A stretch of DNA of 64,000 bases. Source: Candidatus Improbicoccus devescovinae (GTDB taxonomy: Bacteria; Bacillota; Clostridia; Oscillospirales; Acutalibacteraceae). The position numbers and the translations under genes were made by a program. Of the stretch, positions 1 through 64,000 are shown in pieces; within the stretch, counting starts at the first letter, position 1; the number at the start of each line of letters is the position of its first letter. The notes beneath the pieces are model-generated. The model had not been told where the DNA came from and made no database searches. It was given only the letters and a program-made list of their open reading frames with translations. Location of the stretch: contig BSWA01000002.1 of NCBI GenBank assembly GCA_036245095.1, forward strand, positions 2,691 through 66,690, written 5' to 3'.

Positions 1-147
1 TTCCCTACGTATCTCAGATTTTACACCTTTCCAGTCATTTTTAGAGTTAATTTTATTCAGATTTTGTATAGTTTCTGTATATTTGTTTTCGTCATCCTTT
101 TGATAGTTTTTAATAATTTTTTCTAAATGGGTTTTAAATTTATTCAT
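1..147 (-). CDS. hypothetical protein, first 49 codons only (gene runs off the left edge)
   Basis: ATG at 147 on the minus strand opens a stop-free frame (MNKFKTHLEKIIKNYQKDDENKY...) down to position 1. No motif recognised and the RBS is weak. Confidence 0.25.
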   Translation of the reverse strand, partial: MNKFKTHLEKIIKNYQKDDENKYTETIQNLNKINSKNDWKGVKSEIRRE

Positions 148-286
148 ATATTTAGCCAAATTTATCACATCCTTTTGTGCTGATATTTTGGTTATTTAAT
201 AAAGTTTAGTTACAACATTATTATAGCATATCCAAAAGTTTTTAACAACACTCTGGTTACAAATTAAATCTAAATTTCGATTTTAT

Positions 287-470
287 TAGACCTGTCCTAA
301 AACTGAATTATTTTTGTAAATTTCATAGGTAATTCGACGCTCGAAACTACTTATATACATGCAGAAAAAGTTTCAAACGAGCATGCTATTGGATTTATCA
401 AACGTTCTAAAATTTTATCTAAACAATACTGCAATCATAGAAAACGTTTTGGCTTAAGATTTAATTCAAT
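287..470. mobile_element. mobile-element debris: left half of the 148-bp MITE fused to a 3'-end remnant of an IS-C-type transposase gene
   Basis: 287-325 matches the MITE terminal repeat TAGACCTGTCCTAAAACTGAATTATTTTTGTAAATTT. 355-470 resembles the C-terminal transposase region seen in 2297-2420 (..SMLLDLSNVLKFYLN..). Confidence 0.5.
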
Positions 471-624
471 AGCAGATATATACAATTTTTAACTGATTAC
501 TTAAATTTCGTAATAGGTCTATTGTGATTTTTTGCGTGTTATCGTGAATTATAAAAAATAAGTTTAAAATACATGAACATATTTTGATTAATTTAAATAA
601 AATGTAATAGGAGGAATGTGTATT

Positions 625-1428
625 ATGTACAATGGTATCGATGTCTCTAAATGGCAAGGAGATATAAATTGGACTAAAGTTAAAAATGCTGGCATTGAAT
701 TCGTTATTATAAGAGATGGTTGGGGGAAAAGTTCGCCTACTCAGGTCGATAAAAAATTTAAAGATAATTATAAAAACGCTAAATCTCTGGACATTCCGGT
801 AGGTGTATATCATTATAGCTATGCGGATTCTGTTTCCGATGCTCGTCAGGAAGCTTTGTTTTGTTTAGATAATATTTCAGGAATGCAACTTGAATATCCT
901 GTGTGCTTCGACATAGAAGACCCAGAAATGTATGCACTTTCAACAGAATTACGTACCGAAATTTGTAGGGCTTTTTGCTCTGAAATCGAAAACCATGGCT
1001 ATTATGCTATGATATACTGTAATTATGACTGGTATGTGAATCGCCTTCAGGGTGCTCTATTGGCCCAAAAATACGATATCTGGCTGGCGCAATGGAGCGG
1101 TAATACGCCTTTAGCACCATGCGGCATCTGGCAACATTCTGAATCCGGTAAAATAGACGGTATAAACAGTAATGTCGATCTTGATATTGCATATAAAAAT
1201 TATCCATCAATAATAAAAGAAAGTGGCTTGAATGGTTTCTCAAGTTCGGGTTCAGAAACTAAGCCAACATATTTTAATTATACTGTTAAATCCGGGGATA
1301 ATCTTTGGAGTATAGCACAAGTTTTTTTAAAAACTGGTTCAAATTATGTTAAAATAAAACAATTAAATAATCTCACAACTGATGTTATTTATCCCGGGCA
1401 GATATTAAAAATACCATATTCAATATAA
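625..1428 (+). CDS. GH25 muramidase (lysozyme) with C-terminal LysM domain, endolysin-like, intact
   Basis: NGIDVSKWQG, FVIIRDGWG, YHYSYA and FDIED motifs of the GH25 family. C-terminal LysM (YTVKSGDNLWSIAQ...YPGQILKIP). AGGAGG lies about 10 nt before ATG 625; the track ORF starts at 616. Confidence 0.85.
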   Translation: MYNGIDVSKWQGDINWTKVKNAGIEFVIIRDGWGKSSPTQVDKKFKDNYKNAKSLDIPVGVYHYSYADSVSDARQEALFCLDNISGMQLEYPVCFDIEDPEMYALSTELRTEICRAFCSEIENHGYYAMIYCNYDWYVNRLQGALLAQKYDIWLAQWSGNTPLAPCGIWQHSESGKIDGINSNVDLDIAYKNYPSIIKESGLNGFSSSGSETKPTYFNYTVKSGDNLWSIAQVFLKTGSNYVKIKQLNNLTTDVIYPGQILKIPYSI

Positions 1429-1460
1429 TAATAAAAATAATATTTTGAGGTGAATAAGTT

Positions 1461-2021
1461 TTGGCAATCAAAATTTTCATTGATCAAGGTCACAATCCGC
1501 ATACCGTAAATGCCGGAGCCGAGGGAAATGGCCTAAGAGAACAAGATATAACTTATGCTGTAGGTATGCATCTGGCTGATTTGTTAACGGCAAATCCAAT
1601 GTTTGAAGTAAAAGTATCCCGAGAAACTCCAGAAACAATTTTGGGCACAACTGTAACCGAAAGTCTTAGCCAAAGAGTCGAAATGGCAGCAGATTGGGGC
1701 GCTAACTATTTTCTAAGTATTCATGCAAACGCTAGTACTAATCCTGAAATTAACGGAAGTGAAGTTTATATTTATTCTGAATTTTCTCCTGCTGCAAATT
1801 TAGCACAATCTATCCTAGATTCAATAGTCAAAGACATCGGAACTAAAGATAATGGAATAAAAATTAATCCTACATTATACGTGTTACGGAAAACTACTAT
1901 GCCCGCAGCACTTATTGAACTTGCTTATATTACTAATTTTGAGGATTCAGAAAAACTTAAAAACAATCAACTCGAATTTGCTTATGCAATATATGCAGGA
2001 ATCTTAAATAGTTTGAATTAA
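1461..2021 (+). CDS. N-acetylmuramoyl-L-alanine amidase (Amidase_3 / CwlD-like)
   Basis: IFIDQGHN, SIHANAS and LIELAYITN motifs typical of zinc Amidase_3. TTG start after GAGGTG. Adjacent to the lysozyme gene. Confidence 0.8.
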   Translation: MAIKIFIDQGHNPHTVNAGAEGNGLREQDITYAVGMHLADLLTANPMFEVKVSRETPETILGTTVTESLSQRVEMAADWGANYFLSIHANASTNPEINGSEVYIYSEFSPAANLAQSILDSIVKDIGTKDNGIKINPTLYVLRKTTMPAALIELAYITNFEDSEKLKNNQLEFAYAIYAGILNSLN

Positions 2022-2245
2022 ATTTTATGCGGATTACACATATTTCTTTTGTGAAACTAAATCCCGATATCAGAACTAAAAATCTCATAAATATAATTAT
2101 ATCACATATAATTTTAAATTGCAATAAATATTTAATTTGAAAGAGGTTTATAACTTAAACTTCTTTCGAATATATTGAGTGGGAGGCTATGTGATCTCTA
2201 CAACCTTCATATTTTCAGGAAATTCTGTAGGAGATTTTGATTAAA

Positions 2246-3143
2246 TAGACTTCTTTCCAAACTAAACAATCAGATCAAAATTACAGATACCGGAGATCAA
2301 ATTACACCTGATACCAAAACGTTTCCTACGATTTCGGTATCGTTCAGATAAAATTTTAAAACGTTTGATAAATCTAATAGCATGCTCGATTGAAACTCTT
2401 TGGCTTGCGATTTTACGATTTTTCTCTTTTTTTGTTTTGTAAGCGGATGTCTTTTAGTTTTCTTTTTTGGAATTTCTGAATTTTTATGGAATTTGTGAAT
2501 TCCTTGAAATTCGGTATCAATCAGTAATTTTATTTTGCTGTTTATCTTGAGTTTAGATTCTTTAAAAAGTCTGAAATCATACTTTCTGCCATTTGCAAAA
2601 TCAGTGCAAATAATCGTTCTGTCTTTTTTGTTCACAACTAATTGAGTCTTTAATGTATGGCGTTTTTTCTTGCCAGAATAATATTCTTTCTGTTTGTTTT
2701 TTCGATTTTCTATTTTTTGCCCATTCTTTTTTCTGTTTTTTTGGCCGTTCGGTTGTAGTTTCAGAAGCATCAATTAAAATTACTTTATATTTTAGGTCAC
2801 TTTTTTGAAGCGCTTTTTGACCAGGAAGTGCGAAAGTTCCGTTCTTTACAAATGTGTCCTTCACTCACTTAATAATTTTGTATGCATAAGATCCTGATAT
2901 TCCGTAGTTTACGCTGAGATGAAAATAGGTTCTGTACTCTCTTAGATATTCTAGAGTCATCAAAACCATTTCTTCCACAGACAGCTTATTTTTTCGGCAG
3001 CCTCTAGCTTTTTTATCTGGTGAGCGACTTCTACGTTTTCTATCATTTTTTAAAGGTTTCTTTTTTGACTCCTGTGAGTCTTCTAAATTTTTTGTTCCAT
3101 ATTTCATATTCTAACTTATTTTTTAAGTTTGGAAAGAAGTCTA
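2246..3143 (-). mobile_element. IS-C copy 1: 898-bp IS5-family-like element with a decayed transposase
   Basis: 18-bp terminal inverted repeats TAGACTTCTTTCCAAACT at both ends. Three minus-strand ORFs (3107-2865, 2864-2601, 2773-2297) in different frames together spell an HTH + DDE transposase (ERPKKQK, YSGKKKRHTLKTQ, DTEFQGIHK). Confidence 0.75.
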
Positions 3144-3235
3144 TTATGTGTCAAATATATTTTTTAATAAAAACAAGGATGGCACAAAAATTCAAAGAAA
3201 TTTCAAGCTTATTTCTGAATATTTATACAAAACTA

Positions 3236-3264
3236 TTGAAATTAAACTTTAAATTTTGTAGAAT
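3236..3264 (+). promoter_or_regulatory. sigma-A-type promoter candidate for the 1153-aa gene
   Basis: TTGAAA, 17-nt spacer, TAGAAT, about 95 nt upstream of ATG 3360. Confidence 0.4.
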
Positions 3265-3359
3265 ATCTCTATAAACATGCTACAGGTACCGAGAACTTTT
3301 ATAAATTAATCGGGGGTGGTGAATCTTTTGCGAATTATTATGCTAGGGGGTGAAAATTT

Positions 3360-6300
3360 ATGGTATCAATTAAAAAGGAAATTAAAAAAAAATTAGGCCT
3401 TCAAATTGAATCGTGGAAGAAAACAAAAGATAAAAGCAAATCGGGAAGCGATGAAACATCTCAGTATGATATAACAAAAGAAACTATACAACAGGATATA
3501 CAAAAAAAAAATATAAATAAATTTCATAAAATAATGCCATTTTATAAACATGCTGATAACTTAGATAGACTGATGAAATGGGTCGATAAAACCGCTAAAC
3601 CAAATAAATTAACCGCATCACAAATCGAAACAATTAAGACGCTGTTTGAGATCGCTATCTTGATAGATGCAGACGAAAATAATAAAAATTATAAAGAATA
3701 TGAAACAACATTGAAAGATAGAAAAAATAATATTGAAATAAATGATAAATTTAGGAAAAATATTGCTAGCGAAATTGTGTGGTATATAATTAAAATCGTT
3801 GAGGGCTCATCGACCAGAATAGTCGCTATTACTGAGAATCTTCGAAGAATATTACCTAGCGTTAGACAGGTGAGAAAGGCAGTTTCTGTTTATAAATCAA
3901 TGGAGGATAAAGATAAAGATCAGTTTATTTATATTTATAAGAAAAATGGAAATGACAACGAAAAGTTAAGAGCCACTTATAAATACAATCCCGAAAAAAC
4001 TTTTGTTGAAAATATTGAACTTATAATTAACGGGAAGAAAAAGCATGGAATTGTACTTACCGATGATACCTGCGTTAAAATTAAAAGAAAAAACTCGACA
4101 CCAGATCAAATAATAGGAGAATATAACTGGAGCGAGTTAAAAACCGAGGCTGAATTAAAGAAACTAACTGATAGTATAAGAGATATTCCTCATATAAAGG
4201 TCACGTTAAGTATCCCCGAAATTACTCAAAGTGCATCAGAAGATAAAAAACCAGGTGAAGGGCATAATCAAGGAGCTCAACCTGCAACGACCGATCCGCC
4301 TAAACCTATAGTTAATCCTACCGCTGAAGGGGGTAATCCAGGTGCTCAATCGCCACCGTCAGAGCCGCCGAAACCTACAGGTAATCCTACCGATGAAGGG
4401 GGTAATCAAGGCGATGACCCTCCATCGGCCGATCCGCCTAAACCTGTAGGTAATCCTGCCATGGAAACTTCTACACCTATTTCAGACGAGCATGATGACG
4501 AGCAAGACGACGAGCATGATGAACCGCCGAAAGATACGGATAAGCCGCCTGAGGCAAATCCACCGCCTAATAAATCTGTTACGCCGCCGAATAAGCCACC
4601 TGCAGCTTCCTGCAATGTGACAGTAAAAATAACCTCAAGAGATTCAGGTAAGGAAGGAAAAATTAAATATGATAGTATTCCTGATGATCCGCTTTTGGTT
4701 CCCGAAATAATAACTAAAGAGAGTAATAACTTATCTAGTTTCTTTAAAGATCCCGCGCCTGAGCTGCAGATTCTCATATTGAGTTACTCACACACACAAA
4801 TTCAAGATAGCTTACTGATGCCCTATGAGACATTCTCCCGTTCCGTCAAAAATTTATGCACATCCTCGTCAGAAAAATCCCCAACAAAAAAAAATGCGAT
4901 TACTGCTAATTATTTATTGCCAACGATTATAAAGCTTACGTGCAACCTGAAAAACCCAACCAAATCTTTCGATTCAATGATATACTGGACTGGAAATAAA
5001 AATCTGAATGAGACGCAGCTTAGTAGCCTAATTGCCAAAATAAAAGAAATAAGAGCCGAAGCCGATACCAAATTCGAATACGAAATAAAACAGGCCGACC
5101 ATGTTATCCGGGTCGAGTACGATAATATTAAATCTGGCGTAGAGGGCTACATCGCAAAAGATAATAAGCACAAGATATTAAATATAACAGAGGTATATAG
5201 AAAATTAGTAATAACTATAACTAACCAATCGGGAATCAAAGAAAACTGGAGCTTCGACACAGACCCCTGGATAGTTTATAATATTCCTAAAATTATATCC
5301 GATGATCAGAAAAATATTAAGAAAATAGATTCTAATCTTGAACCTAAACTGTTCGAATCAAATAAGCCTGATAAATTAGTAACACATAAAGATATAGTAG
5401 ATTACTTCAAACGTCATACGCCTGCTCCCGTTACCAATCTAGTCTATACGTTAGCTACACTAACGGTATTTACGGTGCAGCTTGCCAATGGAGAGAAAAA
5501 AGTATTTAACTACTGGGCTCGAGGAACTGGCAGTGGAGATTATGAATCTGTGTTTACTCAAATAACGGAACTTACGAAACACAGCCAGACCTCAAACACG
5601 GAATATAAAATAGACAATAAAAACCTTAATTATAAACATGACAAGATTGTTGATGCTCTTAAAAACCTAATCTCGCTCAATGGTGCCCACGCTAAGATTG
5701 ATATTCATGAGATTACGCCTAAAATCACAATTCAACTAAAATTCATAAATGGAGAAGTTGAAGACAACCTCTTTTATTATGATAAATTAGATGAAAATGC
5801 AACGTGTAATAGAGAATTTTCAGAATATTTACAGAATTTGGAATTCACCAACGACCTCGATCAAGGTTACGCTGAACAGTATATAACACGCTATTCATTG
5901 TGTTCAACCCCAAATGAGAAATTTATGAGCAACAAAGTTATTAAGGTCGTAAAAAATTGCCCGAGCACCAGCGAGACAGTTAGATTAAATGTTTATTTTA
6001 CTTTTGTTGTTAAGTTTGTCCCCTCCAATAAAGTTTATACCGTTCCGATTTTGTATTTATATGAATTGGAAACCGAGGCTCAAGCCAAAAAGAAAATAAA
6101 TGACTCTCTGTGTGATTTTCAAAATACAAATAATATCACATTCGCTCCTGAAGTTGATACAAAAAATTACACATACACCGAACTAAACAAAAATTTATAC
6201 TCGATGGTTCTCGCAAACCTAAAAAAACGCTCTTTTAAAGTGCAAGTGAATGACATGGTCACAGTTACCTATGATAGTGGGATCCACAAAAGCAAACACT

Positions 6301-6821
6301 CAAAAGAATTAATTTTAACCACAGAATATATAGCCGAATTAAGAAAAGAGCTATCTTCTGCTTACCCAGAATCAAAATCCATGAAGTTATCTATAATGCC
6401 TATAAATCCTGCTTCCAAGAAAGGAGCCGTAGCAACAGAGGAAGGGCAATTGTTAAATACTTCAGGTTTCGATAAAAAGTTGAATGATATGGCGACCGAT
6501 AATGCTGCATTAACTATTAGCCCTTGCTTCAATGTTCATTTATATCCCCAGGGAAAACAACCGCCCACAGCTATAGCAACCCAAGTAACAGCTCCGCACG
6601 ACACATCCCTAGACCTCTTAATAAACGCAATAATTTCAAAACACAACTTAAAAAAGACAAAAAGCTCGGACTATTGCGTTGGTATTGGAAAAGAAGATGA
6701 TGAACAGCATCCTGAGACGATGCATAAAAATAACGTCAAAATAAAGAAATTATGTAAAGGCAAGGAAATAACATCGGACACGATTTTTATAGTATGCCTT
6801 AAGTCGGAGATCAAGCGATGA
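3360..6821 (+). CDS. giant lineage-specific protein (1153 aa), no signal peptide, three 24-aa Pro-rich repeats; function unknown
   Basis: 3.4-kb open frame in an AT-rich genome with a GGGGGTG RBS. 72-bp x3 repeats at about 4250-4450 (EGGNxGxxxPxxDPPKPxxNPT). Paralogous to 6907-8913. Confidence 0.8.
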   Translation: MVSIKKEIKKKLGLQIESWKKTKDKSKSGSDETSQYDITKETIQQDIQKKNINKFHKIMPFYKHADNLDRLMKWVDKTAKPNKLTASQIETIKTLFEIAILIDADENNKNYKEYETTLKDRKNNIEINDKFRKNIASEIVWYIIKIVEGSSTRIVAITENLRRILPSVRQVRKAVSVYKSMEDKDKDQFIYIYKKNGNDNEKLRATYKYNPEKTFVENIELIINGKKKHGIVLTDDTCVKIKRKNSTPDQIIGEYNWSELKTEAELKKLTDSIRDIPHIKVTLSIPEITQSASEDKKPGEGHNQGAQPATTDPPKPIVNPTAEGGNPGAQSPPSEPPKPTGNPTDEGGNQGDDPPSADPPKPVGNPAMETSTPISDEHDDEQDDEHDEPPKDTDKPPEANPPPNKSVTPPNKPPAASCNVTVKITSRDSGKEGKIKYDSIPDDPLLVPEIITKESNNLSSFFKDPAPELQILILSYSHTQIQDSLLMPYETFSRSVKNLCTSSSEKSPTKKNAITANYLLPTIIKLTCNLKNPTKSFDSMIYWTGNKNLNETQLSSLIAKIKEIRAEADTKFEYEIKQADHVIRVEYDNIKSGVEGYIAKDNKHKILNITEVYRKLVITITNQSGIKENWSFDTDPWIVYNIPKIISDDQKNIKKIDSNLEPKLFESNKPDKLVTHKDIVDYFKRHTPAPVTNLVYTLATLTVFTVQLANGEKKVFNYWARGTGSGDYESVFTQITELTKHSQTSNTEYKIDNKNLNYKHDKIVDALKNLISLNGAHAKIDIHEITPKITIQLKFINGEVEDNLFYYDKLDENATCNREFSEYLQNLEFTNDLDQGYAEQYITRYSLCSTPNEKFMSNKVIKVVKNCPSTSETVRLNVYFTFVVKFVPSNKVYTVPILYLYELETEAQAKKKINDSLCDFQNTNNITFAPEVDTKNYTYTELNKNLYSMVLANLKKRSFKVQVNDMVTVTYDSGIHKSKHSKELILTTEYIAELRKELSSAYPESKSMKLSIMPINPASKKGAVATEEGQLLNTSGFDKKLNDMATDNAALTISPCFNVHLYPQGKQPPTAIATQVTAPHDTSLDLLINAIISKHNLKKTKSSDYCVGIGKEDDEQHPETMHKNNVKIKKLCKGKEITSDTIFIVCLKSEIKR

Positions 6822-6906
6822 TAAATTAACCCCATTGCGGGAAAACCAATAGGCAATCTCAGATTTATAAAATTACAAATTCACACAAGTATAAGGAGGC
6901 TTAATC

Positions 6907-8913
6907 ATGAATGGTTTTTTTAATAATTTAAAAACAAAACTTACAAAGTTTATAGACACAAAAGGAAAACCGGCCAATACGCTTACCCTGAAAATAGCTA
7001 CAAAACTAACCGACGACGGTGTGGAAATCATAAAAGAATTTGAAGCAGCAAACACCTGGCCCAAACTCCGACTTGCCGGGAAGAAGACCATTAAAGACTC
7101 CAAAAATAAGATAGCATACAAGCCTTTAAGGCAGCTTATAGGGCTAGCACATCATTTGTTTGGCGGCCAAAAACTTGACGATGAATCTGAAAAAATTATA
7201 AAGTTATGGACCAATTCAACAGCGGCCAATCAATTCATCGCAGCAGAAATAGCATGGTATATACTACAATTCGCAACTGACACGCCCATTAATAAATTAA
7301 AAGCGCGCATAAACAAACGAAATAACAAACCGAAATCCAAGCTTGGAAAAAAGGCACTTAATTTGTTTTATCATGCTCCAAAGGGAAAAGAGAGTATAAA
7401 ACAAAAGCATAGTGATTTTAAGTTATATTTAACTTTCCCTGAGATAACACTTAAAAAAGACGAAAAATCACCGGATCCGATATCCTTAAAGAGAACAAAA
7501 AACCTCGCCTTATACAATAAAATAATGGAAATTACGCCAACGAGTGTCATAGCCCGAATCGGGAAAAACCCGCAAGGGCTGGAAATTAAGGCGAAAACAA
7601 CAGACAAAGACGGGAACGAAACATTCGAAACGATAACCCGAGATTCTAATTTTAATAAGAATTTAAAACAGTATATCCATAACAAAGAACTTCATGTACA
7701 GATGCATATTCCAGATATAAAACCCACGGAAGTTAATGCGCCGGAAAAACAAACGGAGGATACACAAAAAGGAAGAAGTTCTATACTACCTGCTAATGCA
7801 AAAGCAAAGGATCCCCAAGATGAAAAAGAGATTATAAACCAAAAACAAGGTAAAGCGACAGAAGAAAACCAGCTTAAACAAGGAGATATGCAAATTCCAG
7901 AAATAAAACACAAGGAAGTTAATGCGCCTGAAAAACAACCGGCGGATAAACAAAAAGAAAGAAGTTCTACACTACCTGCTCCTGCAAAAGCCCAGGACCA
8001 CCAAGATGAAAAAGCGATTATAAACCAAAAACAAGGTAATGCGAAAGAGGTACAAAGGAGAGGAACAACGATACCAGCACCGAAACACACAGCAGTGTCT
8101 CGAATAATACATGTTAAATTACCCGATGGAGAAATAGAGAAAATTAAATGGAATACGGATCCAACTGATGAGAATGCTGAAGCAAAAAGCAAATGGAGTA
8201 ACTTACAGGGAAACTGGGGTGGTTGGTCTAGTTATTATGTTGGTAGTGACAAGCAAAAAATAGAAAACCCAAACGACGTAATGAACACAACTAATAATGC
8301 AAAAGTTAATATTACGCTTGTCATGAATCGTTCTTTTACAGTATATGATCTGTTAGGAAACTCTGATGAATTTGTCGTTAATCTGCCGTTAGATACCATT
8401 AGCGACATCTACAAGAAAATTCAGGAGCATAAATTTTTAAATAACAAAAAAAAATTCAATAATTCCCATTTCATATTCGACGTTCTAGAACAATCCCAAA
8501 AAGGAACAACGTATTCCAAGCTTGCAACGTATATCCCCAACCAATGCGCTGAAAAATACCGCATACTGCAACAAGAGAATAAAGAAAACAGAGCCACAAG
8601 ATTACTAACCCTGCGCGAATATTTACCCCTTAAACTTATCTACAAGATCCCATCTACAAAGAAAGATCAAGTATATCATGGGCTATATTATTATAACATG
8701 CAGGACTCAGATATTCTAAAGTTTATACAAGTATCCCACAACAATGAAGGTAAGCCCAAGGTAGAAATAAAAATAGATGGGGAAAAAATATCTGAAGATC
8801 CCATTTCTTTTTCAAATAAGAGTTACGATTTATGCGACTCATTGAAAGAACATATTAAAAAGGGTAACAAACCAAAAACCATAACTTTTATACCGATAAA
8901 ACCGACAAATTAG
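6907..8913 (+). CDS. lineage-specific protein (668 aa), paralogue of the preceding gene, two roughly 62-aa tandem repeats; function unknown
   Basis: AAGGAGG RBS. Shares IAAEIAWYILQF / IASEIVWYIIKI and the IP(D/E)I boundary motif with the 1153-aa protein. 186-bp x2 repeat at 7709-8060. Confidence 0.8.
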   Translation: MNGFFNNLKTKLTKFIDTKGKPANTLTLKIATKLTDDGVEIIKEFEAANTWPKLRLAGKKTIKDSKNKIAYKPLRQLIGLAHHLFGGQKLDDESEKIIKLWTNSTAANQFIAAEIAWYILQFATDTPINKLKARINKRNNKPKSKLGKKALNLFYHAPKGKESIKQKHSDFKLYLTFPEITLKKDEKSPDPISLKRTKNLALYNKIMEITPTSVIARIGKNPQGLEIKAKTTDKDGNETFETITRDSNFNKNLKQYIHNKELHVQMHIPDIKPTEVNAPEKQTEDTQKGRSSILPANAKAKDPQDEKEIINQKQGKATEENQLKQGDMQIPEIKHKEVNAPEKQPADKQKERSSTLPAPAKAQDHQDEKAIINQKQGNAKEVQRRGTTIPAPKHTAVSRIIHVKLPDGEIEKIKWNTDPTDENAEAKSKWSNLQGNWGGWSSYYVGSDKQKIENPNDVMNTTNNAKVNITLVMNRSFTVYDLLGNSDEFVVNLPLDTISDIYKKIQEHKFLNNKKKFNNSHFIFDVLEQSQKGTTYSKLATYIPNQCAEKYRILQQENKENRATRLLTLREYLPLKLIYKIPSTKKDQVYHGLYYYNMQDSDILKFIQVSHNNEGKPKVEIKIDGEKISEDPISFSNKSYDLCDSLKEHIKKGNKPKTITFIPIKPTN

Positions 8914-9129
8914 CGGATATTATTTTGATCTCGATTCAAACAAATAGCCAAAACCGAGAGCCCAATTAGGAATTTAGCGCGTAAGTTTACTCAGGGATAT
9001 ATTATGGCCTTGTGTGTCTTTAGCCCGAAGTCTTCGCTCATGTTGAGTATTTGCTTTATTAATAATAATATGCTATATACAAACATGCAAAAAAATATAG
9101 AGTATAGAACAAAGGAGTTATAACTATCA

Positions 9130-10572
9130 ATGAAAAGATTCCTATCCATTTTATCGGTATTCCTATTTTTTATAAACATTATAGTTTTGGCGGAAACACC
9201 GCGATGTGTTAAAAATTTTATGCAAACTGCTTCAATGAAAAACACGGATTTTGCGTTTATAGTGAAAGACATTGATTCCGGGGAAATTGTTTATGATTAC
9301 AACATCAAAAACAACATGGTTCCTGCCTCTGTTTTAAAAATTGTCACGACAGCAACAGCTTTAGAAATTTTCGGGGCCGATTATCGCTATAAAACGCATT
9401 TACAATATGATGGGGAAATCAAAAATGGTATTTTGCACGGAAATATTTATATAAAAGGCAGTGGTGATCCAACGCTTGGCTCAGAATATTTTGAGCCTCG
9501 AACAAAGTTTTTAGTCGATTGGGCTGAAGCAATTCGGAAATTAAGTATCAAGAAAATAACAGGTCAAATTATTTCCGACGAAAGTATTTTTGATAACCAA
9601 GGCATACATGCGAGATGGCAAGCTGAAGATTTAGGTCTGCATTATGCGGCTGGGAGTTACGGACTCAATGTATTTGATAACAGATATAAGCTTTTTCTAA
9701 AATCTGGTGTCCTAGGAAGCAAACCAAGAATTGCAACAGCACACCCTGAAATGAACCTCAACTTTCTAAATGAGCTTACTGTTTCACACAAGCCATCAGG
9801 AGCAACAATTTTCGGTGTTCCTTTTTCTAATGAACGCTTTTTAAACGGAAGTGTAGCTCCAAATTCATCTTGTATGATATATGGTGATATTCCGGACCCT
9901 GCATTGTATTTAGCGAATTTGCTTACAGAGACAATCAAGAATTTAGGCATTCAAATTGAAGGTCATCCAACTTGTTTTAGGCTTATATCACAATCAGGTA
10001 AATCGTTAACGCAAAAAAGACAAAATATTACAACAACATATTCGCCACCTATGAGCGAAATTGTAAAAATCACTAACTATTTAAGTCATAATCTTTTTGC
10101 AGACACACTTTTAAAAACAATAGGAACCAAACACGAAAAAACAGATGAACCGTTAAATTCATTTGATAAAGGTATTATCGTTTTGAAGAAATATTGGGCA
10201 AACAAAGGTATCGATAGTGATTTGATTCTTTATGATGGAAGCGGATTGACCCCGATGAACAGAATTACTGCTACATTTATTAGTGACATTTTAGTATACA
10301 TGGCAACAAAATCTTTGGCATCCGAAGCGTTCATTAATTCTTTTCCAGCATCAGGAGTAACGGGCACTAATAATAAGTTACTTCATGGTACGTGTTTAGA
10401 GGGCAAAGCATTGCTTAAATCTGGCTGGATTAGCGGTGTAATGTGTTATGCTGGTTATATTAATTCCAACGATAAAAAATATGTTATTTGTATTTTTATA
10501 AATAATTATCATTGCAATACATGTGAAATTAATAAAGCTATTGAAGAAATTTTACTGAACTTGTTTTCTTGA
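9130..10572 (+). CDS. dacB: D-alanyl-D-alanine carboxypeptidase/endopeptidase, PBP4 (peptidase S13) family
   Basis: Signal peptide. SxxK (PASVLK), SxN-like (YDGSGL) and K(T/S)G (KSGWISGV) motifs in PBP4 order and spacing. AAGGAG RBS. Confidence 0.85.
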   Translation: MKRFLSILSVFLFFINIIVLAETPRCVKNFMQTASMKNTDFAFIVKDIDSGEIVYDYNIKNNMVPASVLKIVTTATALEIFGADYRYKTHLQYDGEIKNGILHGNIYIKGSGDPTLGSEYFEPRTKFLVDWAEAIRKLSIKKITGQIISDESIFDNQGIHARWQAEDLGLHYAAGSYGLNVFDNRYKLFLKSGVLGSKPRIATAHPEMNLNFLNELTVSHKPSGATIFGVPFSNERFLNGSVAPNSSCMIYGDIPDPALYLANLLTETIKNLGIQIEGHPTCFRLISQSGKSLTQKRQNITTTYSPPMSEIVKITNYLSHNLFADTLLKTIGTKHEKTDEPLNSFDKGIIVLKKYWANKGIDSDLILYDGSGLTPMNRITATFISDILVYMATKSLASEAFINSFPASGVTGTNNKLLHGTCLEGKALLKSGWISGVMCYAGYINSNDKKYVICIFINNYHCNTCEINKAIEEILLNLFS

Positions 10573-10591
10573 AATTTAAAATTTAAATAAA

Positions 10592-10810
10592 TAGACTTCT
10601 TTCCAAACTAAACAATTACAAATACCGGAGATTAAATTACACCAAATTGCAATTCAAAGAATAAAAATTAAAAATATTATTAGTTTTATTAAACGTTTTA
10701 AAGTTTTAGCCGATAAATACAAAAACCGTAGAAAACGTTTTGGTCTCCGGTGTAATTTGATCTCCGGTATTTGTAATTTTGATCTGATTGTTTAGTTTGG
10801 AAAAAGTCTA
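10592..10810. mobile_element. 219-bp palindromic derivative built from two inverted copies of the IS-C right end (MITE-like)
   Basis: Starts TAGACTTCTTTCCAAACTAAACAATT and ends AATTGTTTAGTTTGGAAAAAGTCTA. The interior is the last roughly 150 bp of the IS-C transposase gene (..FIKRFKVLADKYKNRRKRFGLRCNLISG). Confidence 0.7.
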
Positions 10811-10862
10811 TTTTTTTATTGACAATATTTTTTTAAAATTTAAACTTATACTACACTTTTTT

Positions 10863-10940
10863 GCGCCTGTAGCTCAGCTGGATTAGAGTATTTGGCTACG
10901 AACCAAAAGGTCGGGGGTTCGAATCCCTCCAGGCGTACCA
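10863..10940 (+). tRNA. tRNA-Arg (anticodon ACG), CCA encoded
   Basis: Hand-folded cloverleaf. Acceptor GCGCCTG/CAGGCGT, anticodon stem TTTGG/CCAAA, loop CTACGAA, T arm GGGGG-TTCGAAT-CCCTC. Confidence 0.9.
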
Positions 10941-11212
10941 TCATCAAACCATAATTTTGATACAAGCCAGAATCGCAGTAATACTGCGGGTTTTAACGTT
11001 TAGGAGAAAATTTTAAAGTCTGATTTTTTAAATTTTTAAACCCAAAAGCGCATTTGTGCACACACCTCGGAGGAAAAGTTTCATTGTGCACCAGGCTAAC
11101 AAATGCAGTAAATATGCCATTTTTGCGAAAAAATCCATCTCACGGCAACCGTAAAAAAAATTGTGAAAATAGAGCATAATTTAAGTAATAAAACACGGAG
11201 GGGCAAAGTCTC

Positions 11213-11581
11213 ATGAGTGATATCAGTGAAGAAAGATTACAAGAATTAAAAGATTTAGCAAAACTTCTTGCTGTAAATGGTGTTAGAAATAATACGGAAT
11301 TAGAAAATTTACACGCTGGACGAGGACCTTCATCGGTTGTTGGAGATTATTCTGATATTAAGGCACTATCGCCTTATGGAGAAATCGAATGGAATAGGCT
11401 TTCTCGTATTAGCGATAAAGAAATGCGATCACTTATGTTAAGCATAGAGCGTGCACTAGAGAATACACTAATTTCATATGAAAAAGCCGATCAAAAAACG
11501 AAAAAGGACATACTAAAATTTTTCAAAATCCAACGGTCATATGATTATGATATTTCATGTTCATCGTCCACAAAAATATAA
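11213..11581 (+). CDS. hypothetical protein (122 aa), island-borne
   Basis: GGAGGGG RBS. Identical copy at 56488-56856. No motif recognised. Confidence 0.6.
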   Translation: MSDISEERLQELKDLAKLLAVNGVRNNTELENLHAGRGPSSVVGDYSDIKALSPYGEIEWNRLSRISDKEMRSLMLSIERALENTLISYEKADQKTKKDILKFFKIQRSYDYDISCSSSTKI

Positions 11582-11929
11582 CTATTTCATTGATTTTAAG
11601 AGCGGTATAATATTTTGCAAATCTCCGTCCGCCACCATCAATGTTTTTATGTTTTCTGCCGTCAATGTTTCAACAAAATTTATAATTTTTGAAGTTGAAC
11701 GGCTGTAACGGCTTAGATTTTCGGCTATTATCGCGTCTATTTTATAATGTTTAATTAATTCATAAATTTTTTCAAATCCATCTTGTTTTTTACCAATTTC
11801 TTTGATCACATTAACAACTTCAAAACCGCACAGTGCTGCGTAATCCCTTGTGTTTTGTTCTTGAAGATCTAATGCTTTATTGGCATTGTTACTTGTTGCC
11901 ACGCGGCAGTATAAAATTGCTTTTTTCAT
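11582..11929 (-). CDS. small serine-recombinase catalytic-domain protein, probably inactive (catalytic Ser replaced by Ala)
   Basis: MKKAILYCRVATSN aligns with the resolvase YxRVSTxxQ motif with S->A. AENLSRYSRS replaces the conserved DRLxR. No DNA-binding domain. Start taken at the internal ATG just after the stop of the large recombinase. Confidence 0.55.
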   Translation of the reverse strand: MKKAILYCRVATSNNANKALDLQEQNTRDYAALCGFEVVNVIKEIGKKQDGFEKIYELIKHYKIDAIIAENLSRYSRSTSKIINFVETLTAENIKTLMVADGDLQNIIPLLKSMK

Positions 11930-11937
11930 AAATTGCT

Positions 11938-13287
11938 CTAACTGCCGTTGTTGCAGGCATTTTGATTGCTCCTTTCTAAAGATTTTTGTCTTGCTTTTTC
12001 TTTCATTTCTGGCGTCCAAGATTCACTTCGAGACTTGTAACTCCACACTTTTCGCATAATTGTCCCGTTCTGAAAAATAAAATTGAGACTTCCAGCTTTG
12101 GAAATCTCAATCAGATTTATTTCTTTGAATTTTTCCTTAAATTTTTCTTCGTTAAATTCCGATAAATTAAGTATTTCTGCTATTTTTGATTTCAAAATTT
12201 CCTCAGGAACTTGTTTTGAACTGCATTCAAATTTGCCTTTTAGGTTAAACGATGAACAAATCCAAACTGCTTTTTCATATTTTGTTCCGACGCCATTAAT
12301 TTTCCTTCTATAATTTTTACCGCAGATTTCGCATTTTATCTTGCTTGTGAACAGGTATTTTGATTCTGATTTTAGTTTGTTTTTAGGCTTGTAAATTTCA
12401 GCTCTTCTTCTAATTTCATTTTGAACTTTATCAAAAATTTCTCTGTCAATTATTGCTTCATGACTGTTTTTGACCAGATACATTGGCAATTCACCGCTAT
12501 TTTTAATCTTTTTCTTCTCAAGATGATTATTGACGTATGTTTTCTGAAAAAGCATATCGCCGACATATTTTTCATTTCTTAAAATTTTATCAATTGTGCT
12601 TTCGTTCCAAAAATCACTGATTTTCGGCTTTATTTTAAGTTTATTAAGCTTCTTCATAATGGCGTTTTTGCCTAATCCTTCAAGGTAATTTTTAAAAATT
12701 ATTTTTATGATTTTGGCTTCTTTAGTAGTTATTTCTAGTCTGCCGTTTTTTAATTCATATCCATAAATTTTAAAATTGTTCGGTATCCCTGATTTGAATT
12801 TCTTTCTCAGTTTCCATTTGCAATTTTCAGAAACAACTCTTGATTCTTCTTGTGCATAGCTCGCAAGAATTGTAAGCATCAGCTCGCCATCTTCACTCAG
12901 ACTGTGAATTTTTTCCTGTTCAAAATAGACGTCAACACTCAAATTTTTGAGTTCTCTGGTAATTAAGAGCATATCCACCGTGTTTCTCGCAAATCTAGTG
13001 ATTGACTTACAAATAATCATATCGATTTTGCCTTTACGACAGTCTTGAATAAGCTTTTGAAATTCAGGCCTCTCGCCTTTTGTGCCGGTATAGGCTTTAT
13101 CAATGTAAACTCCTGTATATTCCCAATTTTTATGATTTTGGATATAATCGCTGTAATAACTGACTTGCGCTGACAATGAATGGAGCATCGCCTCTTTGCC
13201 GTCAGAAACTCTGGCGTAAGCCACAACACATTTTTTATTCAAAAAGTGACAGTTTTTTGGCTCAATTTTTGTAATATTTTTCTTCAT
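11938..13287 (-). CDS. large serine recombinase (449 aa)
   Basis: YARVSD catalytic motif, SITRFARN, recombinase domain, Cys-rich zinc ribbon (CEICGKNY...WICSS...ECSSK). Confidence 0.85.
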   Translation of the reverse strand: MKKNITKIEPKNCHFLNKKCVVAYARVSDGKEAMLHSLSAQVSYYSDYIQNHKNWEYTGVYIDKAYTGTKGERPEFQKLIQDCRKGKIDMIICKSITRFARNTVDMLLITRELKNLSVDVYFEQEKIHSLSEDGELMLTILASYAQEESRVVSENCKWKLRKKFKSGIPNNFKIYGYELKNGRLEITTKEAKIIKIIFKNYLEGLGKNAIMKKLNKLKIKPKISDFWNESTIDKILRNEKYVGDMLFQKTYVNNHLEKKKIKNSGELPMYLVKNSHEAIIDREIFDKVQNEIRRRAEIYKPKNKLKSESKYLFTSKIKCEICGKNYRRKINGVGTKYEKAVWICSSFNLKGKFECSSKQVPEEILKSKIAEILNLSEFNEEKFKEKFKEINLIEISKAGSLNFIFQNGTIMRKVWSYKSRSESWTPEMKEKARQKSLERSNQNACNNGS

Positions 13288-13335
13288 AATTTTTTAATCC
13301 TCCATTCATATATATCCATATATTAAGGCTATTAG

Positions 13336-13518
13336 TCAAGGTTTAATGCGGTTTTTCAGGTGATTTAGCTCACCAAAAATTGGTTTGTATTTTTTGATTA
13401 ATTTGTCATTAACTACATCAAAATCTTTTTTGGAAATAACGCTGTTTTTAAGCATAGATTTTATAAGTAAAATTGAAATTTGATAATTTTTTTCGCGTTC
13501 AAATTGTTTATCTGTCAT
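13336..13518 (-). CDS. small conserved hypothetical protein (60 aa) next to the recombinase
   Basis: ORF overlaps the antirepressor stop by 11 nt. Identical second copy. Function unknown. Confidence 0.45.
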   Translation of the reverse strand: MTDKQFEREKNYQISILLIKSMLKNSVISKKDFDVVNDKLIKKYKPIFGELNHLKNRIKP

Positions 13519-14301
13519 TTAGCCGCACCACGCCAAGAAAGTAATTTACAAAATATTGCTGACCTTTACCTGTAACTTTAGTGGTTTTATTTACAGTGAT
13601 GTGCCCGTCAGAATGAGTAATTGCGGTTTCTTTTATTTTGAAAAGTTCCAGTTCCATCGATTTTTGTGTCGGCATATTGTAATCAGTACCGTTACGTTTT
13701 ATGAGATATCCGTCTTGACGAAGCTTTTCGAATAAACGATTTTGTCCGATTTCGATACCGTTACCTTTCAGAATTTTTGCGAGTTCGCCAATTAAAATTG
13801 TGCCATCGGAAACTGAGACAGCATCTGCAAAAATTACTTTCGGCTTATCTTTTTTAGACTGAATTTGCAGATATTCTTTTTCAGCACGCTCAATTTTTAA
13901 AGCCTGTGCCATTTCGATGAGCAAATCAGGATTATTTAGTAGTTCTTTTGTGGCATACATTCCGTGTTTGCGGATGGATGGCAAGACTTCATCGAAAACC
14001 CAACGTTCAAATTTTTCTGCTTTTAATTTTATTTCAGAATTTTTGTTCTGGTCAGCTGCTTTGATTATCAGACGATAAACATCGCCTTCAGAGATTACGT
14101 TCGTTTCTTGAATTCCTCCAACCGAAGGTATTCCCAACTTGGAAATACCTTTGCAGTGGTCGTGAACTGCTTTACTTGGGTTGGCATAATCTAAATTTTT
14201 TGCGACATCAATGCTAACAAAATGAGGTGAGGATTACCCTCAATTAAAATTGTTCTAATTTCGCCAAATTCCTCATTTTTAAAAATTGTAAGTTCATTCA
14301 T
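13508..14301 (-). pseudogene. phage antirepressor (BRO-N/AntA N-terminus + KilAC C-terminus) frameshifted by a 5-bp duplication
   Basis: N-terminus MNELTIFKNEEFGEIRTILIEGNP is in one frame. The rest (HFVSIDVAKNLDYANPSKAVHDH...KilAC) is in another. A tandem CCTCA CCTCA (coding strand; 14223-14232 on plus) causes the shift. Confidence 0.75.
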
Positions 14302-14377
14302 ATTAAAAAATCCTCCAAAATTTAATTTAAAATTAAGCATGAAAAAGGAGCCGTTTTACGGCTCCAAGTAATAATAT

Positions 14378-14785
14378 TTATGGGCTTTTGTAACGAAAAT
14401 TAATGTAACATTGATGACTGCAATAAATTCTTTTGCTATTTTGATAATCTGTAAATTTCTTGCCGCAATGCTTACAAATTACTATATTTTTGGGCTTATT
14501 TGTATAGATATTTCGATTTTTGTTCCAGCAACGATTTTTACAAGTTTTACAGCAAAATTTCTCTGGTTTAGTTTTTTTATCCAGAATCAGCGCTTTGCTG
14601 CAGTTTTTACAAAAATTTTGAGATTTATCATCTTTTATTTTCAAAACTTTAAAATTATTCCGTCTACAAAACGACTTGATTGTGTTTGCTGAAACTCCAG
14701 TAACTCCTGCAATTTTAGTATAGCTTTCACCATCTTCTCGCATTCTCTGAATTTTAAATCTTTGCGTCGTATCCAACAAAATCAC
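14378..14785 (-). CDS. small HTH (sigma-70 region-4-like) plus Cys-rich zinc-ribbon protein
   Basis: ESYTKIAGVTGVSANTIKSFCRRN helix-turn-helix followed by CxxC pairs (CKNC, CKTC, CKHC, CSHQC). GTG start. Confidence 0.6.
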   Translation of the reverse strand: MILLDTTQRFKIQRMREDGESYTKIAGVTGVSANTIKSFCRRNNFKVLKIKDDKSQNFCKNCSKALILDKKTKPEKFCCKTCKNRCWNKNRNIYTNKPKNIVICKHCGKKFTDYQNSKRIYCSHQCYINFRYKSP

Positions 14786-14786
14786 C

Positions 14787-15611
14787 TCAGCTGTTAGGAA
14801 TTTTCAAAACTTGTCCGGGATAAATTTTATCGCCGATAATGCCGTTAAGTTCCGCAATCTTACGCCATCTTGTACCGCTTCCAAGTTTCATCAAGGCAAC
14901 GCCCCATAATGTATCATCTGTGACCACAGTGTAAGTGTGGTAATTCGGTTGGTTTACTGAAATTGACTCGTTTTTTTAAAATCCATTTAGACCATTAGTT
15001 TTCATAATCTGCGGATAATCTTTGTAGCTTTCGTTTAAATCAACATTTCCGCTAATTCCATCGATTTTGCCTTGATCAGACTTCTGCCAAATCCCGCAAT
15101 TTATCGAAGGTTTGGTGGTATTCCACTGAGCGAGCCACAAATCAAATTCATTCAAAAGTTCATCTTTATTGAGATAATTTTGAAGCCAATTTAGGTTCAT
15201 ATAAATCATTGCATAATAGCCTGAATCTTCGATTTTTTCACAGAAAGCCTTACAAATGTTGGTTTTTTGGCGATTTGTGAGCGCCAACATCGTACGATCT
15301 TCAATGTCAAAAATTATTGGGTATTCAAATTGCTTGTTTGCGATATTTTTTAGACAAAATTCAGCCTCCAAAACGGCATCGTTTGCGGAATCTGCATAAG
15401 AATAATGATATGAACCTATGCAAATCCCTGCTGATTTTGCACCTGCGTAGTTTTGTTCGAAAAATTTATCTTTTTGGTTAGGTGATTCTTTTCCCCAGCC
15501 GGACCTGATTATTGCAAACTCCACGCCATTGTTTTTGGACTTTTGCCAATTAATATTGACGTTCCACTTTGAGACATCAATTCCGTTAAATTTCATATTC
15601 TTAACCTCCAA
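14787..15611 (-). pseudogene. GH25 muramidase-LysM endolysin split by an in-frame TAA (GH25 part 14976-15611, LysM part 14787-14975)
   Basis: The GH25 ORF ends ...NGLNGF-TAA. The same frame continues KNESISVNQPNYHTYTVVTDDTLWGVALMKLGSGTRWRKIAELNGIIGDKIYPGQVLKIPNS-TGA, a canonical LysM domain. Confidence 0.7.
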
Positions 15612-15815
15612 TTATGTTCTTTGCAAATTCATACGTGCCTGTTGACCCAAGCAAAATAGGAATTAAATTGAAAATTCCCAAAACTATGCCATTAAATGAA
15701 AAATCGCCCACAATGAAGTGCACCCCTTTGTTAAACTTAGACTTTTGTCTAAATTTTGGGGTGCAGTTCACAAAGGCGATTCTTACGATTGTTACAATAC
15801 TTGAAATTATTAAAT
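15601..15815 (-). pseudogene. holin remnant (3' two-thirds only; 5' end deleted at the IS-A junction)
   Basis: Matches 52254-52468 of the intact holin-like gene in copy 2. Homology stops at 15815, where truncated IS-A begins. Confidence 0.7.
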
Positions 15816-16671
15816 AAATTGGATTTTTATGTCTAAATATGATTTAATAATATCGGTGATGAAAATTGACAAGATATGAAAAAGCTATGAGATTACAAGA
15901 TGCAGATTTTAAGCAATTAATAGGTGTAAAAAAAGAAACTTATAGTGCGATGATTGCTCAGCTTCAAATAGCTTACGCTGAAAAGCACAAACGTCGAGGC
16001 AGGCACACAAAATTAACACTTCAAGATCAATTATTTATGGCTTTGAAGTACTGGCGACAGTATGTGACACAAAAAGAATTGGCATTTGAGTTTGAGGTTG
16101 GCGAAGCAACAACGCACGACACAATCGTTTGGGTCGAAGATACACTGATTAAAAGCAGAAAATTCAGTTTACCCGGCAAAAAAGCATTACTTGAAAATAA
16201 CGAGATAGAAATTGTGGTTGTTGATGTTATGGAAAGTCCGGTCGAACGCCCTAAAAAAAACAGCGTCAGTGGTATTCAGGAAAGAAAAAAAGGCATACCA
16301 TAAAAACGCAACTAATTGTAAATCGACAAACAAAAGATATTATCTGTATTGCCCATGCTGAAGGAAAAACTCACGACTTTAAACTTTATGAGGAAAGTAT
16401 AGGATATGCGATTTCAAATGATAAAAAAGTCCAAGGAGACAGCGGTTATCAGGGAATTTTGAGATTACACAAAAACAGCGAAACTCCAAAGAAAAAACCA
16501 AGAAAAGGCACACTCACTGCCGAAGAAAAATCTGAAAATCGGCGTATTTCAAAAGAACGAATCATAATTGAAAACATAAATGCAAAAATTAAAGTTTTTA
16601 AAATAGTAGCAAACAAATACCGTAATCGACGTACTCGGTTTAAATTAAGAATGTCTTTGTTGTGCGGATTA
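15816..16671 (+). mobile_element. IS-A copy 1: lacks the first roughly 12 nt of its left end, 3' end interrupted by IS-B
   Basis: orfA (15866-16303) is identical to the two other copies. orfB is readable in the -1 frame. Sequence diverges from IS-A at 16672, where the IS-B terminal repeat starts. Confidence 0.8.
16253..16260 (+). promoter_or_regulatory. A8 slippery run: candidate programmed -1 frameshift site joining IS-A orfA and orfB
   Basis: CCT AAA AAA AAC. A -1 slip gives PKKKQRQWYSGKKKRHTIKTQ..., stop-free into the DDE region (GDSGYQG, IIENINAKIK). Same run in all three copies. Confidence 0.5.
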
Positions 16672-17039
16672 GATAGTGTCTACACAAAATTTGACATTCT
16701 TAAATCAATGAAATAAACTTAAAAACTATGAATAATTTACAAAACAGACATGATTTAAAAAACGAACAATGGCTTAAAATAGAACCGATAATCAAGAGAA
16801 CGAATCATAATTGAAAACATAAATGCAAAAATTAAAGTTTTTAAAATAGTAGCAAACAAATACCGTAATCGACGTACTCGGTTTAAATTAAGAATGTCTT
16901 TGTTGTGCGGATTAGATAGTGTCTACACAAAATTTGACATTCTTAAATCAATGAAATAAACTTAAAAACTATGAATAATTTACAAAACAGACATGATTTA
17001 AAAAACGAACAATGGCTTAAAATAGAACCGATAATCAAG
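16554..17039. repeat. 243-bp tandem duplication (2 units) spanning the IS-A/IS-B junction
   Basis: 16554-16796 repeats at 16797-17039. Each unit has the last roughly 118 bp of interrupted IS-A plus the first 125 bp of IS-B. Confidence 0.85.
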
Positions 17040-17503
17040 AAATTAATCGGAACTTGGGGAGGAAGCAACGCAAAAGATAATCAAACTTTTGTGAATGCCT
17101 GTTTTTGGATAACTCGAACAGGTGCACCATGGCGTGATTTGCCACCGCAATATTATTATCACAGAAGGTACCAAAGCTGATTGCAAAATGGCTATCCCTC
17201 TCATTAAAGGGATAAAAGCTGAGAATTTACTTGCCGACAGAGGCTATGATAGCAATGAAATTGTTGAGTTTGCAAAAAAATGTGGTATGAATATAATTAT
17301 CCCACCAAAAAAGAATCGGAAGATTCAACGAGAATATGATAAATACTTGTACAAGTTACGCCATTTGGTTGAAAACGCTTTTTTAAAACTAAAACGACTT
17401 CGTGGTGTAGCCTCGCGTATGCAAAAACGACTTCTTCTTTTCGAGGTGCGGTCACGATTGCTTCAATTTTACAGTGGTTGAGGATTCTTGTGTAGACACT
17501 ATC
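16672..17503 (+). mobile_element. IS-B: IS5-family element (APWRDLP-type N-terminus) with an internal deletion, inserted into IS-A
   Basis: Perfect 16-bp terminal inverted repeats GATAGTGTCTACACAA / TTGTGTAGACACTATC. The ORFs give the N-terminus (..FWITRTGAPWRDLPPQY) and DDE C-terminus (ADRGYDS, LVENAFLKLK), but the middle of the transposase is missing. Confidence 0.75.
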
Positions 17504-17506
17504 TAG

Positions 17507-17853
17507 ATTTGTAAGCGGATGTCTTTTAGTTTTCTTTTTTGGAATTTCTGAATTTTTATGGAATTTATGAATTCCTTGAAATTTTGTATGCATAAGATTC
17601 TGATATTCCGTAGTTTACGTCAATATGAAAATAGGTTCTGTGCTCTCTTAGATATTCTAAAGAGTCATCAAAACCATTTTTTCCATAGATAGCTTATTTT
17701 TTCGGCCTCCTCTAGCTTTGTTTATCTGGTGAGCGACTTCTACGATTTCTATCATTTTTTAAAGGTTTCTTTTTTGACTCCTGCGAGTCTTCTAAATTTT
17801 TTTGTTCCATATTTTATATTATAACTTATTTTTTAAGTTTGGAAAGAAGTCTA
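17507..17853 (-). mobile_element. IS-C fragment (internally deleted, left end retained)
   Basis: Ends ...TAAGTTTGGAAAGAAGTCTA at 17853. Contains KKKTKRHPLT and YGISESYAYKI coding remnants joined by a deletion. Confidence 0.7.
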
Positions 17854-17871
17854 ATATATTTTTACTCAAGT

Positions 17872-19977
17872 CTACCCCACATGTTGCTCGGTTTGATCAG
17901 TGCTTTTTATGCGATAATTGCAGTCGACATTCTTGCATATTAATTTATTTGATATTTGATACAACATACTGTTGCATTTTGGACATTTTGTGGTTACTGG
18001 CTTTTCCCATGATGCAAAATCACAGCTCGGATAGGCTGAACAACTATAAAATTTCTTGCCTTTCCGTGTAAGTTTTTCTTGAATTTCGCAACCGCATTTT
18101 GGGCAGTCGATGCCTATGGAGAATATGAATTTTTTGACCGCTTTGCATGTAGGATAGTCAGAACATGCTATGAATTTACCAAATTTGCCAAATTTAATTT
18201 GCATTTTATTTCCACACCTTTCGCATATAATATCGGTCTCGGTTGATTTGAGATTAATTTTAATGTCTTTAGATTCTTCTTTTGCCAATTCTAATTTTTG
18301 TGCAAAATCACCATAAAAATCAGATAGTATGTCACTCCAATTGGTAGTCCCTCCCTCTATGGAGTCTAATTTTTTTTCCATTTCTGCTGTAAATTTAATA
18401 TCTATGATATCAGGGAAATATTTATGAATTAATTCATATACAGCCTCGCCGAGTTCTGTAGGAACCAAAGATTTTACTTCTTTTTTTATATATTCGCGAT
18501 ATAATATAGTGCTAATAATTGACGCATACGTAGAAGGCCTTCCGATGCCGTTTTCATCTAGATATTTAATCAATGAGGCTTCATTAAATCTTGCAACAGG
18601 TTGAGTAAAATGTTGCTCTGGAACAAGGGCTTTTAGATCGCAAATTTCACCTACGTAAAGGTCTGGGATACTTATTTCGGTTTTCAAGTTATTATCCTGG
18701 TTTTGTGTATATAAAATAGTAAATCCATCAAAAAATATATTAAATCCAGAGACTTTAAAAATATATTCATTGGCAGTTATTTCTATTCGAATAGTGTTTT
18801 GAATACAATTAGCCATTTGGCTTGCTACAAATCGTTTCCATATTAAATTATATAATTTAAACTGATCCGATGTCAAGCTTTTTTCTATCATTTCAGGACG
18901 AATCATTACATAAGTCGGTCTAATAGCCTCATGAGCATCTTGCGCCCCAGATTTTTTTTTGAATTTTCTCAGGGTTTTAGGTAAATATTTTTCGCCCCAT
19001 GTCAATTTTATTAATTCTGCACATTCTTTTACTGCAATTTTCGATATTCTTAGCGAATCTGTTCGCATGTACGTTATTAAGCCTGTATAGCCTGTTTTTT
19101 CGAGATTAACACCTTCATATAATTCCTGCGCTATTTTCATTGTACGTTTTGCACTAAAATGTAACTTATATGATGCCTCTTGTTGCAAGCTTGATGTTAT
19201 AAACGGCGGAGCAGGCGATTTATTTCTTTTACCTTTTGTTATTTTAGTTACGATAAATTCAGAATTTTTAATTTCCGCTATAATTTTATCGGTATCTTGT
19301 TGACTTTTTAATAAAATAGCTTTATTCTTCTTACCGAAGAAATTCGCGATAAAAAATTGATTTTCTTTTTTTATTAATTCGGCAGTAATACTCCAATATT
19401 CCTCAGGGATAAAATTTCTTATTTCATATTCTCTTTCGACAATAATTTTCAACGCTACTGACTGAACTCTTCCAGCTGAAAGGCCCTTATGAATTTTCTG
19501 ACATAAAAACGGGCTTAATTTATAACCTACTAGTCTATCAAGAATTCGCCTAGCTTGCTGCGCATTCACCAAAGGAAGATCAATTTTCCTAGGCGAATTT
19601 ATACCAATTTCCACACCATTTTTAGTTATTTCATTAAAACTTATACGATTTTCTTCCTCAGTATTTAATTTCAAAATATATGCTAAATGCCACGAAATAG
19701 CCTCGCCTTCGCGATCGGGATCTGTAGCCAAAAAAACCCTTTGACTTTTAGTTGCTTTATCTTTTAATTTTTTTACGACAGCCTCTTTGCCTTTTATAAT
19801 ATCATAAGTAGGCGTGAAATTTTTTTTAATATCAATACTAAGTTTTTTCACTGGAAGATCTCTTATATGACCGTTAGAAGCAATAACATCATATCCAGAG
19901 CCCAGATATTTTTTAATAGTTTTCGCTTTAGCAGGAGACTCAACTATAACAAGTTTATGTATATTCAATAAAATCAT
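17872..19977 (-). CDS. topA: DNA topoisomerase I (type IA) with C-terminal zinc ribbons
   Basis: TOPRIM start LVIVESPAKAKTI, active-site region GLITYMRTDS, four CxxC...CxxC ribbons at the C-terminus. 701 aa. Confidence 0.95.
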   Translation of the reverse strand: MILLNIHKLVIVESPAKAKTIKKYLGSGYDVIASNGHIRDLPVKKLSIDIKKNFTPTYDIIKGKEAVVKKLKDKATKSQRVFLATDPDREGEAISWHLAYILKLNTEEENRISFNEITKNGVEIGINSPRKIDLPLVNAQQARRILDRLVGYKLSPFLCQKIHKGLSAGRVQSVALKIIVEREYEIRNFIPEEYWSITAELIKKENQFFIANFFGKKNKAILLKSQQDTDKIIAEIKNSEFIVTKITKGKRNKSPAPPFITSSLQQEASYKLHFSAKRTMKIAQELYEGVNLEKTGYTGLITYMRTDSLRISKIAVKECAELIKLTWGEKYLPKTLRKFKKKSGAQDAHEAIRPTYVMIRPEMIEKSLTSDQFKLYNLIWKRFVASQMANCIQNTIRIEITANEYIFKVSGFNIFFDGFTILYTQNQDNNLKTEISIPDLYVGEICDLKALVPEQHFTQPVARFNEASLIKYLDENGIGRPSTYASIISTILYREYIKKEVKSLVPTELGEAVYELIHKYFPDIIDIKFTAEMEKKLDSIEGGTTNWSDILSDFYGDFAQKLELAKEESKDIKINLKSTETDIICERCGNKMQIKFGKFGKFIACSDYPTCKAVKKFIFSIGIDCPKCGCEIQEKLTRKGKKFYSCSAYPSCDFASWEKPVTTKCPKCNSMLYQISNKLICKNVDCNYRIKSTDQTEQHVG

Positions 19978-20116
19978 TTCCTATTATTATATTTTTTATA
20001 TATTTAAGATAAATACAACCATCTAGAACTATTTTTTATAAAATCCTAAATAATTATATAAATATTTTTTTAAAATACAAGTATTAATTTGGTCATGCTT
20101 CAAAATAGTTTACAAA

Positions 20117-21072
20117 TAGACCTGTCTGAAAATATAAAAATATGATATAATCCCATTACAAAATAAAAATGGTGATAAAAATTAACACCCAAGCTAGAAT
20201 TGCAGAAATAGCAATCAACAAATATAAAAAGATTTTTTGGTGTAGAAAAATATGTTTTTGATAGGCTATTACGCCTTTTGGAAGTTGCTGATACTTTTAA
20301 TAGAAAAATCACTGCCGACAGGAAGGCTAAAATATCTGTTTTAGATAAACTTGTGATAAATTTACAATATTGGCGAGAGTACAAAACCTATTTTTATATT
20401 GGCGTAAGCTACGGAATATCAGAATCTTATGCATACAAAATTATTAAGTGGGTGGAGGACACACTTGTAAAGGACGGAACTTTCGCGCTTCCTGGTCGAA
20501 AAGCGCTTCAAAAAAGTGACATAAAATATGAAGTAATTTTAATTGATGCTTCTGAAACTCCAACCGAACGGCCAAAAAAACAGAAAAAAAGAATGGGCAA
20601 AAAATAAAAAATCGAAAAAACAAACAGAAAAAATATTATTCTGGCAAGAAAAAACGGCATACTTTCAAAATTTCAGTTAGTTGCAGACAAAAAACAGGTC
20701 AAGTAATTTGCACAAATTTCGCTAATGGTAAAAAACACGATTTCAAACTTTTTAAAGAATCTAAACTCAAGATAAACAGCAAAATAAAATTACTGATTGA
20801 TACCGGATTTCAAGGGATTCACAAATTTCATAAGAACTTATAAATTCCAAAAAAGAAGATTAAAAGACATCCGCTTACAAATCCAGAAAAAGAAAAGAAT
20901 CGTGAAATTTCAAGTCAAAGAGTAAAAATTGAAAATATTATTGGTTTTATTAAACGTTTTAAAGTTTTAGCCGATAAATACAGAAACCGTAGAAAACGTT
21001 TTGGTCTCAGGTGTAATTTGATCTCCGGCGTTTTTAATTTTGATCTAATTGTTTAGTTTGGAAATAAGTCTA
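20117..21072 (+). mobile_element. IS-C-related element (956 bp), transposase decayed by a frameshift and a stop
   Basis: Starts TAGACCTGTCTG and ends GTTTAGTTTGGAAATAAGTCTA. HTH part is in 20278-20607. The frame breaks at the poly-A (RPKKQKK). In-frame TAA in HKNL*IPKKK. Confidence 0.7.
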
Positions 21073-21073
21073 T

Positions 21074-22036
21074 TTATTCAACGTTATTTTGGCTTTTAAG
21101 GGCATTTATTTGGTCGATAGATAAATTAGTTAATCTTGAAATTAAACTAGGTTCTAATCCCTCTTCAAGCGATTTTATGGCCATTTCAATCGCTTTGTTC
21201 GCTTCGCCTTCCTGTCTGCCTTCCTGTCTGCCTTCCTGTCTGCCTCTTGCTTCGCCTCTCGCTTCGCCTATTTGTATGCCTTCCCTTTTACTTCTGGCCA
21301 TATCGCTTTGATAGTCTTTGACTTTTTTTTCTGCTTCTATTGCCCGAATCTGCATTATTTCATTAAGACTTATGCCCCGTAGTGCCTCCGCTGCCATGGC
21401 TATTCCTCCTTCGGATTCTATGATCTTATTTATGTCTTCGAGTTTGGTTTTGTCGTTTGCCCATTTTAGAAATGCTCCCCAGTTATCTTTTTGATTGTCT
21501 GGAATGGTTTTTTTGTCAAGCTTGCTCATCTCAAACGTAATTATACGAGTTTTACCATCTAAAGATATATTATTTTCTTTATCATAATACTCAAAATTAT
21601 GAACTGTTTTATTATCATCGAAAAATTTTCCTTCCGCTAGCAGCGTGATTTGATATGCGGACATCAATTTGTCGTAATCGTCTTCGCCTTTACTTTCTTG
21701 CGAGATGAAAAGCTTGGAAACATAATATTCACTTCGTGTAAGTTCGTCGGGTCTGTGTTTTAGCGCCATCTCGACAGTAGCCCTTTCCCCGCTGTTAAAT
21801 TTGCAGCTAAAATCAAATCTTATTTGTTTTTCTTCTCTTTGTGTTATTGATGGTTCATTTGGAAGCAGTGTCGCTTCAATTACTTTTTGATCTGTAAATG
21901 CACTTAAGAAATCTTTCAGTGCTTCTTTTGATTCGTAAGTTTCTGATGTAAAAAGCGCTTTAAATATTGGGTCGAGTTTTGGGTCTAGGATGTTTTCGTC
22001 AAGCGTAATTAATGAATCCCTATTTTGGGTTTCCAA
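21074..22036 (-). CDS. Rpn-family PD-(D/E)XK recombination-promoting nuclease / putative transposase
   Basis: N-terminal DPIFKALF, nuclease core RFDFSCKF...ATVEMALKH, C-terminal GEARGEARGRQEGRQEGRQEG repeat and helical tail typical of the Rpn/YhgA-like family. Confidence 0.7.
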   Translation of the reverse strand: METQNRDSLITLDENILDPKLDPIFKALFTSETYESKEALKDFLSAFTDQKVIEATLLPNEPSITQREEKQIRFDFSCKFNSGERATVEMALKHRPDELTRSEYYVSKLFISQESKGEDDYDKLMSAYQITLLAEGKFFDDNKTVHNFEYYDKENNISLDGKTRIITFEMSKLDKKTIPDNQKDNWGAFLKWANDKTKLEDINKIIESEGGIAMAAEALRGISLNEIMQIRAIEAEKKVKDYQSDMARSKREGIQIGEARGEARGRQEGRQEGRQEGEANKAIEMAIKSLEEGLEPSLISRLTNLSIDQINALKSQNNVE

Positions 22037-22276
22037 ACTTAAATTCCTCCCTTTTTGTAAATTATTAATATAAATTTATAACTTAATTATATGCTAATTA
22101 AATTTAAAAATCAATTTCTAATTTTTTATCTCATCTAGATTTACTACGTTCTACTGCGCTAGCTAACGAATCTAATCTGCTCGTGGGGATCGCGTTTATA
22201 TTTGGGAGAAGCTTTATATACGGGTATTTTGCCGCTATATCCGATGCCTGGGCAAACTGTAACTTTCACTTTTACT

Positions 22277-22768
22277 TTATAAATGTCTTTGCCTCTTAGC
22301 TATAGGGACATTAGCTCCTAATTGCAGGGCTATCCTTTCCATTTTCCCGAATGGTAAGGCGACAGCCCCGACAGCGAACGGAATCCTAGTCGATTTATCG
22401 CCTGATTGATCATGTAACTCAAGAAAATTATGCCTGGGTGGATGAATCGGAAACCCGTCAGTATGTAATATAACCGCAGATTGAAAGGTAGAGTAATCGG
22501 TCTTTCCGCTTGGCCCTATGCTGATAGTGGTGACTGGATGCTCACTTGGAACAATTTTAACTTCATCGACATCTCCGTTCAGTAAGAGAATATCTTCCTT
22601 CCTTAAGTGTCCATTAATCATATGCCAGTCTAGGAAGGGTCTTTGCGTCCAGTATTAATAAATGCTTTCCGGCCAGGATTGATAAAGGCTTGTAGCTTTA
22701 ACTCCGCTAGATGCTGACATAACTATGAGAGAAGCTATCATACTCGTGATTTTTTGTACAAATTTCAT
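22277..22768 (-). pseudogene. secreted protein of unknown function interrupted by an in-frame TAA
   Basis: Strong AGGAGG RBS, ATG 22768, signal peptide MKFVQKITSMIASLIVMSASSG. TAA at 22655-22657. The same frame continues YWTQRPFLDWHMINGH... into track ORF 22277-22621. Confidence 0.6.
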
Positions 22769-22911
22769 GAAAAATTTCCTCCTTGTTTAAAAATAACTTT
22801 AAATTTACACGATTTATTTTTAATAATAACATCTATTATAAAATTTGTCAAAGATTTTGCGAATATTACGATAAATATATTTTTTTGTATAAATTTCTCC
22901 TTCTTTGATTA

Positions 22912-22945
22912 GATATTGTCTACACAAAATTTGATATTTTCAAAA
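22912..22945 (+). mobile_element. solo IS-B left end
   Basis: GATATTGTCTACACAAAATTTGAT matches the IS-B terminus at 16672 with one mismatch. Confidence 0.6.
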
Positions 22946-22967
22946 AATATTTTTTTGAAATTTGTTG

Positions 22968-22996
22968 TTGACATTTAAATATTAGTATTTTACAAT
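22968..22996 (+). promoter_or_regulatory. near-consensus sigma-A promoter
   Basis: TTGACA, exactly 17 nt, TACAAT. It lies 55 nt upstream of the tRNA-like element and 150 nt upstream of the zinc-ribbon gene. Confidence 0.6.
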
Positions 22997-23050
22997 ACAT
23001 TTGTATTGATTGGGGTAATTAATATAACAGTTCAGTTAATCTAGTATTAT

Positions 23051-23122
23051 GGCCCAAGTAGCTTAGTTAGACAGAGCGTTGTTATTTTTCAGAGGCGTCG
23101 GTGCGAACCCGTCCTTAGGGCA
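23051..23122 (+). ncRNA. tRNA-like element (degenerate cloverleaf; possible tRNA pseudogene)
   Basis: Acceptor GCCCAAG/CTT(A)GGGC with one bulge, D arm GCTT...GAGC, T arm GTCGG-TGCGAAC-CCGTC with one mismatch. The anticodon stem does not pair (TTGTT/AGAGG). Confidence 0.3.
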
Positions 23123-23148
23123 GATTCAAAAAAAGTGAGGTTAGATTA

Positions 23149-23457
23149 ATGGACGAAAGTTTTGGGGAAAGAGAGGACAAAGTTCTCATTTGCAAAGAAT
23201 GTGGGAAGGAATTTGTATTTACCGGTGGAGAACAGGAGTTTTATGCTAGTAAAGGTTTTGAAAACGAACCACAAAGATGCAAAGAATGTCGTACGCGTAG
23301 GAATTCAGGGCGTATTCAAAAAGAAATGTTTGTCACTGAATGCACTGCATGTGGTGGTGAGGCTCGTGTTCCTTTCCAACCACGGGACGACCGACCTGTG
23401 TATTGTAGCGCTTGTTTCGCTAAAATACGCGAAGAAGAGCATGGCCCTAGAAGTTAA
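23149..23457 (+). CDS. small double zinc-ribbon (CxxC...CxxC x2) protein
   Basis: CKECGKEF...CKECR and CTACGGE...CSACF. This widespread small Cys-ribbon family is recognised by pattern only. Confidence 0.7.
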   Translation: MDESFGEREDKVLICKECGKEFVFTGGEQEFYASKGFENEPQRCKECRTRRNSGRIQKEMFVTECTACGGEARVPFQPRDDRPVYCSACFAKIREEEHGPRS

Positions 23458-23485
23458 ATTTCTTTTGAATTAGCTTTATGGATGT

Positions 23486-23524
23486 TCCCACTGAAATTCT
23501 CCTGATTTTAGTGGGATTTTGTTT
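23486..23524 (+). terminator. rho-independent terminator after the zinc-ribbon gene
   Basis: TCCCACT (17-nt loop) AGTGGGA followed by TTTTGTTT. Confidence 0.55.
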
Positions 23525-23700
23525 AATTTGAACAATTATATGGTAAATCGAATTTGTTTGTTTTTAAGAATTTTAATATAATTTTAATAATTAATATGAA
23601 AAATTAATTAAATATAAGATAATAATTAAAATTTTATGTGAGATGTTTGCATAAATTAAATTTAAATAAGAATTATAATAATTTTATATTTTTCATAAAA

Positions 23701-23937
23701 TTCGTGTTTTTTAATGTTTAATATTTATTATCCCGATTGTTGTCATGACCAGAATTATAAATACTACTAATAAGGCTGATCCTGCATTTAAATTGTATGA
23801 GCTTCCTAGTAATCGCAAAATGCGTGTTTTTTAATGTTTAATATTTATTATCCCAATTGTTGTCATGACCAGAATTATAAATACTACTGATAAGGCTGAT
23901 CCTGCATTTAAATTGTATGAGCTCCCTAGTAATCGCA
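23701..23937. repeat. 120-bp tandem duplication (2 units, about 4 mismatches) of the 3' end of the potB-like gene
   Basis: 23701-23817 aligns with 23821-23937 base for base, apart from substitutions at about 23702, 23735, 23770 and 23804. Confidence 0.85.
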
Positions 23938-24629
23938 TTTCTATTAGTTCGCCGATAAGTATATTACGTACTCCACCTAGCATTTTTGAAATTATAAACG
24001 TACTTATTGCTTGTACAAATACGATAGTTACTCCTGAGAATACGCCTGGTAAACTTAATGGGAAGATTATTTTTCTGAATACATCGAATTTGTTTGCCCC
24101 GAGGTCCTGTGCAGATTCAACAATACTTTTATTTGTTTTTGTCAGAGATGTATAAATTGGTAGTACCATATATGGGAAAAAATTGTATATCATGCCAAAA
24201 ATCACGGTTCCGGTTTTGTTTAAAAATTCTATTTGACTTATTCCTAATTTAGATAGTAATAAATTTATTAGACCATTGTTTTCTAGGATAGTCATCCAAG
24301 CATAGGTTCGTAATAGCATACTTATCCACATGGGTAGAACAATTAGTGTCATAGTTATTACTTGCGATCGGTTGCTGAATTTCGAAATTATAAATGCAGC
24401 AGGATAACTAAAAATCAAGCAAATTATAGTCGAAATTATGGACAAATTCAACGAGCGCAAAAATACAGACGAAAAATCAAAAGCGTTTATGAAATTTTCA
24501 AGTGTAAATTCGTTTTTTGAGTTCACTAAAGAAAAAAACATTATTAAAGCAAGTGGTGTTAACGAAAATATGAACAACCATGCAGTATATGGTGCTATGA
24601 GGAAAGATAGTTTTTTTTGAATTTAGCAT
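23831..24629 (-). pseudogene. orphan ABC polyamine-type permease (PotB-like), N-terminus out of frame at an A8 run
   Basis: The permease EAA-loop region (AQDLGANKFDVFRKIIFPLSLPG) is present. ATG 24629 after GGAGG reads MLNSKK, then A8 (24611-24618). One extra A would fuse it to ...KLSFLIAPYTAWLFIFSL. No potA, potC or potD nearby. Confidence 0.55.
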
Positions 24630-24663
24630 TACCTCCTTAGTATAAATTGAACTAAAATATTAT

Positions 24664-25608
24664 TTATTTTTGGCTATTATTAATAACAGGCTGTAATCTT
24701 ATTACTGCTTGACATCTTAATTTCGTTTCTAATTTTTGTTCGAGATTTTCTATTATTTCGTTTGCAGCATATATGTCATTGTTTATGATTAATACTTTAG
24801 CTTTAAATGTGATGACGCTCCACCCTGGCCCATAATTATGAACCATTAGATTTGTAATTTCTAGTATTTCTGGATAATCTTTTATGCAATTATTAATTTT
24901 TTCTATTAATTCTGGCTCTGGAGCTTTGCCTAAAAGAATGTCAAGAGATTCTTTTAGAGTTTTTGTGCCTGTTAAAACTATAAAAACAGAAACTATTAAC
25001 CCGGCATATGGATCGAGATAAAAACCTGTTAATTTTGTTGTAACTATGCCGAGTATCACAGTGCTTGTAGCTATTGAATCCATAAAGCTATCGTTTGCCG
25101 TAGCTTGAATGGCTGATGAATTTATTAGTTTGCTTATTTTATGGTTAAAAAAACCCATCCAGAGCTTGATTATGATGGAAATGCTTAAAATTAAAATAGA
25201 CAGAATATCAATGACTATTTCTTCTGGTTTGAATATTCTCTCAATGGATGTTTTTATAAAACTTAATCCAGTCAAAATTATCGCGATCGAGACAATAAGT
25301 CCAGATACATATTCTATACGTCCATGGCCAAATGGATGTTCTTTGTCTGGGGGAGTGCTCGCGGTTTTGAAGCATATAAATGTTATAATCGATGAACCAG
25401 CATCTGAAAGATTATTAAATGCGTCGGCCATGGTGGCGATCGAGAAACTAAAAATTCCTATCATGAGTTTACTGCTAAATAATAATAAATTCAAGATGAT
25501 TCCGAAGACGCCGCTTAAAATTCCGCTTTTTTTTCTTATCTTATTATCTGTTGCGTCTATATTTTTACCTATGAATTTGTGGATCAAAAAATCGTTTAAA
25601 TTAAACAA
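24664..25608 (-). CDS. cation diffusion facilitator (CDF) family efflux transporter
   Basis: Six predicted TM helices, ADAFNNLSD and HPFGHGRIEY motifs, C-terminal cytoplasmic domain. Confidence 0.8.
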   Translation of the reverse strand: MFNLNDFLIHKFIGKNIDATDNKIRKKSGILSGVFGIILNLLLFSSKLMIGIFSFSIATMADAFNNLSDAGSSIITFICFKTASTPPDKEHPFGHGRIEYVSGLIVSIAIILTGLSFIKTSIERIFKPEEIVIDILSILILSISIIIKLWMGFFNHKISKLINSSAIQATANDSFMDSIATSTVILGIVTTKLTGFYLDPYAGLIVSVFIVLTGTKTLKESLDILLGKAPEPELIEKINNCIKDYPEILEITNLMVHNYGPGWSVITFKAKVLIINNDIYAANEIIENLEQKLETKLRCQAVIRLQPVINNSQK

Positions 25609-25860
25609 AACAACAACCTACCCTTGAAATTTCGGAATATTTACTTAGAATACATTGTATTCAATTTATAGTTTGATAGTTAAAAAATTGAAATTTTTAT
25701 TAAATAAATATTTTCTTTGAAATTCTACTTGTAATTTGTTAATAATATATTTAAATTATTATTCAAAATAATGATGGGTGAGTATATTGGAGAAGTGTTG
25801 AATTTTAATATAGTGTAAGTGTATAGTATATTTAGCGGTTTTTTGAGGAGGTCTTCCTGA

Positions 25861-26154
25861 ATGCTAGACGAAAATGTAGATATTACAAGAGAGAAAATTT
25901 TGGATTTGGCTAAATTAGCTAAAATTCGTATATCAGAAGATGAAATTACTGGTATAATTTCACAAATGGGGAATATAATAAAATTCGTCAATCAGATTTC
26001 CAACGTGGAGACTCATGAGACTTCTGAATTATATTTTAAAACAAAAATTTCTACTCATTTGAAAGATGATAATAAAGAAATTTCTTTAAGTCAAGATGAT
26101 ATTTTTAAAAATTGTGCTGAAAAAGAAAATGGATTCTTTGTTGTTAAAATATAA
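25861..26154 (+). CDS. gatC: Asp/Glu-tRNA(Asn/Gln) amidotransferase subunit C
   Basis: 97 aa. LAKLAKIRISEDE and ..ETS.. pattern. Immediately upstream of gatA. Confidence 0.85.
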   Translation: MLDENVDITREKILDLAKLAKIRISEDEITGIISQMGNIIKFVNQISNVETHETSELYFKTKISTHLKDDNKEISLSQDDIFKNCAEKENGFFVVKI

Positions 26155-26200
26155 AAAAATATAAAATTTATATAAATTTTTGTATTAAATGGAGGTACAC

Positions 26201-27658
26201 ATGAGTCCTAATACGGGAATAATATTAAAAATTCATGAGTTATTGACGTCGAAAACAGCATCGTGTGTTGAAATAACACAAAATTATTTAAAAGAGATTA
26301 AAAAAAACGTACTAAATGCATATATAACTGTAACGGAAGAAGAAGCGTTAAATAGTGCTAAAAAAGTTGATGAAAAAATTGCTAAAAATCAAGAGATGGG
26401 GATTTTAGAGGGTATTCCGGTAGGCATAAAAGATGTAATTTCCACAAAAAATGTGAGAACAACTTGTGGTTCAAAAATGCTTGCAAATTATGTTCCTATT
26501 TATGATGCAACATGTTGGGAAATTTTAAAACTTGCCGGTGTAGTCTTGCTTGGCAAAAATAATCAAGACGAGTTTGCTATGGGGTCTTCGAATGAGACTT
26601 CATTTTTTGGGCCGGTTAAAAATCCGCATGATTTAACAAAAGTACCGGGCGGAAGTTCCGGCGGAGGCGCCGCAGCAGTTGCTGGCGGTCTCGCTGCGTT
26701 TACTATAGGTACGGACACTGGTGGATCGATTCGGCAACCTTCGGCATTTTGTGGGACCGTAGGTTTTAAGCCAAGTTATGGCTCTGTTTCGCGGTATGGA
26801 TTAATCCCGTTAGCATCAAGTTTTGATCAGGCTGGTCCTATTACTTTGACTGTGGAAGATGCTTGCTTAGTTTTTGACGCAATTTCAAAATTTGATTCAA
26901 AAGATGCCACCTCGAGTTCTCATATACGGAAAAGCAGTTTTAGCCTACGTAATGATAGTATTAAAAATATAAAAATTGGTATTCCAAAAGAATGTTTAGA
27001 AGGTATTGATCCTGAAATCACGACATGTATTTCAAAAGCTATTAATATTTTTGAAGACTTGGGTGCGGAAACAAATTTGTTTAGTTTTCCGGAAATTTCT
27101 TATGCTATACCTATTTATTATATTCTTTCGTGCGCGGAGGCATCATCGAATTTGGGCCGTTTCGATGGCATTAGATATGGCTTTAGACCTGAGTCTTATG
27201 ATAATTATCAGGATTTAATTATAAAAAGTCGAACCGAAGGTTTCGGCGCTGAAATTAAGCGTAGAATTTTACTAGGCACATATGTGTTAGGTGCTGGGTT
27301 TTGTGATGATTTTTATAAACGTGCACAAAAACTTAGAGAGTTTTTGACGGGTAATTTTATGAAAATTTTCGAAAAATTTGATATAATACTAATGCCCGTC
27401 ACACCAACTACGGCGTTTGGCTTTAATTATTCTGGGTCGGACCCAATAAAAATGTATCTATCAGATATATGCACTGTAGCTGCAAATGAGGCTCGCTTGC
27501 CTGCAATCTCGATTCCTTGCGGATATTCTAGCAAACATTTACCCATAGGAATGCAATTATTGGCTTCTAGATTTAATGATGAATTTTTATTGAACGTAGC
27601 TTATAAATATGAATCACAGGAATTTCATGCCAAAGTAGTTTCGGGATATAAAATTTAA
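26201..27658 (+). CDS. gatA: Asp/Glu-tRNA(Asn/Gln) amidotransferase subunit A
   Basis: Amidase signature GGSSGGGAAAVA, GTDTGGSIRQPSAFCG. ATG 26201 follows GGAGG; the track ORF starts at 26189. Confidence 0.95.
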   Translation: MSPNTGIILKIHELLTSKTASCVEITQNYLKEIKKNVLNAYITVTEEEALNSAKKVDEKIAKNQEMGILEGIPVGIKDVISTKNVRTTCGSKMLANYVPIYDATCWEILKLAGVVLLGKNNQDEFAMGSSNETSFFGPVKNPHDLTKVPGGSSGGGAAAVAGGLAAFTIGTDTGGSIRQPSAFCGTVGFKPSYGSVSRYGLIPLASSFDQAGPITLTVEDACLVFDAISKFDSKDATSSSHIRKSSFSLRNDSIKNIKIGIPKECLEGIDPEITTCISKAINIFEDLGAETNLFSFPEISYAIPIYYILSCAEASSNLGRFDGIRYGFRPESYDNYQDLIIKSRTEGFGAEIKRRILLGTYVLGAGFCDDFYKRAQKLREFLTGNFMKIFEKFDIILMPVTPTTAFGFNYSGSDPIKMYLSDICTVAANEARLPAISIPCGYSSKHLPIGMQLLASRFNDEFLLNVAYKYESQEFHAKVVSGYKI

Positions 27659-27766
27659 TATAAATTTAAGAATATTTTAATATAAAATTCAAAAATATTT
27701 AATTATTTATTAATATTTCCAAATAAAATTTAGAATAATTAAGAAACTGTCGGTTAAAAATAATAT

Positions 27767-29056
27767 ATGAGTTATATATTTTTAGCGGCGGTAGATTTTA
27801 TGAAATTTTTGAATAATAATATTAATAATATAAAAAAATCAATTATATTTAGTATTATTTTACTTAGTGGTATTATAGTATCGGTCAATTTTTTTATATG
27901 CAGAGAGATTCCGTCGGTATTTTATTCTGAAGAAAAAGCTGAGATAAATCTTGGCAATGTTTTTCAGATTTTACCTATAAAAATTGTTCCAAATTCGAAT
28001 TTAGACTCCGTAGAGGCGAATTCTAAATTTGACACGAAAAACAGTTATAAAGCAAATGTCACGTTATTTAATATTCCGTTAAAAAAAGTAACAGTACAAA
28101 TTTATGAAAGACCAAAAGTTTTTGTTTCTGGTATTCCGTATGTTATAAAAATATTTATGAATGGCGTAATGGTTGTAAATACAACATCAGTTTCGACTCA
28201 GAACGGCGAAATTAACCCTGCTCAAGAATGCGGCATAAAATCTGGAGATTTAATTACTCAAGCTAATGGGACTGCAATTAATACCAATGAAGATTTTGCG
28301 TACATGGTCGAGAATTGTTCTGGGATATTAAACTTAACAATCTCAAGAAAAAACTATTGTTTTCCTGTCAATTTATTTCCGGCTAAGACTTCTGATAACA
28401 AATACCGAGCCGGCCTATGGATAAGAGATAGCTCCGCCGGCATAGGAACTATGACATTTTTCGACAAAAATACGCATCAATTTGCTAGTTTAGGTCATGG
28501 CATACGAGACATTGACACCGAAGAACTCATACCTTTGGCGTATGGAGATATTCTAGAAGCTAAAATTAATTCAGTAATTAAGAGCGTGAACGGCCTAGCA
28601 GGCGAACTTCGTGGAAGCGTGAGTAATGACAAGCCAATCGGTGAACTCAAGCTGAATGACAATTCAGGAGTCTACGGGAATTATAATGAGACTGCAAATT
28701 CAACAAAACCGAATAATTTATCGGAAGTTGAGATTGCGTTCAAACAAGAGATTACAAGGGGCCCAGCTACTATGATTTCTACAATTAATGGTACTATACC
28801 TAAAAGTTATAATATAAACGTAGATGCCATAAAATTAAATAAATCGGATTCGACCAAAAACATCGTAATCAGTGTAACAGACGAAGAATTACTACAAAAC
28901 ACGGGAGGAATCGTCCAAGGGATGAGCGGGAGCCCTATAGTCCAAGGAAACAAACTTGTCGGAGCAGTGACTCATGTATGCGTCAACAATCCCGTGAAGG
29001 GCTATGGGATTTTAGCGGAAACTATGATGAAAAACTTACAAAGTACAAAAAAATGA
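27767..29056 (+). CDS. spoIVB: SpoIVB sporulation signalling serine peptidase (S55) with PDZ domain
   Basis: N-terminal TM segment, PDZ region (GIKSGDLITQANG), catalytic LGHGI and GMSGSPIV motifs. The start could be ATG 27800. Confidence 0.85.
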   Translation: MSYIFLAAVDFMKFLNNNINNIKKSIIFSIILLSGIIVSVNFFICREIPSVFYSEEKAEINLGNVFQILPIKIVPNSNLDSVEANSKFDTKNSYKANVTLFNIPLKKVTVQIYERPKVFVSGIPYVIKIFMNGVMVVNTTSVSTQNGEINPAQECGIKSGDLITQANGTAINTNEDFAYMVENCSGILNLTISRKNYCFPVNLFPAKTSDNKYRAGLWIRDSSAGIGTMTFFDKNTHQFASLGHGIRDIDTEELIPLAYGDILEAKINSVIKSVNGLAGELRGSVSNDKPIGELKLNDNSGVYGNYNETANSTKPNNLSEVEIAFKQEITRGPATMISTINGTIPKSYNINVDAIKLNKSDSTKNIVISVTDEELLQNTGGIVQGMSGSPIVQGNKLVGAVTHVCVNNPVKGYGILAETMMKNLQSTKK

Positions 29057-29189
29057 ATAAAACTCAATACCGAATTGGATTAGATGAAGCGGCTAATTTG
29101 CTCTGCCGACGATCAGATAAAATATTACAAATTTAAATTAACACGAATCCAACCAACTCATACTTTTAAAAAAATATTTTTTTAAAAGA

Positions 29190-29966
29190 TCAGGCTACAT
29201 TACATAATTTCGCATCAGCCTCCCGTCTGGCGATCCGAGCACGTTCGTTCGCCTCATCTCTTGCTTTTTCAAGGCGAGCTCTTTCAAGAGAACCAACAAA
29301 CTGCTGATCACTTAGATTTTTATCATAATCATAAAGATGGCTACTTGGTGCAACTTCAACAAAGGTTTCCCAAACGAGGTCTCGACGCCCAGATCGTTCA
29401 AGAGTTCCATTAGGAGAATATACGTCAAAAGTTCCTAAATATGCCGATGATATAATAAATTTACTACCAATTTCTCTAGAAATATCTTTAATAAAATTAA
29501 AAGTTTCAGTATAATTTACAATCAAATTTGTACGTTGATCACATTTTGCACCGACAAACATAATCGTACCATTACAACCCCGGGTCTGAGCAAATGCCTT
29601 AGAAAATATTCTATTTATATACTCCCTGCGGGTGTCACCGCACGGCAACGTCATATCAACTACAATTAACGTGATATGTGTACCTGGTAAAAGTTCAGCA
29701 ACTTTCTCAAAATAATACTTCCATCCAGGGGTATCATAAACCTTTAAGGAATAGTCTTTATATCCTTCTTGATAAAAACTAAAATCGTCTGTGGGATCTT
29801 CACAAACAAAATTATCATTTTTCAGCCTTTCAATAATTGCAGTTTTCCCTTCTGTTTTATCCCCTACAACAACAATTTTTACATATTTCACATGAGCCTG
29901 TATTTTTGAATAACCAAATATAAAACAGCTAAATAACACAACCAATAATTTACTGAGTTTAAACAT
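29190..29966 (-). CDS. signal-peptide-bearing Ras/Rab-like small GTPase with polybasic tail and C-terminal CNVA (CaaX-like)
   Basis: Signal peptide ..YSKIQA|HV, G1 VVVGDKTEGKT, G3 VYDTPG, G4 VGAKCD, G5 SSA. Tail ..RARIARREADAKLCNVA-stop. AAGGAAGG RBS. Confidence 0.7.
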   Translation of the reverse strand: MFKLSKLLVVLFSCFIFGYSKIQAHVKYVKIVVVGDKTEGKTAIIERLKNDNFVCEDPTDDFSFYQEGYKDYSLKVYDTPGWKYYFEKVAELLPGTHITLIVVDMTLPCGDTRREYINRIFSKAFAQTRGCNGTIMFVGAKCDQRTNLIVNYTETFNFIKDISREIGSKFIISSAYLGTFDVYSPNGTLERSGRRDLVWETFVEVAPSSHLYDYDKNLSDQQFVGSLERARLEKARDEANERARIARREADAKLCNVA

Positions 29967-30050
29967 AAATTTAACCCTTCCTTATAAATATTTTATTTTT
30001 TGCTTTTTTAAATAATAATATAGTGCTACCGCCAATTATGGTCCCTAAAG

Positions 30051-30842
30051 CTAAGCAACTCCACAAGAACCATCTGCCGGGAGGTTTTTTTTTACGTGGC
30101 TTTGCTCAGGGCCTATATATTGTGTTTGCGGAAAATTCAATATATCTACAGCCACACTGTATCCTTTAGAAATAACCCCCATAATCCTCCCGGGGTTGCC
30201 TGAATAGGTTCGTTGCCAACTATTATCGTGGGTTGGTGGATAATATTTCGATGGATATCCATGGGTATGTTCAAGCTGCACCGTTGTATTCTTCAATTCA
30301 AAAAACGCTTGTACTCTTGCTGATTCTTCGGGATCTTTGCTTTCAAAATCCAAAGCTTCTTTATCAAAATTCCAAAAGTCCAAAACATTAGACCAACGAA
30401 ATCCTGCAAACCAATAAATAACATCTGTTATAACACATTTTGCACGCGGAGTTATGCCTTTTAATCTTGGATCGTCTGTATCATAAAAAATCGCTGCCAT
30501 AAACGCATTTTGCACAACCGCTTGAGCCCTCGGCCCAAGTTCCTGTTCTTCAAAAATCTCAAATCTAATATGCAATTTTGCTCCATTAGGCCAATTTATA
30601 ATAGCTTCTGGAGTACTAGGATTTTCTTGAACAAATTTTTTCCCGAAATCACCTTTTCCATATGTTGATACATTAAACTCGCGTTCAGACAACAAACCAA
30701 CATGGGCTTGTACTCGTGGACGATCTCCATTAGCGCAAATCAAAACCATGGTACCGCTGTATTCTCCTGGCTGCACAGCTCTCGTGCTTGGAATATTAAA
30801 AAACAAACAAAACGCCAAAATGATAGCAAGCTTTTTATTCAA
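30051..30842 (-). CDS. secreted protein of unknown function ending in CGVA (CaaX-like)
   Basis: TTG start 8 nt after CAGGAGGG. Signal peptide MNKKLAIILAFCLFFNIPSTRA|VQ. Last residues ..PADGSCGVA-stop. No P-loop. Confidence 0.65.
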   Translation of the reverse strand: MNKKLAIILAFCLFFNIPSTRAVQPGEYSGTMVLICANGDRPRVQAHVGLLSEREFNVSTYGKGDFGKKFVQENPSTPEAIINWPNGAKLHIRFEIFEEQELGPRAQAVVQNAFMAAIFYDTDDPRLKGITPRAKCVITDVIYWFAGFRWSNVLDFWNFDKEALDFESKDPEESARVQAFFELKNTTVQLEHTHGYPSKYYPPTHDNSWQRTYSGNPGRIMGVISKGYSVAVDILNFPQTQYIGPEQSHVKKNLPADGSCGVA

Positions 30843-30960
30843 AATTTTAACCCTCCTGTATTTAATATAACTAATTAAGTATACCCATTATTATCACCTG
30901 TGAATATTTATACCAGATAAATTTTAAAAAACAACCCCTTATTTTTTATAAATTTTAAAT

Positions 30961-31100
30961 TAGACCTATTCTAAAACTGAATTATTTTTGCAAATTTTAA
31001 GGAGCACAGAAACGTGCAACATACTGGCTGTATGTGGGCAGTTTTGAGTACCACATTGATGGTGAAATTTACAAAAATAATTCAGTTTTAGGACAGGTTT
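30961..31100. mobile_element. MITE copy (about 140 bp)
   Basis: TAGACCTATTCTAAAACTGAATTATTTTTGCAAATTT ... AAATTTACAAAAATAATTCAGTTTTAGGACAGGT. Conserved core GAGCACAGAAACGTG..TGTATGTG.GCAG. Confidence 0.8.
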
Positions 31101-31323
31101 TTTCAATTCAACTTTATTATACAACATTCTTAAATATTTTGTGATAATGCAAAAAATAGTTTAGACTTTGGAATTAGAAAATTTATTTATTTTGTACAAA
31201 ATATATAAAAAAATATGTCTAATTAATCGATTTTTTGTTTTATATGTTGCAAATATATATAAATATTATAGAATGTCGTCACTGTTGAGAAATATTATGT
31301 ATTTTTTTGTAAGGAGTGTGACT

Positions 31324-33594
31324 ATGTTTATGAAAATTCTCAAAAAAACTCTTGTGTATTTTATGGTAGTAAGTTTTGTGTTATTTAATTTTTTTGGAGT
31401 CGTTTTGTCAGCCGGAACTACTGTTAGCCGGCAAACAAGTGTTGCTGAACCAGGGTCGGGCATGGCTGTTTATTTAAGTAATATATTTAAAAAAACTGAC
31501 GAAGGAGGGATAGCTATAGGTGGTTCTGATCCTGATGCAGAAACAACTAGGCAAACAAAAGCAACAAAAGCGACAAAAGACTCATCGACGGCAATCTCAA
31601 CATCGAAAGTTTTTTTCGGTGGCAATGAATACTGGGTTGTATCGAATGAAGAAGAAACTGGTGAATCAACAAATACAACAAATAATTATTTGTATTTATT
31701 AGCTGCTCGGCCCTATGTAAGTTTTCCGTTTTATCCGGACCCGGTCGAGTCAAGTCGGCAAGTAAGAACTGAAGAGCAAATTAAACCTAGAAATAGTTAT
31801 AATTATGGCAATAAACTAAGTTCTATTTGTAAATATTTTACAGATAAAGCGAGCACAGTCGGGCCTGACAGTGAAAATGGCGATGTAACACGACCAAGCA
31901 CGGAGGCTGTCCCGCCAGGATACAACGCAGCTGATTGGTCGGGATCAAAACTAATAGGCGATGCGTTGAAAAGCTTTACCGGCCAAGATCTTAAAAATTT
32001 CTATCTTGATTTTTTTAAAAATAACCGAGACCGTGATTGGAATTTAGCAATAGACACTGCGGTGAAAACCAATATGTATCCGGCGTCTAATGATACTGAT
32101 CTAAATTTTACCACGCCGTCGACAACAACTTATGAAGGGAAATTTTGGCTCCCAAGTGTTTTAAAAGGAACTAACGATTCTTACTCATTAAGTATAGACC
32201 CAAATAATGATGGTGACTTTAAACCAGATCTAAGAGCAAACATAAGTACTGAAAATACAAATTTGTCAATCCCGCGTGCCTACTGGTCTTCAACTGCAGG
32301 AAGAACAAGAACTCAAAGTAGTGATCGGGCTTCTAATCATGCGTTATATAATAAATCTGCCCAAAATCCTAACAGCATTGGAGACGTTAAAGTTGGCATG
32401 TTGCAAGACGTGTTCCCTGCCTGTAGAATTAACTTGGCTGATGTAGTTTATGCAGATTCACTAGATTCAGATTCTAAGGTAAATACCGAAAACTTTAGCA
32501 TCAAAACTCCTAGCGACGGCTTGGCCGAATTGACGGAAGATTCCGCAGAAAATGTGAATAAAAACGTAGTTTTGACTGTGAAATCCGAAGATGTTACGAG
32601 TAAGACCAATGCGATAGAAAGTTCATTGGATGAAACAGGGGCATTAATTATAACACCGGTTACATCCACATTAAAGACAAACGAATATCTTGGGTTAATA
32701 ATTGATTCGGGTAGCAAAATCGCATTTATAAATGGTAATTTATACAAATCTTCAGATAGCACAAAGTATACAATCCCGAGCGAAATTTTAGATAAATTTG
32801 GTGAAAATATAAAAATACAAATTCATGCCTGTGAAGATAATACAAATTCAATGTATGCTTCAGAAACGGGTTCTGAAACCCGAAAACGAGATGCTGAAAC
32901 TTATGAAGTAGATGATTATAAAATTCGTTATGCAAGACATCTGGCAGACATAGAATTAGCTGAAGATACCTCAATTGGCGAAAGTTCTGATTATGCAGAA
33001 AGTGAGGAAAGTAATATTGACGAATATACTTTTAATAAAACAGATCCAGCAAGCGGAGTAATTGTAAAATCAAAAGGCTTCCCATCGGATTCCTTATTAA
33101 ATGTAACAACAGCTACGAAAGCCGACCAATTAAGTGAATATTTTGAATTTGTCAAAAATAATATAGACAATCCAGAACACGTTGAAAATTATACAATATA
33201 CAGTATTGCAGTTCAAATAAAAAAAGCAACAACCGGCGACTCTGATTCTATTGAATATGAAAACGTAGGAAATTTTGAATCAACCTATGGAGAAGCAGAG
33301 GTATGGCTTCCAGTTCCTGAAGGCTATACAAAATCGAATCTGCAAGCCCGATTTATATCAACCGAGGAAGACACAGTCAAACCCGGGACCATTGAAAAAA
33401 TAGGAGACAAAGAATATTATGTATTTAAAACCACGCATTTCAGCCCATATGGACTTCTAGACTTAAAAGATTCCTATTATTACCCACAGACAGGCCAAAA
33501 ACTAATTGGGACATATTTAATAACAGCCACTTCCACGTTAATGGCCACTTTAGTAATTTTAACCAAAAACAGAACTAAAAAAAGAGTATTTTAA
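31324..33594 (+). CDS. sortase-anchored surface protein (PQTG sorting signal)
   Basis: AAGGAG RBS and ATG 31324 (MFMKILKK..., signal peptide). C-terminus YPQTGQ + hydrophobic LIGTYLITATSTLMATLVIL + KNRTKKRVF. The track ORF begins upstream at 31168. Confidence 0.8.
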   Translation: MFMKILKKTLVYFMVVSFVLFNFFGVVLSAGTTVSRQTSVAEPGSGMAVYLSNIFKKTDEGGIAIGGSDPDAETTRQTKATKATKDSSTAISTSKVFFGGNEYWVVSNEEETGESTNTTNNYLYLLAARPYVSFPFYPDPVESSRQVRTEEQIKPRNSYNYGNKLSSICKYFTDKASTVGPDSENGDVTRPSTEAVPPGYNAADWSGSKLIGDALKSFTGQDLKNFYLDFFKNNRDRDWNLAIDTAVKTNMYPASNDTDLNFTTPSTTTYEGKFWLPSVLKGTNDSYSLSIDPNNDGDFKPDLRANISTENTNLSIPRAYWSSTAGRTRTQSSDRASNHALYNKSAQNPNSIGDVKVGMLQDVFPACRINLADVVYADSLDSDSKVNTENFSIKTPSDGLAELTEDSAENVNKNVVLTVKSEDVTSKTNAIESSLDETGALIITPVTSTLKTNEYLGLIIDSGSKIAFINGNLYKSSDSTKYTIPSEILDKFGENIKIQIHACEDNTNSMYASETGSETRKRDAETYEVDDYKIRYARHLADIELAEDTSIGESSDYAESEESNIDEYTFNKTDPASGVIVKSKGFPSDSLLNVTTATKADQLSEYFEFVKNNIDNPEHVENYTIYSIAVQIKKATTGDSDSIEYENVGNFESTYGEAEVWLPVPEGYTKSNLQARFISTEEDTVKPGTIEKIGDKEYYVFKTTHFSPYGLLDLKDSYYYPQTGQKLIGTYLITATSTLMATLVILTKNRTKKRVF

Positions 33595-33624
33595 TTACAA
33601 ATTACTCAAAATTTAAATCTAACA

Positions 33625-33661
33625 CTTGAGAGCATTTAGAATTAGCTCTCAAGTTTTTTTA
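33625..33661 (+). terminator. rho-independent terminator after the surface-protein gene
   Basis: CTTGAGAGC (11-nt loop) GCTCTCAAG followed by T8. Confidence 0.7.
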
Positions 33662-33843
33662 TTTAATTTATTTCGGAACTAAAATGGTTTTACATTTTTG
33701 GCCAGGTCTATTTGCGTGAAATTTACCTAAAAATTTATGTTATAAAATTTGTGAAAATTTATATGAAAATTAAAAAAATGTTTAATTTAAAAAATAAATT
33801 ATTATAATACTAAGTATATATGATTTCGGAGGCGGTTTAGCTC

Positions 33844-35265
33844 ATGGAATACGAACTTGTTTGTGGTTTGGAAACTCATATCGAGCTTTCAACGAATACT
33901 AAAATATTTTGTAATTGTAGTACTAAATTTGGAGGAGAGCCTAATACTAGTTGTTGTCCGATATGCTTAGGTATGCCTGGTTCATTACCGACGCTTAATA
34001 AAAATGTAATAAAATATGCAATTATGATGGGTTGCGCGCTGGATTGTAAAATAAATTTGCGGTCTAAAATGGAAAGGAAAAATTATGTGTATCCAGACTT
34101 GCCTAAAGCGTATCAGATTTCTCAATTTGAGGCCCCTATTTGTACCGGAGGATACGTTTTGCTTTCGAACGGACGTAAAATACGAATTAATCATATTCAT
34201 ATGGAAGAAGATGCTGGTAAAATTGTGCATAAAAATAACAGTTTTTTTATTGATTATAACAGAGGTGGCGTGCCATTGTTAGAAATCGTGAGCGAACCCG
34301 ATATTAGAAGTTCTGAGGAAGTTAAAGAATATGTTGAAATTTTACGGTCGATATCGCGGTATTTGGGTATTTCTGACGGAAGAATGCAAGAAGGTTCTTT
34401 GCGTTGCGATGTTAATATTTCTGTTCGCGAAAAAGGTAGTCAAGATTATGGAGTCAGAATAGAAATTAAAAATATGAATTCTATAAATTTCATAGCAAAC
34501 GCGCTTGAAAGCGAGTTTGAAAGGCAAATTCAGGTTTTAAATTCGCGGGGTAAATTGGTTCAGGAAACTAGAAAATATAACGAGAATACTAATAAAACTG
34601 AAAGTATGCGTGAAAAAGAAGATGCTATGGATTATCGTTATTTTGTTGAACCTGATATAAAAGAAATAGAATTAGATGATGTTTTTATTAAAAATATACA
34701 AAAAGAGCTTCCGGTTTTACCTAATGTTCGGTTGAATTATTATAAAAATGAATTAAATATCCCAGAAAAAATTTCTAAAATTTTAGTTAAATATGTGAAA
34801 ATTTCTGATTTTTTAAATCATGCTTTGAAAACATGTGAGCATCCTATTATTGCAGCAAATTTTATAACTGGCACTATTTTTTCGTGTCTGGAAACCGAAA
34901 ATGAACGAGAAGAATTTAATATATTTATATCACCAGAAGATTTCGCATATTTTGTGAATTTATCAGCAAATTCGACAATGGATCAAGGTAATTTTAAAAA
35001 AATATTAAAAGTATCGTTAGAAGAAAACAAAAATTTAAGAAAATTAATCGACGATTATTTATCTTCGGCCCAAAAATATGATATAAACGATGTCTGTGAG
35101 CAAGTTATAGCTAATAACAAAAAAGCAGTTTCAGATTATATAAACGGCACAGATAATGCGTTCCAGGCAATTTTAGGCGCTGCCATGCGAATTACTAAAG
35201 GCCAAATAGATGCATCGCAAATTACACAAGCTTTAAGAAAAAAATTAACAAGAATCAACTCATGA
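33844..35265 (+). CDS. gatB: Asp/Glu-tRNA(Asn/Gln) amidotransferase subunit B
   Basis: YELVCGLETHIELST, CPICLGMPGSLP, NRGGVPLLEIVSEPD. 473 aa. Confidence 0.95.
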   Translation: MEYELVCGLETHIELSTNTKIFCNCSTKFGGEPNTSCCPICLGMPGSLPTLNKNVIKYAIMMGCALDCKINLRSKMERKNYVYPDLPKAYQISQFEAPICTGGYVLLSNGRKIRINHIHMEEDAGKIVHKNNSFFIDYNRGGVPLLEIVSEPDIRSSEEVKEYVEILRSISRYLGISDGRMQEGSLRCDVNISVREKGSQDYGVRIEIKNMNSINFIANALESEFERQIQVLNSRGKLVQETRKYNENTNKTESMREKEDAMDYRYFVEPDIKEIELDDVFIKNIQKELPVLPNVRLNYYKNELNIPEKISKILVKYVKISDFLNHALKTCEHPIIAANFITGTIFSCLETENEREEFNIFISPEDFAYFVNLSANSTMDQGNFKKILKVSLEENKNLRKLIDDYLSSAQKYDINDVCEQVIANNKKAVSDYINGTDNAFQAILGAAMRITKGQIDASQITQALRKKLTRINS

Positions 35266-35349
35266 TTCTCAAAAATATGGTTAAAATTAATAATTAAGTA
35301 AGCAAATTCGACTTATTGGATTTATTATGTTTATTCGACATATTTCCCC

Positions 35350-35378
35350 TTGACTTTGGCATATAATACTCACATAAT
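35350..35378 (+). promoter_or_regulatory. sigma-A-type promoter candidate for the 259-aa / 1378-aa gene pair
   Basis: TTGACT, 17 nt, CATAAT, 25 nt upstream of ATG 35403. Confidence 0.4.
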
Positions 35379-35402
35379 TAAAATATAGGAAGTGAATAAG
35401 AT

Positions 35403-36182
35403 ATGTCGCTTTTAGGATCAATTGTTTCAAATTATAGAACCAGTGTATTATATGATTTTAGTTTAGTAGTTAAAGCCAATATATTTATATTGAAGGTAGT
35501 AGAAAAAGATGTAACCGATTTGTTTACTAAGGGGCCATTTGGTTGGAGCGTTAAAGAAGCATTACCATTGCAATTAAATCCAACAAGTATAAAGCGTAAT
35601 CGAGGTTCACAGATGAAATCCGCGGATGATAGTAAAAAAGGCTTAAGGTCGTTTGATGGTCCTGCTGTTACAACACCTGATAATTATGTATTACTGTTCC
35701 CCGATAGAGCCCAAAAAGCTGAGGATCTTGAATTGGACTTAACATTTGACATATATGATGAATATAATATGCGAACTATGAATGGCACTATTCCTCTTGA
35801 TATATCTTTAGCTGATCCAGATGTAGTGATTATTGAACACTTATTTTTATATGCAAATACGAATAACTACTGGGCATTATTCAAATGGGGCCCGTTAGTT
35901 TATTTTGGAAAAATTAGAAGAGTAAACTTTGAATATACTACATTTTCTGCTTATGGTGAACCATTAAAAGGCAAGGGAAGTCTTTCGATAGAAAAACAAT
36001 CCCTGGGAACGGACGATGATGGGACAGAGCTAGAACCAGGATTACGTACGTTGGGAGCAGTTCCGTGGGCGGAAATAACTGGTTACACGAAAGCTCAAAC
36101 AGCTTTAGTTGTAGGTATGCGCATAGCAGAAGAAGCAGCAGCATTAACAGTTCCGACAATTTTACGTACAATTGGGAATTAG
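35403..36182 (+). CDS. contractile-injection-system / phage tail tube-like protein (orphan)
   Basis: Motif string LQLNPTSIKRNRG ... LELDLTFDIYDEY ... DVVIIEHLF ... ALFKWGPLVYFGKIRRVNFEYTTFSAYGEPLKGKGSLSIEKQ. This resembles the F-x-F-N-P ... L-F-F-D ... F-x-W-G ... F-x-G ... F-T-x-F ... G-x-P-x-R-A pattern of CIS tube/tube-initiator domains. Confidence 0.45.
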   Translation: MSLLGSIVSNYRTSVLYDFSLVVKANIFILKVVEKDVTDLFTKGPFGWSVKEALPLQLNPTSIKRNRGSQMKSADDSKKGLRSFDGPAVTTPDNYVLLFPDRAQKAEDLELDLTFDIYDEYNMRTMNGTIPLDISLADPDVVIIEHLFLYANTNNYWALFKWGPLVYFGKIRRVNFEYTTFSAYGEPLKGKGSLSIEKQSLGTDDDGTELEPGLRTLGAVPWAEITGYTKAQTALVVGMRIAEEAAALTVPTILRTIGN

Positions 36183-36258
36183 TTCTGTTATTTATATATG
36201 TTTAATTTGGCATGTTTAGATATAAAAAAATGAACATATATAATTAGGAGTTGATAAA

Positions 36259-39200
36259 ATGTCAGCAAAAAAAGCAAAGCTTGAACTGAAGACTGACGAA
36301 ACAGTGGCATCTGATGATAATCTTGAAAGTATATATACATTTTTTGAGGGCCTTGATACCAAAAATGATAAAAAGCGTTTAAGTGAAAAAGCTAAAAAAC
36401 TTAAACGTGAATGGCAAAAAGATAAATCTAACAGCCAGACAGAAGCCAAAAGGAAAGAGAGAACCTCTGATAAAGAGTTTAGCGAATCAAATATATCCCA
36501 AAGAGCTTTGGTGTTTAGTTATAGACAACGAACATTTAAAAAGTTACTTGACGCAATGGGTATAAAAGAAGTCAAACATGATAATTCTACTAATATTGAC
36601 GCATTGACTACAGACGCAGATGACCGAACAAGTTTTAAAATCTTGTTAGACGCTATATTTGAGGAAACTCATACAATGGAGAATGAAATAAACAGCAAGC
36701 CTGACCTACGGACTGAGATGAAAAAACACGTAAATACCAAAGATGAGAAGAAAAATAAAAAATATGATAGAGAAGAAGAGGAATCTCTGGAAAGCCAACA
36801 AAAGAATGAAAAAAAGAGATTTGAAAAAACTATGAAAGAACGCAAAGAAGAATTTGAAAGACTTAATGAGATAGTTACAGAAAGAATAGAAATTAGTAGT
36901 GACCTTAAGTTAACAGATGTAATTGCAAAAGTAAATGAAAGAAGAACAAAAGAAACGAAAGAAATAAATAAAAAAAGACAAAAAGAAATGGCCAAAATAA
37001 ATGCAGATAGATTAAAAGAACGTAAACGCAATGAGATACGCAATAAACTTAAATCTATTTTCCCGTGGAACAAAAAGGAAGAGGAAGAGGAAGATGATAT
37101 CAAAGAGGATAGCCCTCCTAAAAAATTGGAATCAACTATTCCAGACATAAAAATTGATACCATTGAAAAACCTGAAAATGAAGCTGATGAATCCAAGTAT
37201 AAGGCGCATTATATGGCTACAGAAGAATTTATAGTTGATTTTTGCAATAAAATTGAAAAAAAATTTTTAGAAATAAAATCAATCAAGAAAATTTTTAATA
37301 TTAAAAAAGATCTGATAAACTGTGTTAGTTCGTACAAAGATAAATGCAAAGAAATAGAAAGATCTCAGTTAGCTAAAAAATCATTTGAAGACATCAAATC
37401 AAATGAAAAATTATATACTAATTATGGCAAAACACGAATAGATGGATTTTTACGAAATGCAAGCAATGCTTATGAATTTGGTATTCAAAATTTTTTTTCA
37501 AATTTAATTAAAGAATTAATTGGCATACATTCAGAAATTATAATCATGAAAGAAGAGCTAAATACGTCGGTAGAGAATCCTCCTGATGAATTGGATGAAG
37601 TTGATGACATTACGGATTATTTGGGTGCTAATTTACAAGCTTTCAATGAAATAGTACAATCTTCTTCTAAAAAATTAGAGGATGAAAATGCTCCAAAAGC
37701 TGATGTAGATGAAGAGCCTTCTGCCAAACCAAACGAACTAAAAAATACTCCTGCAAATATGCATGAAGAAAATGAATATCAAACGGCACGATTAGTTAAT
37801 TTGGCTACGTTTGCATCTGTGGTTGCTCCTATGTTGAACGTATCAGTGGATACAGCCAAGCCGGTGATTACCAGGGATATGAAATATAAAGCGCTATTTG
37901 ACTGCAAAGATGCAGTTAGATTCCATGAGTTAGAAACGAGGCCATGTATCGAGCAAATAGCTACTCTAGAACAATCTAAAGCAGACAAGCCAGACACCGC
38001 GACGAATGACCAAGATCAATCTCAAGCTTTACTTAAGAGGTTGGACAAAATACAAAGTAAATACCAAGAGGAAGCAAATTCAAACGAAAAAAAAGTGAAA
38101 GATTTTTTTGCTATAGTAGTAAAAAGAAGTTTAACAAAATCTAGACATCTTCACTTGTTGAAGCTATATGATGAAATTAAAAAATATCTTGATAAGACGT
38201 ATCATGAACAATTAATAACATGGTCGAAGACTGCAATTAATTCTACCAAACAGACAACTGAGGAAGATCCCAAGACTACTAGCCCAGTAGCCACCCAGCC
38301 AGCTGCCGGAAGCGTTACGCCTCCTGCTACTCCGTCTGAGCAGGTTGGACAACAGCAAGCAACAGAAAAGCCAAAAATAGATCCAACGTACATTCATTAT
38401 TTTTTACAGGAAGATACTACTCAAGTAAAAAAATTAGAAAATATATTTTTAAAATCAGACTGTGATTTTGAAAAAATTCAAGAAACCTTTGTAAAGATTC
38501 CTGCGGCTAAAGAAATGAAAAAATCAATATTAAAGATAGACGAGGCGAAAGAAACCGAACAAGAAAAATGGTTTAATAGAAATGACGTATTTTTAACATG
38601 TTTCGGGACGTTGGCTTCGGCTGCGGCAATATATTGCAAATCATCAAAAACATCTAATAAATTTGACGAAATTAAAGAAAAATATCAAGCATATCTTAAA
38701 ATTGGTGGAATCGCTGTTGAGGAGGCAATTAACCAAGTTTTTCCTCTTACTATAATCGAGCCCCAAAACCAAACACAAGAAACAACCCAAAAACCAACCA
38801 ACGAACCTCCGAAAAAACAACTTTTAGAGGAAGACTTGAAACGACATTTTGATACTCAACAAGTAGAGTTAGCACTTTTTGCCCAAAATCTATTCTCTGG
38901 TTTCAATGATGACATAAGAGACAACCTAGCCACGCAGTCTATCAGCATAGACAAAATAAAACAATCAATAGAGTCAGACAAACCAGCGAGCTCATATTCT
39001 GGCGAGTATATTACAGCTATTATGGAACAACCGACTGGTGAGGAAGCTTATAAATATGCTAAAGAAAAAGATAAAAAACATCCAAGATTATATAACCTAT
39101 CAGAACCAGCACCAAATGCTCCTGAAACAGATAAACTACCACAACCCGATGGTGAAAATAAGGCGCCGGTCGATCCACAACAGAAGACCCATATTTGCTT

Positions 39201-40395
39201 AGGTAAGCGAATATATCAGGAAGCTTTAGTCAATAATTTAAGCTTGTTTGCTGCTATTGTAGCCCGAAAATTATCGTTACCTGATGAAATTACAAATGCG
39301 AAGGATGTAAAATATAAAAAACTTTATGATATCGTATGTTATCCAAAAATATACCTTAAGCCAGTAACTAATATAATAGATAATGAAAAATCTGATGCCG
39401 ACAACGCAAAGAATATTGCTGCTATAGATAAATTTATGAAGCGTTGGGAAGCAATAATTGCAGACAGTAAAAAAGCATTATCTCAATTTATTTCTGAAGA
39501 TTTATTAAAAGAAGAAAATATAAGTGAATCGCAAGGAAAAGATATTCAAGAGCTATTTAACAAAATTAATAATCATTTAGAATCACAATATAATAAACCA
39601 GAAATTAAACCAAAGAATCAGCCTGACATAGCAAATCTTAAAAAAATGGACTTAGTCTCATATGCGTTATACTCTTGTTTTATTAATTATAGCTTACCTG
39701 AGGCAAAACAGGTTGCTAGTGGAGCCACATTTACTGACGTGATTAACACTATCAAATCTGACAGAGGAATACTAAAAGACCTGAATAATCTGATATTAAC
39801 TGAGGGTACAGATGCAGTAAATATTCTCTATAAATTAATAAATAGAAATGAAATAGTGATTGCCTATTACTTAAATGATGTATTATTTTCTGCTATCAAT
39901 GCTAGAGAAAAAAATGATAATTTTATTAAAACAAAAAAAGATTTCAATGAAAAATACGAGGCCTTAATGTTACAACGAATAAAATACAAAACGCAAAAGA
40001 CAGAACAATTAGAACTCATGTTTGAACAAATAGCATTAGAAATAGACGATATACAGGCTCGCAAAGAAACTACGGCTGGAACCTGCGCACCAGGCGACTC
40101 CTATACCCCATATATAACAATATTTAATCAAATAACCAATTTTTGGAATGAAATAACAAACAAAGAAGATAACCTGGTAACAACAACTAATCGTCCTGAT
40201 ACTAAAATAAAACATTATTTTAATACAGAATTTATAAATGAAATAAATAAAGAAGAAAAAGCTGAGAAAATATATGAACTCATAAAAGCAAAAAAACATG
40301 CATCAAAATTAGAAATCATTAGTAAACTGTTAACAGAACTAGAAAAAAAGAAAACTGCGGCAGCAGATACTCAGAATCCACCTCCTAGCACTTAA
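36259..40395 (+). CDS. giant K/E-rich, largely helical lineage-specific protein (1378 aa) with an internal module duplication
   Basis: AGGAG RBS and a 4.1-kb ORF. Two divergent modules (..ARLVNLATFASVVAPML..DMKYKALFD.. and ..EALVNNLSLFAAIVARKL..DVKYKKLYD..). Short Pro-rich linkers. Confidence 0.8.
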   Translation: MSAKKAKLELKTDETVASDDNLESIYTFFEGLDTKNDKKRLSEKAKKLKREWQKDKSNSQTEAKRKERTSDKEFSESNISQRALVFSYRQRTFKKLLDAMGIKEVKHDNSTNIDALTTDADDRTSFKILLDAIFEETHTMENEINSKPDLRTEMKKHVNTKDEKKNKKYDREEEESLESQQKNEKKRFEKTMKERKEEFERLNEIVTERIEISSDLKLTDVIAKVNERRTKETKEINKKRQKEMAKINADRLKERKRNEIRNKLKSIFPWNKKEEEEEDDIKEDSPPKKLESTIPDIKIDTIEKPENEADESKYKAHYMATEEFIVDFCNKIEKKFLEIKSIKKIFNIKKDLINCVSSYKDKCKEIERSQLAKKSFEDIKSNEKLYTNYGKTRIDGFLRNASNAYEFGIQNFFSNLIKELIGIHSEIIIMKEELNTSVENPPDELDEVDDITDYLGANLQAFNEIVQSSSKKLEDENAPKADVDEEPSAKPNELKNTPANMHEENEYQTARLVNLATFASVVAPMLNVSVDTAKPVITRDMKYKALFDCKDAVRFHELETRPCIEQIATLEQSKADKPDTATNDQDQSQALLKRLDKIQSKYQEEANSNEKKVKDFFAIVVKRSLTKSRHLHLLKLYDEIKKYLDKTYHEQLITWSKTAINSTKQTTEEDPKTTSPVATQPAAGSVTPPATPSEQVGQQQATEKPKIDPTYIHYFLQEDTTQVKKLENIFLKSDCDFEKIQETFVKIPAAKEMKKSILKIDEAKETEQEKWFNRNDVFLTCFGTLASAAAIYCKSSKTSNKFDEIKEKYQAYLKIGGIAVEEAINQVFPLTIIEPQNQTQETTQKPTNEPPKKQLLEEDLKRHFDTQQVELALFAQNLFSGFNDDIRDNLATQSISIDKIKQSIESDKPASSYSGEYITAIMEQPTGEEAYKYAKEKDKKHPRLYNLSEPAPNAPETDKLPQPDGENKAPVDPQQKTHICLGKRIYQEALVNNLSLFAAIVARKLSLPDEITNAKDVKYKKLYDIVCYPKIYLKPVTNIIDNEKSDADNAKNIAAIDKFMKRWEAIIADSKKALSQFISEDLLKEENISESQGKDIQELFNKINNHLESQYNKPEIKPKNQPDIANLKKMDLVSYALYSCFINYSLPEAKQVASGATFTDVINTIKSDRGILKDLNNLILTEGTDAVNILYKLINRNEIVIAYYLNDVLFSAINAREKNDNFIKTKKDFNEKYEALMLQRIKYKTQKTEQLELMFEQIALEIDDIQARKETTAGTCAPGDSYTPYITIFNQITNFWNEITNKEDNLVTTTNRPDTKIKHYFNTEFINEINKEEKAEKIYELIKAKKHASKLEIISKLLTELEKKKTAAADTQNPPPST

Positions 40396-40435
40396 TTGAA
40401 AATTTTATTTAATTAATAATAAAAAAAGGTGGTGA

Positions 40436-41380
40436 ATGAAAGTGGGGAATTATATTTTATTGAATTTCAAAAACATCTTAAAATATTTGAATAAATTATT
40501 AATAATTGTTTTCATAGTTTTATTTTTAAATTGCAACGCTAGATTAATATCTAGTCATAGTAATATTCCAAATATTAAAAAAGTATTAAGCCGAGCTGTA
40601 GACCTTGAAGATGCTGAACAGGAAGAAGAATTGGATGATACCGTCGAGACGGCTGAAACTGATTATGTAAAACTTTGTATATCATTGACATCAAAATCAG
40701 CGCAAAATATTTTAAGACTTGTTTCTTCAGAAAAATTAAAAAAATTTGAAGATATTTTTGTTGAAAATTATAAAATTTTAATTGACTTAAAATTAGAAGA
40801 ACGACTTCTATCGGCTTTAGCTGATATAATTTTCTTACAAACTGTTGCTAACAACGATTTATTTCCATCAGAAGATTTAAGTTCAAATTCACAAAAAACC
40901 ATAGCTTTGGCTTTAAAAACCATTAATTCTAACGAATTAGAAAAATATAGTACCGATGATTATGATGCATTTATAAACGATTCTGAAGATTTTGGCAATT
41001 CCGGTAAAAAAACCGGGAAATGTCTCCCTGAAAATGTCGTATTTTTTGGTAAAAAATTAACTCTTAAAAATGCACCTGTTACCTATGATAAAAACGTTTT
41101 ATTATCTATAGATGATATTTTAAATCTAACTGATGGAACTGCAACTTACATGACTCAGAATCCTACTATAGTTTTAAAAATCCCCCAAATAGGAACTCTA
41201 GAAATAGAAAGCGGAAGTACCGTAGCTTATGTAAATGACAAAGAAAAATCTATTCCTCCTATTTTAAATATTAACGGTAAAATTTATCTTCCGGGCGAGG
41301 CTACCTTGAATTTATTAGGATTAAAATCAATTTCTATTCCTACAGTTCCGGCACTAGTTATTTATAAATATTTGAGTTGA
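40436..41380 (+). CDS. membrane-anchored/secreted protein with C-terminal copper-amine-oxidase-N-like (stalk) domain
   Basis: N-terminal hydrophobic segment LLIIVFIVLFLNC. C-terminus VFFGKKLTLKNAPVTYDKNVLLSIDDIL...VAYVNDKEKSIPPILNINGKIYLPGEATLNLLGL matches the repeat pattern of that domain. Confidence 0.55.
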   Translation: MKVGNYILLNFKNILKYLNKLLIIVFIVLFLNCNARLISSHSNIPNIKKVLSRAVDLEDAEQEEELDDTVETAETDYVKLCISLTSKSAQNILRLVSSEKLKKFEDIFVENYKILIDLKLEERLLSALADIIFLQTVANNDLFPSEDLSSNSQKTIALALKTINSNELEKYSTDDYDAFINDSEDFGNSGKKTGKCLPENVVFFGKKLTLKNAPVTYDKNVLLSIDDILNLTDGTATYMTQNPTIVLKIPQIGTLEIESGSTVAYVNDKEKSIPPILNINGKIYLPGEATLNLLGLKSISIPTVPALVIYKYLS

Positions 41381-41530
41381 AATCGGTTTAATTTATTTTT
41401 ATGTTCAAAATTTCAAAAGGTGCTTAATAATATTTTTGCGATTTATTACTAGTTTATTAAATTATTATAATTAAATTTTATATATTCATACAAAAATATT
41501 TAAAATTCGCATTGTTTGAAATTTTTACCG

Positions 41531-41559
41531 TTGACATTTCAGGCTTTAAATTATAAAAT
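41531..41559 (+). promoter_or_regulatory. sigma-A-type promoter candidate for the M16 peptidase gene
   Basis: TTGACA, 17 nt, TAAAAT, about 70 nt upstream of ATG 41629. Confidence 0.4.
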
Positions 41560-41628
41560 TTGAAATATAAAATACAATAAAGAATATTTCTCAATCTTAA
41601 AATCTTATTAAAGGGACTGTAAAATATT

Positions 41629-44600
41629 ATGAAATTTAAAAAAAACATAGCTTTTTTACTAGTTATACTGAACATTTTTATTTGTTCATTTAAACCCGAA
41701 GTATCAGCGATAAGAAAAATAAAAAACATTACTTTATTCAATCAAGTTTGCAGCATCCCGAAAGAGGCCCATGGCTTTATATCAACCAAGCAATTACAAT
41801 ACAAAAATACACAAGTATTTCATTATATTCATGCCAAATCAGGAGCAAATTTAGTATTCCAAAAAAACAATAATATTAATAAAGTTATAGAATTTAATTT
41901 TAAGACGCCGCCAAAAGACAATACTGGCGTTAATCATGTATTAGAGCATTCTTTGTTAGAAGCTAATCAACGGTATCCAGGTTTTTTCAAATTACATGAC
42001 TCAGCGTTTTCCACTAAATTAAATGCATGTACGTCTCTAACTAATACATTCTATACTGTTTCAAGTCTTGACGAAGATGAGGCGAATTCACTTGCTAAAA
42101 TTTACATGAGTTATATTTTCGAGCCTTCTATTTTAAATAACGATAAAGCATTTAAGCAAGAAGGCATCCGGTTCGAGCTCGATGAAAATGGAAAATTAAA
42201 AGCCAACGGCATTGTATTTAATGAAGTAAATGATTCATCATACCTAGAATTAATGAAGCGTCTTGAGTTTTTCTATCCTGATACTCAAACCAAATTTTTT
42301 TCCGGAGGAATTTCTTCGGAATTAATGGATCTCACATATGAAGAGTTTCTAGATACATATAAAAAATTTTATCATCCTGCGAATTGTCTGATTACTATTA
42401 CAGGAAACTTGAATATAGAAAAAACTTTGAAATGGCTTTCAGAGGATTATTTGAATAATTTCGAAAAACAAGATTTCAATGCTGAAAATGTTAAATTCAT
42501 CGAACAGAATCCTGTAAAAACAGAGGATAATAATTATAAAGTAATTGACTTGTATCGAGCATCAGGTGATATTAATTGGTGCGATGTGTGGTATATATTA
42601 AACAGGGATTTACCAGTATATTCCCTCGCCAGCTATGAAACTTTAAGCAATATTATATCGGATCCAAATTCTGAAAGAAATAAAAAATTAAGAGACGATG
42701 GGTGGACAGATATTCAATCTGACGTTTATAATTTTTGTTTTTATGAACCAGTATTTCATGTTGTTTTATCTACAAATAATTCCAAATTATTAACAAAAGA
42801 AAATATTAAAAAAACTATAGACGAGATCTTATATACACCGTTTACAACTGCCGTTATAGATAAATATTTGGATAACGATGACTTTTTGAGCGAGATTAAG
42901 AAAAAAACTTTAATATATGATGAAAGTATTAAAAACGATTACTTGCGGTATTCATGGCTTAGATCTAATGATCCAATTTCTAATAAAATATTTAATATAA
43001 CAGGTGATAAACTTGATTTAAATTATGACAAAGACACTGTCCATCAGATGTTGGGTTCTGTCGAAAAAATTTTACCCAAAGAGCGGCATGCAATATTAGT
43101 ATCAAATTATAAAGATGATTTCAGCTTAAGTGATGAATATAGAATTAGAGAAAAATTGAACAAATTAGAGGATAAAAAAAATGAAATAATCATAGAAAAA
43201 CAAATACCAGAACATAAAACTGCCTCGAGTTTTGGTAGCATGCTTAAAAAGATATCTGATCTAGATATTCAAAAATTAAGCTGTAACGTTATCGAAAAAA
43301 CAGTAAATAATAAAAAATGCCATTTTGCTTTAGAAGATATTTCTGACTTAATTGTCTGTGAGTTAATGTTTAAAATTAATAATTTGTCGGATGAAGATAT
43401 AAAGTATATGTATCTTCTTTTGGAAATATTTAATAGTAATGATAGTTCGGATTGTACAAGAAGTGAAATTGAAAATATGAAAAGTCAAAATATAATTACA
43501 TTTTTTGGTCTTGACGCTACTACAAATATTAAATCTGAACAAAATGCATTTGCAAATATGGGGTTTATTACTACTAAAGAAAAATTAGAACAAGCCTTTT
43601 TCTTAATGAATACACAAACATTTAATATTAAATTCGACAATAAAGACACTATAAAAAAATGGGTTACTCAGATTTTAAATAATATCAATGAAAACAAATC
43701 ACAGTTTAATTATTCTCAATTTATAAATAGCCAGAAATTAAATTCGCAGTCGTTTTTATGTAGATTTAATACTGAAGAAATTACATTTTTTTTAAAAAGT
43801 ATTTTGGAAAATATAAATGATGAGAAGTTTTTGAGTTATTTGACTAAAAAATTAGAACAAACTTTTAATAATTTATTTAATAAAACAACTTTAGAATCAT
43901 TTGCAGTTATCTGTGCACAGGAAAATTGTGACGAAGTTTCAAATTCTATTGAAAAATTTATAAATTCACTAGATGATGTTCCAGAAAATATTTATAAAAT
44001 AATTAAAGAAAAAAACAATAAACCTTTAGAATTACCGAATAAATTCAAGCACAAAAAAATAGCAATTATCAACAAAAATTTCGATGCCAATAAGGTCGCG
44101 ATGTATTTAGACATAAACTGTAAAGATCACTCAGCCGAATTAGAATGCCTATGTGAATATATAACGGATTACTTTCTATATAAAGAAATTCGCGTTAACA
44201 ATGGTGTTTATCATACGCACATGAGATACAATGTGTTTGATAACAATATCGAGATTAAAATGCAAAATGGCCAAAATTTAAAAGAAACTTTGAAAACTTT
44301 TGGAGAAATTATGAATTTTTTGAAGACCAATGAAATAACTCAAGAGGCTATAGAAGGTATTAGTAAGAAAAAATTAAGCTCATCATTCATAACTTCTAAG
44401 CTTGCGATAAGTAGTCAGGTGTTAGGTAGTAAAATTTGTCAGGGATTAAATTTTTGTGATTATTTAAATAATCATATAGAAAGTTTCAAGCATATGACAG
44501 TTGAAAAAATAAAATCTGTCATTCCCATTCTAGAAGCAGCCTTTAATCAACCTACAGTAGGTGCGCTATTCACTCAAATAACCGATAATGACAAAGAATT

Positions 44601-44631
44601 ATTCGATGAAATCATAGACGATAATAGATAA
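41629..44631 (+). CDS. M16-family (insulinase/pitrilysin-like) zinc metallopeptidase, 1000 aa, with signal peptide
   Basis: Inverted zinc motif HxxEH (GVNHVLEHSLL). Size and layout resemble PreP-type M16C proteins. N-terminal signal-like segment. Confidence 0.75.
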   Translation: MKFKKNIAFLLVILNIFICSFKPEVSAIRKIKNITLFNQVCSIPKEAHGFISTKQLQYKNTQVFHYIHAKSGANLVFQKNNNINKVIEFNFKTPPKDNTGVNHVLEHSLLEANQRYPGFFKLHDSAFSTKLNACTSLTNTFYTVSSLDEDEANSLAKIYMSYIFEPSILNNDKAFKQEGIRFELDENGKLKANGIVFNEVNDSSYLELMKRLEFFYPDTQTKFFSGGISSELMDLTYEEFLDTYKKFYHPANCLITITGNLNIEKTLKWLSEDYLNNFEKQDFNAENVKFIEQNPVKTEDNNYKVIDLYRASGDINWCDVWYILNRDLPVYSLASYETLSNIISDPNSERNKKLRDDGWTDIQSDVYNFCFYEPVFHVVLSTNNSKLLTKENIKKTIDEILYTPFTTAVIDKYLDNDDFLSEIKKKTLIYDESIKNDYLRYSWLRSNDPISNKIFNITGDKLDLNYDKDTVHQMLGSVEKILPKERHAILVSNYKDDFSLSDEYRIREKLNKLEDKKNEIIIEKQIPEHKTASSFGSMLKKISDLDIQKLSCNVIEKTVNNKKCHFALEDISDLIVCELMFKINNLSDEDIKYMYLLLEIFNSNDSSDCTRSEIENMKSQNIITFFGLDATTNIKSEQNAFANMGFITTKEKLEQAFFLMNTQTFNIKFDNKDTIKKWVTQILNNINENKSQFNYSQFINSQKLNSQSFLCRFNTEEITFFLKSILENINDEKFLSYLTKKLEQTFNNLFNKTTLESFAVICAQENCDEVSNSIEKFINSLDDVPENIYKIIKEKNNKPLELPNKFKHKKIAIINKNFDANKVAMYLDINCKDHSAELECLCEYITDYFLYKEIRVNNGVYHTHMRYNVFDNNIEIKMQNGQNLKETLKTFGEIMNFLKTNEITQEAIEGISKKKLSSSFITSKLAISSQVLGSKICQGLNFCDYLNNHIESFKHMTVEKIKSVIPILEAAFNQPTVGALFTQITDNDKELFDEIIDDNR

Positions 44632-44638
44632 AAATCTT

Positions 44639-44745
44639 GATAGTGTGTCTACACAATAATCTTAAACTATTGGAAAATTGAAGCAATCGGAACTTCACCT
44701 CGAAAAGAAGAAGTCATTTTTGTATATCGCCAGGCTACATTTTCT
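44639..44745 (-). mobile_element. IS-B right-end remnant
   Basis: GATAGTGTGTCTACACAA followed by the reverse complement of the IS-B 3' region (compare 17400-17503). Confidence 0.6.
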
Positions 44746-44987
44746 ACAATGAGACAAGTATTTATAAGCCGACATTGAGAATAATTTTTGTTAAACTTAA
44801 CTAAATTATTATCTTTTTTGAGCCTAATAATTGCCAAATAACTCATTTTTTATTTTTTCTGGGATTTTTATATGCCCAATTAATTTAATTTGATAATCTT
44901 TCATAAAGTGCTGTGATTTTTTGTAAATTATTATTTAATATTGTAACAAACTTCTTCAGTGAGTTACAGTGAAACCAACAATATTTA

Positions 44988-45199
44988 CACTCTTAGATAT
45001 TCTAAAAAGTCATCAAAACCATTTCTTCCACAGACAGCTTATTTTTTCGGCCGCCTCTAGCTTTTTTATCTGGTGAGCGACTTCTACGATTTCTATCATT
45101 TTTTTAAAGGTTTCTTTTTTGACTCCTGTGAGTCTTCTAAATTTTTTTTGTTCCATATTTCATATTCTAACTTATTTTTTAAGTTTGGAAAGAAGTCTA
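44988..45199 (-). mobile_element. IS-C left-end fragment
   Basis: Matches 2930-3143 of IS-C copy 1 and ends TAAGTTTGGAAAGAAGTCTA at 45199. Confidence 0.7.
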
Positions 45200-45700
45200 G
45201 TGAAAAAAGCTTATATAAAAGATTTGATGATTAAAAATGTCATGCCAATTCTAACTGTCGATAAAATCGATGAAATCGCCAAAAAGATTTGCGACCTCTC
45301 TAAAGAAAGAAAGTAACATAGATGTTCTTACAATACTTAAAAAGAAAATACGCGAAAATGAAACTGCAACAGAAAATTTAATAAAAGCTCTTGAATCAGG
45401 AAACGCCATCGAAGTCATTTCTGCTCAAATCGAAAAAAGACAACTTGAGAAACAAAATTTAGAAGTTCAACTTGCGAGAGAAAAAATCCTGAAATCTCAA
45501 CTCAAATTTGAACAAGTTAAATTTTTCTTTAGCAGATTTTAAAAAGGTAATGTCAATAACATAAATTTTCGCCGTTCTTTGATAGATACTTTTATCAATA
45601 AAATTCACCTGTATGACAGTAAACTTCATATCTTTTGCAATGCTCAAGACTCCAAAGTAGAAATGCCATTAGATAAACTTAAGAGTTCGTCTAATGGCTG
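45200..45700 (+). pseudogene. C-terminal remnant of a second large serine recombinase (5' truncated by IS-C, at least 2 frameshifts)
   Basis: Three frames together read ..ILKKKIRENETATENLIKALESGNAIEVISAQIEKRQLEKQNLEVQLAREKI.. / ..NFRRSLIDTFINKIHLYDSKLHIFCNAQD... This is the coiled-coil and tail typical of large serine recombinases. Confidence 0.6.
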
Positions 45701-45702
45701 TG

Positions 45703-45793
45703 TGGTGGAGAGACGGGGATTTGAACCCCGGAAACTGTTTTGCAGTTTATATGATTTCCAATCATACTCCTTCGGCCACTCGGACACCTCTCC
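45703..45793 (-). tRNA. tRNA-Ser (anticodon GGA), long variable arm, CCA encoded
   Basis: Reverse complement GGAGAGGTGTCCGAGTGG...TATGA-TTGGAAA-TCATA...CGGGG-TTCAAAT-CCCCG-TCTCTCC-A-CCA folds as a class II tRNA. Confidence 0.9.
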
Positions 45794-46251
45794 ATATAAC
45801 ATTTATATTTCGATGATTATGCCTGTCTCTTAACTTAATTTTTAACCCAATATCAACTTGATTTAACTAAATTTTAATTTAAAATTTATATAAATCTGAT
45901 ATTAATTTAAAATTTTCATCATCCAGAATTTGTATCTTTTCAAATTTAGCCATATGATTATTATAATATGATATTCTGAAAATGATAGTAGACAGGTCTA
46001 TTATATGTTTTATTATAAAAACTTATACCGGTTAAAACATATAATAGCACTTCCAAACAAAATAGAAATAGTAGACTTATTTCGGAACCGTAATATAACA
46101 ATAAATACTGTCAAAGTATAATAGACCTATTCTAAACCTAAACCATTAACTCATAATTACAAATACCAGAAATAAGCAATACACGAAGTAAATGTTTTTT
46201 TCTATTTGTTTACGATAACTATACTTTAATATTTTAAGTCTTTTTATGCAA

Positions 46252-46399
46252 TAGACATGTCCTAAAATTGAATTATTTTTGTAAATTTCGAGGAAAAATG
46301 AGCACAGAAGCGTGTAGCATACTAGTTGTATGTGAGCAGGTTCGAGCACCGTATTGACGATGAAATTTGCAAAAATAATTCAATTTTAGGACATGTCTA
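46252..46399. mobile_element. MITE copy (148 bp, best preserved)
   Basis: 37-bp terminal inverted repeats TAGACATGTCCTAAAATTGAATTATTTTTGTAAATTT / AAATTTGCAAAAATAATTCAATTTTAGGACATGTCTA around a conserved roughly 70-bp core. Confidence 0.85.
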
Positions 46400-46463
46400 T
46401 GTCACATGATTTATTTTACACTATTTTTTCGGGTTCACAAGAGACCCTATTATTTAGAAATTT

Positions 46464-47390
46464 TTAAAATTTCAAACTTCTTCCGATTATATTTTTTAAT
46501 TTTTTAATCCCATACTTTTTCATTTGCCCAGGTAAAGATTCTATTATTGTCTTGCAGACCAGCGGGTCAACTAAATTACAGCTTCCTACCTCAACAGCAC
46601 ATGCTCCAACTGATAAAAACTCCAAAACATCGTCCGCGGTTTTAATGCCTCCAACACCAATTATAGGAATTTTCACATGTTTCGCTACTTCATATATCAT
46701 ACGTAAAGCGATTGGTTTTATCGCAGGCCCGGAAAAGCCACCTAATTTGTTGTGTATTACAAATTGCCCATTTCTAGGATTAATCGCAGTGCCTAGCAGG
46801 CAATTTATAAGAACTAATCCGTCAGCACCCGAGTCTTCTGCGATTTTCGCTATTTCTAGTATATTTGTAACATTGGGAGATAATTTAATATATATAGGTT
46901 TTTTTACACATTTTTTAAGTATTTTACATAATTTTTTTATAATTTCTGCACAAACTCCAAAAGCCATTCCACCTAGTGAAATATTTGGGCAACTTACGTT
47001 AATTTCCATGATCATGACTTCAGGACAAGTATCGAATTTTTGTGCAACATACACATATTCATCGACCGTTGACCCGGCTATATTAGCTATTATTTTTTTA
47101 CTAAATTTTTTCTTAAGCTTAGGAATCTCTTCGCCTAATACATTAATAACTCCCGGATTCTGCAGGCCTATCGAATTTATCATGCCACTACTAGTTTCGG
47201 CAACTCTTGGCAACTCATTCCCATAACGAGGATTTTGGGTAGTACCTTTTATACACAAACTTCCCAAAATATTAATATCATACCAATCAGCAAATTCATA
47301 GCCATAGCCGAACGTTCCGCTCGCGGGGATAATAGGGTTATCCAAGACAAATTCGCCTAAATTAACACTCAAACAATTTATAATAACCAC
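46464..47390 (-). CDS. pyrD: dihydroorotate dehydrogenase, class 1B catalytic subunit
   Basis: NPIIPASGTFGYG, NSIGLQNPG, NVSCPN, GGFSGPAIKPIAL. 308 aa. No pyrK seen next to it. Confidence 0.9.
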   Translation of the reverse strand: MVIINCLSVNLGEFVLDNPIIPASGTFGYGYEFADWYDINILGSLCIKGTTQNPRYGNELPRVAETSSGMINSIGLQNPGVINVLGEEIPKLKKKFSKKIIANIAGSTVDEYVYVAQKFDTCPEVMIMEINVSCPNISLGGMAFGVCAEIIKKLCKILKKCVKKPIYIKLSPNVTNILEIAKIAEDSGADGLVLINCLLGTAINPRNGQFVIHNKLGGFSGPAIKPIALRMIYEVAKHVKIPIIGVGGIKTADDVLEFLSVGACAVEVGSCNLVDPLVCKTIIESLPGQMKKYGIKKLKNIIGRSLKF

Positions 47391-47840
47391 TCCTAAGAAC
47401 GAAATCTTAATAAAAGTGAAATCTTCATATTCTATGTTTTTTTGGATTTATGGAAGCTCCGATTAACAAAATAGTGTTCCATTCTTAATAAAATCTGATT
47501 TATTCATCTCCATAGTTCTTTATATATTTACAGAGTATTTGCAGAGTGGCCGACATCTTATCATATAATTTACGACTAATATAAAATATTTTTGTTCATA
47601 ATCACTAGTTTAGATCTTGTTTTGTTTCGTAGTAACATGTTCGACTTTCTTTGAATTCAGAAGTTAATAATATTAAAAGTCTCTTTTTATTTTCTTGAAT
47701 CCATAATTAATAAATTTAGACACTGTATCATTTTTTATGTCTGTTAATTCTTCGTTAGGTTTTAACAAATAATCTTGAGAGCCCATGATTTTTTATATTC
47801 CCAAAATTTTAATAATATTTGGTCCTTCTTTACTTCATGG

Positions 47841-50738
47841 TTATAGCCAGGTTTTCTTGAATTTTATATATATCTTTTTTGAAAGATTCGCGATTGTTAT
47901 ATATAATATTAAGACCGCTAGTAAATACATGTAATACTTTCCTGGTAAGTAGGCCAAATCTAAGCCCGAGGCTATTGGCGTATATATTAATGCGTTGACT
48001 AGAATGCTTATTGCGATAGGGAGTAATATTACTAAAGTCCCCGGTTTGTTGTGCAAAATGGATTTTGTCCGTAAGACGAAAAATACTAATACTTGGCTCC
48101 AGGCGCATTCTATGAGCCATCCAGTTTGAAATACTATTATATATATCATTCGCGCGTTCATATTTTTGAATATGCCTGATTGAATTATAGCATCTACTGG
48201 GATGTTTTTATATACAATGCCTCCAGTACACGCTGGGCAAATTATAAAATATAATATTAAATATGTCAAGCAGTCAAATAAAGAACTAACTGGACCATTC
48301 CAGATCATGAAGCTTTTTATTGAATCACTTTCCCATGTGCGAGGCTTTTTTAAAAAGCTCTTATCAACGTTATCCCACGGAATTACTACTGATGATGTAT
48401 CGTAGGTTAAATTTAATATCATAATATGCAGGCTTGACATTGGTAAAAATGGCAAAAATATACTGCTTATTAATACCGAAAACATATTTCCAAAGTTAGC
48501 GCTCGATGTGATTTTTATATATTTAATCATATTAGCATACGTCTTCCGACCCTCTATAATTCCATTTTCTAAAACCATTAAATTTTTTTCTAATAATATT
48601 ACATCTGCGGCTTCTTTTGCTATATCTACGGCATTGTCTACTGAGATACCAATATCAGCTTTTTTCATAGCAGCTGCATCGTTAATTCCATCACCCATAT
48701 AGCCGACTACTTTGCCGGTTTTTCGCAGAATTTTAATAATTCTAGCCTTCTGCGCTGGATTCAATTTTGCATATATATTTACATGCTTTACATTTTCAGA
48801 TAAAGTCTTATCTGACATGTTTTCTATCTCATTTCCCATGAGGATTTCTAGATTTTTTAAGCCTACTTTTGCACATACACTTTGTGTTACTTTTTCGTTA
48901 TCTCCTGTCAAGATTTTGACGTCTATTCCATAGGAATCCAGCGCCTTCAAAGCGGCTTTACACGTGCTTCTGGGAGGATCCTGGAATGCTAAAAAGCCGA
49001 TTAAAATCATATCAGATTCATCTTTAATAGTATATTTTCCCCCATGAGAATCTTGAATTTCTTTGTATGCAATCGCGATTACACGCATTCCGTTTTTATT
49101 AAGAGAATTAGAAATTTCAGTTGTTTTTTGTTTACGTTCATCGGTAAGAACGCTAGGTTCATCTGTGTTATTTTTTTTAATTTTAGAACAAATACTCATC
49201 ATTTCTTCTGTTGCGCCCTTAGTAATTATAAACTTAAAATTACTAGAATTTTGTTTAATTATTACAGAAATTCTACGTCGTTGGAAATCGAATGGGATTT
49301 TATCGTAGTAACTAAAATCGATCTTAAGATTTTTTAATTCAGCTATTTTTTCTTCATTTTCTTCGTAATAATTTGTAATTGCCACGTCGATAGCATTGCG
49401 AGTGCCGTCTTGAAAATAGCTATTTAAAAACGCATATTTAAGCACATTAGGATCTTTTTCATTCAGGCAATTCACAAATAATTCGAGTATAATTTTATCT
49501 TCCGTAAGAGTACCGGTTTTATCGGTACATAAGACATTCATGGCACCGAAATTTTGTATAGAATTAAGATTTTTAATTATCACCTTCTTTTTAAACATTG
49601 AAACAGAGCCCTTAGAAAGACAAGTAGTCACTATCATTGGAAGCATCTCGGGAGTCAGCCCAATAGCGACCGATAACGAAAACATAAAAGCATTCAACCA
49701 ATCGTGTTTAGTAAAACCGCTCACAAAGAAAACAATAGGAACCATAATTAACATAAAATTAATAAGAATCCATGAGACTTTATTTATTCCTTTTTCGAAA
49801 TTCGAGTCCTCTTTAGGTTTATTCACGCTTTTAGCAATTGAACCCAGCATAGTATTATCACCAACAGCCAACGCAACAGCCGTTGCAGAGCCTGTTATAA
49901 TATTTGCGCCAGTAAACACCAAATTAGGATAATCAGTAATCGAATCATAATTTTTATCCACGATATTGTCATTACGTTCTAACTGATCGCTTTCTCCGGT
50001 CAAAGACGCCTGACTAATAACTAGACTTTTAGATTCAATTAATCTAGCATCCGCAGGAACGATATCTCCCGGATTCAAATAAAACACATCACCAACGGCG
50101 AGTTCATCGATAGGGATATTTTTCACACTTTTTTTGCCTCGTAAAACTTTAACAGTTTTTTCAATCATTTTCATTATTTTTGATACAGCATCACTAGATT
50201 TCGATTCTTGTACAAACTTCATAATTCCCGAAAGAATTACTAAAAACACAATTACAATAGCAGTTGCTGGATTAATCTCATTAAAATCATTATTTAAAAT
50301 CGGAGTAATAATATCGGTAAACACAGATATTAATGCTAAACTAATCAACACTAAAGTAAACGGATTAATAAACGCTTCTATAAACAACACAAACTTAGGT
50401 TTTTTTTCATCTTTACTAATCACATTATTACCATACTGACATTTATTAGCCTCCAATTGTTTCCGAGAGAGGCCTATTCTAGAAGTATTAAAATCCCAAA
50501 GCACAGAATTTATATCATCTTTAGCAGCTTGTTTAAGAATTTTATTATATTTTTCACGGGACTTATCCTGAACAACAGGTTTCACAGGAGTATTATTACT
50601 AAAAAACCTAAAAAATTTAGTAATATAATCATATCGTGGGAGGTCTCTGATATTTTCCTGAGCGCAAATAAAATCTCCAGGTGGAGCTTCTTTAAATATA
50701 GAACTTAAAATTTTAGTTTTTTTAAAATTAAATTTCAT
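47841..50738 (-). CDS. mgtA: magnesium-importing P-type ATPase (MgtA/MgtB type)
   Basis: TGES (SLTGESD), phosphorylation site CTDKTGTLT, MGDGINDAAAMKKADIGISV. About 10 TM helices, 965 aa. Confidence 0.9.
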   Translation of the reverse strand: MKFNFKKTKILSSIFKEAPPGDFICAQENIRDLPRYDYITKFFRFFSNNTPVKPVVQDKSREKYNKILKQAAKDDINSVLWDFNTSRIGLSRKQLEANKCQYGNNVISKDEKKPKFVLFIEAFINPFTLVLISLALISVFTDIITPILNNDFNEINPATAIVIVFLVILSGIMKFVQESKSSDAVSKIMKMIEKTVKVLRGKKSVKNIPIDELAVGDVFYLNPGDIVPADARLIESKSLVISQASLTGESDQLERNDNIVDKNYDSITDYPNLVFTGANIITGSATAVALAVGDNTMLGSIAKSVNKPKEDSNFEKGINKVSWILINFMLIMVPIVFFVSGFTKHDWLNAFMFSLSVAIGLTPEMLPMIVTTCLSKGSVSMFKKKVIIKNLNSIQNFGAMNVLCTDKTGTLTEDKIILELFVNCLNEKDPNVLKYAFLNSYFQDGTRNAIDVAITNYYEENEEKIAELKNLKIDFSYYDKIPFDFQRRRISVIIKQNSSNFKFIITKGATEEMMSICSKIKKNNTDEPSVLTDERKQKTTEISNSLNKNGMRVIAIAYKEIQDSHGGKYTIKDESDMILIGFLAFQDPPRSTCKAALKALDSYGIDVKILTGDNEKVTQSVCAKVGLKNLEILMGNEIENMSDKTLSENVKHVNIYAKLNPAQKARIIKILRKTGKVVGYMGDGINDAAAMKKADIGISVDNAVDIAKEAADVILLEKNLMVLENGIIEGRKTYANMIKYIKITSSANFGNMFSVLISSIFLPFLPMSSLHIMILNLTYDTSSVVIPWDNVDKSFLKKPRTWESDSIKSFMIWNGPVSSLFDCLTYLILYFIICPACTGGIVYKNIPVDAIIQSGIFKNMNARMIYIIVFQTGWLIECAWSQVLVFFVLRTKSILHNKPGTLVILLPIAISILVNALIYTPIASGLDLAYLPGKYYMYLLAVLILYITIANLSKKIYIKFKKTWL

Positions 50739-50954
50739 CTTATTATGCCTCCTATTTGATTCATGAATTTTGATTTATAAATTTTTATTTATGAATATTG
50801 AATAAAAAAAATACAATGCTTGTGAAATTATAGTTCAATATTCCAATTAAGACAATATTTAAATTCATAAAAAACATTTATCAAAACATGTACAGGTATT
50901 TTTTTAAATAAAAGATCTATAAGATATATTTACAAAAAGAAAAAATTGTTTTTG

Positions 50955-51040
50955 CATATACAAAAATGACTTCTTCTTTTCGAGATGCATTTACGATTGC
51001 TTCAAGTTTATAATAATTGAGAAGTATTGTAGACACTATC
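50955..51040 (+). mobile_element. IS-B right-end remnant
   Basis: ..AAAAATGACTTCTTCTTTTCGAG...TATTGTAGACACTATC resembles 17420-17503. Confidence 0.6.
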
Positions 51041-51149
51041 TAGACTTCTGCCAGTGAATTTTTTGCCAAAAAATACACAAAAAATATTTTTAAAATTTTC
51101 TATAAAAAACACTAAAAATCCGCTTGACATCTATAATACAATCGATATA

Positions 51150-51197
51150 TAATAAATCTCTTCGGAAATTGGATTTTTATGTCTAAATATGATTTAA
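51150..51197 (+). mobile_element. solo IS-A left end (48 bp) abutting IS-A copy 2
   Basis: CTCTTCGGAAATTGGATTTTTATGTCTAAATATGATTTAAT equals the first roughly 45 nt of IS-A. Confidence 0.65.
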
Positions 51198-52099
51198 TAG
51201 ACCTCCTCGGAAATTAATTTTCAAAATTAATTAATCCGCACAACAAAGACATTCTTAATTTAAACCGAGTACGTCGATTACGGTATTTGTTTGCTACTAT
51301 TTTAAAAACTTTAATTTTTGCATTTATGTTTTCAATTATGATTCGTTCTTTTGAAATACGCCGATTTTCAGATTTTTCTTCGGCAGTGAGTGTGCTTTTT
51401 CTTGGTTTTTCTTTGGAGTTTCGCTGTTTTTGTGTAATCTCAAAATTCCCTGATAACCGCTGTCTCCTTGGACTTTTTTATCATTTGAAATCGCATATCC
51501 TATACTTTCCTCATAAAGTTTAAAGTCGTGAGTTTTTCCTTCAGCATGGGCAATACAGATAATATCTTTTGTTTGTCGATTTACAATTAGTTGCGTGTTT
51601 ATGGTATGCCTTTTTTTCTTTCCTGAATACCACTGACGCTGTTTTTTTTAGGGCGTTCGACCGGACTTTCCATAACATCAACAACCACAATTTCTATCTC
51701 GTTATTTTCAAGTAATGCTTTTTTGCCGGGTAAACTGAATTTTCTGCTTTTAATCAGTGTATCTTCGACCCAAACGATTGTGTCGTGCGTTGTTGCTTCG
51801 CCAACCTCAAACTCAAATGCCAATTCTTTTTGTGTCACATACTGTCGCCAGTACTTCAAAGCCATAAATAATTGATCTTGAAGTGTTAATTTTGTGTGCC
51901 TGCCTCGACGTTTGTGCTTTTCAGCGTAAGCTATTTGAAGCTGAGCAATCATCGCACTGTAAGTTTCTTTTTTTACACCTATTAATTGCTTAAAATCTGC
52001 ATCTTGTAATCTCATAGCTTTTTCATATCTTGTCAATTTTCATCACCGATATTATTAAATCATATTTAGACATAAAAATCCAATTTCCGAAGAGGTCTA
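51198..52099 (-). mobile_element. IS-A copy 2 (902 bp); orfA intact, orfB frameshifted
   Basis: Both terminal repeats are present (TAGACCTCCTCGGAAATT ... AATTTCCGAAGAGGTCTA). orfA is 51599-52036. Relative to copy 3 it has a one-base shorter homopolymer (T5 vs T6 on the plus strand, about 51406-51410) plus one substitution. Confidence 0.85.
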
Positions 52100-52120
52100 T
52101 TATTTTTCGAAGGAATCAAA

Positions 52121-52468
52121 ATGAGCGAAAATTTTAATCTTAATCAATTTTTAACCGAAGAAATGTTCTTGAGTTTGGCGAGTTGTATATTGATCGTTAC
52201 TGGTGGTGTTAAATTTTTCAAGAATTATACAAATTTAAGTCCGCTTTGGCTGAATTTAATAATTTCAAGTATTGTAACAATCGTAAGAATCGCCTTTGTG
52301 AACTGCACCCCAAAATTTAGACAAAAGTCTAAGTTTAACAAAGGGGTGCACTTCATTGTGGGCGATTTTTCATTTAATGGCATAGTTTTGGGAATTTTCA
52401 ATTTAATTCCTATTTTGCTTGGGTCAACAGGCACGTATGAATTTGCAAAGAACATAATTGGAGGTTAA
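52121..52468 (+). CDS. holin-like small membrane protein (intact only in this copy)
   Basis: 115 aa with three hydrophobic segments. It overlaps the start of the lysin gene by 11 nt, a typical lysis-cassette layout. Confidence 0.55.
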   Translation: MSENFNLNQFLTEEMFLSLASCILIVTGGVKFFKNYTNLSPLWLNLIISSIVTIVRIAFVNCTPKFRQKSKFNKGVHFIVGDFSFNGIVLGIFNLIPILLGSTGTYEFAKNIIGG

Positions 52469-53282
52469 GAATATGAAATTTAACGGAATTGATGTCTCAA
52501 AGTGGAACGTCAATATTAATTGGCAAAAGTCCAAAAACAATGGCGTGGAGTTTGCAATAATCAGGTCCGGCTGGGGAAAAGAATCACCTAACCAAAAAGA
52601 TAAATTTTTCGAACAAAACTACGCAGGTGCAAAATCAGCAGGGATTTGCATAGGTTCATATCATTATTCTTATGCAGATTCCGCAAACGATGCCGTTTTG
52701 GAGGCTGAATTTTGTCTAAAAAATATCGCAAACAAGCAATTTGAATACCCAATAATTTTTGACATTGAAGATCGTACGATGTTGGCGCTCACAAATCGCC
52801 AAAAAACCAACATTTGTAAGGCTTTCTGTGAAAAAATCGAAGATTCAGGCTATTATGCAATGATTTATATGAACCTAAATTGGCTTCAAAATTATCTCAA
52901 TAAAGATGAACTTTTGAATGAATTTGATTTGTGGCTCGCTCAGTGGAATACCACCAAACCTTCGATAAATTGCGGGATTTGGCAGAAGTCTGATCAAGGC
53001 AAAATCGATGGAATTAGCGGAAATGTTGATTTAAACGAAAGCTACAAAGATTATCCGCAGATTATGAAAACTAATGGTCTAAATGGATTTTAAAAAAACG
53101 AGTCAATTTCAGTAAACCAACCGAATTACCACACTTACACTGTGGTCACAGATGATACATTATGGGGCGTTGCCTTGATGAAACTTGGAAGCGGTACAAG
53201 ATGGCGTAAGATTGCGGAACTTAACGGCATTATCGGCGATAAAATTTATCCCGGACAAGTTTTGAAAATTCCTAACAGCTGA
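52458..53282 (+). pseudogene. GH25 muramidase-LysM endolysin split by an in-frame TAA (53091-53093)
   Basis: Identical to 14787-15611. 63 further in-frame codons encode the LysM domain. Confidence 0.7.
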
Positions 53283-53283
53283 G

Positions 53284-53691
53284 GTGATTTTGTTGGATAC
53301 GACGCAAAGATTTAAAATTCAGAGAATGCGAGAAGATGGTGAAAGCTATACTAAAATTGCAGGAGTTACTGGAGTTTCAGCAAACACAATCAAGTCGTTT
53401 TGTAGACGGAATAATTTTAAAGTTTTGAAAATAAAAGATGATAAATCTCAAAATTTTTGTAAAAACTGCAGCAAAGCGCTGATTCTGGATAAAAAAACTA
53501 AACCAGAGAAATTTTGCTGTAAAACTTGTAAAAATCGTTGCTGGAACAAAAATCGAAATATCTATACAAATAAGCCCAAAAATATAGTAATTTGTAAGCA
53601 TTGCGGCAAGAAATTTACAGATTATCAAAATAGCAAAAGAATTTATTGCAGTCATCAATGTTACATTAATTTTCGTTACAAAAGCCCATAA
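53284..53691 (+). CDS. small HTH plus zinc-ribbon protein (copy 2)
   Basis: Identical translation to 14378-14785. Confidence 0.6.
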   Translation: MILLDTTQRFKIQRMREDGESYTKIAGVTGVSANTIKSFCRRNNFKVLKIKDDKSQNFCKNCSKALILDKKTKPEKFCCKTCKNRCWNKNRNIYTNKPKNIVICKHCGKKFTDYQNSKRIYCSHQCYINFRYKSP

Positions 53692-53767
53692 ATATTATTA
53701 CTTGGAGCCGTAAAACGGCTCCTTTTTCATGCTTAATTTTAAATTAAATTTTGGAGGATTTTTTAAT

Positions 53768-54561
53768 ATGAATGAACTTACAATTTTTAAAAATGAGGAA
53801 TTTGGCGAAATTAGAACAATTTTAATTGAGGGTAATCCTCACCTCATTTTGTTAGCATTGATGTCGCAAAAAATTTAGATTATGCCAACCCAAGTAAAGC
53901 AGTTCACGACCACTGCAAAGGTATTTCCAAGTTGGGAATACCTTCGGTTGGAGGAATTCAAGAAACGAACGTAATCTCTGAAGGCGATGTTTATCGTCTG
54001 ATAATCAAAGCAGCTGACCAGAACAAAAATTCTGAAATAAAATTAAAAGCAGAAAAATTTGAACGTTGGGTTTTCGATGAAGTCTTGCCATCCATCCGCA
54101 AACACGGAATGTATGCCACAAAAGAACTACTAAATAATCCTGATTTGCTCATCGAAATGGCACAGGCTTTAAAAATTGAGCGTGCTGAAAAAGAATATCT
54201 GCAAATTCAGTCTAAAAAAGATAAGCCGAAAGTAATTTTTGCAGATGCTGTCTCAGTTTCCGATGGCACAATTTTAATTGGCGAACTCGCAAAAATTCTG
54301 AAAGGTAACGGTATCGAAATCGGACAAAATCGTTTATTCGAAAAGCTTCGTCAAGACGGATATCTCATAAAACGTAACGGTACTGATTACAATATGCCGA
54401 CACAAAAATCGATGGAACTGGAACTTTTCAAAATAAAAGAAACCGCAATTACTCATTCTGACGGGCACATCACTGTAAATAAAACCACTAAAGTTACAGG
54501 TAAAGGTCAGCAATATTTTGTAAATTACTTTCTTGGCGTGGTGCGGCTAAATGACAGATAA
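53768..54561 (+). pseudogene. phage antirepressor (BRO-N + KilAC) with the 5-bp CCTCA duplication frameshift at 53837-53846
   Basis: Identical to copy 1. Removing one CCTCA restores ...IEGNPHFVSIDVAKNLDYANPSKAVHDH... Confidence 0.75.
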
Positions 54562-54733
54562 ACAATTTGAACGCGAAAAAAATTATCAAATTTCAATTTT
54601 ACTTATAAAATCTATGCTTAAAAACAGCGTTATTTCCAAAAAAGATTTTGATGTAGTTAATGACAAATTAATCAAAAAATACAAACCAATTTTTGGTGAG
54701 CTAAATCACCTGAAAAACCGCATTAAACCTTGA
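54551..54733 (+). CDS. small hypothetical protein (copy 2)
   Basis: Identical translation to 13336-13518. Confidence 0.45.
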   Translation: MTDKQFEREKNYQISILLIKSMLKNSVISKKDFDVVNDKLIKKYKPIFGELNHLKNRIKP

Positions 54734-54781
54734 CTAATAGCCTTAATATATGGATATATATGAATGGAGGATTAAAAAATT

Positions 54782-56131
54782 ATGAAGAAAAATATTACAA
54801 AAATTGAGCCAAAAAACTGTCACTTTTTGAATAAAAAATGTGTTGTGGCTTACGCCAGAGTTTCTGACGGCAAAGAGGCGATGCTCCATTCATTGTCAGC
54901 GCAAGTCAGTTATTACAGCGATTATATCCAAAATCATAAAAATTGGGAATATACAGGAGTTTACATTGATAAAGCCTATACCGGCACAAAAGGCGAGAGG
55001 CCTGAATTTCAAAAGCTTATTCAAGACTGTCGTAAAGGCAAAATCGATATGATTATTTGTAAGTCAATCACTAGATTTGCGAGAAACACGGTGGATATGC
55101 TCTTAATTACCAGAGAACTCAAAAATTTGAGTGTTGACGTCTATTTTGAACAGGAAAAAATTCACAGTCTGAGTGAAGATGGCGAGCTGATGCTTACAAT
55201 TCTTGCGAGCTATGCACAAGAAGAATCAAGAGTTGTTTCTGAAAATTGCAAATGGAAACTGAGAAAGAAATTCAAATCAGGGATACCGAACAATTTTAAA
55301 ATTTATGGATATGAATTAAAAAACGGCAGACTAGAAATAACTACTAAAGAAGCCAAAATCATAAAAATAATTTTTAAAAATTACCTTGAAGGATTAGGCA
55401 AAAACGCCATTATGAAGAAGCTTAATAAACTTAAAATAAAGCCGAAAATCAGTGATTTTTGGAACGAAAGCACAATTGATAAAATTTTAAGAAATGAAAA
55501 ATATGTCGGCGATATGCTTTTTCAGAAAACATACGTCAATAATCATCTTGAGAAGAAAAAGATTAAAAATAGCGGTGAATTGCCAATGTATCTGGTCAAA
55601 AACAGTCATGAAGCAATAATTGACAGAGAAATTTTTGATAAAGTTCAAAATGAAATTAGAAGAAGAGCTGAAATTTACAAGCCTAAAAACAAACTAAAAT
55701 CAGAATCAAAATACCTGTTCACAAGCAAGATAAAATGCGAAATCTGCGGTAAAAATTATAGAAGGAAAATTAATGGCGTCGGAACAAAATATGAAAAAGC
55801 AGTTTGGATTTGTTCATCGTTTAACCTAAAAGGCAAATTTGAATGCAGTTCAAAACAAGTTCCTGAGGAAATTTTGAAATCAAAAATAGCAGAAATACTT
55901 AATTTATCGGAATTTAACGAAGAAAAATTTAAGGAAAAATTCAAAGAAATAAATCTGATTGAGATTTCCAAAGCTGGAAGTCTCAATTTTATTTTTCAGA
56001 ACGGGACAATTATGCGAAAAGTGTGGAGTTACAAGTCTCGAAGTGAATCTTGGACGCCAGAAATGAAAGAAAAAGCAAGACAAAAATCTTTAGAAAGGAG
56101 CAATCAAAATGCCTGCAACAACGGCAGTTAG
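54782..56131 (+). CDS. large serine recombinase (copy 2)
   Basis: Identical translation to 11938-13287. Confidence 0.85.
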   Translation: MKKNITKIEPKNCHFLNKKCVVAYARVSDGKEAMLHSLSAQVSYYSDYIQNHKNWEYTGVYIDKAYTGTKGERPEFQKLIQDCRKGKIDMIICKSITRFARNTVDMLLITRELKNLSVDVYFEQEKIHSLSEDGELMLTILASYAQEESRVVSENCKWKLRKKFKSGIPNNFKIYGYELKNGRLEITTKEAKIIKIIFKNYLEGLGKNAIMKKLNKLKIKPKISDFWNESTIDKILRNEKYVGDMLFQKTYVNNHLEKKKIKNSGELPMYLVKNSHEAIIDREIFDKVQNEIRRRAEIYKPKNKLKSESKYLFTSKIKCEICGKNYRRKINGVGTKYEKAVWICSSFNLKGKFECSSKQVPEEILKSKIAEILNLSEFNEEKFKEKFKEINLIEISKAGSLNFIFQNGTIMRKVWSYKSRSESWTPEMKEKARQKSLERSNQNACNNGS

Positions 56132-56139
56132 AGCAATTT

Positions 56140-56487
56140 ATGAAAAAAGCAATTTTATACTGCCGCGTGGCAACAAGTAACAATGCCAATAAAGCATTAG
56201 ATCTTCAAGAACAAAACACAAGGGATTACGCAGCACTGTGCGGTTTTGAAGTTGTTAATGTGATCAAAGAAATTGGTAAAAAACAAGATGGATTTGAAAA
56301 AATTTATGAATTAATTAAACATTATAAAATAGACGCGATAATAGCCGAAAATCTAAGCCGTTACAGCCGTTCAACTTCAAAAATTATAAATTTTGTTGAA
56401 ACATTGACGGCAGAAAACATAAAAACATTGATGGTGGCGGACGGAGATTTGCAAAATATTATACCGCTCTTAAAATCAATGAAATAG
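56140..56487 (+). CDS. small degenerate serine-recombinase catalytic-domain protein (copy 2)
   Basis: Identical to 11582-11929. Confidence 0.55.
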   Translation: MKKAILYCRVATSNNANKALDLQEQNTRDYAALCGFEVVNVIKEIGKKQDGFEKIYELIKHYKIDAIIAENLSRYSRSTSKIINFVETLTAENIKTLMVADGDLQNIIPLLKSMK

Positions 56488-56856
56488 TTATATTTTTGTG
56501 GACGATGAACATGAAATATCATAATCATATGACCGTTGGATTTTGAAAAATTTTAGTATGTCCTTTTTCGTTTTTTGATCGGCTTTTTCATATGAAATTA
56601 GTGTATTCTCTAGTGCACGCTCTATGCTTAACATAAGTGATCGCATTTCTTTATCGCTAATACGAGAAAGCCTATTCCATTCGATTTCTCCATAAGGCGA
56701 TAGTGCCTTAATATCAGAATAATCTCCAACAACCGATGAAGGTCCTCGTCCAGCGTGTAAATTTTCTAATTCCGTATTATTTCTAACACCATTTACAGCA
56801 AGAAGTTTTGCTAAATCTTTTAATTCTTGTAATCTTTCTTCACTGATATCACTCAT
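56488..56856 (-). CDS. hypothetical protein (122 aa, copy 2)
   Basis: Identical translation to 11213-11581. Confidence 0.6.
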   Translation of the reverse strand: MSDISEERLQELKDLAKLLAVNGVRNNTELENLHAGRGPSSVVGDYSDIKALSPYGEIEWNRLSRISDKEMRSLMLSIERALENTLISYEKADQKTKKDILKFFKIQRSYDYDISCSSSTKI

Positions 56857-57128
56857 GAGACTTTGCCCCTCCGTGTTTTATTACTTAAATTATGCTCTAT
56901 TTTCACAATTTTTTTTACGGTTGCCGTGAGATGGATTTTTTCGCAAAAATGGCATATTTACTGCATTTGTTAGCCTGGTGCACAATGAAACTTTTCCTCC
57001 GAGGTGTGTGCACAAATGCGCTTTTGGGTTTAAAAATTTAAAAAATCAGACTTTAAAATTTTCTCCTAAACGTTAAAACCCGCAGTATTACTGCGATTCT
57101 GGCTTGTATCAAAATTATGGTTTGATGA

Positions 57129-57214
57129 TGGTGCCGACAGTGGGACTTGAACCCACACACAGTCGCCTGCAACGGATTTTGAGTCCGTCTCGTCTACCAT
57201 TCCAACACGTCGGC
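57129..57214 (-). tRNA. tRNA-Leu (anticodon CAA), long variable arm, CCA encoded
   Basis: Reverse complement GCCGACG..ACGGA-CTCAAAA-TCCGT..GTGGG-TTCAAGT-CCCAC-TGTCGGC-A-CCA. 86 nt. Confidence 0.9.
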
Positions 57215-57388
57215 ACAAAATTCTAACCTGGGGTTATTATATTTATTTAAATTTTAAATTTCAAGAAAAAATTTATATTTTCATATTAAATTCATTCGTA
57301 AATACAAGCACTTCCAAAAAATAGAGCCAGGAACGTAAAAAAATTTGTGTAAATGGTTTTCCGGGAAGCAAAATTAATATTTAAAAAA

Positions 57389-58291
57389 TAGACCTCCTCG
57401 GAAATTAATTTTCAAAATTAATTAATCCGCACAACAAAGACATTCTTAATTTAAACCGAGTACGTCGATTACGGTATTTGTTTGCTACTATTTTAAAAAC
57501 TTTAATTTTTGCATTTATGTTTTCAATTATGATTCGTTCTTTTGAAATACGCCGATTTTCAGATTTTTCTTCGGCAGTGAGTGTGCCTTTTCTTGGTTTT
57601 TTCTTTGGAGTTTCGCTGTTTTTGTGTAATCTCAAAATTCCCTGATAACCGCTGTCTCCTTGGACTTTTTTATCATTTGAAATCGCATATCCTATACTTT
57701 CCTCATAAAGTTTAAAGTCGTGAGTTTTTCCTTCAGCATGGGCAATACAGATAATATCTTTTGTTTGTCGATTTACAATTAGTTGCGTGTTTATGGTATG
57801 CCTTTTTTTCTTTCCTGAATACCACTGACGCTGTTTTTTTTAGGGCGTTCGACCGGACTTTCCATAACATCAACAACCACAATTTCTATCTCGTTATTTT
57901 CAAGTAATGCTTTTTTGCCGGGTAAACTGAATTTTCTGCTTTTAATCAGTGTATCTTCGACCCAAACGATTGTGTCGTGCGTTGTTGCTTCGCCAACCTC
58001 AAACTCAAATGCCAATTCTTTTTGTGTCACATACTGTCGCCAGTACTTCAAAGCCATAAATAATTGATCTTGAAGTGTTAATTTTGTGTGCCTGCCTCGA
58101 CGTTTGTGCTTTTCAGCGTAAGCTATTTGAAGCTGAGCAATCATCGCACTGTAAGTTTCTTTTTTTACACCTATTAATTGCTTAAAATCTGCATCTTGTA
58201 ATCTCATAGCTTTTTCATATCTTGTCAATTTTCATCACCGATATTATTAAATCATATTTAGACATAAAAATCCAATTTCCGAAGAGGTCTA
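57389..58291 (-). mobile_element. IS-A copy 3 (903 bp), the only apparently intact copy
   Basis: Both terminal repeats, orfA 57791-58228, A8 slip site, and an orfB frame open to 57405 (..GDSGYQGILRLHKNSETPKKKPRKGTLTAEEK..LLCGLINFEN). Confidence 0.85.
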
Positions 58292-58512
58292 ATCTATTCT
58301 TTATTTTGTGAAGTTAAAATTTTAATAACAAAATATTTATTTGTTAATGCTAACGTTAGTTGTTCATTTATAATCACGTGTTTACATTTTTAATTATAAT
58401 ACTAAGATTATAAAAATGCAAGTATATAAAATAAAAAAATTTAATAACATATTTCAAAAAATATATCAGGTTAAATGTTATAAATAAGTTAAATTTTTAA
58501 AAAACCTTGTTG

Positions 58513-58531
58513 TTTTTTTTTTTTTTTTTGT
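58513..58531. repeat. T19 homopolymer in the promoter region of the 697-aa / phosphatase gene pair
   Basis: 19 consecutive T counted from the listing, 72 nt upstream of ATG 58604, between TTGTTG and TATTAT hexamers. Confidence 0.9.
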
Positions 58532-58603
58532 TTATTATTAATAAAAAATATTTAATTTTAAATATTTTAAGGTTTAATATATACAAAAAAGAGGTGGACT
58601 GTT

Positions 58604-60697
58604 ATGCCTGCAAAGGAAGAAATTAAGGAACAACTTAAAAATAAAGCTTTTATAATTAGGGTTAAATATTGCTGGCTTGCTAGTAAGTGGTTTATTAAGT
58701 TTAGAATGAAGAATGGAGATAATTGTAAATTAAAATCAACAGGGATTTATGATGCTAGTACTGGTAGGTTGGATTTAGATAAACTTAAAATACAAGTAAC
58801 TGAAGAATATGTTACAGATAAAAAGAAAAAATCAAAGATTAACACTACGTTTTTTGCAAACAGTTTAACATTTTATATAGTAAATAAAAGTAAACCTAAA
58901 TTATTAACCAAAGAAACTGATATTACAGAATATGTAAATGGAGACAACGTCAAGGGATATATTTTGTTATTAGAAGCGGAAAGAGCTATCCGTTTAAAGA
59001 ACGGAACTTGTAGAATTCAAGCATTGGATGAATCTGATAAATTTATATATTTATCACATAGCATTTATTTAGAGAAAAGTGAATTTAACAGATGTATACC
59101 ATATTCAAAAAAATACAATACTTTTTTAAACAGAGCTTTGAAATTAGTTAATAAACAATTGCGTAAATATTTTAATATATATTGTGATCATCATAAAGTA
59201 GAAGAAATATTTAAAATAAGTATATCAGAGATGGTATGCAAGGAAATAGTAATTAGCCAGTTGGAATTGTGTAGAATTAATGAAAAAGGGCAAATAGATA
59301 GGGTTGCTTCCGGCGCGGGCACGCAGGCACAAACCTTGGAAGTTCAACCACTAAACAAAGGTGGAAGGTTCCTATTACGAATACATCAAAAAATTCATGG
59401 TATTTTTTATAATATAAAAACAGGTCCAACATATAACCCTCAACACAACACTATTTATTTACCCAATAGACCAGGAGGAACAAAAAAAACAACAGAAGAA
59501 CATAAAAACGAACCAGATTCATCAGCTCACCAGGGAGGGACACAGGCACCCCCAAGAGGAAACCAACATGCACCAGAGGAAACATCAGGGGCATCATCGC
59601 CCATCAGCCAACCACCCGGGGGGCATCACACTGGGATAACCCCGCCTCTCCCCTCAAGTAGCCCAAGCGCTGTATCGGAGGATCCATCGCCGCCGCCTGA
59701 TCACGGTACAGATCCTGTTCGGTCTACGTCGCAAGTTCCCGCGCCGGATCCTGAGCCTGAGCCTGAGCCTGAGCCGGTTCCTGTTCCGGTGGCTCCTAAG
59801 GCCACCCATCAGGATGCAGCTCCACCTACTGTTTCGGTCCATGTTCCTCATCCTGCTGCTGCGTCTGTGACTTCTTCGTCTCATGCTCCTGCTACTGCGC
59901 CTGCGCGTGTGTCTTTTGCGGCTCCTGCTGCTGCGCCTGCGCGTGTGCCTTTTGCGGCTCCTCCTAAGGCTACTCCTCCTGCTCAGCCAGCTGCTGCGCC
60001 AGCTCATGCTGCTTCTGCGGCTGCGACTCCTGCTTCGACTCCAGCTTCTGCTCCTCCGCCGGTTCGTGCGGCATCTCCGGCGGCGACACCTGCTTCCGCT
60101 CCTACGCCTGCTTCTTCTCGTGTTTCTTTTTCTGATACTGCTTCGGCTCCTTCGCATCCAGCTGCTGCGCCGTCTCATGCTGCTCCTACGGCTGCTTCTG
60201 CTTCGTCTCCTGCTTCTGCGCCTCCGCCGGTTCGTGCGGCTTCTCCGGCGGCGACACCTGCTTCGACTCCTGCTTCTGCTCCTCCGCCGGTTCGTGCGGC
60301 ATCTGCGGCTGCGTCGCCTGCTTCTGCTCCTGATCCATCTCCTGACCCAGATGATTTTGCTATCGATTTAAGCGCTCCAGAACCATCAGAGCTTACGGTG
60401 CACTATAACGGGGAATCCATTACCGTCACAACAACAAAAAAAATTGAGGGTATTGACTTAAATGCCTTTTATAAAAAGATAAAAATTCTTGAGGATAATG
60501 GGGGATTTGTTTTTATGCAGGATAATAACATTGATAGATATATTGAATTTTATAATAAAGACTCAACAGCATTTGCCCGTTGCGTGGAATTTTACAGTAA
60601 TTCTGACCGTATTGCAGAACTTAGAAAAGTTGGCCAAGAATTAAGAGGTGTTGTAAAAGAAATAAAACGTACATCTGAAGCAGTACCAAAATCATAA
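58604..60697 (+). CDS. lineage-specific protein (697 aa): N-domain, about 280-aa Pro/Ala/Ser-rich repeat region, small C-domain
   Basis: GAGGTGG RBS. Repeats ASAPPPVRAASPAATPAS x3. The region from about 59500 to 60360 is strikingly GC-rich for this genome. No signal peptide. Confidence 0.8.
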   Translation: MPAKEEIKEQLKNKAFIIRVKYCWLASKWFIKFRMKNGDNCKLKSTGIYDASTGRLDLDKLKIQVTEEYVTDKKKKSKINTTFFANSLTFYIVNKSKPKLLTKETDITEYVNGDNVKGYILLLEAERAIRLKNGTCRIQALDESDKFIYLSHSIYLEKSEFNRCIPYSKKYNTFLNRALKLVNKQLRKYFNIYCDHHKVEEIFKISISEMVCKEIVISQLELCRINEKGQIDRVASGAGTQAQTLEVQPLNKGGRFLLRIHQKIHGIFYNIKTGPTYNPQHNTIYLPNRPGGTKKTTEEHKNEPDSSAHQGGTQAPPRGNQHAPEETSGASSPISQPPGGHHTGITPPLPSSSPSAVSEDPSPPPDHGTDPVRSTSQVPAPDPEPEPEPEPVPVPVAPKATHQDAAPPTVSVHVPHPAAASVTSSSHAPATAPARVSFAAPAAAPARVPFAAPPKATPPAQPAAAPAHAASAAATPASTPASAPPPVRAASPAATPASAPTPASSRVSFSDTASAPSHPAAAPSHAAPTAASASSPASAPPPVRAASPAATPASTPASAPPPVRAASAAASPASAPDPSPDPDDFAIDLSAPEPSELTVHYNGESITVTTTKKIEGIDLNAFYKKIKILEDNGGFVFMQDNNIDRYIEFYNKDSTAFARCVEFYSNSDRIAELRKVGQELRGVVKEIKRTSEAVPKS

Positions 60698-60710
60698 GGA
60701 GGCTTTAACT

Positions 60711-62660
60711 ATGAATAATAATAATGATTTGTTTAGATGCAAGGATGGCTTGATATATCCAATTTGTGAAACAAAAGAAGATTTAAAGAAGTTATCAAAA
60801 ATTTCCGAAATAACTATTGATTTTTCTAAAGATTTTAAAGACGAAAACGGAAGCGGGGGAAAAGCGACCGGTTTTTCACAAGAAAATTATGAAAAATTGC
60901 AAGGCTGGCAAGGATTATCATCTCTTAAAACTATGACCATAAAGAATATTGATAGTGACACATTATTAATGCATTTTAAAGCCAATACATTAACTCCTTC
61001 CAAGTTTGGGCGAAGTCTATCAAATATATTGGATCAACTTAAGCAGGCTATTTTAAAAAATAATAATACAGATATAGAAAAAAATTATAAGTCATTAGAA
61101 TCGTTTGTGCCATCCCAATGGAAGTGGATAAACCCTATTCATCTTATTATTCAAGGCAAGGGCGAGTACTATTGGATACCTGCAGAAGCTAAGATAAAAT
61201 CAAAAAATAATTCCCAAATGGAACTTTTATTTAAAGAACAAATTCCCACATATTCCGAATTAAAAATCCCTAGTCCTGATGAAGAAGAAAAGGCTAGAAT
61301 AGAAATAGAAGCAAAATATAAAAAATTCTTAAAAATTTTTAAAGACATACCTGCAGAAGGAGTTATAAGAAAAGATGTTGATTCTAACGGTGGGAAAGTC
61401 GCGGTTTTTGGCGATTTGCATGGCGATCTCATATCAACTAGAGGCATTGTAAAAGAAGCAGTAAAAATCATAATTGATGGAGGGCAAGTGGTGTTTTGTG
61501 GAGATTATATAGATAGAGGCCCAAATAATCTTGATGTATTAGAACTAGTTTTTGGGCTTAAAACAAAGTATCCAAAGTATGTGACTCTATTAAGAGGGAA
61601 CCATGAAGTTGCTGCCCAAAATAGCCGCTATGGCTTTGCAGCTCAATGTGAAAAAATCTTGGGTAAAAAATTTGGAACGTTAGTTTGGAAAGCTGCAAAC
61701 TTGATATTCGACTTAAAATTAGCTTATTGTGCTGTTATTAATAAAAAACAATTTGTAGCACATGGGGGATTACCTAATGTTGATAATGAAGCAGAATTAT
61801 TTGAAGGGACAAACAATACTGATCTCCCTAAATTATTTGGTCAAGACAATTCAGATATCTTTGATACTTACACTTCCGAAATGGTAGTGGCTGGATTATC
61901 CGATAGCAAAGAGACGGCAGATCGATTTTTAAGTCATAATAATAAACCAGATAACGTTAATATGATGTTTGATGATTTAATGTGGAGTGATCCTATGTCT
62001 CGTAGCGCCCACCGATACCAAGATAGTAATCGCCGCTGTGGTCATCTTTATGGACCAAAACAAATTAACGGATTCCTAGGCCGGCATGGCTTTACACAGA
62101 TCGTACGTGCACATCAGGTAAACGATGAAAAAAGGGCATACGTCACAGGAGTGCTTACTGTTTTTTCGTCAGCTGGATATAGTGAGCGGTATTGTGCATT
62201 GAAAGATGATAAAAAAGCTATTGCTATCCAACAAGACTTGATTAGTAACGGAAAAGGGTATATAGGCGATTTAGCAATAATTAACCCAGACACAAATGAA
62301 ATTACTCCAATGAAGTATACCACAGCGCAGATTAATGCTTTCGGGCAAAATGAAGACACCACAGAATTAAGTCAGGCAGGAATCACTACTCAAGAACCAA
62401 TACCTGAGCATAAATTTGAATTTAAAATAACTGCCGATCTAAAAACAAAATTGCTCGATTTATATAAAAAAGCGCTTGAAATCAGCAAATCAGCTTGCGT
62501 ATTACCAACGAGTATTATGACTACAGAAGAAAAAAAAAGACAGAAAAATAATAAAGAGGACTCTGAGTTAAATAAAAAAAGACCGGCAAGGGTTTTAAAT
62601 AAATATATGCATGCTGCGAAAATGTATCTTGATACTGCTGGTATACGGATACCTAAATAG
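60711..62660 (+). CDS. eukaryotic-type PPP-family Ser/Thr protein phosphatase with N- and C-terminal extensions
   Basis: GDLHGD, GDYIDRG, LLRGNHE, AHGG, LMWSDP, VRAHQV and VFSSAGYS in the canonical PPP order. AAGGAGG RBS 14 nt after the upstream stop. Confidence 0.8.
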   Translation: MNNNNDLFRCKDGLIYPICETKEDLKKLSKISEITIDFSKDFKDENGSGGKATGFSQENYEKLQGWQGLSSLKTMTIKNIDSDTLLMHFKANTLTPSKFGRSLSNILDQLKQAILKNNNTDIEKNYKSLESFVPSQWKWINPIHLIIQGKGEYYWIPAEAKIKSKNNSQMELLFKEQIPTYSELKIPSPDEEEKARIEIEAKYKKFLKIFKDIPAEGVIRKDVDSNGGKVAVFGDLHGDLISTRGIVKEAVKIIIDGGQVVFCGDYIDRGPNNLDVLELVFGLKTKYPKYVTLLRGNHEVAAQNSRYGFAAQCEKILGKKFGTLVWKAANLIFDLKLAYCAVINKKQFVAHGGLPNVDNEAELFEGTNNTDLPKLFGQDNSDIFDTYTSEMVVAGLSDSKETADRFLSHNNKPDNVNMMFDDLMWSDPMSRSAHRYQDSNRRCGHLYGPKQINGFLGRHGFTQIVRAHQVNDEKRAYVTGVLTVFSSAGYSERYCALKDDKKAIAIQQDLISNGKGYIGDLAIINPDTNEITPMKYTTAQINAFGQNEDTTELSQAGITTQEPIPEHKFEFKITADLKTKLLDLYKKALEISKSACVLPTSIMTTEEKKRQKNNKEDSELNKKRPARVLNKYMHAAKMYLDTAGIRIPK

Positions 62661-63188
62661 AGCATTGAATTTTATGTAGCATCCCAATCAAACGGGGTCA
62701 GTTCAGTTTCCCCCGATGAGGGGCCTGGGACGAAAGCATCTGGAAAACCTGGGGTAAATTTAGGGAATTCAGGAAATACCGGCAAGGAGGCAGGGCTCGC
62801 TATCTCGGTAGTTCCTAAGGCAAGAGAAGAAACTGGAACATGCCTCTGTATTCATCTAGCGGTCCAGCATTTTAATTTATAATCAGGAATCACAAAACCA
62901 TGATCCTTAAAAAAATCATAAAAGATACAGGCTTTTCGACTATATTCCATGTTTTAGGCAAGTTATCGTTTATATTGCTTTTTGAACCGCCTAAATATCC
63001 GGCAAATAATTTGGCGTTTATGAACAAAATATCGTCTAATGTTAAAAGACCAACAGACATCGCAAAGGTATATTGCTGTGATGGTGTTTTGATTGAGCTT
63101 TTAAAACCATAATCAAAATCCTGTTAAATACCAAGTTTTTATTATCTCTTGAATAGCTATTGGCTTTATATAATCTTTGGGCATCTAA

Positions 63189-63782
63189 ATATCAGAATCT
63201 TATTCATACAAAATTATTAAGTGGGTGGAGGACACACTTATAAAGAACGGAAATTTCGCACTTCCTGGTCGAAAAGCGCTACGGTCAAAAAAACAGAAAA
63301 AAGAATGAGCAAAAAATAAAAAATCGAAAAACCAAATAGAAAAAATATTATTCTGGCAAGAAAAAACGGCATACATTAAAGACTCAATTAGTTGTGAACA
63401 AAAAAGACAGAACGGTTATTTGCACTGATTTTGCAAATAGCAGAAAGCATGATTTCAGACTTTTTAAAGAATCTAAACTCAAGATAAACAGCAAAATAAA
63501 ATTACTGATTGATACTGGATTTCAAGGAATTCATAAATTTCATAAAAATTCAAAAATTCCAAAAAAGAAAACTAAAAAACATCCGCTTACAAATCCAGAA
63601 AAAGAAGAAAATCGAGAAATTTCAAGCCAAAGAATAAAAATTGAAAATGTTATTGTTTTTATTAAACGTTTTAAAGTTTTATCCGATAAATACAAAAACC
63701 GTAGAAAACGTTTTAGTCTCCGGTGTAATTTGATCTCCGGTTTGTAATTTTGATCTGATTGTTTAGTTTGGAAAGAAGTCTA
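63189..63782 (+). mobile_element. IS-C-type element, 5' truncated (right end intact)
   Basis: Homology starts inside the HTH region (..YKIIKWVEDTLIKNG). ORF 63394-63747 is the DDE C-terminus. Ends GTTTAGTTTGGAAAGAAGTCTA. Confidence 0.75.
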
Positions 63783-63783
63783 T

Positions 63784-63932
63784 TAGACCTGCTCTGAGAC
63801 TGAATTATTTTTGTAAATTTCGAGGACACAGGAGTACAGAAACGTGTAGCCATCCTGCTTGTGTGTGCGTAGTTTCAAGCATCACATTGGCGATGAAATT
63901 TGCAAAAATAATTCAGTTTCAGGATAGGTCTA
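63784..63932. mobile_element. MITE copy (149 bp)
   Basis: TAGACCTGCTCTGAGACTGAATTATTTTTGTAAATTT ... AAATTTGCAAAAATAATTCAGTTTCAGGATAGGTCTA. Confidence 0.8.
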
Positions 63933-63935
63933 ATA

Positions 63936-64000
63936 TAGAAATCGTAGAAAATGTTTTGATCTCAGGTGTAATTTGATCTCCGGGATTTGCAATTTTGATC
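63936..64000 (+). mobile_element. 3'-end fragment of another IS-C-type element, running off the window
   Basis: ..RNRRKCFDLRCNLISGICNFD coding remnant (AATCGTAGAAAATGTTTTGATCTCAGGTGTAATTTGATCTCCGGG). Confidence 0.6.

Follow-up and report, generated by a model that had tools for sequence, protein, structure and literature searches.

Identical inverted repeats that begin at the CCA ends of two tRNA genes in Candidatus Improbicoccus devescovinae are very probably prophage remnants placed by a large serine recombinase

The window analysed here, a 64,000-nucleotide stretch of contig BSWA01000002.1 from Candidatus Improbicoccus devescovinae (assembly GCA_036245095.1), contains two identical arms in opposite orientation, each of which begins at the end of a tRNA gene, and it raises the question of how the same DNA came to lie directly behind two unrelated tRNAs. 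tRNA 3' ends are the textbook target of tyrosine integrases, and in reviews and the main island databases integration at tRNA genes is ascribed to that enzyme family. From comparisons with other genomes and with viral contigs, we consider it very probable that the arms are the attL ends of temperate-phage remnants that were placed at tRNA 3' ends by a large serine recombinase, with the crossover in the terminal CA.

Both ARAGORN and Rfam identify tRNA-Arg(ACG) (10863-10940, forward strand), the first occupied target, and tRNA-Leu(CAA) (57129-57214, reverse strand), the second. The former is preceded by a promoter-like site (10819-10846, forward strand; TTGACA, 16 nt, TAAACT), recognized by consensus match only. 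When the whole 1.08-Mb genome was searched by BLAST, the left arm (10937-15815, forward strand) recurred once and inverted, as the reverse complement of the right arm (52254-57132, reverse strand), with 100% identity over 4,879 nt. The identity begins at ACCA, the sole tRNA bases common to the two genes at the boundary, and from the first nucleotide after the CCA (+1) the sequence is the same behind both. The sequence-only reading of this DNA had placed the start of both arms just after the CCA of two unrelated tRNA genes and had noted that these share only ACCA there; the tRNA calls and the exact start of the BLAST match agree with it on both points. A start at +1 after the CCA is found for 9 of the 9 trailers in this genome and for more than 20 in other genomes. 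Because the genome holds only ~47 tRNA-like 3' ends in 1.08 Mb, and yet all of these trailers start at +1, chance is a negligible cause. The perfect 4.9-kb inverted repeats (10937-15815 and 52254-57132) flank 36 kb of chromosomal genes, and homologous recombination between them could invert this intervening 36 kb.

The left arm opens with a non-coding trailer of 272 nt (10941-11212, forward strand) and continues with a 122-aa ORF (11213-11581, forward strand), which has no assigned function and of which one genome of the same family holds a 65%-identical copy; neither this ORF nor a 115-aa ORF of the right arm matched Pfam or PHROGs. Next, on the reverse strand (11582-12019; right-arm copy 56050-56487), is the gene for a small protein of ~116-145 aa that consists of a resolvase catalytic domain only. 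This protein has alanine at the nucleophile position (RVATS here, RIASS in G002 at L028:8989-9384) and is kept end to end, to its last residues, in G002 (47% identity); it may act as a partner of the large recombinases, or regulate them, without itself being catalytic. The adjoining reverse-strand gene (11938-13287) encodes a 449-aa protein of the phage integrase family phrog_95, with Resolvase (PF00239, E=5e-32), Recombinase (PF07508, E=7e-23) and Zn_ribbon (PF13408, E=3e-9) domains and, by alignment, a YARVS motif with the serine nucleophile intact, a composition that places it by sequence among the large serine recombinases (serine integrases). No DUF4368 was detected in the arm proteins at E<=0.01, and a domain search of the arms found no tyrosine recombinase gene. 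Farther from the tRNA, and likewise on the reverse strand, are genes for a phage anti-repressor with Bro-N and KilAC/ANT domains (13508-14137), a phage HTH protein (phrog_2308; 14378-14785), which lies upstream of the recombinases in relatives too, and a GH25 endolysin (14976-15611).

The left arm is truncated by an 856-nt insertion sequence (IS) with HTH_Tnp_4 and DDE_Tnp_4 domains (15816-16671, forward strand) and the right arm by a copy of the same IS (51232-52086, reverse strand), a further copy of which lies beyond tRNA-Leu (57423-58278, reverse strand); the 1.08-Mb genome has more than 20 full-length copies. On the right, the IS is separated from the shared sequence by 167 nt of phage DNA exclusive to that arm (52087-52253, reverse strand), which contains the 5' end of the 115-aa ORF (52121-52468), upstream of the endolysin. 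Both arms retain the first large recombinase and the small protein, and an IS of one and the same family closes each of them. Neither has a counterpart of the second large recombinase found in nearly all relatives, so that the enzymes that placed the arms are no longer there as an intact set. From this gene content, and from the ending of both arms at the 856-nt IS, we conclude that the arm is the integrase-proximal end of a prophage that has been trimmed by IS activity. The serine-recombinase identity that had been proposed for the element stands, with the correction that it is a prophage remnant and not a self-contained island. The genome also holds many copies of at least one other IS, and a 243-nt tandem duplication is present within IS debris at 16549-17034.

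At tRNA-Arg, the putative crossover dinucleotide is the CA at 10939-10940, flanked by the 3' part of the tRNA (~10913-10938, forward strand) as B half-site and by 10941-10966 (forward strand) as P' half-site. The P' half-site contains a conserved outer motif, TTTGATACAA, at positions 16-25 outward from the CA, and half-site alignment found it, with unchanged register, in 17 P' and 8 P arms. In the congener G001 (contig C62), the trailer is preceded by sequence that is not tRNA-like and that mirrors the first 26 nt of the trailer in the conserved motif, so that the junction looks like an attP-like site with the dyad-symmetric structure P-CA-P'. The same P arm occurs on contig C4 of the present genome (G000:C4) near 12365, with 85% identity over 165 nt. 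Because the homology halts exactly after the CA and unrelated DNA follows, this junction is, on its sequence, an attR; a search for the tRNA formerly paired with it on C4 identified no candidate. The site as a whole is dyad-symmetric around a 2-bp centre, and the element ends lack long direct repeats, as is the case for att sites of serine integrases. Neither a tRNA 3' copy carried by the element nor a tRNA fragment at its far end was found, the identity being limited to ACCA between the arms and to CCA between attL and attR of a complete relative. The accepted model of serine integrases has a different motif spacing in attB than in attP, and no such difference was seen in these half-sites. 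In a deposited gut phage (PV036431.1), whose recombinase is 50% identical, the attP showed no CA centre in the expected register. The attP-like site of G001 (L025:1306-2907) is located ~600 nt from a Mg-chelatase/ComM-like gene, a family that is the commonest reported target of site-specific serine integrases (PMC10083194).

On the chromosomal side of the junction, positions 17-23 of the 11 tRNA/tmRNA arms are taken up by the universal tRNA bases 52-58 of the T-stem and T-loop, which agree with the motif at positions 17, 19, 20 and 23 and supply a pyrimidine at position 18; A73 is present in 11 of the 11 arms. These agreements hint at an enzyme that recognizes the T-loop together with the CCA end, and many tRNAs would be able to serve as sites for such an enzyme. 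The T-loop match, at four or five of seven positions, could also be coincidental. The sole difference between the tRNA-Arg(ACG) of this genome and those of two congeners is at the discriminator base, A73 here and G73 there, and this A73 may have made it a target. The idea that the A73 came from the element itself was dropped, as the P arms are without A at that position.

Relatives of the 449-aa recombinase (~40-58% identity) are present in many Bacillota genomes and gut viral contigs, and those at 46-58% identity nearly always have a second serine recombinase of ~530 aa directly downstream, with a three-gene version of the tandem in G002. The order of holin, endolysin, HTH protein, recombinase pair and element end matches that of deposited gut phages and of the streptococcal phage Phi1207.3 (PMC4260502). 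A tRNA or tmRNA converges on the recombinase pair at 6 of 43 genome loci and 9 of 31 viral-contig loci, and the element start is again at +1 after the CCA. Because many relatives of the pair do not adjoin a tRNA, tRNA targeting is a trait of sub-lineages and not of the whole clade. Nearly identical elements are found at the tmRNA of one Christensenellales genome and at tRNA-Glu(CTC) of another, an Acholeplasma/Izemoplasmatales family occupies tRNA-Leu genes with the anticodons GAG, CAA and CAG, and a human-gut family is at three tmRNA variants in 14 of the 42 junctions collected.

A complete relative is available in the Christensenellales genome G423 as a 55.6-kb prophage with genes for tape measure, portal, methyltransferase, helicase, primase and polymerase, and with its attL at tRNA-Glu(CTC). 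Its attR consists of the P arm, the CA and then a GC-rich hairpin with a T-run, which is how a displaced native tRNA terminator would be expected to look. Tyrosine recombinases need a 6-8 bp overlap. The G423 attL and attR have nothing beyond CCA in common, and attR contains no second copy of a tRNA fragment; an identity of 3 bp, of the size left by serine integrases, does not suffice for tyrosine recombinases. The sole PF07508 genes of the prophage are the two serine recombinases beside attL, and a search inside it for PF00589 (tyrosine integrase) gave no hit. An exact-match scan of metagenome contigs with the reconstructed tRNA-Glu attB found nothing, as did exact-pattern scans of viral contigs with two trailers and the reconstructed G423 attP, and 30 relatives of G423 that were searched for the host flank beyond attR gave no match and hence no empty site.

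The G423 prophage bears directly on the possibility that another enzyme, either a tyrosine integrase since lost or an IS transposase, placed the element, with the serine recombinases serving for inversion or resolution. Truncated arms could have lost genes, and the Acholeplasma-type element has a tyrosine recombinase gene as well, ~2 kb from the pair. However, the complete prophage is without PF00589 and duplicates no tRNA fragment, the junction bears no relation to the IS ends, and the dyad about a 2-bp centre is of the serine-integrase style, which together make placement by another enzyme very unlikely.

The first ~270 nt of the arm could in principle belong to the tRNA and not to the element. 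A census of the 300 nt downstream of every tRNA-like gene of the genome (n=47) found the trailer behind three of them, namely tRNA-Arg(ACG), tRNA-Leu(CAA) and a degenerate tRNA-like gene (86% identity). This third gene, 81 nt long and just left of the window (G000:C2:1020-1100, L001), has an odd anticodon arm and a CCACCA end; Rfam found no tRNA or tmRNA in the region upstream of the third trailer copy, and ARAGORN reports the degenerate tRNA only when its threshold is lowered. The genuine tmRNA of this genome is on contig C4. Among congeners, the trailer (81-88% identity) is found at +1 after the CCA of tRNA-Val(TAC) in G006 and of tRNA-Leu(CAG) in G001, which places it on five different tRNA-like genes across three species, and the tRNA-Arg(ACG) of G003, G004, G007 and G008 is followed by unrelated sequence without the trailer. 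This pattern fits a mobile element landing at different tRNA ends and not a conserved native trailer.

Were the ~270-nt stretch a conserved native tRNA trailer, the arms would have formed by segmental duplication or by homologous recombination through it, and it is true that no part of the element is conserved as widely as its first 190-330 nt, that short trailer-only copies occur and that the genome is rich in IS copies and rearrangements. The short copies, however, hold the last codons of the recombinase gene, cut by IS ends, and are thus IS-cut recombinase C-termini; elsewhere the trailer runs unbroken into recombinase and phage genes, and the homology of the attP-like and attR junctions halts exactly at the CA. 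With tRNA-Arg free of the trailer in four congeners and other tRNAs carrying it elsewhere, we regard a native trailer as extremely unlikely. The sequence-only reading had offered a conserved trailer that served as a recombination site as its alternative, and this is contradicted by the 3 of 47 genes, by the variation in occupied tRNAs between species and by the run into phage genes. It had also named the same trailer behind many tRNAs with no island as evidence that would tell against a mobile element, and the whole-genome count gave those three genes only. As for the empty sites that it had proposed to look for in relatives, tRNA-Arg without the trailer was found in the four congeners, the exact pre-insertion site from a close strain was not found for any copy, and the flanks of tRNA-Arg in the congeners, too diverged, gave no alignment to this genome at the DNA or protein level. 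Its main inference, that a serine-recombinase element is specific for the tRNA CCA end, is supported and agrees with all of the comparative evidence.

The perfect identity of the arms over 4.9 kb is unusual in itself and would also result if the assembly had placed one copy twice. We examined contigs from the source sample's own runs, and these data are not independent of the assembly. One unitig spans the tRNA-Arg/trailer junction (10775-10966), the graph branches exactly at 10937, the depth of the arm is ~2x that of its flanks, and at 15815 one path enters the 167 nt exclusive to the right arm. These contigs argue against a mis-join at the tRNA/trailer junction, and the chance that the second arm is an artefact is as slight as that of a native trailer. 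Least likely of all is that the two tRNA genes were phage-borne at a genome end and not chromosomal targets, since, even though tRNA carriage is frequent in phages and no upstream synteny of tRNA-Arg with congeners was shown, tRNA-Arg(ACG) and tRNA-Leu(CAA) are the sole genes for their anticodons in the genome, tRNA-Arg is 97-99% identical to its copies in four element-free congeners, the arm identity ends at ACCA, and the tmRNA and six other single-copy tRNAs are targeted too.

If the arms are prophage ends, as we consider very probable, the tRNA would have been separated from its own terminator. The trailer contains a small hairpin at 10974-10994, as had been noticed from the sequence, with a 6-bp stem and a 3-nt loop followed by GGUUUU. 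It fails the T-run rule of the terminator scanner that we used. In the family of the window and in three others, a hairpin begins at most a few bases after the CCA and leads into U-rich sequence, with weak support in one of the four; the hairpin z-score is -2.2 for the window trailer, -7.6, -4.6 and -4.0 for three others, and only -1.2 for the Acholeplasma family. Because integration shifts the native terminator to attR, the hairpin of the element probably replaces the displaced tRNA terminator.

In the mechanism that we propose, a large serine recombinase would cross over in the terminal CA of an encoded CCA, so that the tRNA would remain intact and the element would start immediately behind it. 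The chromosomal half-site would be provided by the acceptor/T-arm portion of the tRNA, and the universal T-loop, being in register with TTTGATACAA of both phage half-sites, would render many CCA-encoding tRNA and tmRNA genes usable. The element's own hairpin would then sit directly after the tRNA and the native terminator would move to the far end, and in this genome the abundant IS would later have trimmed the phage. Which of the serine recombinases would catalyse the integration is a point that we infer. Because attR has been lost and one recombinase (the middle one in relatives) is missing, both arms are probably immobile now. Their identity would be accounted for either by re-integration of a degraded but complete element at the second tRNA, followed by loss of the distal parts of both copies, or by gene conversion that made two older copies alike as far as their homology extends. 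Serine recombinases do not re-ligate a non-palindromic central dinucleotide in the wrong alignment. We therefore rejected recombinase-mediated inversion between two attL sites as the origin of the arms, the non-palindromic CA being a block to re-ligation.

The closest published precedent that we found is that of the ssrA islands of Dehalococcoides, in which a ~540-aa serine recombinase, DsiB, lies beside attL together with a small catalytic-domain-only paralogue, DsiA (PMC3146451). By description, these islands resemble the arms in having a large serine recombinase that is beside attL and points at a tRNA-like gene (tmRNA), together with a small catalytic-domain-only protein in one module, and their elements also pile up at the target. 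Unlike the elements described here, they have their insertion point within the T-loop, a direct repeat of 20 bp and ssrA as the only target (McMurdie et al. 2011, PMC3146451), whereas the crossover here would be at CA, no tRNA sequence is duplicated, many tRNAs as well as tmRNA are used, and the elements are phages. The earlier statement that tRNA ends are not targets of large serine recombinases is broadly correct, then, but not in its absolute form, to which these islands are a published exception.

Other systems share single features. The Streptococcus pyogenes phages Phi1207.3 and Phi10394.4 have tandem serine recombinases (orf56/orf57) after holin and lysin at the right end, and phages of the Phi1207.3 type integrate at a GA dinucleotide inside comEC, disrupting the gene, with the duplicated dinucleotide as the crossover (PMC4260502). 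The streptococcal phage recombinases are ~42% identical to the 449-aa protein, and a dinucleotide crossover site is common to both; a lysis cassette followed by a large serine recombinase pair is also found in the relatives of the arms, whereas the arms of the window keep only the first large recombinase and the small protein. The target there, however, is the protein-coding comEC and not a tRNA end. In Streptococcus ICEs, two or three tandem serine integrases point at the target and the direct repeats are 2-8 bp (Ambroset et al. 2016, PMC4701971), an arrangement that resembles the tandem integrases here and the three-gene version in G002, but these elements disrupt mutT, traG and hsdM and are conjugative elements, not phages (PMC4701971). 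Tyrosine-integrase islands at tRNA and tmRNA genes (Islander; PMC4383910) have the same class of target and keep the tRNA functional; they differ in using another enzyme family, in carrying a tRNA 3' copy and in leaving a tRNA fragment at the far end. The TnpX/TndX clade, like Cp36, comprises multi-targeting recombinases marked by DUF4368, whose targets are short motifs, AT-rich or with a GA/TT core, inside protein-coding genes (Durrant et al. 2022, PMC10083194), and is alike in that one recombinase lineage uses many chromosomal sites with a common motif, but no DUF4368 was detected here. The largest survey of serine-integrase targets is confined to protein-coding genes, with no mention of tRNA in its main text (PMC10083194), reviews of streptococcal ICEs and IMEs list protein-coding targets only, and a few tycheposons that adjoin tRNAs carry a large serine recombinase. 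To our knowledge, a serine-integrase prophage at a tRNA CCA end has not been described in this form in the literature that we searched.

A second lineage of large serine recombinases, unrelated to the first and here called type 2, has left a C-terminal remnant in the window (45255-45702, forward strand) that abuts the CCA of tRNA-Ser(GGA) (45703-45793, reverse strand; ARAGORN and Rfam). The reading frame of this remnant is interrupted by a stop at 45542, an IS end near 45230 cuts it, and the recombinase remnants have no Pfam match. The type-2 trailer (~72-94% identity between copies) is also found after tRNA-Ser(TGA), tRNA-Ala(CGC), tRNA-Val(CAC), tRNA-Ser(CGA) and the tmRNA. Full-length type-2 relatives in congeners end at the CCA of tRNA-Ala or tRNA-Ser, and this bears out the third serine-recombinase remnant that had been reported at the 3' end of tRNA-Ser(GGA) from the sequence. 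The type-2 recombinase of G008 has 484 aa with Resolvase, Recombinase and Zn_ribbon domains, and one full-length type-2 recombinase is 23% identical to the second recombinase of the other lineage. The type-2 targets have the common 3' end (C)TCC(A/G)CCA. In all, serine-recombinase scars from the two unrelated lineages are present at 9 of the 47 tRNA-like genes (eight tRNA-like genes and the tmRNA).

A wider proposition, which in our judgement could fall either way, is that phage serine-integrase pairs read the T-loop and the terminal CCA with A73, that almost every tRNA or tmRNA gene with an encoded CCA could be used as a site, that the phage brings a replacement terminator, and that an unrelated lineage has converged on the same ends, about one fifth of which are occupied in this genome. 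If serine integrases exist that have the CCA end of many tRNAs and of tmRNA as their natural site and a 2-bp crossover that spares the tRNA, island finders that require a repeat of a tRNA fragment would miss a whole class of prophages. The scars help to explain the phage DNA and the large inverted repeats in a 1-Mb endosymbiont genome.

Two further arrangements were observed among the relatives. In a human-gut phage family (L083:4230-7690; L084, L128, L130, L146, L152), a second large-serine-recombinase pair converges on the attP-like junction from the other side. In G005 (L029, G005:C6:12496-14800), a homologous recombinase gene lies ~500 nt downstream of the tmRNA and is co-directional with it, a geometry unlike that of all other cases.

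What the first reader, a model, noticed from the sequence alone, without database searches (positions are those of the whole stretch)
10941..57128. Kilobase-scale inverted repeats with no differences seen, each encoding a serine recombinase, bracket 36.4 kb of core genes
Every ORF translation between 11213 and 15817 recurs identically, in reverse order and on the opposite strand, between 52225 and 56856. Paired coordinates sum to 68069, and spot-checked DNA is identical (13261-13320 against 54749-54808). The arms are 10941-15815 and 52254-57128 (4,875 bp). After a 167-bp segment present only on the right, the repeat continues into IS-A (15816-16671 against 51198-52099). The enclosed 36.4 kb carries topA, gatCAB, spoIVB, pyrD and mgtA. 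Established knowledge: identical inverted repeats of this size are efficient substrates for RecA-mediated inversion. Serine recombinases include dedicated invertases. The segment may therefore exist in two orientations, or one arm could be an assembly artefact.
Basis: partly seen in the sequence, partly recalled or inferred. Interest (0 to 1): 0.7.

Follow-up and report, generated by a model that had tools for sequence, protein, structure and literature searches.

The report
Twin prophage stubs at tRNA genes
The two identical 4.9-kb inverted repeats are leftover ends of the same temperate phage, each inserted exactly after the CCA end of a different tRNA gene; this is ordinary decay of mobile DNA in a symbiont genome, not an inversion switch, though the phage's serine integrases appear to target tRNA ends, which is unusual.

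Summary
Positions 10937-15815 and 52254-57132 are reverse complements with 0 mismatches in 4,879 bp. The repeat continues into an IS copy after a 167-bp indel.

The window matches the endosymbiont Candidatus Improbicoccus devescovinae, through a 100% GatB hit.

Each arm starts immediately after the CCA of a tRNA gene: tRNA-Arg(ACG) on + and tRNA-Leu(CAA) on -. Each carries holin, GH25 lysin, an HTH protein, an antirepressor, SHOCT, an intact 449-aa large serine recombinase (LSR1) and a dead 145-aa vestige of a second one.

Relatives show the same module (HTH-SHOCT-LSR1-LSR2) at the right end of siphovirus prophages. In 29 of 87 informative loci it abuts the 3' CCA of a tRNA or tmRNA gene. A conserved GATAC motif sits at the same distance from the CCA.

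So the arms are prophage right-end remnants at two attachment sites. They are inverted because the two tRNA genes face each other. The phage bodies are gone and an IS sits at the break.

The recombinase is a phage integrase, not an invertase. Homologous recombination could still flip the 36.4 kb, but nothing here tests that. Interest is modest. tRNA-end targeting by tandem serine integrases may be under-described.

The parts
10863..10940 (+). tRNA-Arg(ACG); its 3' CCA is the left outer boundary (the attB-derived half of an attL-type junction)
   Evidence: ARAGORN; Rfam tRNA 66.4 bits; identity between the arms begins at the ACCA
10941..10963 (+). Phage-side half-site (P') of the left junction: TCATCAAACCATAAT followed by TTTGATAC at 10956-10963, 15 nt after the CCA
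   Evidence: Same 15-nt spacing and same motif in a related phage family (CCA|TACCTGCACCCTTAT-TTTGATAC) and in L004/L015; a GATAC core at the same distance in L097/L100
10941..15815 (-). Left arm: remnant of the right end of a siphovirus-type prophage
   Evidence: 0 mismatches to 52254-57128; gene content; same gene order as prophage L015
11213..11581 (+). 122-aa ORF with no family match, lying where relatives carry the 3' two-thirds of LSR2
   Evidence: No Pfam or PHROG hit; relatives have a 527-aa LSR2 at this position
11582..12019 (-). Vestige of the second large serine recombinase (LSR2): catalytic domain only, YCRVA instead of YARVS
   Evidence: Pfam Resolvase 2.6e-12 and nothing else; weak match to the LSR2 N-terminus; alignment shows Ser to Ala and truncation
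11938..13287 (-). LSR1: intact 449-aa large serine recombinase (phage integrase type)
   Evidence: Resolvase 5e-32, Recombinase 7e-23, Zn_ribbon_recom 3e-9; PHROG 95 integrase 2e-112; full length and YARVS motif against 434-aa orthologues
13336..13518 (-). SHOCT_2 small protein, a conserved neighbour of LSR1
   Evidence: Pfam PF20612 2e-18; the same domain directly upstream of LSR1 in L015
13508..14137 (-). Phage antirepressor (KilAC domain plus a partial Bro-N domain)
   Evidence: Pfam ANT 8e-36; PHROG 130 1e-65; the only part of the arm with DNA similarity to known phages
14378..14785 (-). 135-aa HTH / Cys-rich protein, conserved upstream partner of the LSR pair
   Evidence: Weak Pfam HTH hits, below the curated cut-offs; PHROG 2308 1e-33; homologues directly upstream of LSR1 in L001-L015
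14976..15611 (-). GH25 endolysin
   Evidence: Pfam Glyco_hydro_25 4.5e-34; PHROG endolysin 8e-55
15601..15815 (-). 3' part of a holin-like gene, cut off at the left arm/IS junction
   Evidence: The full 115-aa ORF exists only in the right copy (52121-52468); it overlaps the lysin start. The holin assignment is inferred from position and hydrophobic segments; there is no family hit
15816..16671 (+). IS-A copy 1 (transposase with HTH_Tnp_4 and DDE_Tnp_4 domains, frameshifted). It lacks the first 13 nt and the last ~34 nt of the IS, is joined to a second IS, and is followed by a 243-bp tandem duplication to 17040
15816..52253 (.). Enclosed 36.4-kb segment: IS debris, topA, an Rpn-family nuclease, gatC-like, gatA, spoIVB, a Ras-like GTPase, gatB, large ORFs without family match, tRNA-Ser(GGA), pyrD, mgtA
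51198..52099 (-). IS-A copy 2, complete (902 bp; terminal inverted repeats TAGACCTC(T/C)TCGGAAATT)
52087..52253 (.). 167 bp present only on the right: 13 nt of the IS-A terminus (52087-52099) plus 154 nt of phage DNA, including the 5' end of the holin gene
   Evidence: The simplest reading is a 167-bp deletion across the arm/IS junction in the left copy
52254..57128 (+). Right arm: mirror copy. Holin 52121-52468, lysin 52458-53093, HTH 53284-53691, antirepressor 53932-54561, SHOCT 54551-54733, LSR1 54782-56131, LSR2 vestige 56050-56487, 122-aa ORF 56488-56856 (-)
57129..57214 (-). tRNA-Leu(CAA); its 3' CCA is the right outer boundary
   Evidence: ARAGORN; Rfam; junction sequence
57389..58291 (-). 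IS-A copy 3, in direct orientation with copy 2. Together they bracket the right arm and tRNA-Leu

Best explanation
The two arms are identical remnants of the right-hand end of one temperate siphovirus-type phage.

How the phage integrates (inferred). Its integration module is an HTH protein, a SHOCT protein and two tandem large serine recombinases, LSR1 and LSR2. It integrates by site-specific recombination at the terminal CA of the CCA 3' end of tRNA and tmRNA genes.

What is shown. Each arm begins exactly after the CCA of a tRNA gene, tRNA-Arg(ACG) on + and tRNA-Leu(CAA) on -. Each arm carries the phage-side half-site with the family's conserved TTTGATAC motif 15 nt from the CCA. The gene order holin-lysin-HTH-(antirepressor)-SHOCT-LSR1-LSR2'-tRNA matches intact relatives.

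What follows by inference.
- The phage lysogenised two tRNA sites. Because the two tRNA genes point towards each other, the prophage ends form an inverted repeat around the 36.4 kb of chromosome between them.
- Everything upstream of the holin gene (structural, replication and lysogeny genes, and the distal attachment site) was later lost. An IS-A copy sits at the break in both copies. A further 167-bp deletion in the left copy spans the phage/IS junction.
- The perfect identity, including the shared dead LSR2 and the shared IS position, reflects one of two histories. Either an already IS-carrying phage lysogenised both sites very recently, or, more likely, gene conversion occurred between the two inverted copies.
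- The element is now probably immobile: LSR2 is a Ser-to-Ala stub and no distal att site is found.
- The arms remain 4.9-kb (5.7-kb with the IS) substrates for homologous recombination. That would invert the enclosed segment without breaking any gene. It would be a passive structural polymorphism, not a regulated switch.
For: Repeat: 0 mismatches in 4,879 bp.

Boundaries: at tRNA-Arg 10863-10940 and tRNA-Leu 57129-57214.

Arm genes: Pfam and PHROG assignments.

Conserved module: orthologous HTH-SHOCT-LSR1-LSR2 in all close relatives. In L015 it follows siphovirus tail genes, a holin and an endolysin, and ends at tRNA-Glu.

Enrichment at tRNA ends: a minus-strand tRNA or tmRNA gene has its 3' end 1.8-2.5 kb downstream of the end of the LSR1 match in 15 of 54 genome/viral loci, and within 3 kb (1.1-2.5 kb) in 14 of 33 metagenome loci. 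Together these positions hold 30 of the 37 tRNA/tmRNA genes found in 1.5 Mb of loci.

Shared post-CCA sequence across different targets: L004 (tmRNA) and L015 (tRNA-Glu); L028, L029 and L035 (three tRNA-Leu genes); and the window (Arg, Leu).

Crossover position: one phage-side arm is joined to five different left partners, all ending in CA.

IS-A: its termini and the 13-nt truncation at 15816 show that one 167-bp deletion links the left and right junctions.

Context: the window's GatB is 100% identical to that of Ca. Improbicoccus devescovinae, and the genome paper reports 154 pseudogenes, mostly mobilome.
Against: - No intact copy of this phage, no attP and no empty tRNA site were found. The exact half-site is absent from the metagenome and viral collections, and the best LSR1 relative is only 58% identical.
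- No distal attachment site was recognisable in the window.
- About two thirds of related loci show no tRNA at that position, so tRNA targeting is not universal in the clade.
- Two independent integrations do not by themselves explain the shared IS-A position and shared dead LSR2. That needs gene conversion or an already defective phage helped in trans, and neither is shown.
- IS-A copies 1 and 2 differ at 4 of 856 positions while the arms differ at 0 of 4,879. This is odd if arm and IS were duplicated together. Conversion, cross-talk with other IS copies, or polishing artefacts could each explain it.
- The presence of recA in this genome was not checked; only 64 kb was available.
Confidence: 0.8

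Rival explanations
1. The 36.4-kb segment really flips. Homologous recombination between the identical arms keeps both orientations present in the symbiont population. This is compatible with the best explanation; it is an additional claim about dynamics.
For: 4.9 kb of perfect inverted homology plus 0.86 kb of 99.5% identical IS. Perfect identity next to slightly diverged IS copies would fit ongoing recombination or conversion between the arms. Inversions between inverted prophages or IS copies are well known from other bacteria (own knowledge).
Against: There is no direct evidence; a single assembly gives one orientation. Third-position GC skew and gene-strand bias are uninformative. The sister genome shows no synteny around gatB, and the topA search did not retrieve the sister genome. 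Whether recA is present is unknown.
Confidence: 0.35
2. This is a programmed inversion switch: the arm-encoded serine recombinase acts as an invertase on sites inside the arms and flips the segment to regulate genes.
For: A serine recombinase gene lies in each arm. PHROG also gives weaker 'DNA invertase' family hits for the catalytic domain. The two tRNA-CCA|P' junctions are in inverted orientation, so a recombinase acting on them would invert rather than delete.
Against: The architecture is that of a large serine integrase, not a ~190-aa Hin/Gin-type invertase. Orthologues sit at prophage ends next to att junctions. Large serine integrases normally recombine attP with attB, or attL with attR when a directionality factor is present; they do not recombine two attL-type sites (established knowledge). 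The partner LSR2 is dead. Flipping would change no promoter-gene junction, because the arms are identical.
Confidence: 0.04
3. Assembly or sample artefact. One arm, or the pairing of outer and inner junctions, is wrong. Alternatively, the element sits at tRNA-Arg in some cells and at tRNA-Leu in others, and the assembler merged the two states.
For: The genome came from phi29-amplified DNA of a single host cell's symbionts, sequenced with MiSeq and early MinION 1D2 reads, assembled with SPAdes/Flye into 4 contigs (PMC10579323). Amplification chimeras are often inverted (own knowledge). Phasing across 4.9 kb of perfect identity depends entirely on long reads. Polishing can homogenise repeat copies.
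Against: All four junctions are different and each makes biological sense: two precise att-type junctions at two different tRNA genes, and two inner junctions differing by a 167-bp indel. Random chimeras would not reproduce a precise tRNA-CCA|P' junction twice.
Confidence: 0.1
4. The arm was copied as cargo of an IS-A composite transposon, not by phage integration.
For: On the right, IS-A copies 2 and 3 are direct repeats bracketing the arm and tRNA-Leu. IS-A also adjoins the left arm.
Against: The left copy's outer boundary is the CCA of tRNA-Arg, not an IS end, and tRNA-Leu was not copied. Both outer junctions carry the family-specific half-site at the conserved spacing. The three IS-A copies differ from one another.
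Confidence: 0.04

Closest known systems
Temperate Firmicutes phages integrated by large serine recombinases (phiC31, Bxb1, A118, TP901-1, SPbeta)
   Same: LSR with Resolvase, Recombinase and zinc-ribbon domains. The integrase gene lies next to the att junction at a prophage end. The half-sites are short, with an inferred 2-bp crossover and no long direct repeats.
   Different: Two tandem LSR genes instead of one. The target is the extreme 3' CCA of tRNA/tmRNA genes rather than a site inside a protein-coding gene, and near-identical integrases use different tRNA genes. The window holds only a truncated remnant with one dead recombinase.
SCCmec CcrA/CcrB and the Dehalococcoides ssrA genomic islands (DsiB/DsiA serine recombinases integrating at the tmRNA gene; PMC3146451)
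   Same: A pair of co-oriented serine recombinase genes. The ssrA islands integrate at the 3' end of tmRNA, which is also the commonest target among the relatives found here.
   Different: DsiA is a small ~200-aa recombinase, whereas both partners here are large (434 and 527 aa in relatives). The carriers are siphovirus prophages, not islands. Many tRNA species are used, and no direct repeat at the far end of the element could be looked for.
tRNA-targeting genomic islands and prophages with tyrosine integrases (Islander class; PMC4383910)
   Same: They sit at the 3' end of a tRNA or tmRNA gene and leave the gene intact.
   Different: The integrase family is serine, not tyrosine. The crossover is at the very last nucleotides (the CA of CCA) rather than inside the anticodon or T-loop region. 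No displaced tRNA fragment is seen. [quoted passage not shown]
Chromosomal inversions between inverted prophages, IS copies or rrn operons by homologous recombination (e.g. Streptococcus pyogenes, E. coli O157; own knowledge)
   Same: Kilobase-scale identical inverted repeats of mobile-element origin bracket tens of kilobases of chromosome.
   Different: No second orientation has been observed here, and the repeats are only 4.9-kb stubs.
Hin/Gin/Cin/Pin DNA invertases
   Same: A serine-recombinase catalytic domain.
   Different: Those are ~190-aa enzymes with a C-terminal HTH. They act on ~26-bp inverted sites and need an enhancer and Fis. None of that is present here; this protein has 449 aa and integrase architecture.

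Membership tests
Large serine recombinase (phage/ICE integrase type) | N-terminal resolvase catalytic domain with the catalytic serine | tested here: met
   PF00239 5e-32; the YARVS motif aligns with orthologues
Large serine recombinase (phage/ICE integrase type) | Recombinase domain plus zinc beta-ribbon domain C-terminal to the catalytic domain | tested here: met
   PF07508 7e-23 and PF13408 3e-9
Large serine recombinase (phage/ICE integrase type) | Short att sites with a 2-bp crossover; the element junction lies next to the gene | tested here: inconclusive
   An attL-type junction lies 1 kb from the gene. The CA core is inferred from five junction variants of a related phage. Neither attP nor attR of this element was found
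Large serine recombinase (phage/ICE integrase type) | Catalyses attP x attB recombination | not testable with these tools
   Needs a recombination assay
Tandem-LSR integration module (HTH-SHOCT-LSR1-LSR2) seen in the relatives | Both LSR genes intact | tested here: not met
   LSR2 is a 145-aa catalytic-domain stub with Ser replaced by Ala
Tandem-LSR integration module (HTH-SHOCT-LSR1-LSR2) seen in the relatives | Conserved HTH/Cys-rich and SHOCT_2 genes upstream of LSR1 | tested here: met
   here an antirepressor gene is inserted between them
Tandem-LSR integration module (HTH-SHOCT-LSR1-LSR2) seen in the relatives | Module ends at the 3' CCA of a tRNA/tmRNA gene, with a GATAC-containing half-site 15-20 nt from the CCA | tested here: met
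   Both arms; relatives
Dedicated serine DNA invertase (Hin/Gin/Cin/Pin) | Small (~190 aa) protein: catalytic domain plus C-terminal HTH | tested here: not met
   449 aa with Recombinase and zinc-ribbon domains
Dedicated serine DNA invertase (Hin/Gin/Cin/Pin) | Short (~26 bp) inverted recombination sites bounding the invertible segment, plus an enhancer | tested here: not met
   The boundaries are 4.9-kb repeats ending at tRNA genes. No short site pair or enhancer was identified
Intact prophage | Structural, packaging and replication genes, and both attL and attR | tested here: not met
   Only the lysis cassette, antirepressor and integration module remain. An IS-A sits at the break, and no distal att site was found
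tRNA-targeting island of the Islander type | Tyrosine integrase and a displaced tRNA 3' fragment at the far end | tested here: not met
   The integrase is a serine recombinase. The only large repeat families in the window are the arms, the IS-A copies and MITE-like elements, and none is a copy of the tRNA-Arg or tRNA-Leu 3' end
IS (DDE_Tnp_4 / HTH_Tnp_4 transposase, IS5-like) for IS-A | Terminal inverted repeats and a DDE transposase | tested here: met
   18-bp terminal inverted repeats TAGACCTC(T/C)TCGGAAATT. HTH_Tnp_4 1e-12 and DDE_Tnp_4 1e-8, split over two ORFs. Target-site duplication not settled

The most novel reading that the evidence does not exclude
The arms belong to a widespread but apparently undescribed class of temperate phages of Bacillota and Mollicutes-like hosts. 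A pair of tandem large serine recombinases integrates the phage at the terminal CA of the CCA 3' end of tRNA and tmRNA genes. One and the same integrase system can use different tRNA species: Arg-ACG and Leu-CAA for identical elements in this window, and tmRNA versus tRNA-Glu for 93-96% identical integrases in L004 and L015. That would be a serine-integrase counterpart of the classical tyrosine-integrase tRNA targeting. The two different subunits might read the two unlike half-sites.
Probability: 0.35. Interest if true: 0.65.

Novelty: new member of a known kind. Interest (0 to 1): 0.4.

Why it matters
For the genome itself. The repeat is a marker of ongoing erosion of mobile DNA in a recently host-restricted endosymbiont. 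It is also a likely hotspot for inversion and for assembly ambiguity. The orientation of these 36 kb in the published draft should be treated as provisional.

More generally. The comparison shows that a clade of tandem large serine integrases places prophages exactly at the CCA end of tRNA and tmRNA genes. A 2014 reference work stated that this target class was not known for serine integrases (PMC4383910). The largest LSR survey, which classified targets by protein-coding genes only, does not mention it (PMC10083194).

If confirmed experimentally, such integrases would offer naturally conserved landing sites that do not disrupt genes in many bacteria. They would also offer a test case for how heteromeric serine recombinases read asymmetric sites.

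Tried and rejected
1. Exact-protein look-ups of the window's LSR1 and GatB found nothing on record. The organism was identified instead through a homology search.

2. Ancestral orientation of the 36 kb.
- The sister genome (Ca. I. pseudotrichonymphae, L045) shows no synteny around gatB.
- A TopA homology search returned only ~60% identical free-living relatives, not the sister genome.
- No comparison was therefore possible.

3. GC skew, third-position GC skew and gene-strand bias are too noisy in 64 kb to show a recent inversion.

4. DNA similarity of the arm to known phages reaches only the antirepressor gene, at ~65%.

5. Searches for the distal half-site (an inverted GTATCAAA motif) in the window gave chance-level hits.

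6. The exact phage-side half-site has no match in the metagenome or viral collections.

7. Rfam and promoter/terminator scans found nothing beyond the tRNA genes in the 272-bp non-coding stretch next to each tRNA.

8. Composite-transposon copying by IS-A was rejected. The left outer boundary is a tRNA CCA, not an IS end.

9. I first took the dyad-symmetric junction in L052/L053 for a clean attP. A second, convergent LSR pair on its other side makes that uncertain, so it is used only as one of five junction variants that all end in CA.

10. Literature searches found no explicit report of large serine integrases targeting tRNA CCA ends. The library is incomplete, so absence is weak evidence.

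Full report
**1. Observation**

The inverted repeat is real.
- The repeat finder lists arms 10915-15815 and 52254-57154.
- Gapped BLAST of the window against itself gives 10937-15815 against 57132-52254, 100% over 4,879 bp.
- A direct comparison gives 0 mismatches.
- Past the inner ends the homology continues into an insertion sequence. Positions 15816-16671 match 52086-51232 with 4 differences, and match a third copy at 58278-57423 with 2 differences.
- 167 bp (52087-52253) exist only on the right.
- The enclosed genes topA, gatA, spoIVB, gatB, pyrD and mgtA pass NCBIfam cut-offs. A gatC-like ORF precedes gatA.

**2. Source**

The window's GatB is 100% identical to that of the MAG Candidatus Improbicoccus devescovinae. 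This organism is a clostridial endosymbiont of a termite-gut flagellate.

Its draft genome has 4 contigs and 1.08 Mb. It came from phi29-amplified DNA sequenced with MiSeq and MinION. It has 154 pseudogenes, mainly mobilome and recombination or repair genes (PMC10579323).

**3. Anatomy of an arm**

ARAGORN and Rfam place tRNA-Arg(ACG) at 10863-10940 (+) and tRNA-Leu(CAA) at 57129-57214 (-). Each arm therefore starts at the first base after a CCA end.

Reading away from the tRNA, each arm holds:
- 272 bp of non-coding DNA;
- a 122-aa ORF with no family match;
- a 145-aa ORF with only a resolvase catalytic domain;
- a 449-aa large serine recombinase with Resolvase, Recombinase and zinc-ribbon domains;
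- a SHOCT_2 protein;
- a KilAC antirepressor;
- a 135-aa HTH/Cys-rich protein;
- a GH25 endolysin;
- an overlapping holin-like gene.

The holin-like gene is complete only in the right copy.

**4. The insertion sequence**

IS-A has the termini TAGACCTCTTCGGAAATT...AATTTCCGAGGAGGTCTA. Copy 2 is 51198-52099 and copy 3 is 57389-58291.

The left copy starts 13 nt inside the IS, at 15816. The right-only 167 bp therefore consist of 13 nt of IS terminus plus 154 nt of phage DNA.

One 167-bp deletion across a pre-existing phage/IS junction explains the left copy. So the unit shared by the two sides included IS-A.

**5. Relatives**

LSR1 has no close relative; the best is 58% identical. All relatives above about 45% identity carry the same module: an HTH protein homologous to the 135-aa ORF, SHOCT_2, LSR1 (~434 aa) and a second LSR of ~527 aa.

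In L015 this module follows siphovirus tail genes, a holin and an endolysin. That is the gene order of the arm.

The window's 145-aa ORF aligns weakly with the N-terminus of LSR2. It has YCRVA where the active enzymes have YARVS, and it lacks the DNA-binding domains. LSR1 is full length with the catalytic serine.

**6. Attachment at tRNA ends**

Among the genome and viral loci, 54 have enough downstream sequence. Of these, 15 have a tRNA or tmRNA gene on the opposite strand with its 3' end 1.8-2.5 kb past the end of the LSR1 match. Among the metagenome loci the figure is 14 of 33, with the 3' end within 3 kb. Some contigs recur between collections.

These positions hold 30 of the 37 tRNA/tmRNA genes found in about 1.5 Mb of loci.

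The targets include tmRNA and tRNA-Leu (four anticodons), Glu, Pro, Arg, Ala and Ser.

The sequence right after the CCA is shared between different targets:
- L004 (tmRNA) and L015 (tRNA-Glu), whose integrases are 93-96% identical;
- three different tRNA-Leu genes in Acholeplasma-like genomes;
- the two tRNA genes of the window.

In the group closest to the window, a TTTGATAC or GATAC motif begins 15-18 nt after the CCA. In the window it lies at 10956-10963.

In one phage family the same phage-side arm is joined to five different left partners. All five end in CA and diverge upstream of it. This places the crossover at the CA of CCA.

The outer ends of both arms are therefore attL-type junctions.

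tRNA-Ser(GGA) at 45703-45793 has a native CCA and is unoccupied.

**7. Interpretation**

The arms are right-end stubs of the same phage at two tRNA attachment sites. The inverted orientation follows from the two tRNA genes facing each other.

The phage bodies and distal att sites are gone.

The shared IS position and the shared dead LSR2 call for one of two histories: gene conversion between the copies, or lysogeny by an already defective phage. Zero differences in 4,879 bp, next to 4 differences in 856 bp of IS, favour homogenisation. IS cross-talk or polishing could also produce this pattern.

The recombinase is an integrase, not an invertase. Inversion of the 36.4 kb by homologous recombination remains possible and untested.

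A wholly artefactual arm is unlikely, because all four junctions differ and each is coherent. The phase across the arms, however, rests on long reads that I cannot see.

**8. Literature**

- The Islander paper states that serine integrases are not known to target tRNA genes.
- A 2017 review says that serine-recombinase elements integrate within genes.
- The largest LSR survey classifies targets by protein-coding genes and never mentions tRNA or tmRNA.
- The Dehalococcoides ssrA islands, with a serine recombinase pair at tmRNA, are the nearest precedent.

**9. Verdict**

The finding as stated is an ordinary product of prophage and IS decay in a symbiont genome. The by-product, tandem serine integrases that target tRNA CCA ends, deserves follow-up.

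Noticed in passing
window 10594-10812; related copies at 20905-21075, 63617-63784, 2243-2379 (inverted), 353-512: A ~210-bp MITE-like element with terminal inverted repeats (GACTTCTTTCCAAACTAAACAAT...) and a remnant of a transposase C-terminus. One copy sits between dacB and the tRNA-Arg promoter.
   Followed up: partly
window 16549-17040: A perfect 243-bp tandem duplication spanning the junction between the truncated 3' end of IS-A copy 1 and the 5' end of a second IS (ORF MNNLQNRHDLKNEQW...). The left inner flank is a pile-up of IS fragments.
   Followed up: partly
window 51158-51199: A solo ~42-bp fragment of the IS-A 5' end lies in inverted orientation, abutting the 3' terminus of IS-A copy 2. 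It is possibly a scar of the event that removed the right prophage body.
   Followed up: no
window 10564-10593 and 57240-57269: An identical 30-bp AT-rich stretch (TTTTCTTGAAATTTAAAATTTAAATAAATA) lies upstream of both occupied tRNA genes. It looks like a promoter next to tRNA-Leu and overlaps the dacB stop codon on the left. Its significance is unknown.
   Followed up: no
window 29190-29966 (-): A 258-aa protein with an N-terminal hydrophobic segment and a Ras/Arf/Roc-type small GTPase domain (Pfam Ras 9e-10). It fits the eukaryote-like regulatory proteins reported for this symbiont clade.
   Followed up: no
window 35403-36182 (+) and 36259-40395 (+): A 259-aa ORF has a borderline match to the contractile-injection-system tube protein (26.9 bits against a cut-off of 27). 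It is followed by a 1,378-aa low-complexity ORF with no family match.
   Followed up: no
window 59871-60343: In-frame tandem repeats with 12-, 48- and 108-nt periodicities lie in a locally GC-rich (44%) part of a 697-aa ORF with no family match.
   Followed up: no
L052 4540-7690 and L053: A dyad-symmetric site, GTATCAAA-N15-CA-N15-TTTGATAC, is flanked by two convergent LSR1-LSR2 pairs. It could be an attP with recombinase pairs on both sides, or two elements joined end to end. It remains unexplained.
   Followed up: partly
L049, L066, L067 (junction at L066 ~13100-13150): The phage-side arm is joined to only the last ~10 nt of tmRNA (GCCTCCACCA). The late genes of another phage lie beyond it. 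This probably marks a tmRNA 3' fragment displaced by a second prophage at the same locus.
   Followed up: partly
window 21074-22036 (-): An Rpn-family recombination-promoting nuclease / putative transposase lies inside the enclosed segment, next to MITE copies.
   Followed up: no

What the first reader, a model, noticed from the sequence alone, without database searches (positions are those of the whole stretch)
29190..29966. Exported Ras/Rab-like small GTPase with a eukaryote-style polybasic tail and a CaaX-like end (..AKLCNVA)
Seen in the 258-aa translation. There is a Sec-type signal peptide (MFKLSKLLVVLFSCFIFGYSKIQA|HV). It is followed by the ordered Ras-superfamily G motifs: G1 VVVGDKTEGKT, G3 VYDTPG, G4 VGAKCD (NKxD with N->A) and G5 SSA. 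Next comes a charged helical tail (ERARLEKARDEANERARIARREADAK), and the last four residues are C-N-V-A. Established knowledge: a C-terminal Cys-a-a-X box after basic residues is the prenylation and membrane-targeting signal of eukaryotic Ras/Rho proteins. Some bacterial effectors (Salmonella SifA, several Legionella proteins) carry such boxes and are prenylated by the host. Ordinary bacterial Ras-like GTPases such as MglA have neither a signal peptide nor a CaaX end. The N at the first 'a' position is not aliphatic, so the box is only CaaX-like. Two 60-nt lines counted in the adjacent co-oriented gene 30051-30842 gave 47% and 38% GC, against much lower values in the flanks. The gene sits in the insertion that splits gatCAB. 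Inference: a secreted, host-membrane-targeted GTPase mimic, possibly horizontally acquired.
Basis: partly seen in the sequence, partly recalled or inferred. Interest (0 to 1): 0.8.

Follow-up and report, generated by a model that had tools for sequence, protein, structure and literature searches.

The report
Exported Ras-like GTPase with prenylation box
A bacterium that lives inside a termite-gut protist encodes a Ras-like switch protein with both a bacterial export signal and a eukaryote-style lipid-anchor tag, and this design is conserved across a family of relatives that includes human-gut and rumen bacteria, which suggests the host cell lipidates the protein.

Summary
The ORF lies on the minus strand (29966->29190). 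It encodes 258 aa with a Sec-type signal peptide, a confidently modelled Ras/Rab/Rho fold, a charged C-terminal helix and the end C-N-V-A. The window comes from Candidatus Improbicoccus devescovinae NkDv07, an intracellular clostridial symbiont of the protist Devescovina. The gene is NkDv07_0512. Takahashi et al. 2023 (ISME J) already list it as a eukaryotic-like small GTPase with a Sec signal peptide. That paper does not mention a CaaX box, and neither did the other papers I searched.

The comparative picture appears to be new. NkDv07_0512 belongs to a bacterial family restricted, as far as detected, to the small-genome Acutalibacteraceae clade (termite protists, rumen, human gut, one phage). 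Of 35 non-redundant members, 25 have Cys at -4 with a hydrophobic a2 residue (CSIL, CVIM, CVLL, CILL...), although the linkers before it are unconserved. A second exported protein always sits immediately upstream. Here it is NkDv07_0513, ending CGVA; it looks like a G-domain protein without a P-loop.

The whole family lacks the catalytic glutamine. The best reading is a Sec-exported, host-prenylated, probably GTP-locked GTPase mimic. The GC-based transfer argument and the "polybasic" label are not supported. No prenylation has been shown.

The parts
29190..29966 (-). Gene NkDv07_0512: 258-aa exported Ras-superfamily small GTPase. The end coordinate includes the stop codon at 29190-29192.
   Evidence: ORF and translation. 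Pfam Ras 38.8 bits. Identical to NCBI 'Ras family protein [Candidatus Improbicoccus devescovinae]'. Listed in Table S10 of PMC10579323.
29895..29966 (-). Signal peptide, residues 1-24 (MFKLSKLLVVLFSCFIFGYSKIQA | HV).
   Evidence: The n-h-c architecture is visible in the sequence. SignalP 6.0 'Sec signal peptide' is reported by the genome's authors. The N-terminus aligns with the signal peptides of family members, which end ..VFA|E..ALA|A or ..VSA|E.
29352..29888 (-). G domain, residues 27-205. G1 is GDKTEGKT (35-42), G3 is DTPGW (78-82, with W in place of the catalytic Gln), G4 is AKCD (140-143) and G5 is SSA (173-175). A beta-hairpin insertion lies at 179-193.
   Evidence: AlphaFold2 mean pLDDT 86.5 for the whole protein, with most 10-residue blocks of this domain at 84-98. 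Foldseek top hits are Rab10, Rab6, Cdc42, Rab5a, Rac1, Rnd1 and RhoE, with E about 1e-9 and TM 0.64-0.82 per target. Alignment to Rab1A. Family alignment.
29205..29297 (-). Mixed-charge C-terminal helix (residues 224-254). It is the counterpart of the hypervariable linker of eukaryotic Ras/Rab proteins.
   Evidence: Helix 224-257, with pLDDT 87-96 over residues 231-250. Its last 32 residues hold 9 basic and 7 acidic residues. Linker length and sequence are unconserved across the family.
29193..29204 (-). CaaX-type box C255-N-V-A258.
   Evidence: Sequence. Cys at -4 with a hydrophobic a2 residue in 25 of 35 non-redundant family members.
29975..29983 (-). Shine-Dalgarno-like AAGGAAGGG, 8 nt upstream of the ATG of NkDv07_0512.
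   Evidence: Read from the sequence.
30051..30842 (-). Gene NkDv07_0513 ('partner A'): 263-aa exported protein with no Pfam family, probably a G-domain-like protein without a P-loop. It lies 84 nt upstream of the GTPase on the same strand.
   Evidence: ORF. NCBI name. hhalign to the partner-A alignment gives 96.3% probability, E 1.5e-9. AlphaFold2 pLDDT 64.8, pTM 0.67. The Foldseek top 50 are all GTP-binding G-domain proteins, mostly small GTPases, but weakly so (E about 1e-4, TM 0.30-0.57). There is no GK[ST] motif in any member.
30777..30842 (-). Signal peptide of NkDv07_0513, residues 1-22 (MNKKLAIILAFCLFFNIPSTRA | VQ). The start codon is TTG, with AGGAGGG at 30851-30857.
   Evidence: Sequence. 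Aligned with the signal peptides of the partner-A homologues.
30054..30065 (-). CaaX-type box C260-G-V-A263 of NkDv07_0513.
   Evidence: Sequence. Partner-A homologues in L006 (CTLF), L008 (CGIC) and L009 (CVVC) also end in Cxxx. The phage copy (L001) ends in a long hydrophobic stretch instead, and L014 has a shorter one near its end.

Best explanation
NkDv07_0513 and NkDv07_0512 form a conserved two-gene effector cassette of an intracellular clostridial symbiont.

Proposed mechanism:
1. Both products are made with cleavable Sec signal peptides and leave the Gram-positive cell unfolded.
2. The GTPase folds outside the bacterium into a eukaryote-type Ras/Rab/Rho G domain that keeps the P-loop, the Mg/gamma-phosphate DxxG motif and the guanine-specific K-x-D.
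3. It lacks the catalytic glutamine (W82) and has a non-glycine residue at the Ras-12 position. It is therefore expected to bind GTP but hydrolyse it poorly, as Rnd proteins do.
4. Its C-terminal C-N-V-A is a farnesyltransferase-type CaaX box. Most relatives carry CaaL boxes of the geranylgeranyltransferase-I type.
5. Once the C-terminus reaches host cytosol, the host prenylates Cys255, which pins the protein to a host or vacuolar membrane. There it would act as a permanently 'on' membrane-identity or signalling mimic.
6. The partner, apparently a G-domain relative without a P-loop and here also CaaX-tagged (CGVA), is proposed to work on the same membrane as a regulator or binding partner.

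Shown: sequence motifs, the fold, family-wide conservation of signal peptide, CaaX and gene pairing, and the organism's lifestyle (from the literature).
Inferred: export, GTP-locked state, prenylation, membrane targeting, and partner interaction.
For: Fold and motifs:
- Pfam Ras/Arf/Roc hits pass their cutoffs, and Rab1A is the best PDB sequence match.
- The AlphaFold2 model has pLDDT 86.5. Its Foldseek top hits are Rab, Cdc42, Rac and Rnd structures.

Organism:
- The protein is identical to one from Ca. Improbicoccus devescovinae.
- That bacterium lives in the cytoplasm of Devescovina, is an ATP/ADP-translocase 'energy parasite', and has Sec-signal-bearing eukaryotic-like proteins, including NkDv07_0512 (PMC10579323).

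Family:
- An exhaustive HMMER search of 1.84 billion representatives gave 57 hits. The best roughly 20 align from residue 3, so they share the signal peptide.
- A profile built only from gut and rumen members scores the window protein at 115.5 bits (106.5 for the G domain alone). Single-domain eukaryote-type Rabs score 38-81 bits against it.
- Genome hits are all Clostridia, Acutalibacteraceae or 'Eubacteriales' MAGs with 29-35% GC from human gut and rumen, plus Ca. Paraimprobicoccus trichonymphae.

CaaX:
- 25 of 35 non-redundant members have Cys at -4. The a2 residue is I (9), L (9), F (4), V (2) or C (1). X is L (13), with A, M, Q, C, T, E and K making up the rest.
- The background rate is about 2%, giving a binomial p of about 5e-35, uncorrected for phylogeny.
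- The linker before the Cys ranges from about 10 to about 130 residues with no conservation.
- ORFs with a signal-peptide-like N-terminus end in Cxxx in 14 of 65 cases, against 5 of 171 for the others (Fisher p = 1.6e-5).
- FTase/GGTase-I rules: CaaL/I/M goes to GGTase-I, and a1 is permissive (PMC11152559).

Cassette:
- Partner A lies immediately upstream of the GTPase in every locus with enough upstream sequence.
- hhalign links NkDv07_0513 to partner A at 96.3% probability and the truncated L015 copy at 94%.
- Several partner copies also end in CaaX, and the phage copy ends in a long hydrophobic stretch instead. This is as expected if membrane anchoring is the selected property.

A GTP-binding protein with a secretion signal is only useful where nucleotides exist, that is in host cytosol (inference).
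Against: - No experiment shows export, GTP binding or prenylation.
- TEM in PMC10579323 shows NkDv07 cells or aggregates surrounded by a host membrane. A Sec-exported protein would therefore land first in a vacuole lumen, and no translocator across that membrane is identified.
- CNVA, CGVA and the closest homologue's CEVT are less canonical than the gut members' boxes.
- A phage-linked subfamily conserves C-P-F-E, a poor predicted prenyltransferase substrate.
- About a fifth of complete members lack any C-terminal Cys.
- The hosts of the human-gut and rumen members are unknown, so their intracellular life is itself an inference.
- The partner's G-domain-like fold rests on a mediocre model (pLDDT 64.8) and weak Foldseek scores.
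Confidence: 0.6

Rival explanations
1. The cassette serves a bacterial or phage-intrinsic role, such as a prophage 'moron', surface or superinfection function, or anti-phage defence. In that case the conserved C-terminal Cys would be used for bacterial chemistry (a disulfide, a thioether, or lipidation or processing by a CPBP/Rce1-like protease) and not for host prenylation.
For: One subfamily sits inside a phage genome, between the tail genes and the holin/GH25 lysin (L001). Other members lie next to serine recombinases and prophage tail genes (L003, L004, L005). In those relatives the cassette continues with a STAND/AAA_16-like ATPase, which gives weak PADLOC hits (DolB 1e-8 to 1e-9). An Rce1-like (CPBP) gene lies about 10 kb from the cassette in L005. 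The phage subfamily's CPFE end is not a good CaaX box.
Against: PADLOC gives nothing meaningful for the GTPase (LeoA, E 0.005) or for partner A, and PHROGs gives nothing. No bacterial CaaX cysteine prenyltransferase is known (established knowledge). The a2 = I/L/V and X = L/M/A/Q/C pattern matches the specificity of the eukaryotic enzymes. An exported GTP-binding domain has no nucleotide supply outside a host cell. In the window the cassette is not inside a prophage and lacks the ATPase.
Confidence: 0.15
2. The CaaX box is a non-functional relic of a eukaryotic donor gene. The protein is exported and may act on the host, but it is not lipidated.
For: The window protein's box (CNVA) and its closest homologue's (CEVT) are weak versions. 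The authors infer that such genes came from protists. Some members have lost the Cys altogether.
Against: Members share only about 20-40% identity, and their linkers cannot be aligned, yet Cys at -4 with an aliphatic a2 persists in 25 of 35. That pattern indicates purifying selection. The box also appears on the very divergent partner protein in four lineages. The family is closer to itself than to any eukaryotic Rab, so the transfer, if there was one, is old.
Confidence: 0.1
3. The N-terminal hydrophobic segment is an uncleaved membrane anchor, or the protein stays in the vacuole lumen or on the bacterial surface. The GTPase would then never meet host prenyltransferases and would act at the bacterium-vacuole interface.
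For: NkDv07 is enclosed by a host membrane. No dedicated effector translocator is evident apart from a borderline contractile-injection-system tube hit 5.5 kb away.
Against: The segment has a short h-region followed by A-x-A-type sites that are conserved across the family. The authors' SignalP 6.0 run calls it a Sec signal peptide, not a transmembrane anchor. This reading leaves the conserved CaaX box unexplained.
Confidence: 0.1

Closest known systems
Eukaryotic-like small GTPases of termite-protist endosymbiotic Clostridia (Takahashi et al. 2023, ISME J, PMC10579323)
   Same: This is the same gene. NkDv07_0512 appears in their Table S10 as a 'Rnd2_Rho7' domain protein with a Sec signal peptide, proposed to be secreted and to manipulate the host.
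   Different: The paper does not mention CaaX or prenylation. It gives a plant (Nyssa sinensis) as the closest relative and states that the three genomes' repertoires of eukaryotic-like genes were acquired independently. Here the protein falls in a bacterial family shared with Ca. Paraimprobicoccus and with human-gut and rumen MAGs, always paired with a second exported protein.
Host-prenylated CaaX effectors of Gram-negative pathogens (Legionella AnkB, LseA, PelC/PelE; Salmonella SifA, GtgE)
   Same: These are bacterial proteins that end in a CaaX box and are lipidated by host FTase or GGTase-I for anchoring to host or vacuolar membranes (PMC7542358; titles and abstracts of PMC13423502 and PMC13081727).
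   Different: Those effectors are injected by type III or type IV secretion systems directly into the cytosol, and none of them is a small GTPase. Here the carrier is a Gram-positive bacterium, the export signal is a Sec signal peptide, and the cargo is itself a Ras-like GTPase.
Legionella longbeachae Rab-like GTPases (Llo3288, Llo2329, Llo1716)
   Same: They are bacterial Ras-superfamily GTPases of eukaryotic type in an intracellular bacterium, presumed to subvert host trafficking. Their function is unknown (PMC2824747; PMC7542358).
   Different: They are Dot/Icm-type substrates without Sec signal peptides. The papers I read describe no CaaX box for them. I detected no sequence relationship closer than the general Ras fold.
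Rnd proteins (Rnd1, Rnd3/RhoE) of animals
   Same: Rnd proteins lack the catalytic Gln and the Gly at position 12, are constitutively GTP-bound, and are farnesylated at a CaaX box (established knowledge). Rnd3/RhoE and Rnd1 are among the sequence and structure matches. The switch II sequence DT.G..YY is similar.
   Different: No subfamily assignment is possible, because Rab and Rho structures match equally well. The spacing from G4 to G5 is 31 residues, so there is no room for the 13-residue Rho insert. The protein has a signal peptide and a beta-hairpin insertion after G5.

Membership tests
Ras superfamily small GTPase (Pfam PF00071 and relatives) | G1 P-loop GxxxxGK[ST] | tested here: met
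   G35-DKTE-G40-K41-T42. G35, G40, K41 and T42 are at least 90% conserved in the 20-member family alignment.
Ras superfamily small GTPase (Pfam PF00071 and relatives) | G3 DxxG (switch II) followed by a catalytic Gln (Ras Q61) | tested here: not met
   D78-T-P-G81 is present, with D78 invariant. The Gln position is W82 here and L, M, A or S in relatives; no member has Gln. The DxxG part is met and the catalytic residue is not.
Ras superfamily small GTPase (Pfam PF00071 and relatives) | G4 [NT]KxD guanine-specificity motif | tested here: met
   A140-K141-C-D143. K141 and D143 are invariant in the family. The first position is A here and S or T in relatives, as in the TKxD of Rac.
Ras superfamily small GTPase (Pfam PF00071 and relatives) | Six-stranded G-domain fold | tested here: met
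   AlphaFold2 pLDDT 86.5. The 50 Foldseek hits listed are all Rab, Rho, Rac, Cdc42 or Rnd structures, and 1757 hits have E <= 0.001. Pfam Ras scores 38.8 bits against a cutoff of 21.6.
Ras superfamily small GTPase (Pfam PF00071 and relatives) | GTP/GDP binding and hydrolysis | not testable with these tools
   This needs a nucleotide-binding and GTPase assay on the mature protein.
Rho/Rnd subfamily (the CDD label used in PMC10579323) | Rho insert helix of about 13 residues between G4 and G5 | tested here: not met
   D143 to S174 is 31 residues, which is Ras/Rab-like. The model shows a single helix 149-166 there. Rab and Rho structures match equally well.
CaaX prenylation substrates (FTase / GGTase-I) | Cys exactly four residues from the C-terminus | tested here: met
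   C255-N-V-A258. Conserved in 25 of 35 non-redundant relatives.
CaaX prenylation substrates (FTase / GGTase-I) | Aliphatic a2 residue, and an X residue that selects the enzyme | tested here: met
   Here a2 is V and X is A, the FTase type (compare a-factor CVIA). In the family, a2 is I/L/V in 20 of 25 and X is L in 13 of 25, the GGTase-I type.
CaaX prenylation substrates (FTase / GGTase-I) | Aliphatic a1 residue | tested here: not met
   Here a1 is N, and the family mostly has T, S or V. This position is permissive, because FTase modifies non-aliphatic a1/a2 boxes (PMC11152559).
CaaX prenylation substrates (FTase / GGTase-I) | The C-terminus is exposed to eukaryotic cytosol and is actually prenylated | not testable with these tools
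   The organism is intracellular but enclosed by a host membrane. No biochemical data exist.
Sec-dependent secreted protein | N-terminal n-h-c signal peptide with a signal peptidase I site | tested here: met
   MFKLSK / LLVVLFSCFIFGY / SKIQA|HV. The segment aligns with the family's signal peptides, which end in A-x-A-type sites. The SignalP 6.0 'Sec signal peptide' call is published for this locus tag; I could not run SignalP here.
Known anti-phage defence systems (PADLOC) | Significant match of the GTPase or its partner to a defence-system model | tested here: not met
   The only hit is LeoA at E 0.005 (13.9 bits) for the GTPase. There is nothing for NkDv07_0513 or its homologue.

The most novel reading that the evidence does not exclude
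The cassette is a self-contained, transferable 'membrane identity kit'. It would consist of a P-loop-less pseudo-GTPase and a hydrolysis-dead Ras-like GTPase, both Sec-exported and both lipidated by the host. Planted on host or vacuolar membranes, they would create a permanent GTPase-ON platform. The kit would be ancestral to the whole small-genome Acutalibacteraceae clade and moved by phages. On this reading, the canonical CaaX boxes on Sec-exported proteins of widespread human-gut and rumen MAGs mark those uncultured bacteria as residents of eukaryotic cytoplasm.
Probability: 0.3. Interest if true: 0.8.

Novelty: new variant of a known kind. Interest (0 to 1): 0.62.

Why it matters
Host prenylation of bacterial effectors is known only from a few Gram-negative pathogens that inject proteins with type III or type IV secretion systems. 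Bacterial Ras-like GTPases of eukaryotic type are known mainly from Legionella, and their function is unknown.

This locus combines the two ideas in a Gram-positive endosymbiont: a Sec signal peptide at one end and a CaaX box at the other end of a Ras-like GTPase. The design is conserved in a family that reaches into human-gut and rumen bacteria whose hosts are unknown.

A canonical CaaX box has no known reader in bacteria. Its conservation on exported proteins is therefore an inexpensive, sequence-level indicator that these uncultured gut Clostridia spend their lives inside eukaryotic cells. That turns the speculative 'energy parasite' hypothesis for the human-gut members into something testable, by expressing the proteins in yeast or cultured cells with and without the Cys and prenyltransferase inhibitors.

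It also raises a concrete cell-biological question. How does a Sec-exported protein of a vacuole-enclosed Gram-positive bacterium reach the host cytosol?

Tried and rejected
- Word-indexed protein searches with the GTPase and with NkDv07_0513 returned only the proteins themselves. The exhaustive HMMER search was needed to find the family.
- The look-up of encoding contigs has no record of the window protein.
- The 20-sequence alignment was too divergent for the genome scan, so a 9-member subset was used.
It worked after the same sequences were recovered as collection proteins.
- BLASTP of the GTPase against its neighbour shows no homology (E 2.2). Profile-profile comparison of the two families aligns only the signal peptide and first strand (62% probability). 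A paralogous origin of the partner is therefore suggested by fold only, not shown.
- The partner profile has no PDB sequence relative and no Pfam family.
- PADLOC and PHROGs gave nothing for either protein, so I rejected the defence-system reading as the primary explanation.
- IMG/VR scans with two family alignments found nothing. The phage link therefore rests on one ENA contig family (L001/L002) and on prophage-adjacent loci.
- A metagenome scan with the close pair P0001+P0003 found nothing. A scan with the gut subset found three human-gut contigs.
- GC and GC3 gave no sign of recent transfer.
- The promoter and terminator scans were at chance level.
- PMC6369783 (the Legionella genus effector paper) is not held.
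Full report
**1. What is at the coordinates**

The finding's ORF is real but lies on the minus strand, with ATG at 29966 and the stop at 29190-29192. The plus-strand frame at these coordinates is full of stops. A Shine-Dalgarno-like AAGGAAGGG precedes the start.

Pfam Ras (38.8 bits against a cutoff of 21.6), Arf and Roc all pass their thresholds. The best solved-structure sequence match is Rab1A (E 4e-5), followed by Rnd3/RhoE. That alignment confirms each G motif:
- GDKTEGKT is the P-loop.
- DTPGW aligns to DTAGQ.
- GAKCD aligns to GNKCD.
- SSA aligns to TSA.

An AlphaFold2 model built on a 20-sequence family alignment is confident (mean pLDDT 86.5, pTM 0.75). It shows a G domain, a beta-hairpin insertion at 179-193 and a single long C-terminal helix at 224-257. 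Foldseek against the PDB returns Rab10, Rab6, Cdc42, Rab5a, Rac1, Rnd1 and RhoE at E about 1e-9, with TM 0.64-0.82 per target. No subfamily is preferred.

**2. Where the window comes from, and what is already published**

The protein is 100% identical to 'Ras family protein [Candidatus Improbicoccus devescovinae]'. The neighbouring ORF is named NkDv07_0513, so the GTPase is NkDv07_0512.

Takahashi et al. 2023 (PMC10579323) describe this organism as a coccoid, endospore-forming member of the Clostridia. It lives in the cytoplasm of the termite-gut parabasalid Devescovina and is enclosed by a host membrane. Its genome is reduced, it carries an ATP/ADP translocase, and it has 'eukaryotic-like' proteins, at least 20 of 42 with signal peptides. 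Their Table S10 lists NkDv07_0512 with domain Rnd2_Rho7, closest organism Nyssa sinensis, and 'Sec signal peptide'.

The combination of exported protein and Ras-like GTPase is therefore already on record. The paper's main text and supplement contain no occurrence of CaaX, prenyl or farnesyl. Neither does the 2025 rumen-ciliate symbiont preprint that discusses the same clade. A full-text search found no paper linking CaaX to these proteins.

**3. The CaaX end is a conserved family feature**

An exhaustive HMMER search of 1.84 billion representative proteins found 57 hits. The best roughly 20 align from residue 3, so they share the signal peptide. Their sequences end in textbook prenylation boxes:
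- CSIL
- CLLL
- CILL
- CVLL
- CVIC
- CSLQ
- CVIM
- one Rab-style ..GCC

The closest homologue, P0003, is 41% identical, comes from an Oscillospiraceae MAG, and ends CEVT.

I added members from a profile search and from genome loci and collapsed the set at 80% identity, which left 35 sequences. Of these:
- 25 have Cys at -4 with a hydrophobic a2 residue;
- 2 end in CC or CxC;
- 8 have neither, and three of the 8 are fragments or truncated.

At a2 the residues are I (9), L (9), F (4), V (2) and C (1). At X they are L (13), E (4), A (2), Q (2), and one each of M, C, T and K.

Unrelated ORFs of the window and related loci carry Cys at -4 at about 2% (4/211). The segment between the G domain and the Cys varies from about 10 to about 130 residues. 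It includes poly-Ser, PPPAP, RQRDEQ repeats and charged helices, and cannot be aligned. This behaviour matches the hypervariable region plus CaaX of eukaryotic Ras and Rab proteins, and it points to selection on the box itself.

Farnesyltransferase takes CaaX with a permissive a1 position, and geranylgeranyltransferase I takes CaaL/I/M (PMC11152559). CNVA is thus an FTase-type box with a non-canonical a1, and most relatives carry GGTase-I-type boxes.

One subfamily conserves C-P-F-E after a W-F-G-rich stretch. That is not a good predicted substrate, and I cannot explain it.

**4. The family is bacterial and clade-restricted**

A profile built only from gut and rumen members scores the window protein at 115.5 bits, or 106.5 for the G domain alone. 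It scores single-domain eukaryote-type Rabs at 38-81 bits. Pfam Ras gives the window protein only 38.8 bits.

A scan of one genome per GTDB species found ten loci, all at 29-35% GC:
- MAGs labelled Clostridia, Acutalibacteraceae, 'Eubacteriales', Ruminococcus or Ruminococcaceae, from Hadza and other human guts and from rumen;
- the complete genome of Ca. Paraimprobicoccus trichonymphae.

Three further contigs are labelled human gut metagenome. This matches the 'small genome clade' of Takahashi et al. It suggests one old family, not independent recent captures from each host. This differs from the paper's reading, but I did not compute a phylogeny.

Composition agrees with an old residence. The GTPase gene has GC 0.355 (z +0.30) and GC3 z of -0.79. 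The neighbour has GC 0.395 (z +1.35) and GC3 z of +0.10.

**5. A conserved two-gene cassette**

The upstream, co-oriented ORF at 30051-30842 (NkDv07_0513) also has a signal peptide and ends C-G-V-A. Among the window's ORFs of 60 aa or more that end Cxxx, only these two are in the non-overlapping gene set.

In every related locus with enough upstream sequence, a signal-peptide protein of 245-380 aa sits directly before the GTPase. These proteins form a family with no Pfam model, carrying the motifs ILYDISD, GWxNALNFxTYGKENL and DNKWxRGHPD. NkDv07_0513 matches their profile at 96.3% probability, E 1.5e-9. A truncated copy precedes the truncated GTPase of Ca. Paraimprobicoccus (94%).

Several partner copies also end in Cxxx: CTLF, CGIC and CVVC. 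The phage-borne copy ends in a long hydrophobic stretch instead, and L014 has a shorter hydrophobic stretch near its end. This is what one would expect if C-terminal membrane anchoring is the selected property.

An AlphaFold2 model of NkDv07_0513 is only moderate (pLDDT 64.8, pTM 0.67). Its strand-helix order resembles a G domain, and all 50 top Foldseek hits are GTP-binding G-domain proteins (mostly RhoA, Rab11, Rap1B and KRAS). The scores are weak, at E about 1e-4 and TM 0.30-0.57. No member has a GK[ST] P-loop. I read it as a probable pseudo-GTPase, with low-to-moderate confidence.

In the relatives the cassette continues with more signal-bearing 'cytoplasmic-type' proteins: a LysM protein, an ankyrin protein and an AAA_16/STAND-like ATPase. 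It often lies beside serine recombinases and prophage tail genes. One subfamily sits inside a phage contig between the tail genes and the holin/lysin genes.

**6. Mechanism**

Shown: the fold, the motifs, and the conservation of signal peptide, CaaX box and gene pairing.

From the literature: the intracellular lifestyle and the SignalP call.

Inferred steps:
1. Both proteins are exported by Sec.
2. The GTPase folds and loads GTP only where nucleotides are available, that is in host cytosol.
3. It lacks the catalytic Gln (W82; no family member has Gln) and has Lys at the Ras-12 position. It should therefore stay GTP-bound, as Rnd proteins do.
4. The host FTase modifies Cys255, and GGTase-I modifies the CaaL relatives. 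The protein then sits on a host or vacuolar membrane as a permanently active mimic, with the partner acting on the same membrane.

The main weak point is topology. NkDv07 is surrounded by a host membrane, and no route across it is known. A borderline contractile-injection-system tube hit lies 5.5 kb downstream, and eCIS loci are reported in this clade. Nothing links these to the cassette.

**7. Rivals**

- A phage or bacterial-intrinsic role is suggested by the mobile-element context and the CPFE subfamily. PADLOC and PHROGs give nothing for either protein, and no bacterial reader of CaaX is known.
- A relic CaaX is contradicted by conservation across unalignable linkers and by its presence on the partner.
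- Retention at the bacterial surface leaves the CaaX box unexplained.

**8.

- The gene is on the minus strand.
- The tail is a mixed-charge helix (9 K/R against 7 D/E in the last 32 residues), not polybasic.
- There is no GC anomaly.
- The statement that the genes lie between gatA and gatB is correct. However, the intervening block also holds the housekeeping sporulation protease gene spoIVB and has no mobile-element hallmarks of its own.

**9. Verdict**

The GTPase-plus-signal-peptide part is already published. The family-wide CaaX box, the clade-wide family and the conserved partner appear to be new.

I rate this a new variant of a known kind, namely host-lipidated effector mimicry. It is of moderate-to-high interest because it offers a sequence-level marker of eukaryote-intracellular life in uncultured gut Clostridia.

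Noticed in passing
window 10915-15815 and 52254-57154: A perfect (100%) 4,901-nt inverted repeat. Each arm carries a 449-aa serine-recombinase-like ORF, a GH25 lysozyme and small phage-like ORFs. The arms enclose 36.4 kb that include gatCAB and the GTPase cassette. A further 692-877-nt element occurs three times (15816-16692, 51395-52086, 57402-58278). This could be an invertible segment or a duplicated prophage remnant.
   Followed up: partly
window 35403-36182 (+) and 36259-40395 (+): Directly after gatB there is a 259-aa ORF with a borderline contractile-injection-system tube match (PF19266, 26.9 bits against a cutoff of 27). It is followed by a 1,378-aa ORF with no Pfam hit. eCIS loci are reported for this clade. 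This is a possible delivery device near the exported effectors.
   Followed up: no
window 31168-33594 (+): An 808-aa ORF with no Pfam family. It ends in YPQTG, then a hydrophobic stretch, then KNRTKKRVF, which is a sortase-type cell-wall sorting signal. The true start is probably an internal Met before a signal peptide.
   Followed up: no
L003 10700-14306; L005 10782-13627; L006 5266-8045; L010 1862-4697; L011 10755-14356; L012 10775-13620: In the gut and rumen relatives the cassette continues with a LysM protein, an ankyrin-repeat protein and a roughly 465-aa AAA_16/STAND-like ATPase. The ATPase itself begins with a signal-peptide-like segment, which is odd for an ATPase.
   Followed up: partly
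L001 8875-10789 (ENA contig k109_211428, 37 kb): A phage-like contig (tape measure, holin, GH25/LysM lysin) carries the partner and GTPase pair as a moron between the tail and lysis genes. Here the partner ends in a long hydrophobic stretch and the GTPase ends in a conserved ..WFG..CPFE. IMG/VR scans found no further phage copies.
   Followed up: partly
L015 9395-10564 (Ca. Paraimprobicoccus trichonymphae RsTa-C01, AP027925.1): Both cassette genes look truncated. The partner lacks its N-terminal third, and the GTPase (P0004, 187 aa) stops right after G5 without a tail or CaaX box. This is consistent with decay in a pseudogene-rich genome.
   Followed up: partly
L005 1-573: An Rce1-like (CPBP, PF02517) membrane protease gene lies about 10 kb from a CaaX-bearing GTPase cassette. 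Such genes are common in Firmicutes, so this may be coincidence.
   Followed up: no
window 22277-22621, 23162-23473, 58604-60697: These ORFs have the highest GC in the window (0.43, z above 2). The ORF at 23162-23473 has GC3 of 0.55 (z 4.2). They are far more compositionally deviant than the GTPase cassette.
   Followed up: no

Follow-up and report, generated by a model that had tools for sequence, protein, structure and literature searches.

Contractile injection systems (CIS) of the eCIS type build their tube on an initiator protein whose gene, cis7, canonically sits between cis5 and cis8, and the LysM domain of one such initiator, Alg7, reaches out to the wedges. Afp7 is among the eight subunits found in >85% of eCIS loci, recognisable afp14 homologs are generally absent from lineage II eCIS, and afp8 is split in lineage IIb into a gp27-like and a gp5-like ORF (PMC6899500). 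An eCIS of subtype IIb was recently assigned to MAG-71, an Acutalibacteraceae MAG associated with rumen ciliates that clusters with termite symbionts (bioRxiv 10.1101/2025.07.29.667580). Table S3 of this preprint spreads Afp1/5, the sheath and Afp8, 9, 11, 12, 13, 14, 15 and 16 over several gene-number ranges that lie apart, and its entries for Afp6, Afp7 and Afp10 are blank (10.1101/2025.07.29.667580). Since the search behind that table demanded proximity to other system genes (10.1101/2025.07.29.667580), the blank at Afp7 is explained by the method.

An intracellular symbiont with CIS genes split over distant loci is also known in Amoebophilus asiaticus (and Cardinium), with its AFP-like/T6SS-iv system, and off-cluster Afp7 and tape-measure genes are listed for A. 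asiaticus (Aasi_565, Aasi_1079, Aasi_1806; Table S3, 10.1101/2025.07.29.667580). However, A. asiaticus belongs to another phylum and to eCIS subtype Ib, its Afp7 keeps the LysM domain, and no conserved giant partner has been reported for it. In the hcp/vgrG-effector islands of T6SS, an off-cluster gene of tube or spike fold is followed by a variable large ORF, a likeness to the module described below that is functional only. To our knowledge, the Improbicoccus-type symbionts of gut protists are the only known intracellular Bacillota. The paper describing the clade presents its members as endosymbionts of termite-gut protists that are putative energy parasites, and it mentions no injection system (PMC10579323).

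The gene studied here lies in the window, by which we mean the whole 64-kb stretch of DNA analysed. The window belongs to a MAG-grade genome of 1.08 Mb in four contigs (88.6% complete) from a congener of 'Ca. Improbicoccus pseudotrichonymphae'. The 259-aa product is of the same family as Afp7, Pvc7, Alg7 and Cis7 (PF19266; PDB 6rao_G, 6j0n_b, 7aeb_M, 9gtp_M, 9qgl_7A and 7b5h_AK), but a long helix takes the place of the C-terminal LysM domain of canonical Cis7 and an extra conserved segment is present at the N-terminus. Unlike canonical cis7, the gene is encoded off-cluster and paired with a giant variable ORF. The system comes from the same clade as the subtype IIb system of the preprint and has, like it, a sheath, two tube-type genes, a split Afp8, Afp9 and Afp11 at separate loci; the focal family supplies the Afp7, and the module of Cis7 and giant ORF is not described there. 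Its Afp8 consists of separate gpD-like (376 aa) and gpV-like (246 aa) ORFs, which are adjacent in a congener (G002) and in a genome of a sister genus (G015). The split afp8 and a missing PAAR fit lineage IIb as previously defined (PMC6899500). With the clade's eCIS already published (2025 preprint) and the protein in a known Pfam family, the novelty is modest and consists in a Cis7 that lacks LysM and is constitutively off-cluster. The focal family provides the Afp7 that is missing from the parts list published for the Improbicoccus-type injection system, and it shows that a proximity-based eCIS search overlooks a core part that is always encoded elsewhere.

A LysM-less tube-fold protein of the Afp7 type

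The original prediction picked out four peptide stretches in the 259-aa ORF as the pattern of CIS tube and tube-initiator domains. All four are present in the same order and the pattern is real: when 13 and 87 relatives were aligned, the columns without or almost without variation proved to lie inside these motifs (L54, P55, Q57, N59, P60; L113, D119, E120, Y121; L147; and, in the last motif, F160, W162, G163, Y178, F181, S182, G185, P187, L188). The motif columns seen with 13 relatives stay at least 90% conserved across the 87 representatives. An N-terminal YRTS..YDFS block, absent from the stretches first listed, is also invariant in the focal family.

PF19266 (CIS_tube) is the sole Pfam match of the protein (26.9 bits, E 4.7e-6, residues 51-199). 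Taken alone the protein falls 0.1 bit short of the cut-off of 27.0 bits; read in frame within the genome, the gene scores 28.6 bits, and PF19266 is matched by 87 of the 87 aligned family representatives (best E 5.9e-15). The family is sizeable, as an exhaustive HMMER search returned 100 clusters (50% identity) at E <= 1e-3, 79 of them at E <= 1e-10, and nearly all members measure 220-290 aa. When the family profile was compared with the PDB, Afp7-type chains were matched at E 6.4e-7, and the modelled fold superposes better on solved Cis7-type chains than on ordinary tube subunits. In this model the tube-fold beta-barrel comprises residues ~19-208, and residues 219-249 form one long C-terminal helix. 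No LysM match was obtained with Pfam in any of the 87 family members. PF06841, the family of gp19/Afp1/Hcp major tube proteins, did not match the focal gene but matched two other genes of the genome, and a PHROGs search gave no match for the focal protein, the 1378-aa giant or the 314-aa neighbour.

Profile and structure comparison, the two checks on which the tube assignment had been made to depend, both returned tube families. The 259-aa protein is a CIS tube-fold protein of the Afp7/Pvc7 tube-initiator type, as originally proposed; its assembly into a ring and its place in the particle are suggested by homology. By analogy with solved CIS baseplates, six copies would form a beta-barrel ring that rests on the gp27-like hub and the gp5-like spike, lies below the Cis5 ring and serves as the start point for polymerisation of tube and sheath. 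The C-terminal helix of roughly 30 residues stands in the place of the LysM domain and presumably contacts the wedges in its stead or binds the partner protein.

Table 1. Location of the focal gene, its neighbours and the injection-system genes. Locations without prefix are positions in the window; those with C1 to C4 lie in the window's genome unless another genome is given
Feature	Location	Strand	Remarks
Sporulation-type genes (SpoIVB peptidase, SpoIIIAH-like, Csp-type subtilase)	27767-29056; L005:4104-8331	+; -	
Ras-superfamily small GTPase, 258 aa	29190-29966	-	Pfam Ras E 8.8e-10, also Arf, Roc
263-aa ORF	30051-30842	-	no Pfam domain
808-aa ORF	31168-33594	+	no Pfam domain
Promoter-like hexamers TTGACT-17-CATAAT, weak candidate	35350-35378	+	10/12 matches; in 137-bp gap after gatB
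Tube-initiator gene, LysM-less Cis7/Afp7-type, 259 aa	35403-36182	+	ORF, PF19266 and modelled fold
Invariant N-terminal YRTSVL(YDFS) of the focal family	35430-35460		
K/E-rich partner protein, 1378 aa (24% K+E)	36259-40395	+	positional partner of the Cis7-like gene
314-aa protein, Cu_amine_oxidN1 'stalk' domain	40436-41380	+	Pfam; directly after the giant
290-aa conserved protein, sheath (575 aa), gp19-type tube (171 aa)	C1:448.7-451.9 kb		between spoIIIAH and pcrA/rnc/ftsY
Second wedge protein, Baseplate_J-type, 732 aa	C2:218.0-220.2 kb		between ftsW and pckA
Tail_P2_I-like protein (352 aa) and 706-aa ORF	C2:about 223.7-227 kb		
gpV-like OB-fold spike (246 aa), gp25 (132 aa), 1009-aa wedge protein	C2:314.3-318.6 kb		
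Tail-assembly chaperone, 123 aa, lone gene	C3:21.1-21.5 kb		between pyrB and plsX
D1 (423-aa tube-domain protein), D2 (742 aa), gpD-like hub (376 aa)	C4:18.8-23.4 kb		
D2	L007:12073-14301		
D2 of G009, two ORFs	L049:6604-8780; G009 C1:766.6-768.8k		150 and 525 aa
RabGAP-TBC-like gene behind the module of G008	L057:14765-15784		20.9 bits vs 25.2 cut-off
TLC-type ATP/ADP transporter gene, one gut MAG	L055:422-1762		directly upstream of the module

Distribution of the injection-system genes

As originally noted, the focal gene has no sheath, tube, gp25, Baseplate_J or other CIS gene near it within the 64-kb window. The nearest one lies ~150 kb past the window end, and all genome-wide matches to other CIS genes are outside the window. 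The claim that the gene is an orphan was nevertheless not borne out: a genome-wide search by family and by tblastn with sister-genome orthologs recovered sheath, tube, chaperone, Cis5, hub, spike, gp25 and wedge at at least six other loci (Table 1; locus records L005, L091, L007, L092 and L009), all as intact ORFs. The gene looked orphaned in the window because the CIS genes are scattered across the genome. Focal gene and giant make up a seventh locus. With at least seven loci in a genome of about 1.1 Mb, and with the chaperone and one wedge gene standing singly among housekeeping genes, the CIS set illustrates how widely a multi-protein machine can be dispersed. Since every ORF is intact despite this scatter, the machine appears to be under selection in a shrinking genome.

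Two breakpoints of the set adjoin transposase or recombinase genes: the locus on C4 is flanked by TnpW, serine recombinase and DDE transposase genes, and the gp25-containing locus on C2 by a PD-(D/E)XK transposase-family gene. In this genome the main cluster is thus broken into at least six pieces of intact ORFs, some of them near transposase or recombinase genes, and the context suggests that mobile-element-associated rearrangement broke it up while selection kept all parts. The 732-aa wedge protein escaped the Pfam Baseplate_J search of the genome and was recovered by tblastn with the ortholog of the closed genome G009 (AP027924.1, 'Candidatus Improbicoccus pseudotrichonymphae' CfP3-15); absence calls from single-family searches are therefore weak here. 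PF14065 had no match in the window's genome and likewise none in any control genome; the preprint lists both the AAA+ ATPase Afp15 and the terminator Afp16 for MAG-71 (10.1101/2025.07.29.667580).

In G002 and G015 the CIS genes form one contiguous, phage-ordered cluster, with the order (290-aa protein,) sheath, tube, chaperone, D1, D2, gpD hub, gpV spike, gp25, wedge, and in G009 they form two blocks 17 kb apart. None of the cluster genes matches PF19266. Searched genome-wide, the focal ortholog is the only PF19266 match in each of G000 (the window's genome), G002, G004, G008, G009 and G015; for G000 this holds for the assembled part (88.6% complete), and a second, unassembled Cis7 could exist. 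In none of the genomes examined does the ortholog lie in the cluster: the distance is about 510 kb in G009, and in G002, G008 and G015 the ortholog is on another contig. No other CIS gene was found within +/-10 kb of the focal family at any of 20 loci. Since the cluster has no PF19266 protein, the only genomic PF19266 match is the focal ortholog and Afp7 occurs in most eCIS loci, the focal family is most simply read as the Cis7 of this system. We consider it probable that the 259-aa protein is the tube initiator, equivalent to Afp7/Pvc7/Alg7/Cis7, of a lineage-specific, subtype-IIb-like CIS that this genome-reduced clade has conserved, and thus a working part that is encoded apart. Against this reading stand two departures from canonical Afp7 traits, the missing LysM domain and the position outside the cluster, and a congener (G003, 93% complete) that has sheath and gp25 yet no detected focal homolog.

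The co-occurrence of the parts was followed in 41 genomes, made up of the window's own and those of the 40 nearest relatives. Members of the focal family are present in 8 of 9 congeners and one sister genus, a pattern matched by gp25 (8/9 congeners and one sister genus), and the sheath (63-74% identity) is found in all 9 congeners and in two sister small-genome genera. In the 29 searched relatives whose genomes measure 1.3-3.7 Mb, neither focal family nor sheath nor gp25 was found. An orthologous sheath (65-71% identity) is present in each of five more distant genomes (0.8-1.3 Mb) that bear the family. The sheath is thereby present in 15/15 genomes bearing the focal family, which is to be read as consistency and not as statistics, because the genomes are close kin; two genomes, 93% and 70% complete, have a sheath without detected focal homolog. 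Family-bearing genomes besides G009 include MAGs from the guts of termites, ruminants, mice and humans, which carry the labels Oscillospiraceae, Clostridia or Eubacteriales. Within the genus the focal protein is 34-46% identical, and other hub parts of the CIS diverge faster, with identities of 25-27% for the spike and 26-29% for gpD.

D1 is assigned to the Cis5 layer because its closest solved relatives, which are its best PDB matches, are Afp5, Pvc5, Alg5 and All3324. It was ruled out as Cis7 on account of the Afp5/Pvc5 matches and the lack of profile similarity to the focal family. D2 was ruled out as a hidden or degenerate Cis7, with an hhalign probability of 0.07% and a sole alignment of 8 residues that is not significant. 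This short match (hhalign E 0.7) joins the C-terminus of D2, which ends YRRGIL, to the similar invariant N-terminal block of the focal family (Table 1); it could be chance or the trace of a former gene site, and canonical eCIS order would place cis7 directly after the position of D2. In G009, D2 is split into two ORFs and D1 consists of a 197-aa tube domain only, without the A/E/K-rich tail, while D1 of other species measures 355-578 aa. Erosion or remodelling of inner-tube parts in that species is possible.

The large partner ORF

The 1378-aa ORF directly after the focal gene, pointed out in the original prediction, proved to be a conserved positional partner. It starts 76 bp past the stop of the Cis7-like gene with no terminator in between, is poor in G and P, and has no signal peptide, TM segment, Pfam or PHROG domain. 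For comparison 20 loci of the family were viewed with up to 10 kb flank per side, contig permitting, of which 5 end too early. An ORF of 608-1222 aa directly follows the Cis7-like gene in 13 of the 20 loci, which come from named genomes, after a gap of about 10-40 bp (255 bp in one locus), and different gene content occupies this position in G006 and L059 (2 of 20 loci). The pair is present in 14 of the 16 loci that reach far enough downstream. Throughout the clade the focal gene is kept off-cluster in a tight two-gene module with a large charged ORF.

The giants have in common 17-37% K+E, charged N-termini and the lack of a signal peptide or TM segment. Phmmer and hhalign resolved four small homology groups and a number of singletons but no link from one group to another, and neither a Pfam domain nor a shared N- or C-terminal motif was found in any of the 14 giants. 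Relatives of the 1378-aa protein were detected neither in nine congeners nor among 5.8e9 database proteins, the ESM Atlas held no usable match for it or for D2, and a BLASTP self-comparison gave no off-diagonal match at E <= 10 that would indicate internal duplication. The partner ORF is either extremely fast-evolving or repeatedly replaced. A hypervariable giant ORF in constant pairing is a concrete candidate for the payload or the ruler of lineage II systems.

As a payload, the giant would be a host-directed effector for which the Cis7-like protein, in addition to its structural role in the ring or with more than that role, would serve as dedicated adaptor, loaded at the tube base and injected into the protist, a reading that we regard as possible but tentative. 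It would suit the tight conserved gene pair (gaps of about 10-76 bp, 14/16 readable loci) and giants that are non-homologous across species groups, with a singleton in the window, as is typical of effectors under host-driven turnover. The charged, probably disordered N-termini without signal peptide recall those reported for PVC payload leaders (PMC11495950), the hosts are eukaryotic cells (PMC10579323), and a weak RabGAP-TBC-like gene follows the module in one congener. However, domains of toxin, enzyme or eukaryote-like type are lacking in all 14 giants, no packaging motif is common to them, and composition-driven divergence of a low-complexity structural protein would give the same picture. 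The more far-reaching version, in which the pair is an ancient cassette of changeable content, its initiator ring doubling as docking site for an effector of 600-1400 aa that is hypervariable, differs from species to species and is injected into the protist, seems to us rather unlikely. If true, it would represent a principle of cargo selection not known to have been described for eCIS, with each symbiont species having its own payload behind a conserved adaptor. Loading of eCIS is ascribed to N-terminal leaders and to the Afp15/Pvc15 ATPase.

As a ruler, the 1378-aa neighbour would be the tape measure, co-translated with the initiator ring that it threads. The original prediction had pointed to its position as that of a tape measure, and the protein is indeed large, charged and probably helical, free of TM segments and domains, and encoded beside a hub-proximal part. 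The question is not settled by homology, because lineage II eCIS mostly have no afp14 homolog that can be recognised. Yet in a single genus the length of the giant varies from 803 to 1378 aa, although sheath and tube keep about 70% identity, it is a sequence singleton without detectable homology to its positional counterparts, and the tail-assembly chaperone is located in the main cluster or elsewhere and not beside the giant, which makes this role doubtful and in our view improbable. D2 is the likelier candidate for the tape measure, as it lies directly upstream of the hub gene, has kept homology across genera with a best conserved C-terminus, and has a narrower length range than the giant. 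D2 measures 742 aa in G000 and G002, but lengths of 613, about 725-744 and 838 aa occur among the other congeners and the sister genus has 1473 aa, so that exact length constancy as proof of a ruler is upheld only partly. By its position next to the second tube-type gene, the Afp14 (tape measure) of the preprint corresponds to D2. Payload and ruler together take up less than half of the probability for the giant, and the remainder falls to some other accessory role or to a protein with no relation to the system.

Least probable by far is that the gene is a true orphan, left over from a decayed particle or coding for a tube fold with a new function unrelated to contraction. The original prediction had suggested this from the lack of other CIS genes in the 64-kb window, and the loss of LysM and the low identity within the genus might also indicate it. 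However, every other part of the CIS is present in intact form in this genome, the protein supplies a part that the CIS otherwise misses and co-occurs with the sheath in all 15 genomes, and its ORF is intact with motifs invariant over 87 representatives, while spike and gpD diverge faster still.

Neighbouring genes of the module

With the tube initiator as the preferred reading of the focal gene, its surroundings in the window can be described briefly. The promoter candidate originally proposed in front of it exists as a pair of hexamers with 10 of 12 matches. However, promoter-like sites in this AT-rich region number 42 against 31 +/- 5 in shuffles, and because such matches are barely enriched the hexamers are indistinguishable from background and no evidence of a separate promoter. 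Downstream, the genes are those first described: the 1378-aa protein is followed by the 314-aa stalk-domain protein and by an M16 peptidase of 1000 aa (Pfam). The stalk-domain protein has a counterpart at the same position in G009 (268 aa, 31% identity), and none was found at that position in other species.

About 5.4 kb upstream of the focal gene a Rab-like GTPase is encoded. Among proteins of known structure its best relatives are those of eukaryotic Rab1A (E 4e-5, about 26 bits), and it is possibly a eukaryote-like protein in a protist symbiont. Two ORFs without Pfam domain separate it from gatB (Table 1). Sporulation-type genes persist in the reduced genome (Table 1); the word 'sporulation' is absent from the main text of the paper that describes the clade as intracellular symbionts (PMC10579323).

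Eukaryote-like genes are not general as constant neighbours of the module, where one RabGAP-TBC (in G008) and one Ntox11 were found, both sub-threshold. A TLC-type ATP/ADP transporter gene located directly upstream of the module in one gut MAG (Table 1) agrees with the energy-parasite lifestyle that has been suggested for the clade.
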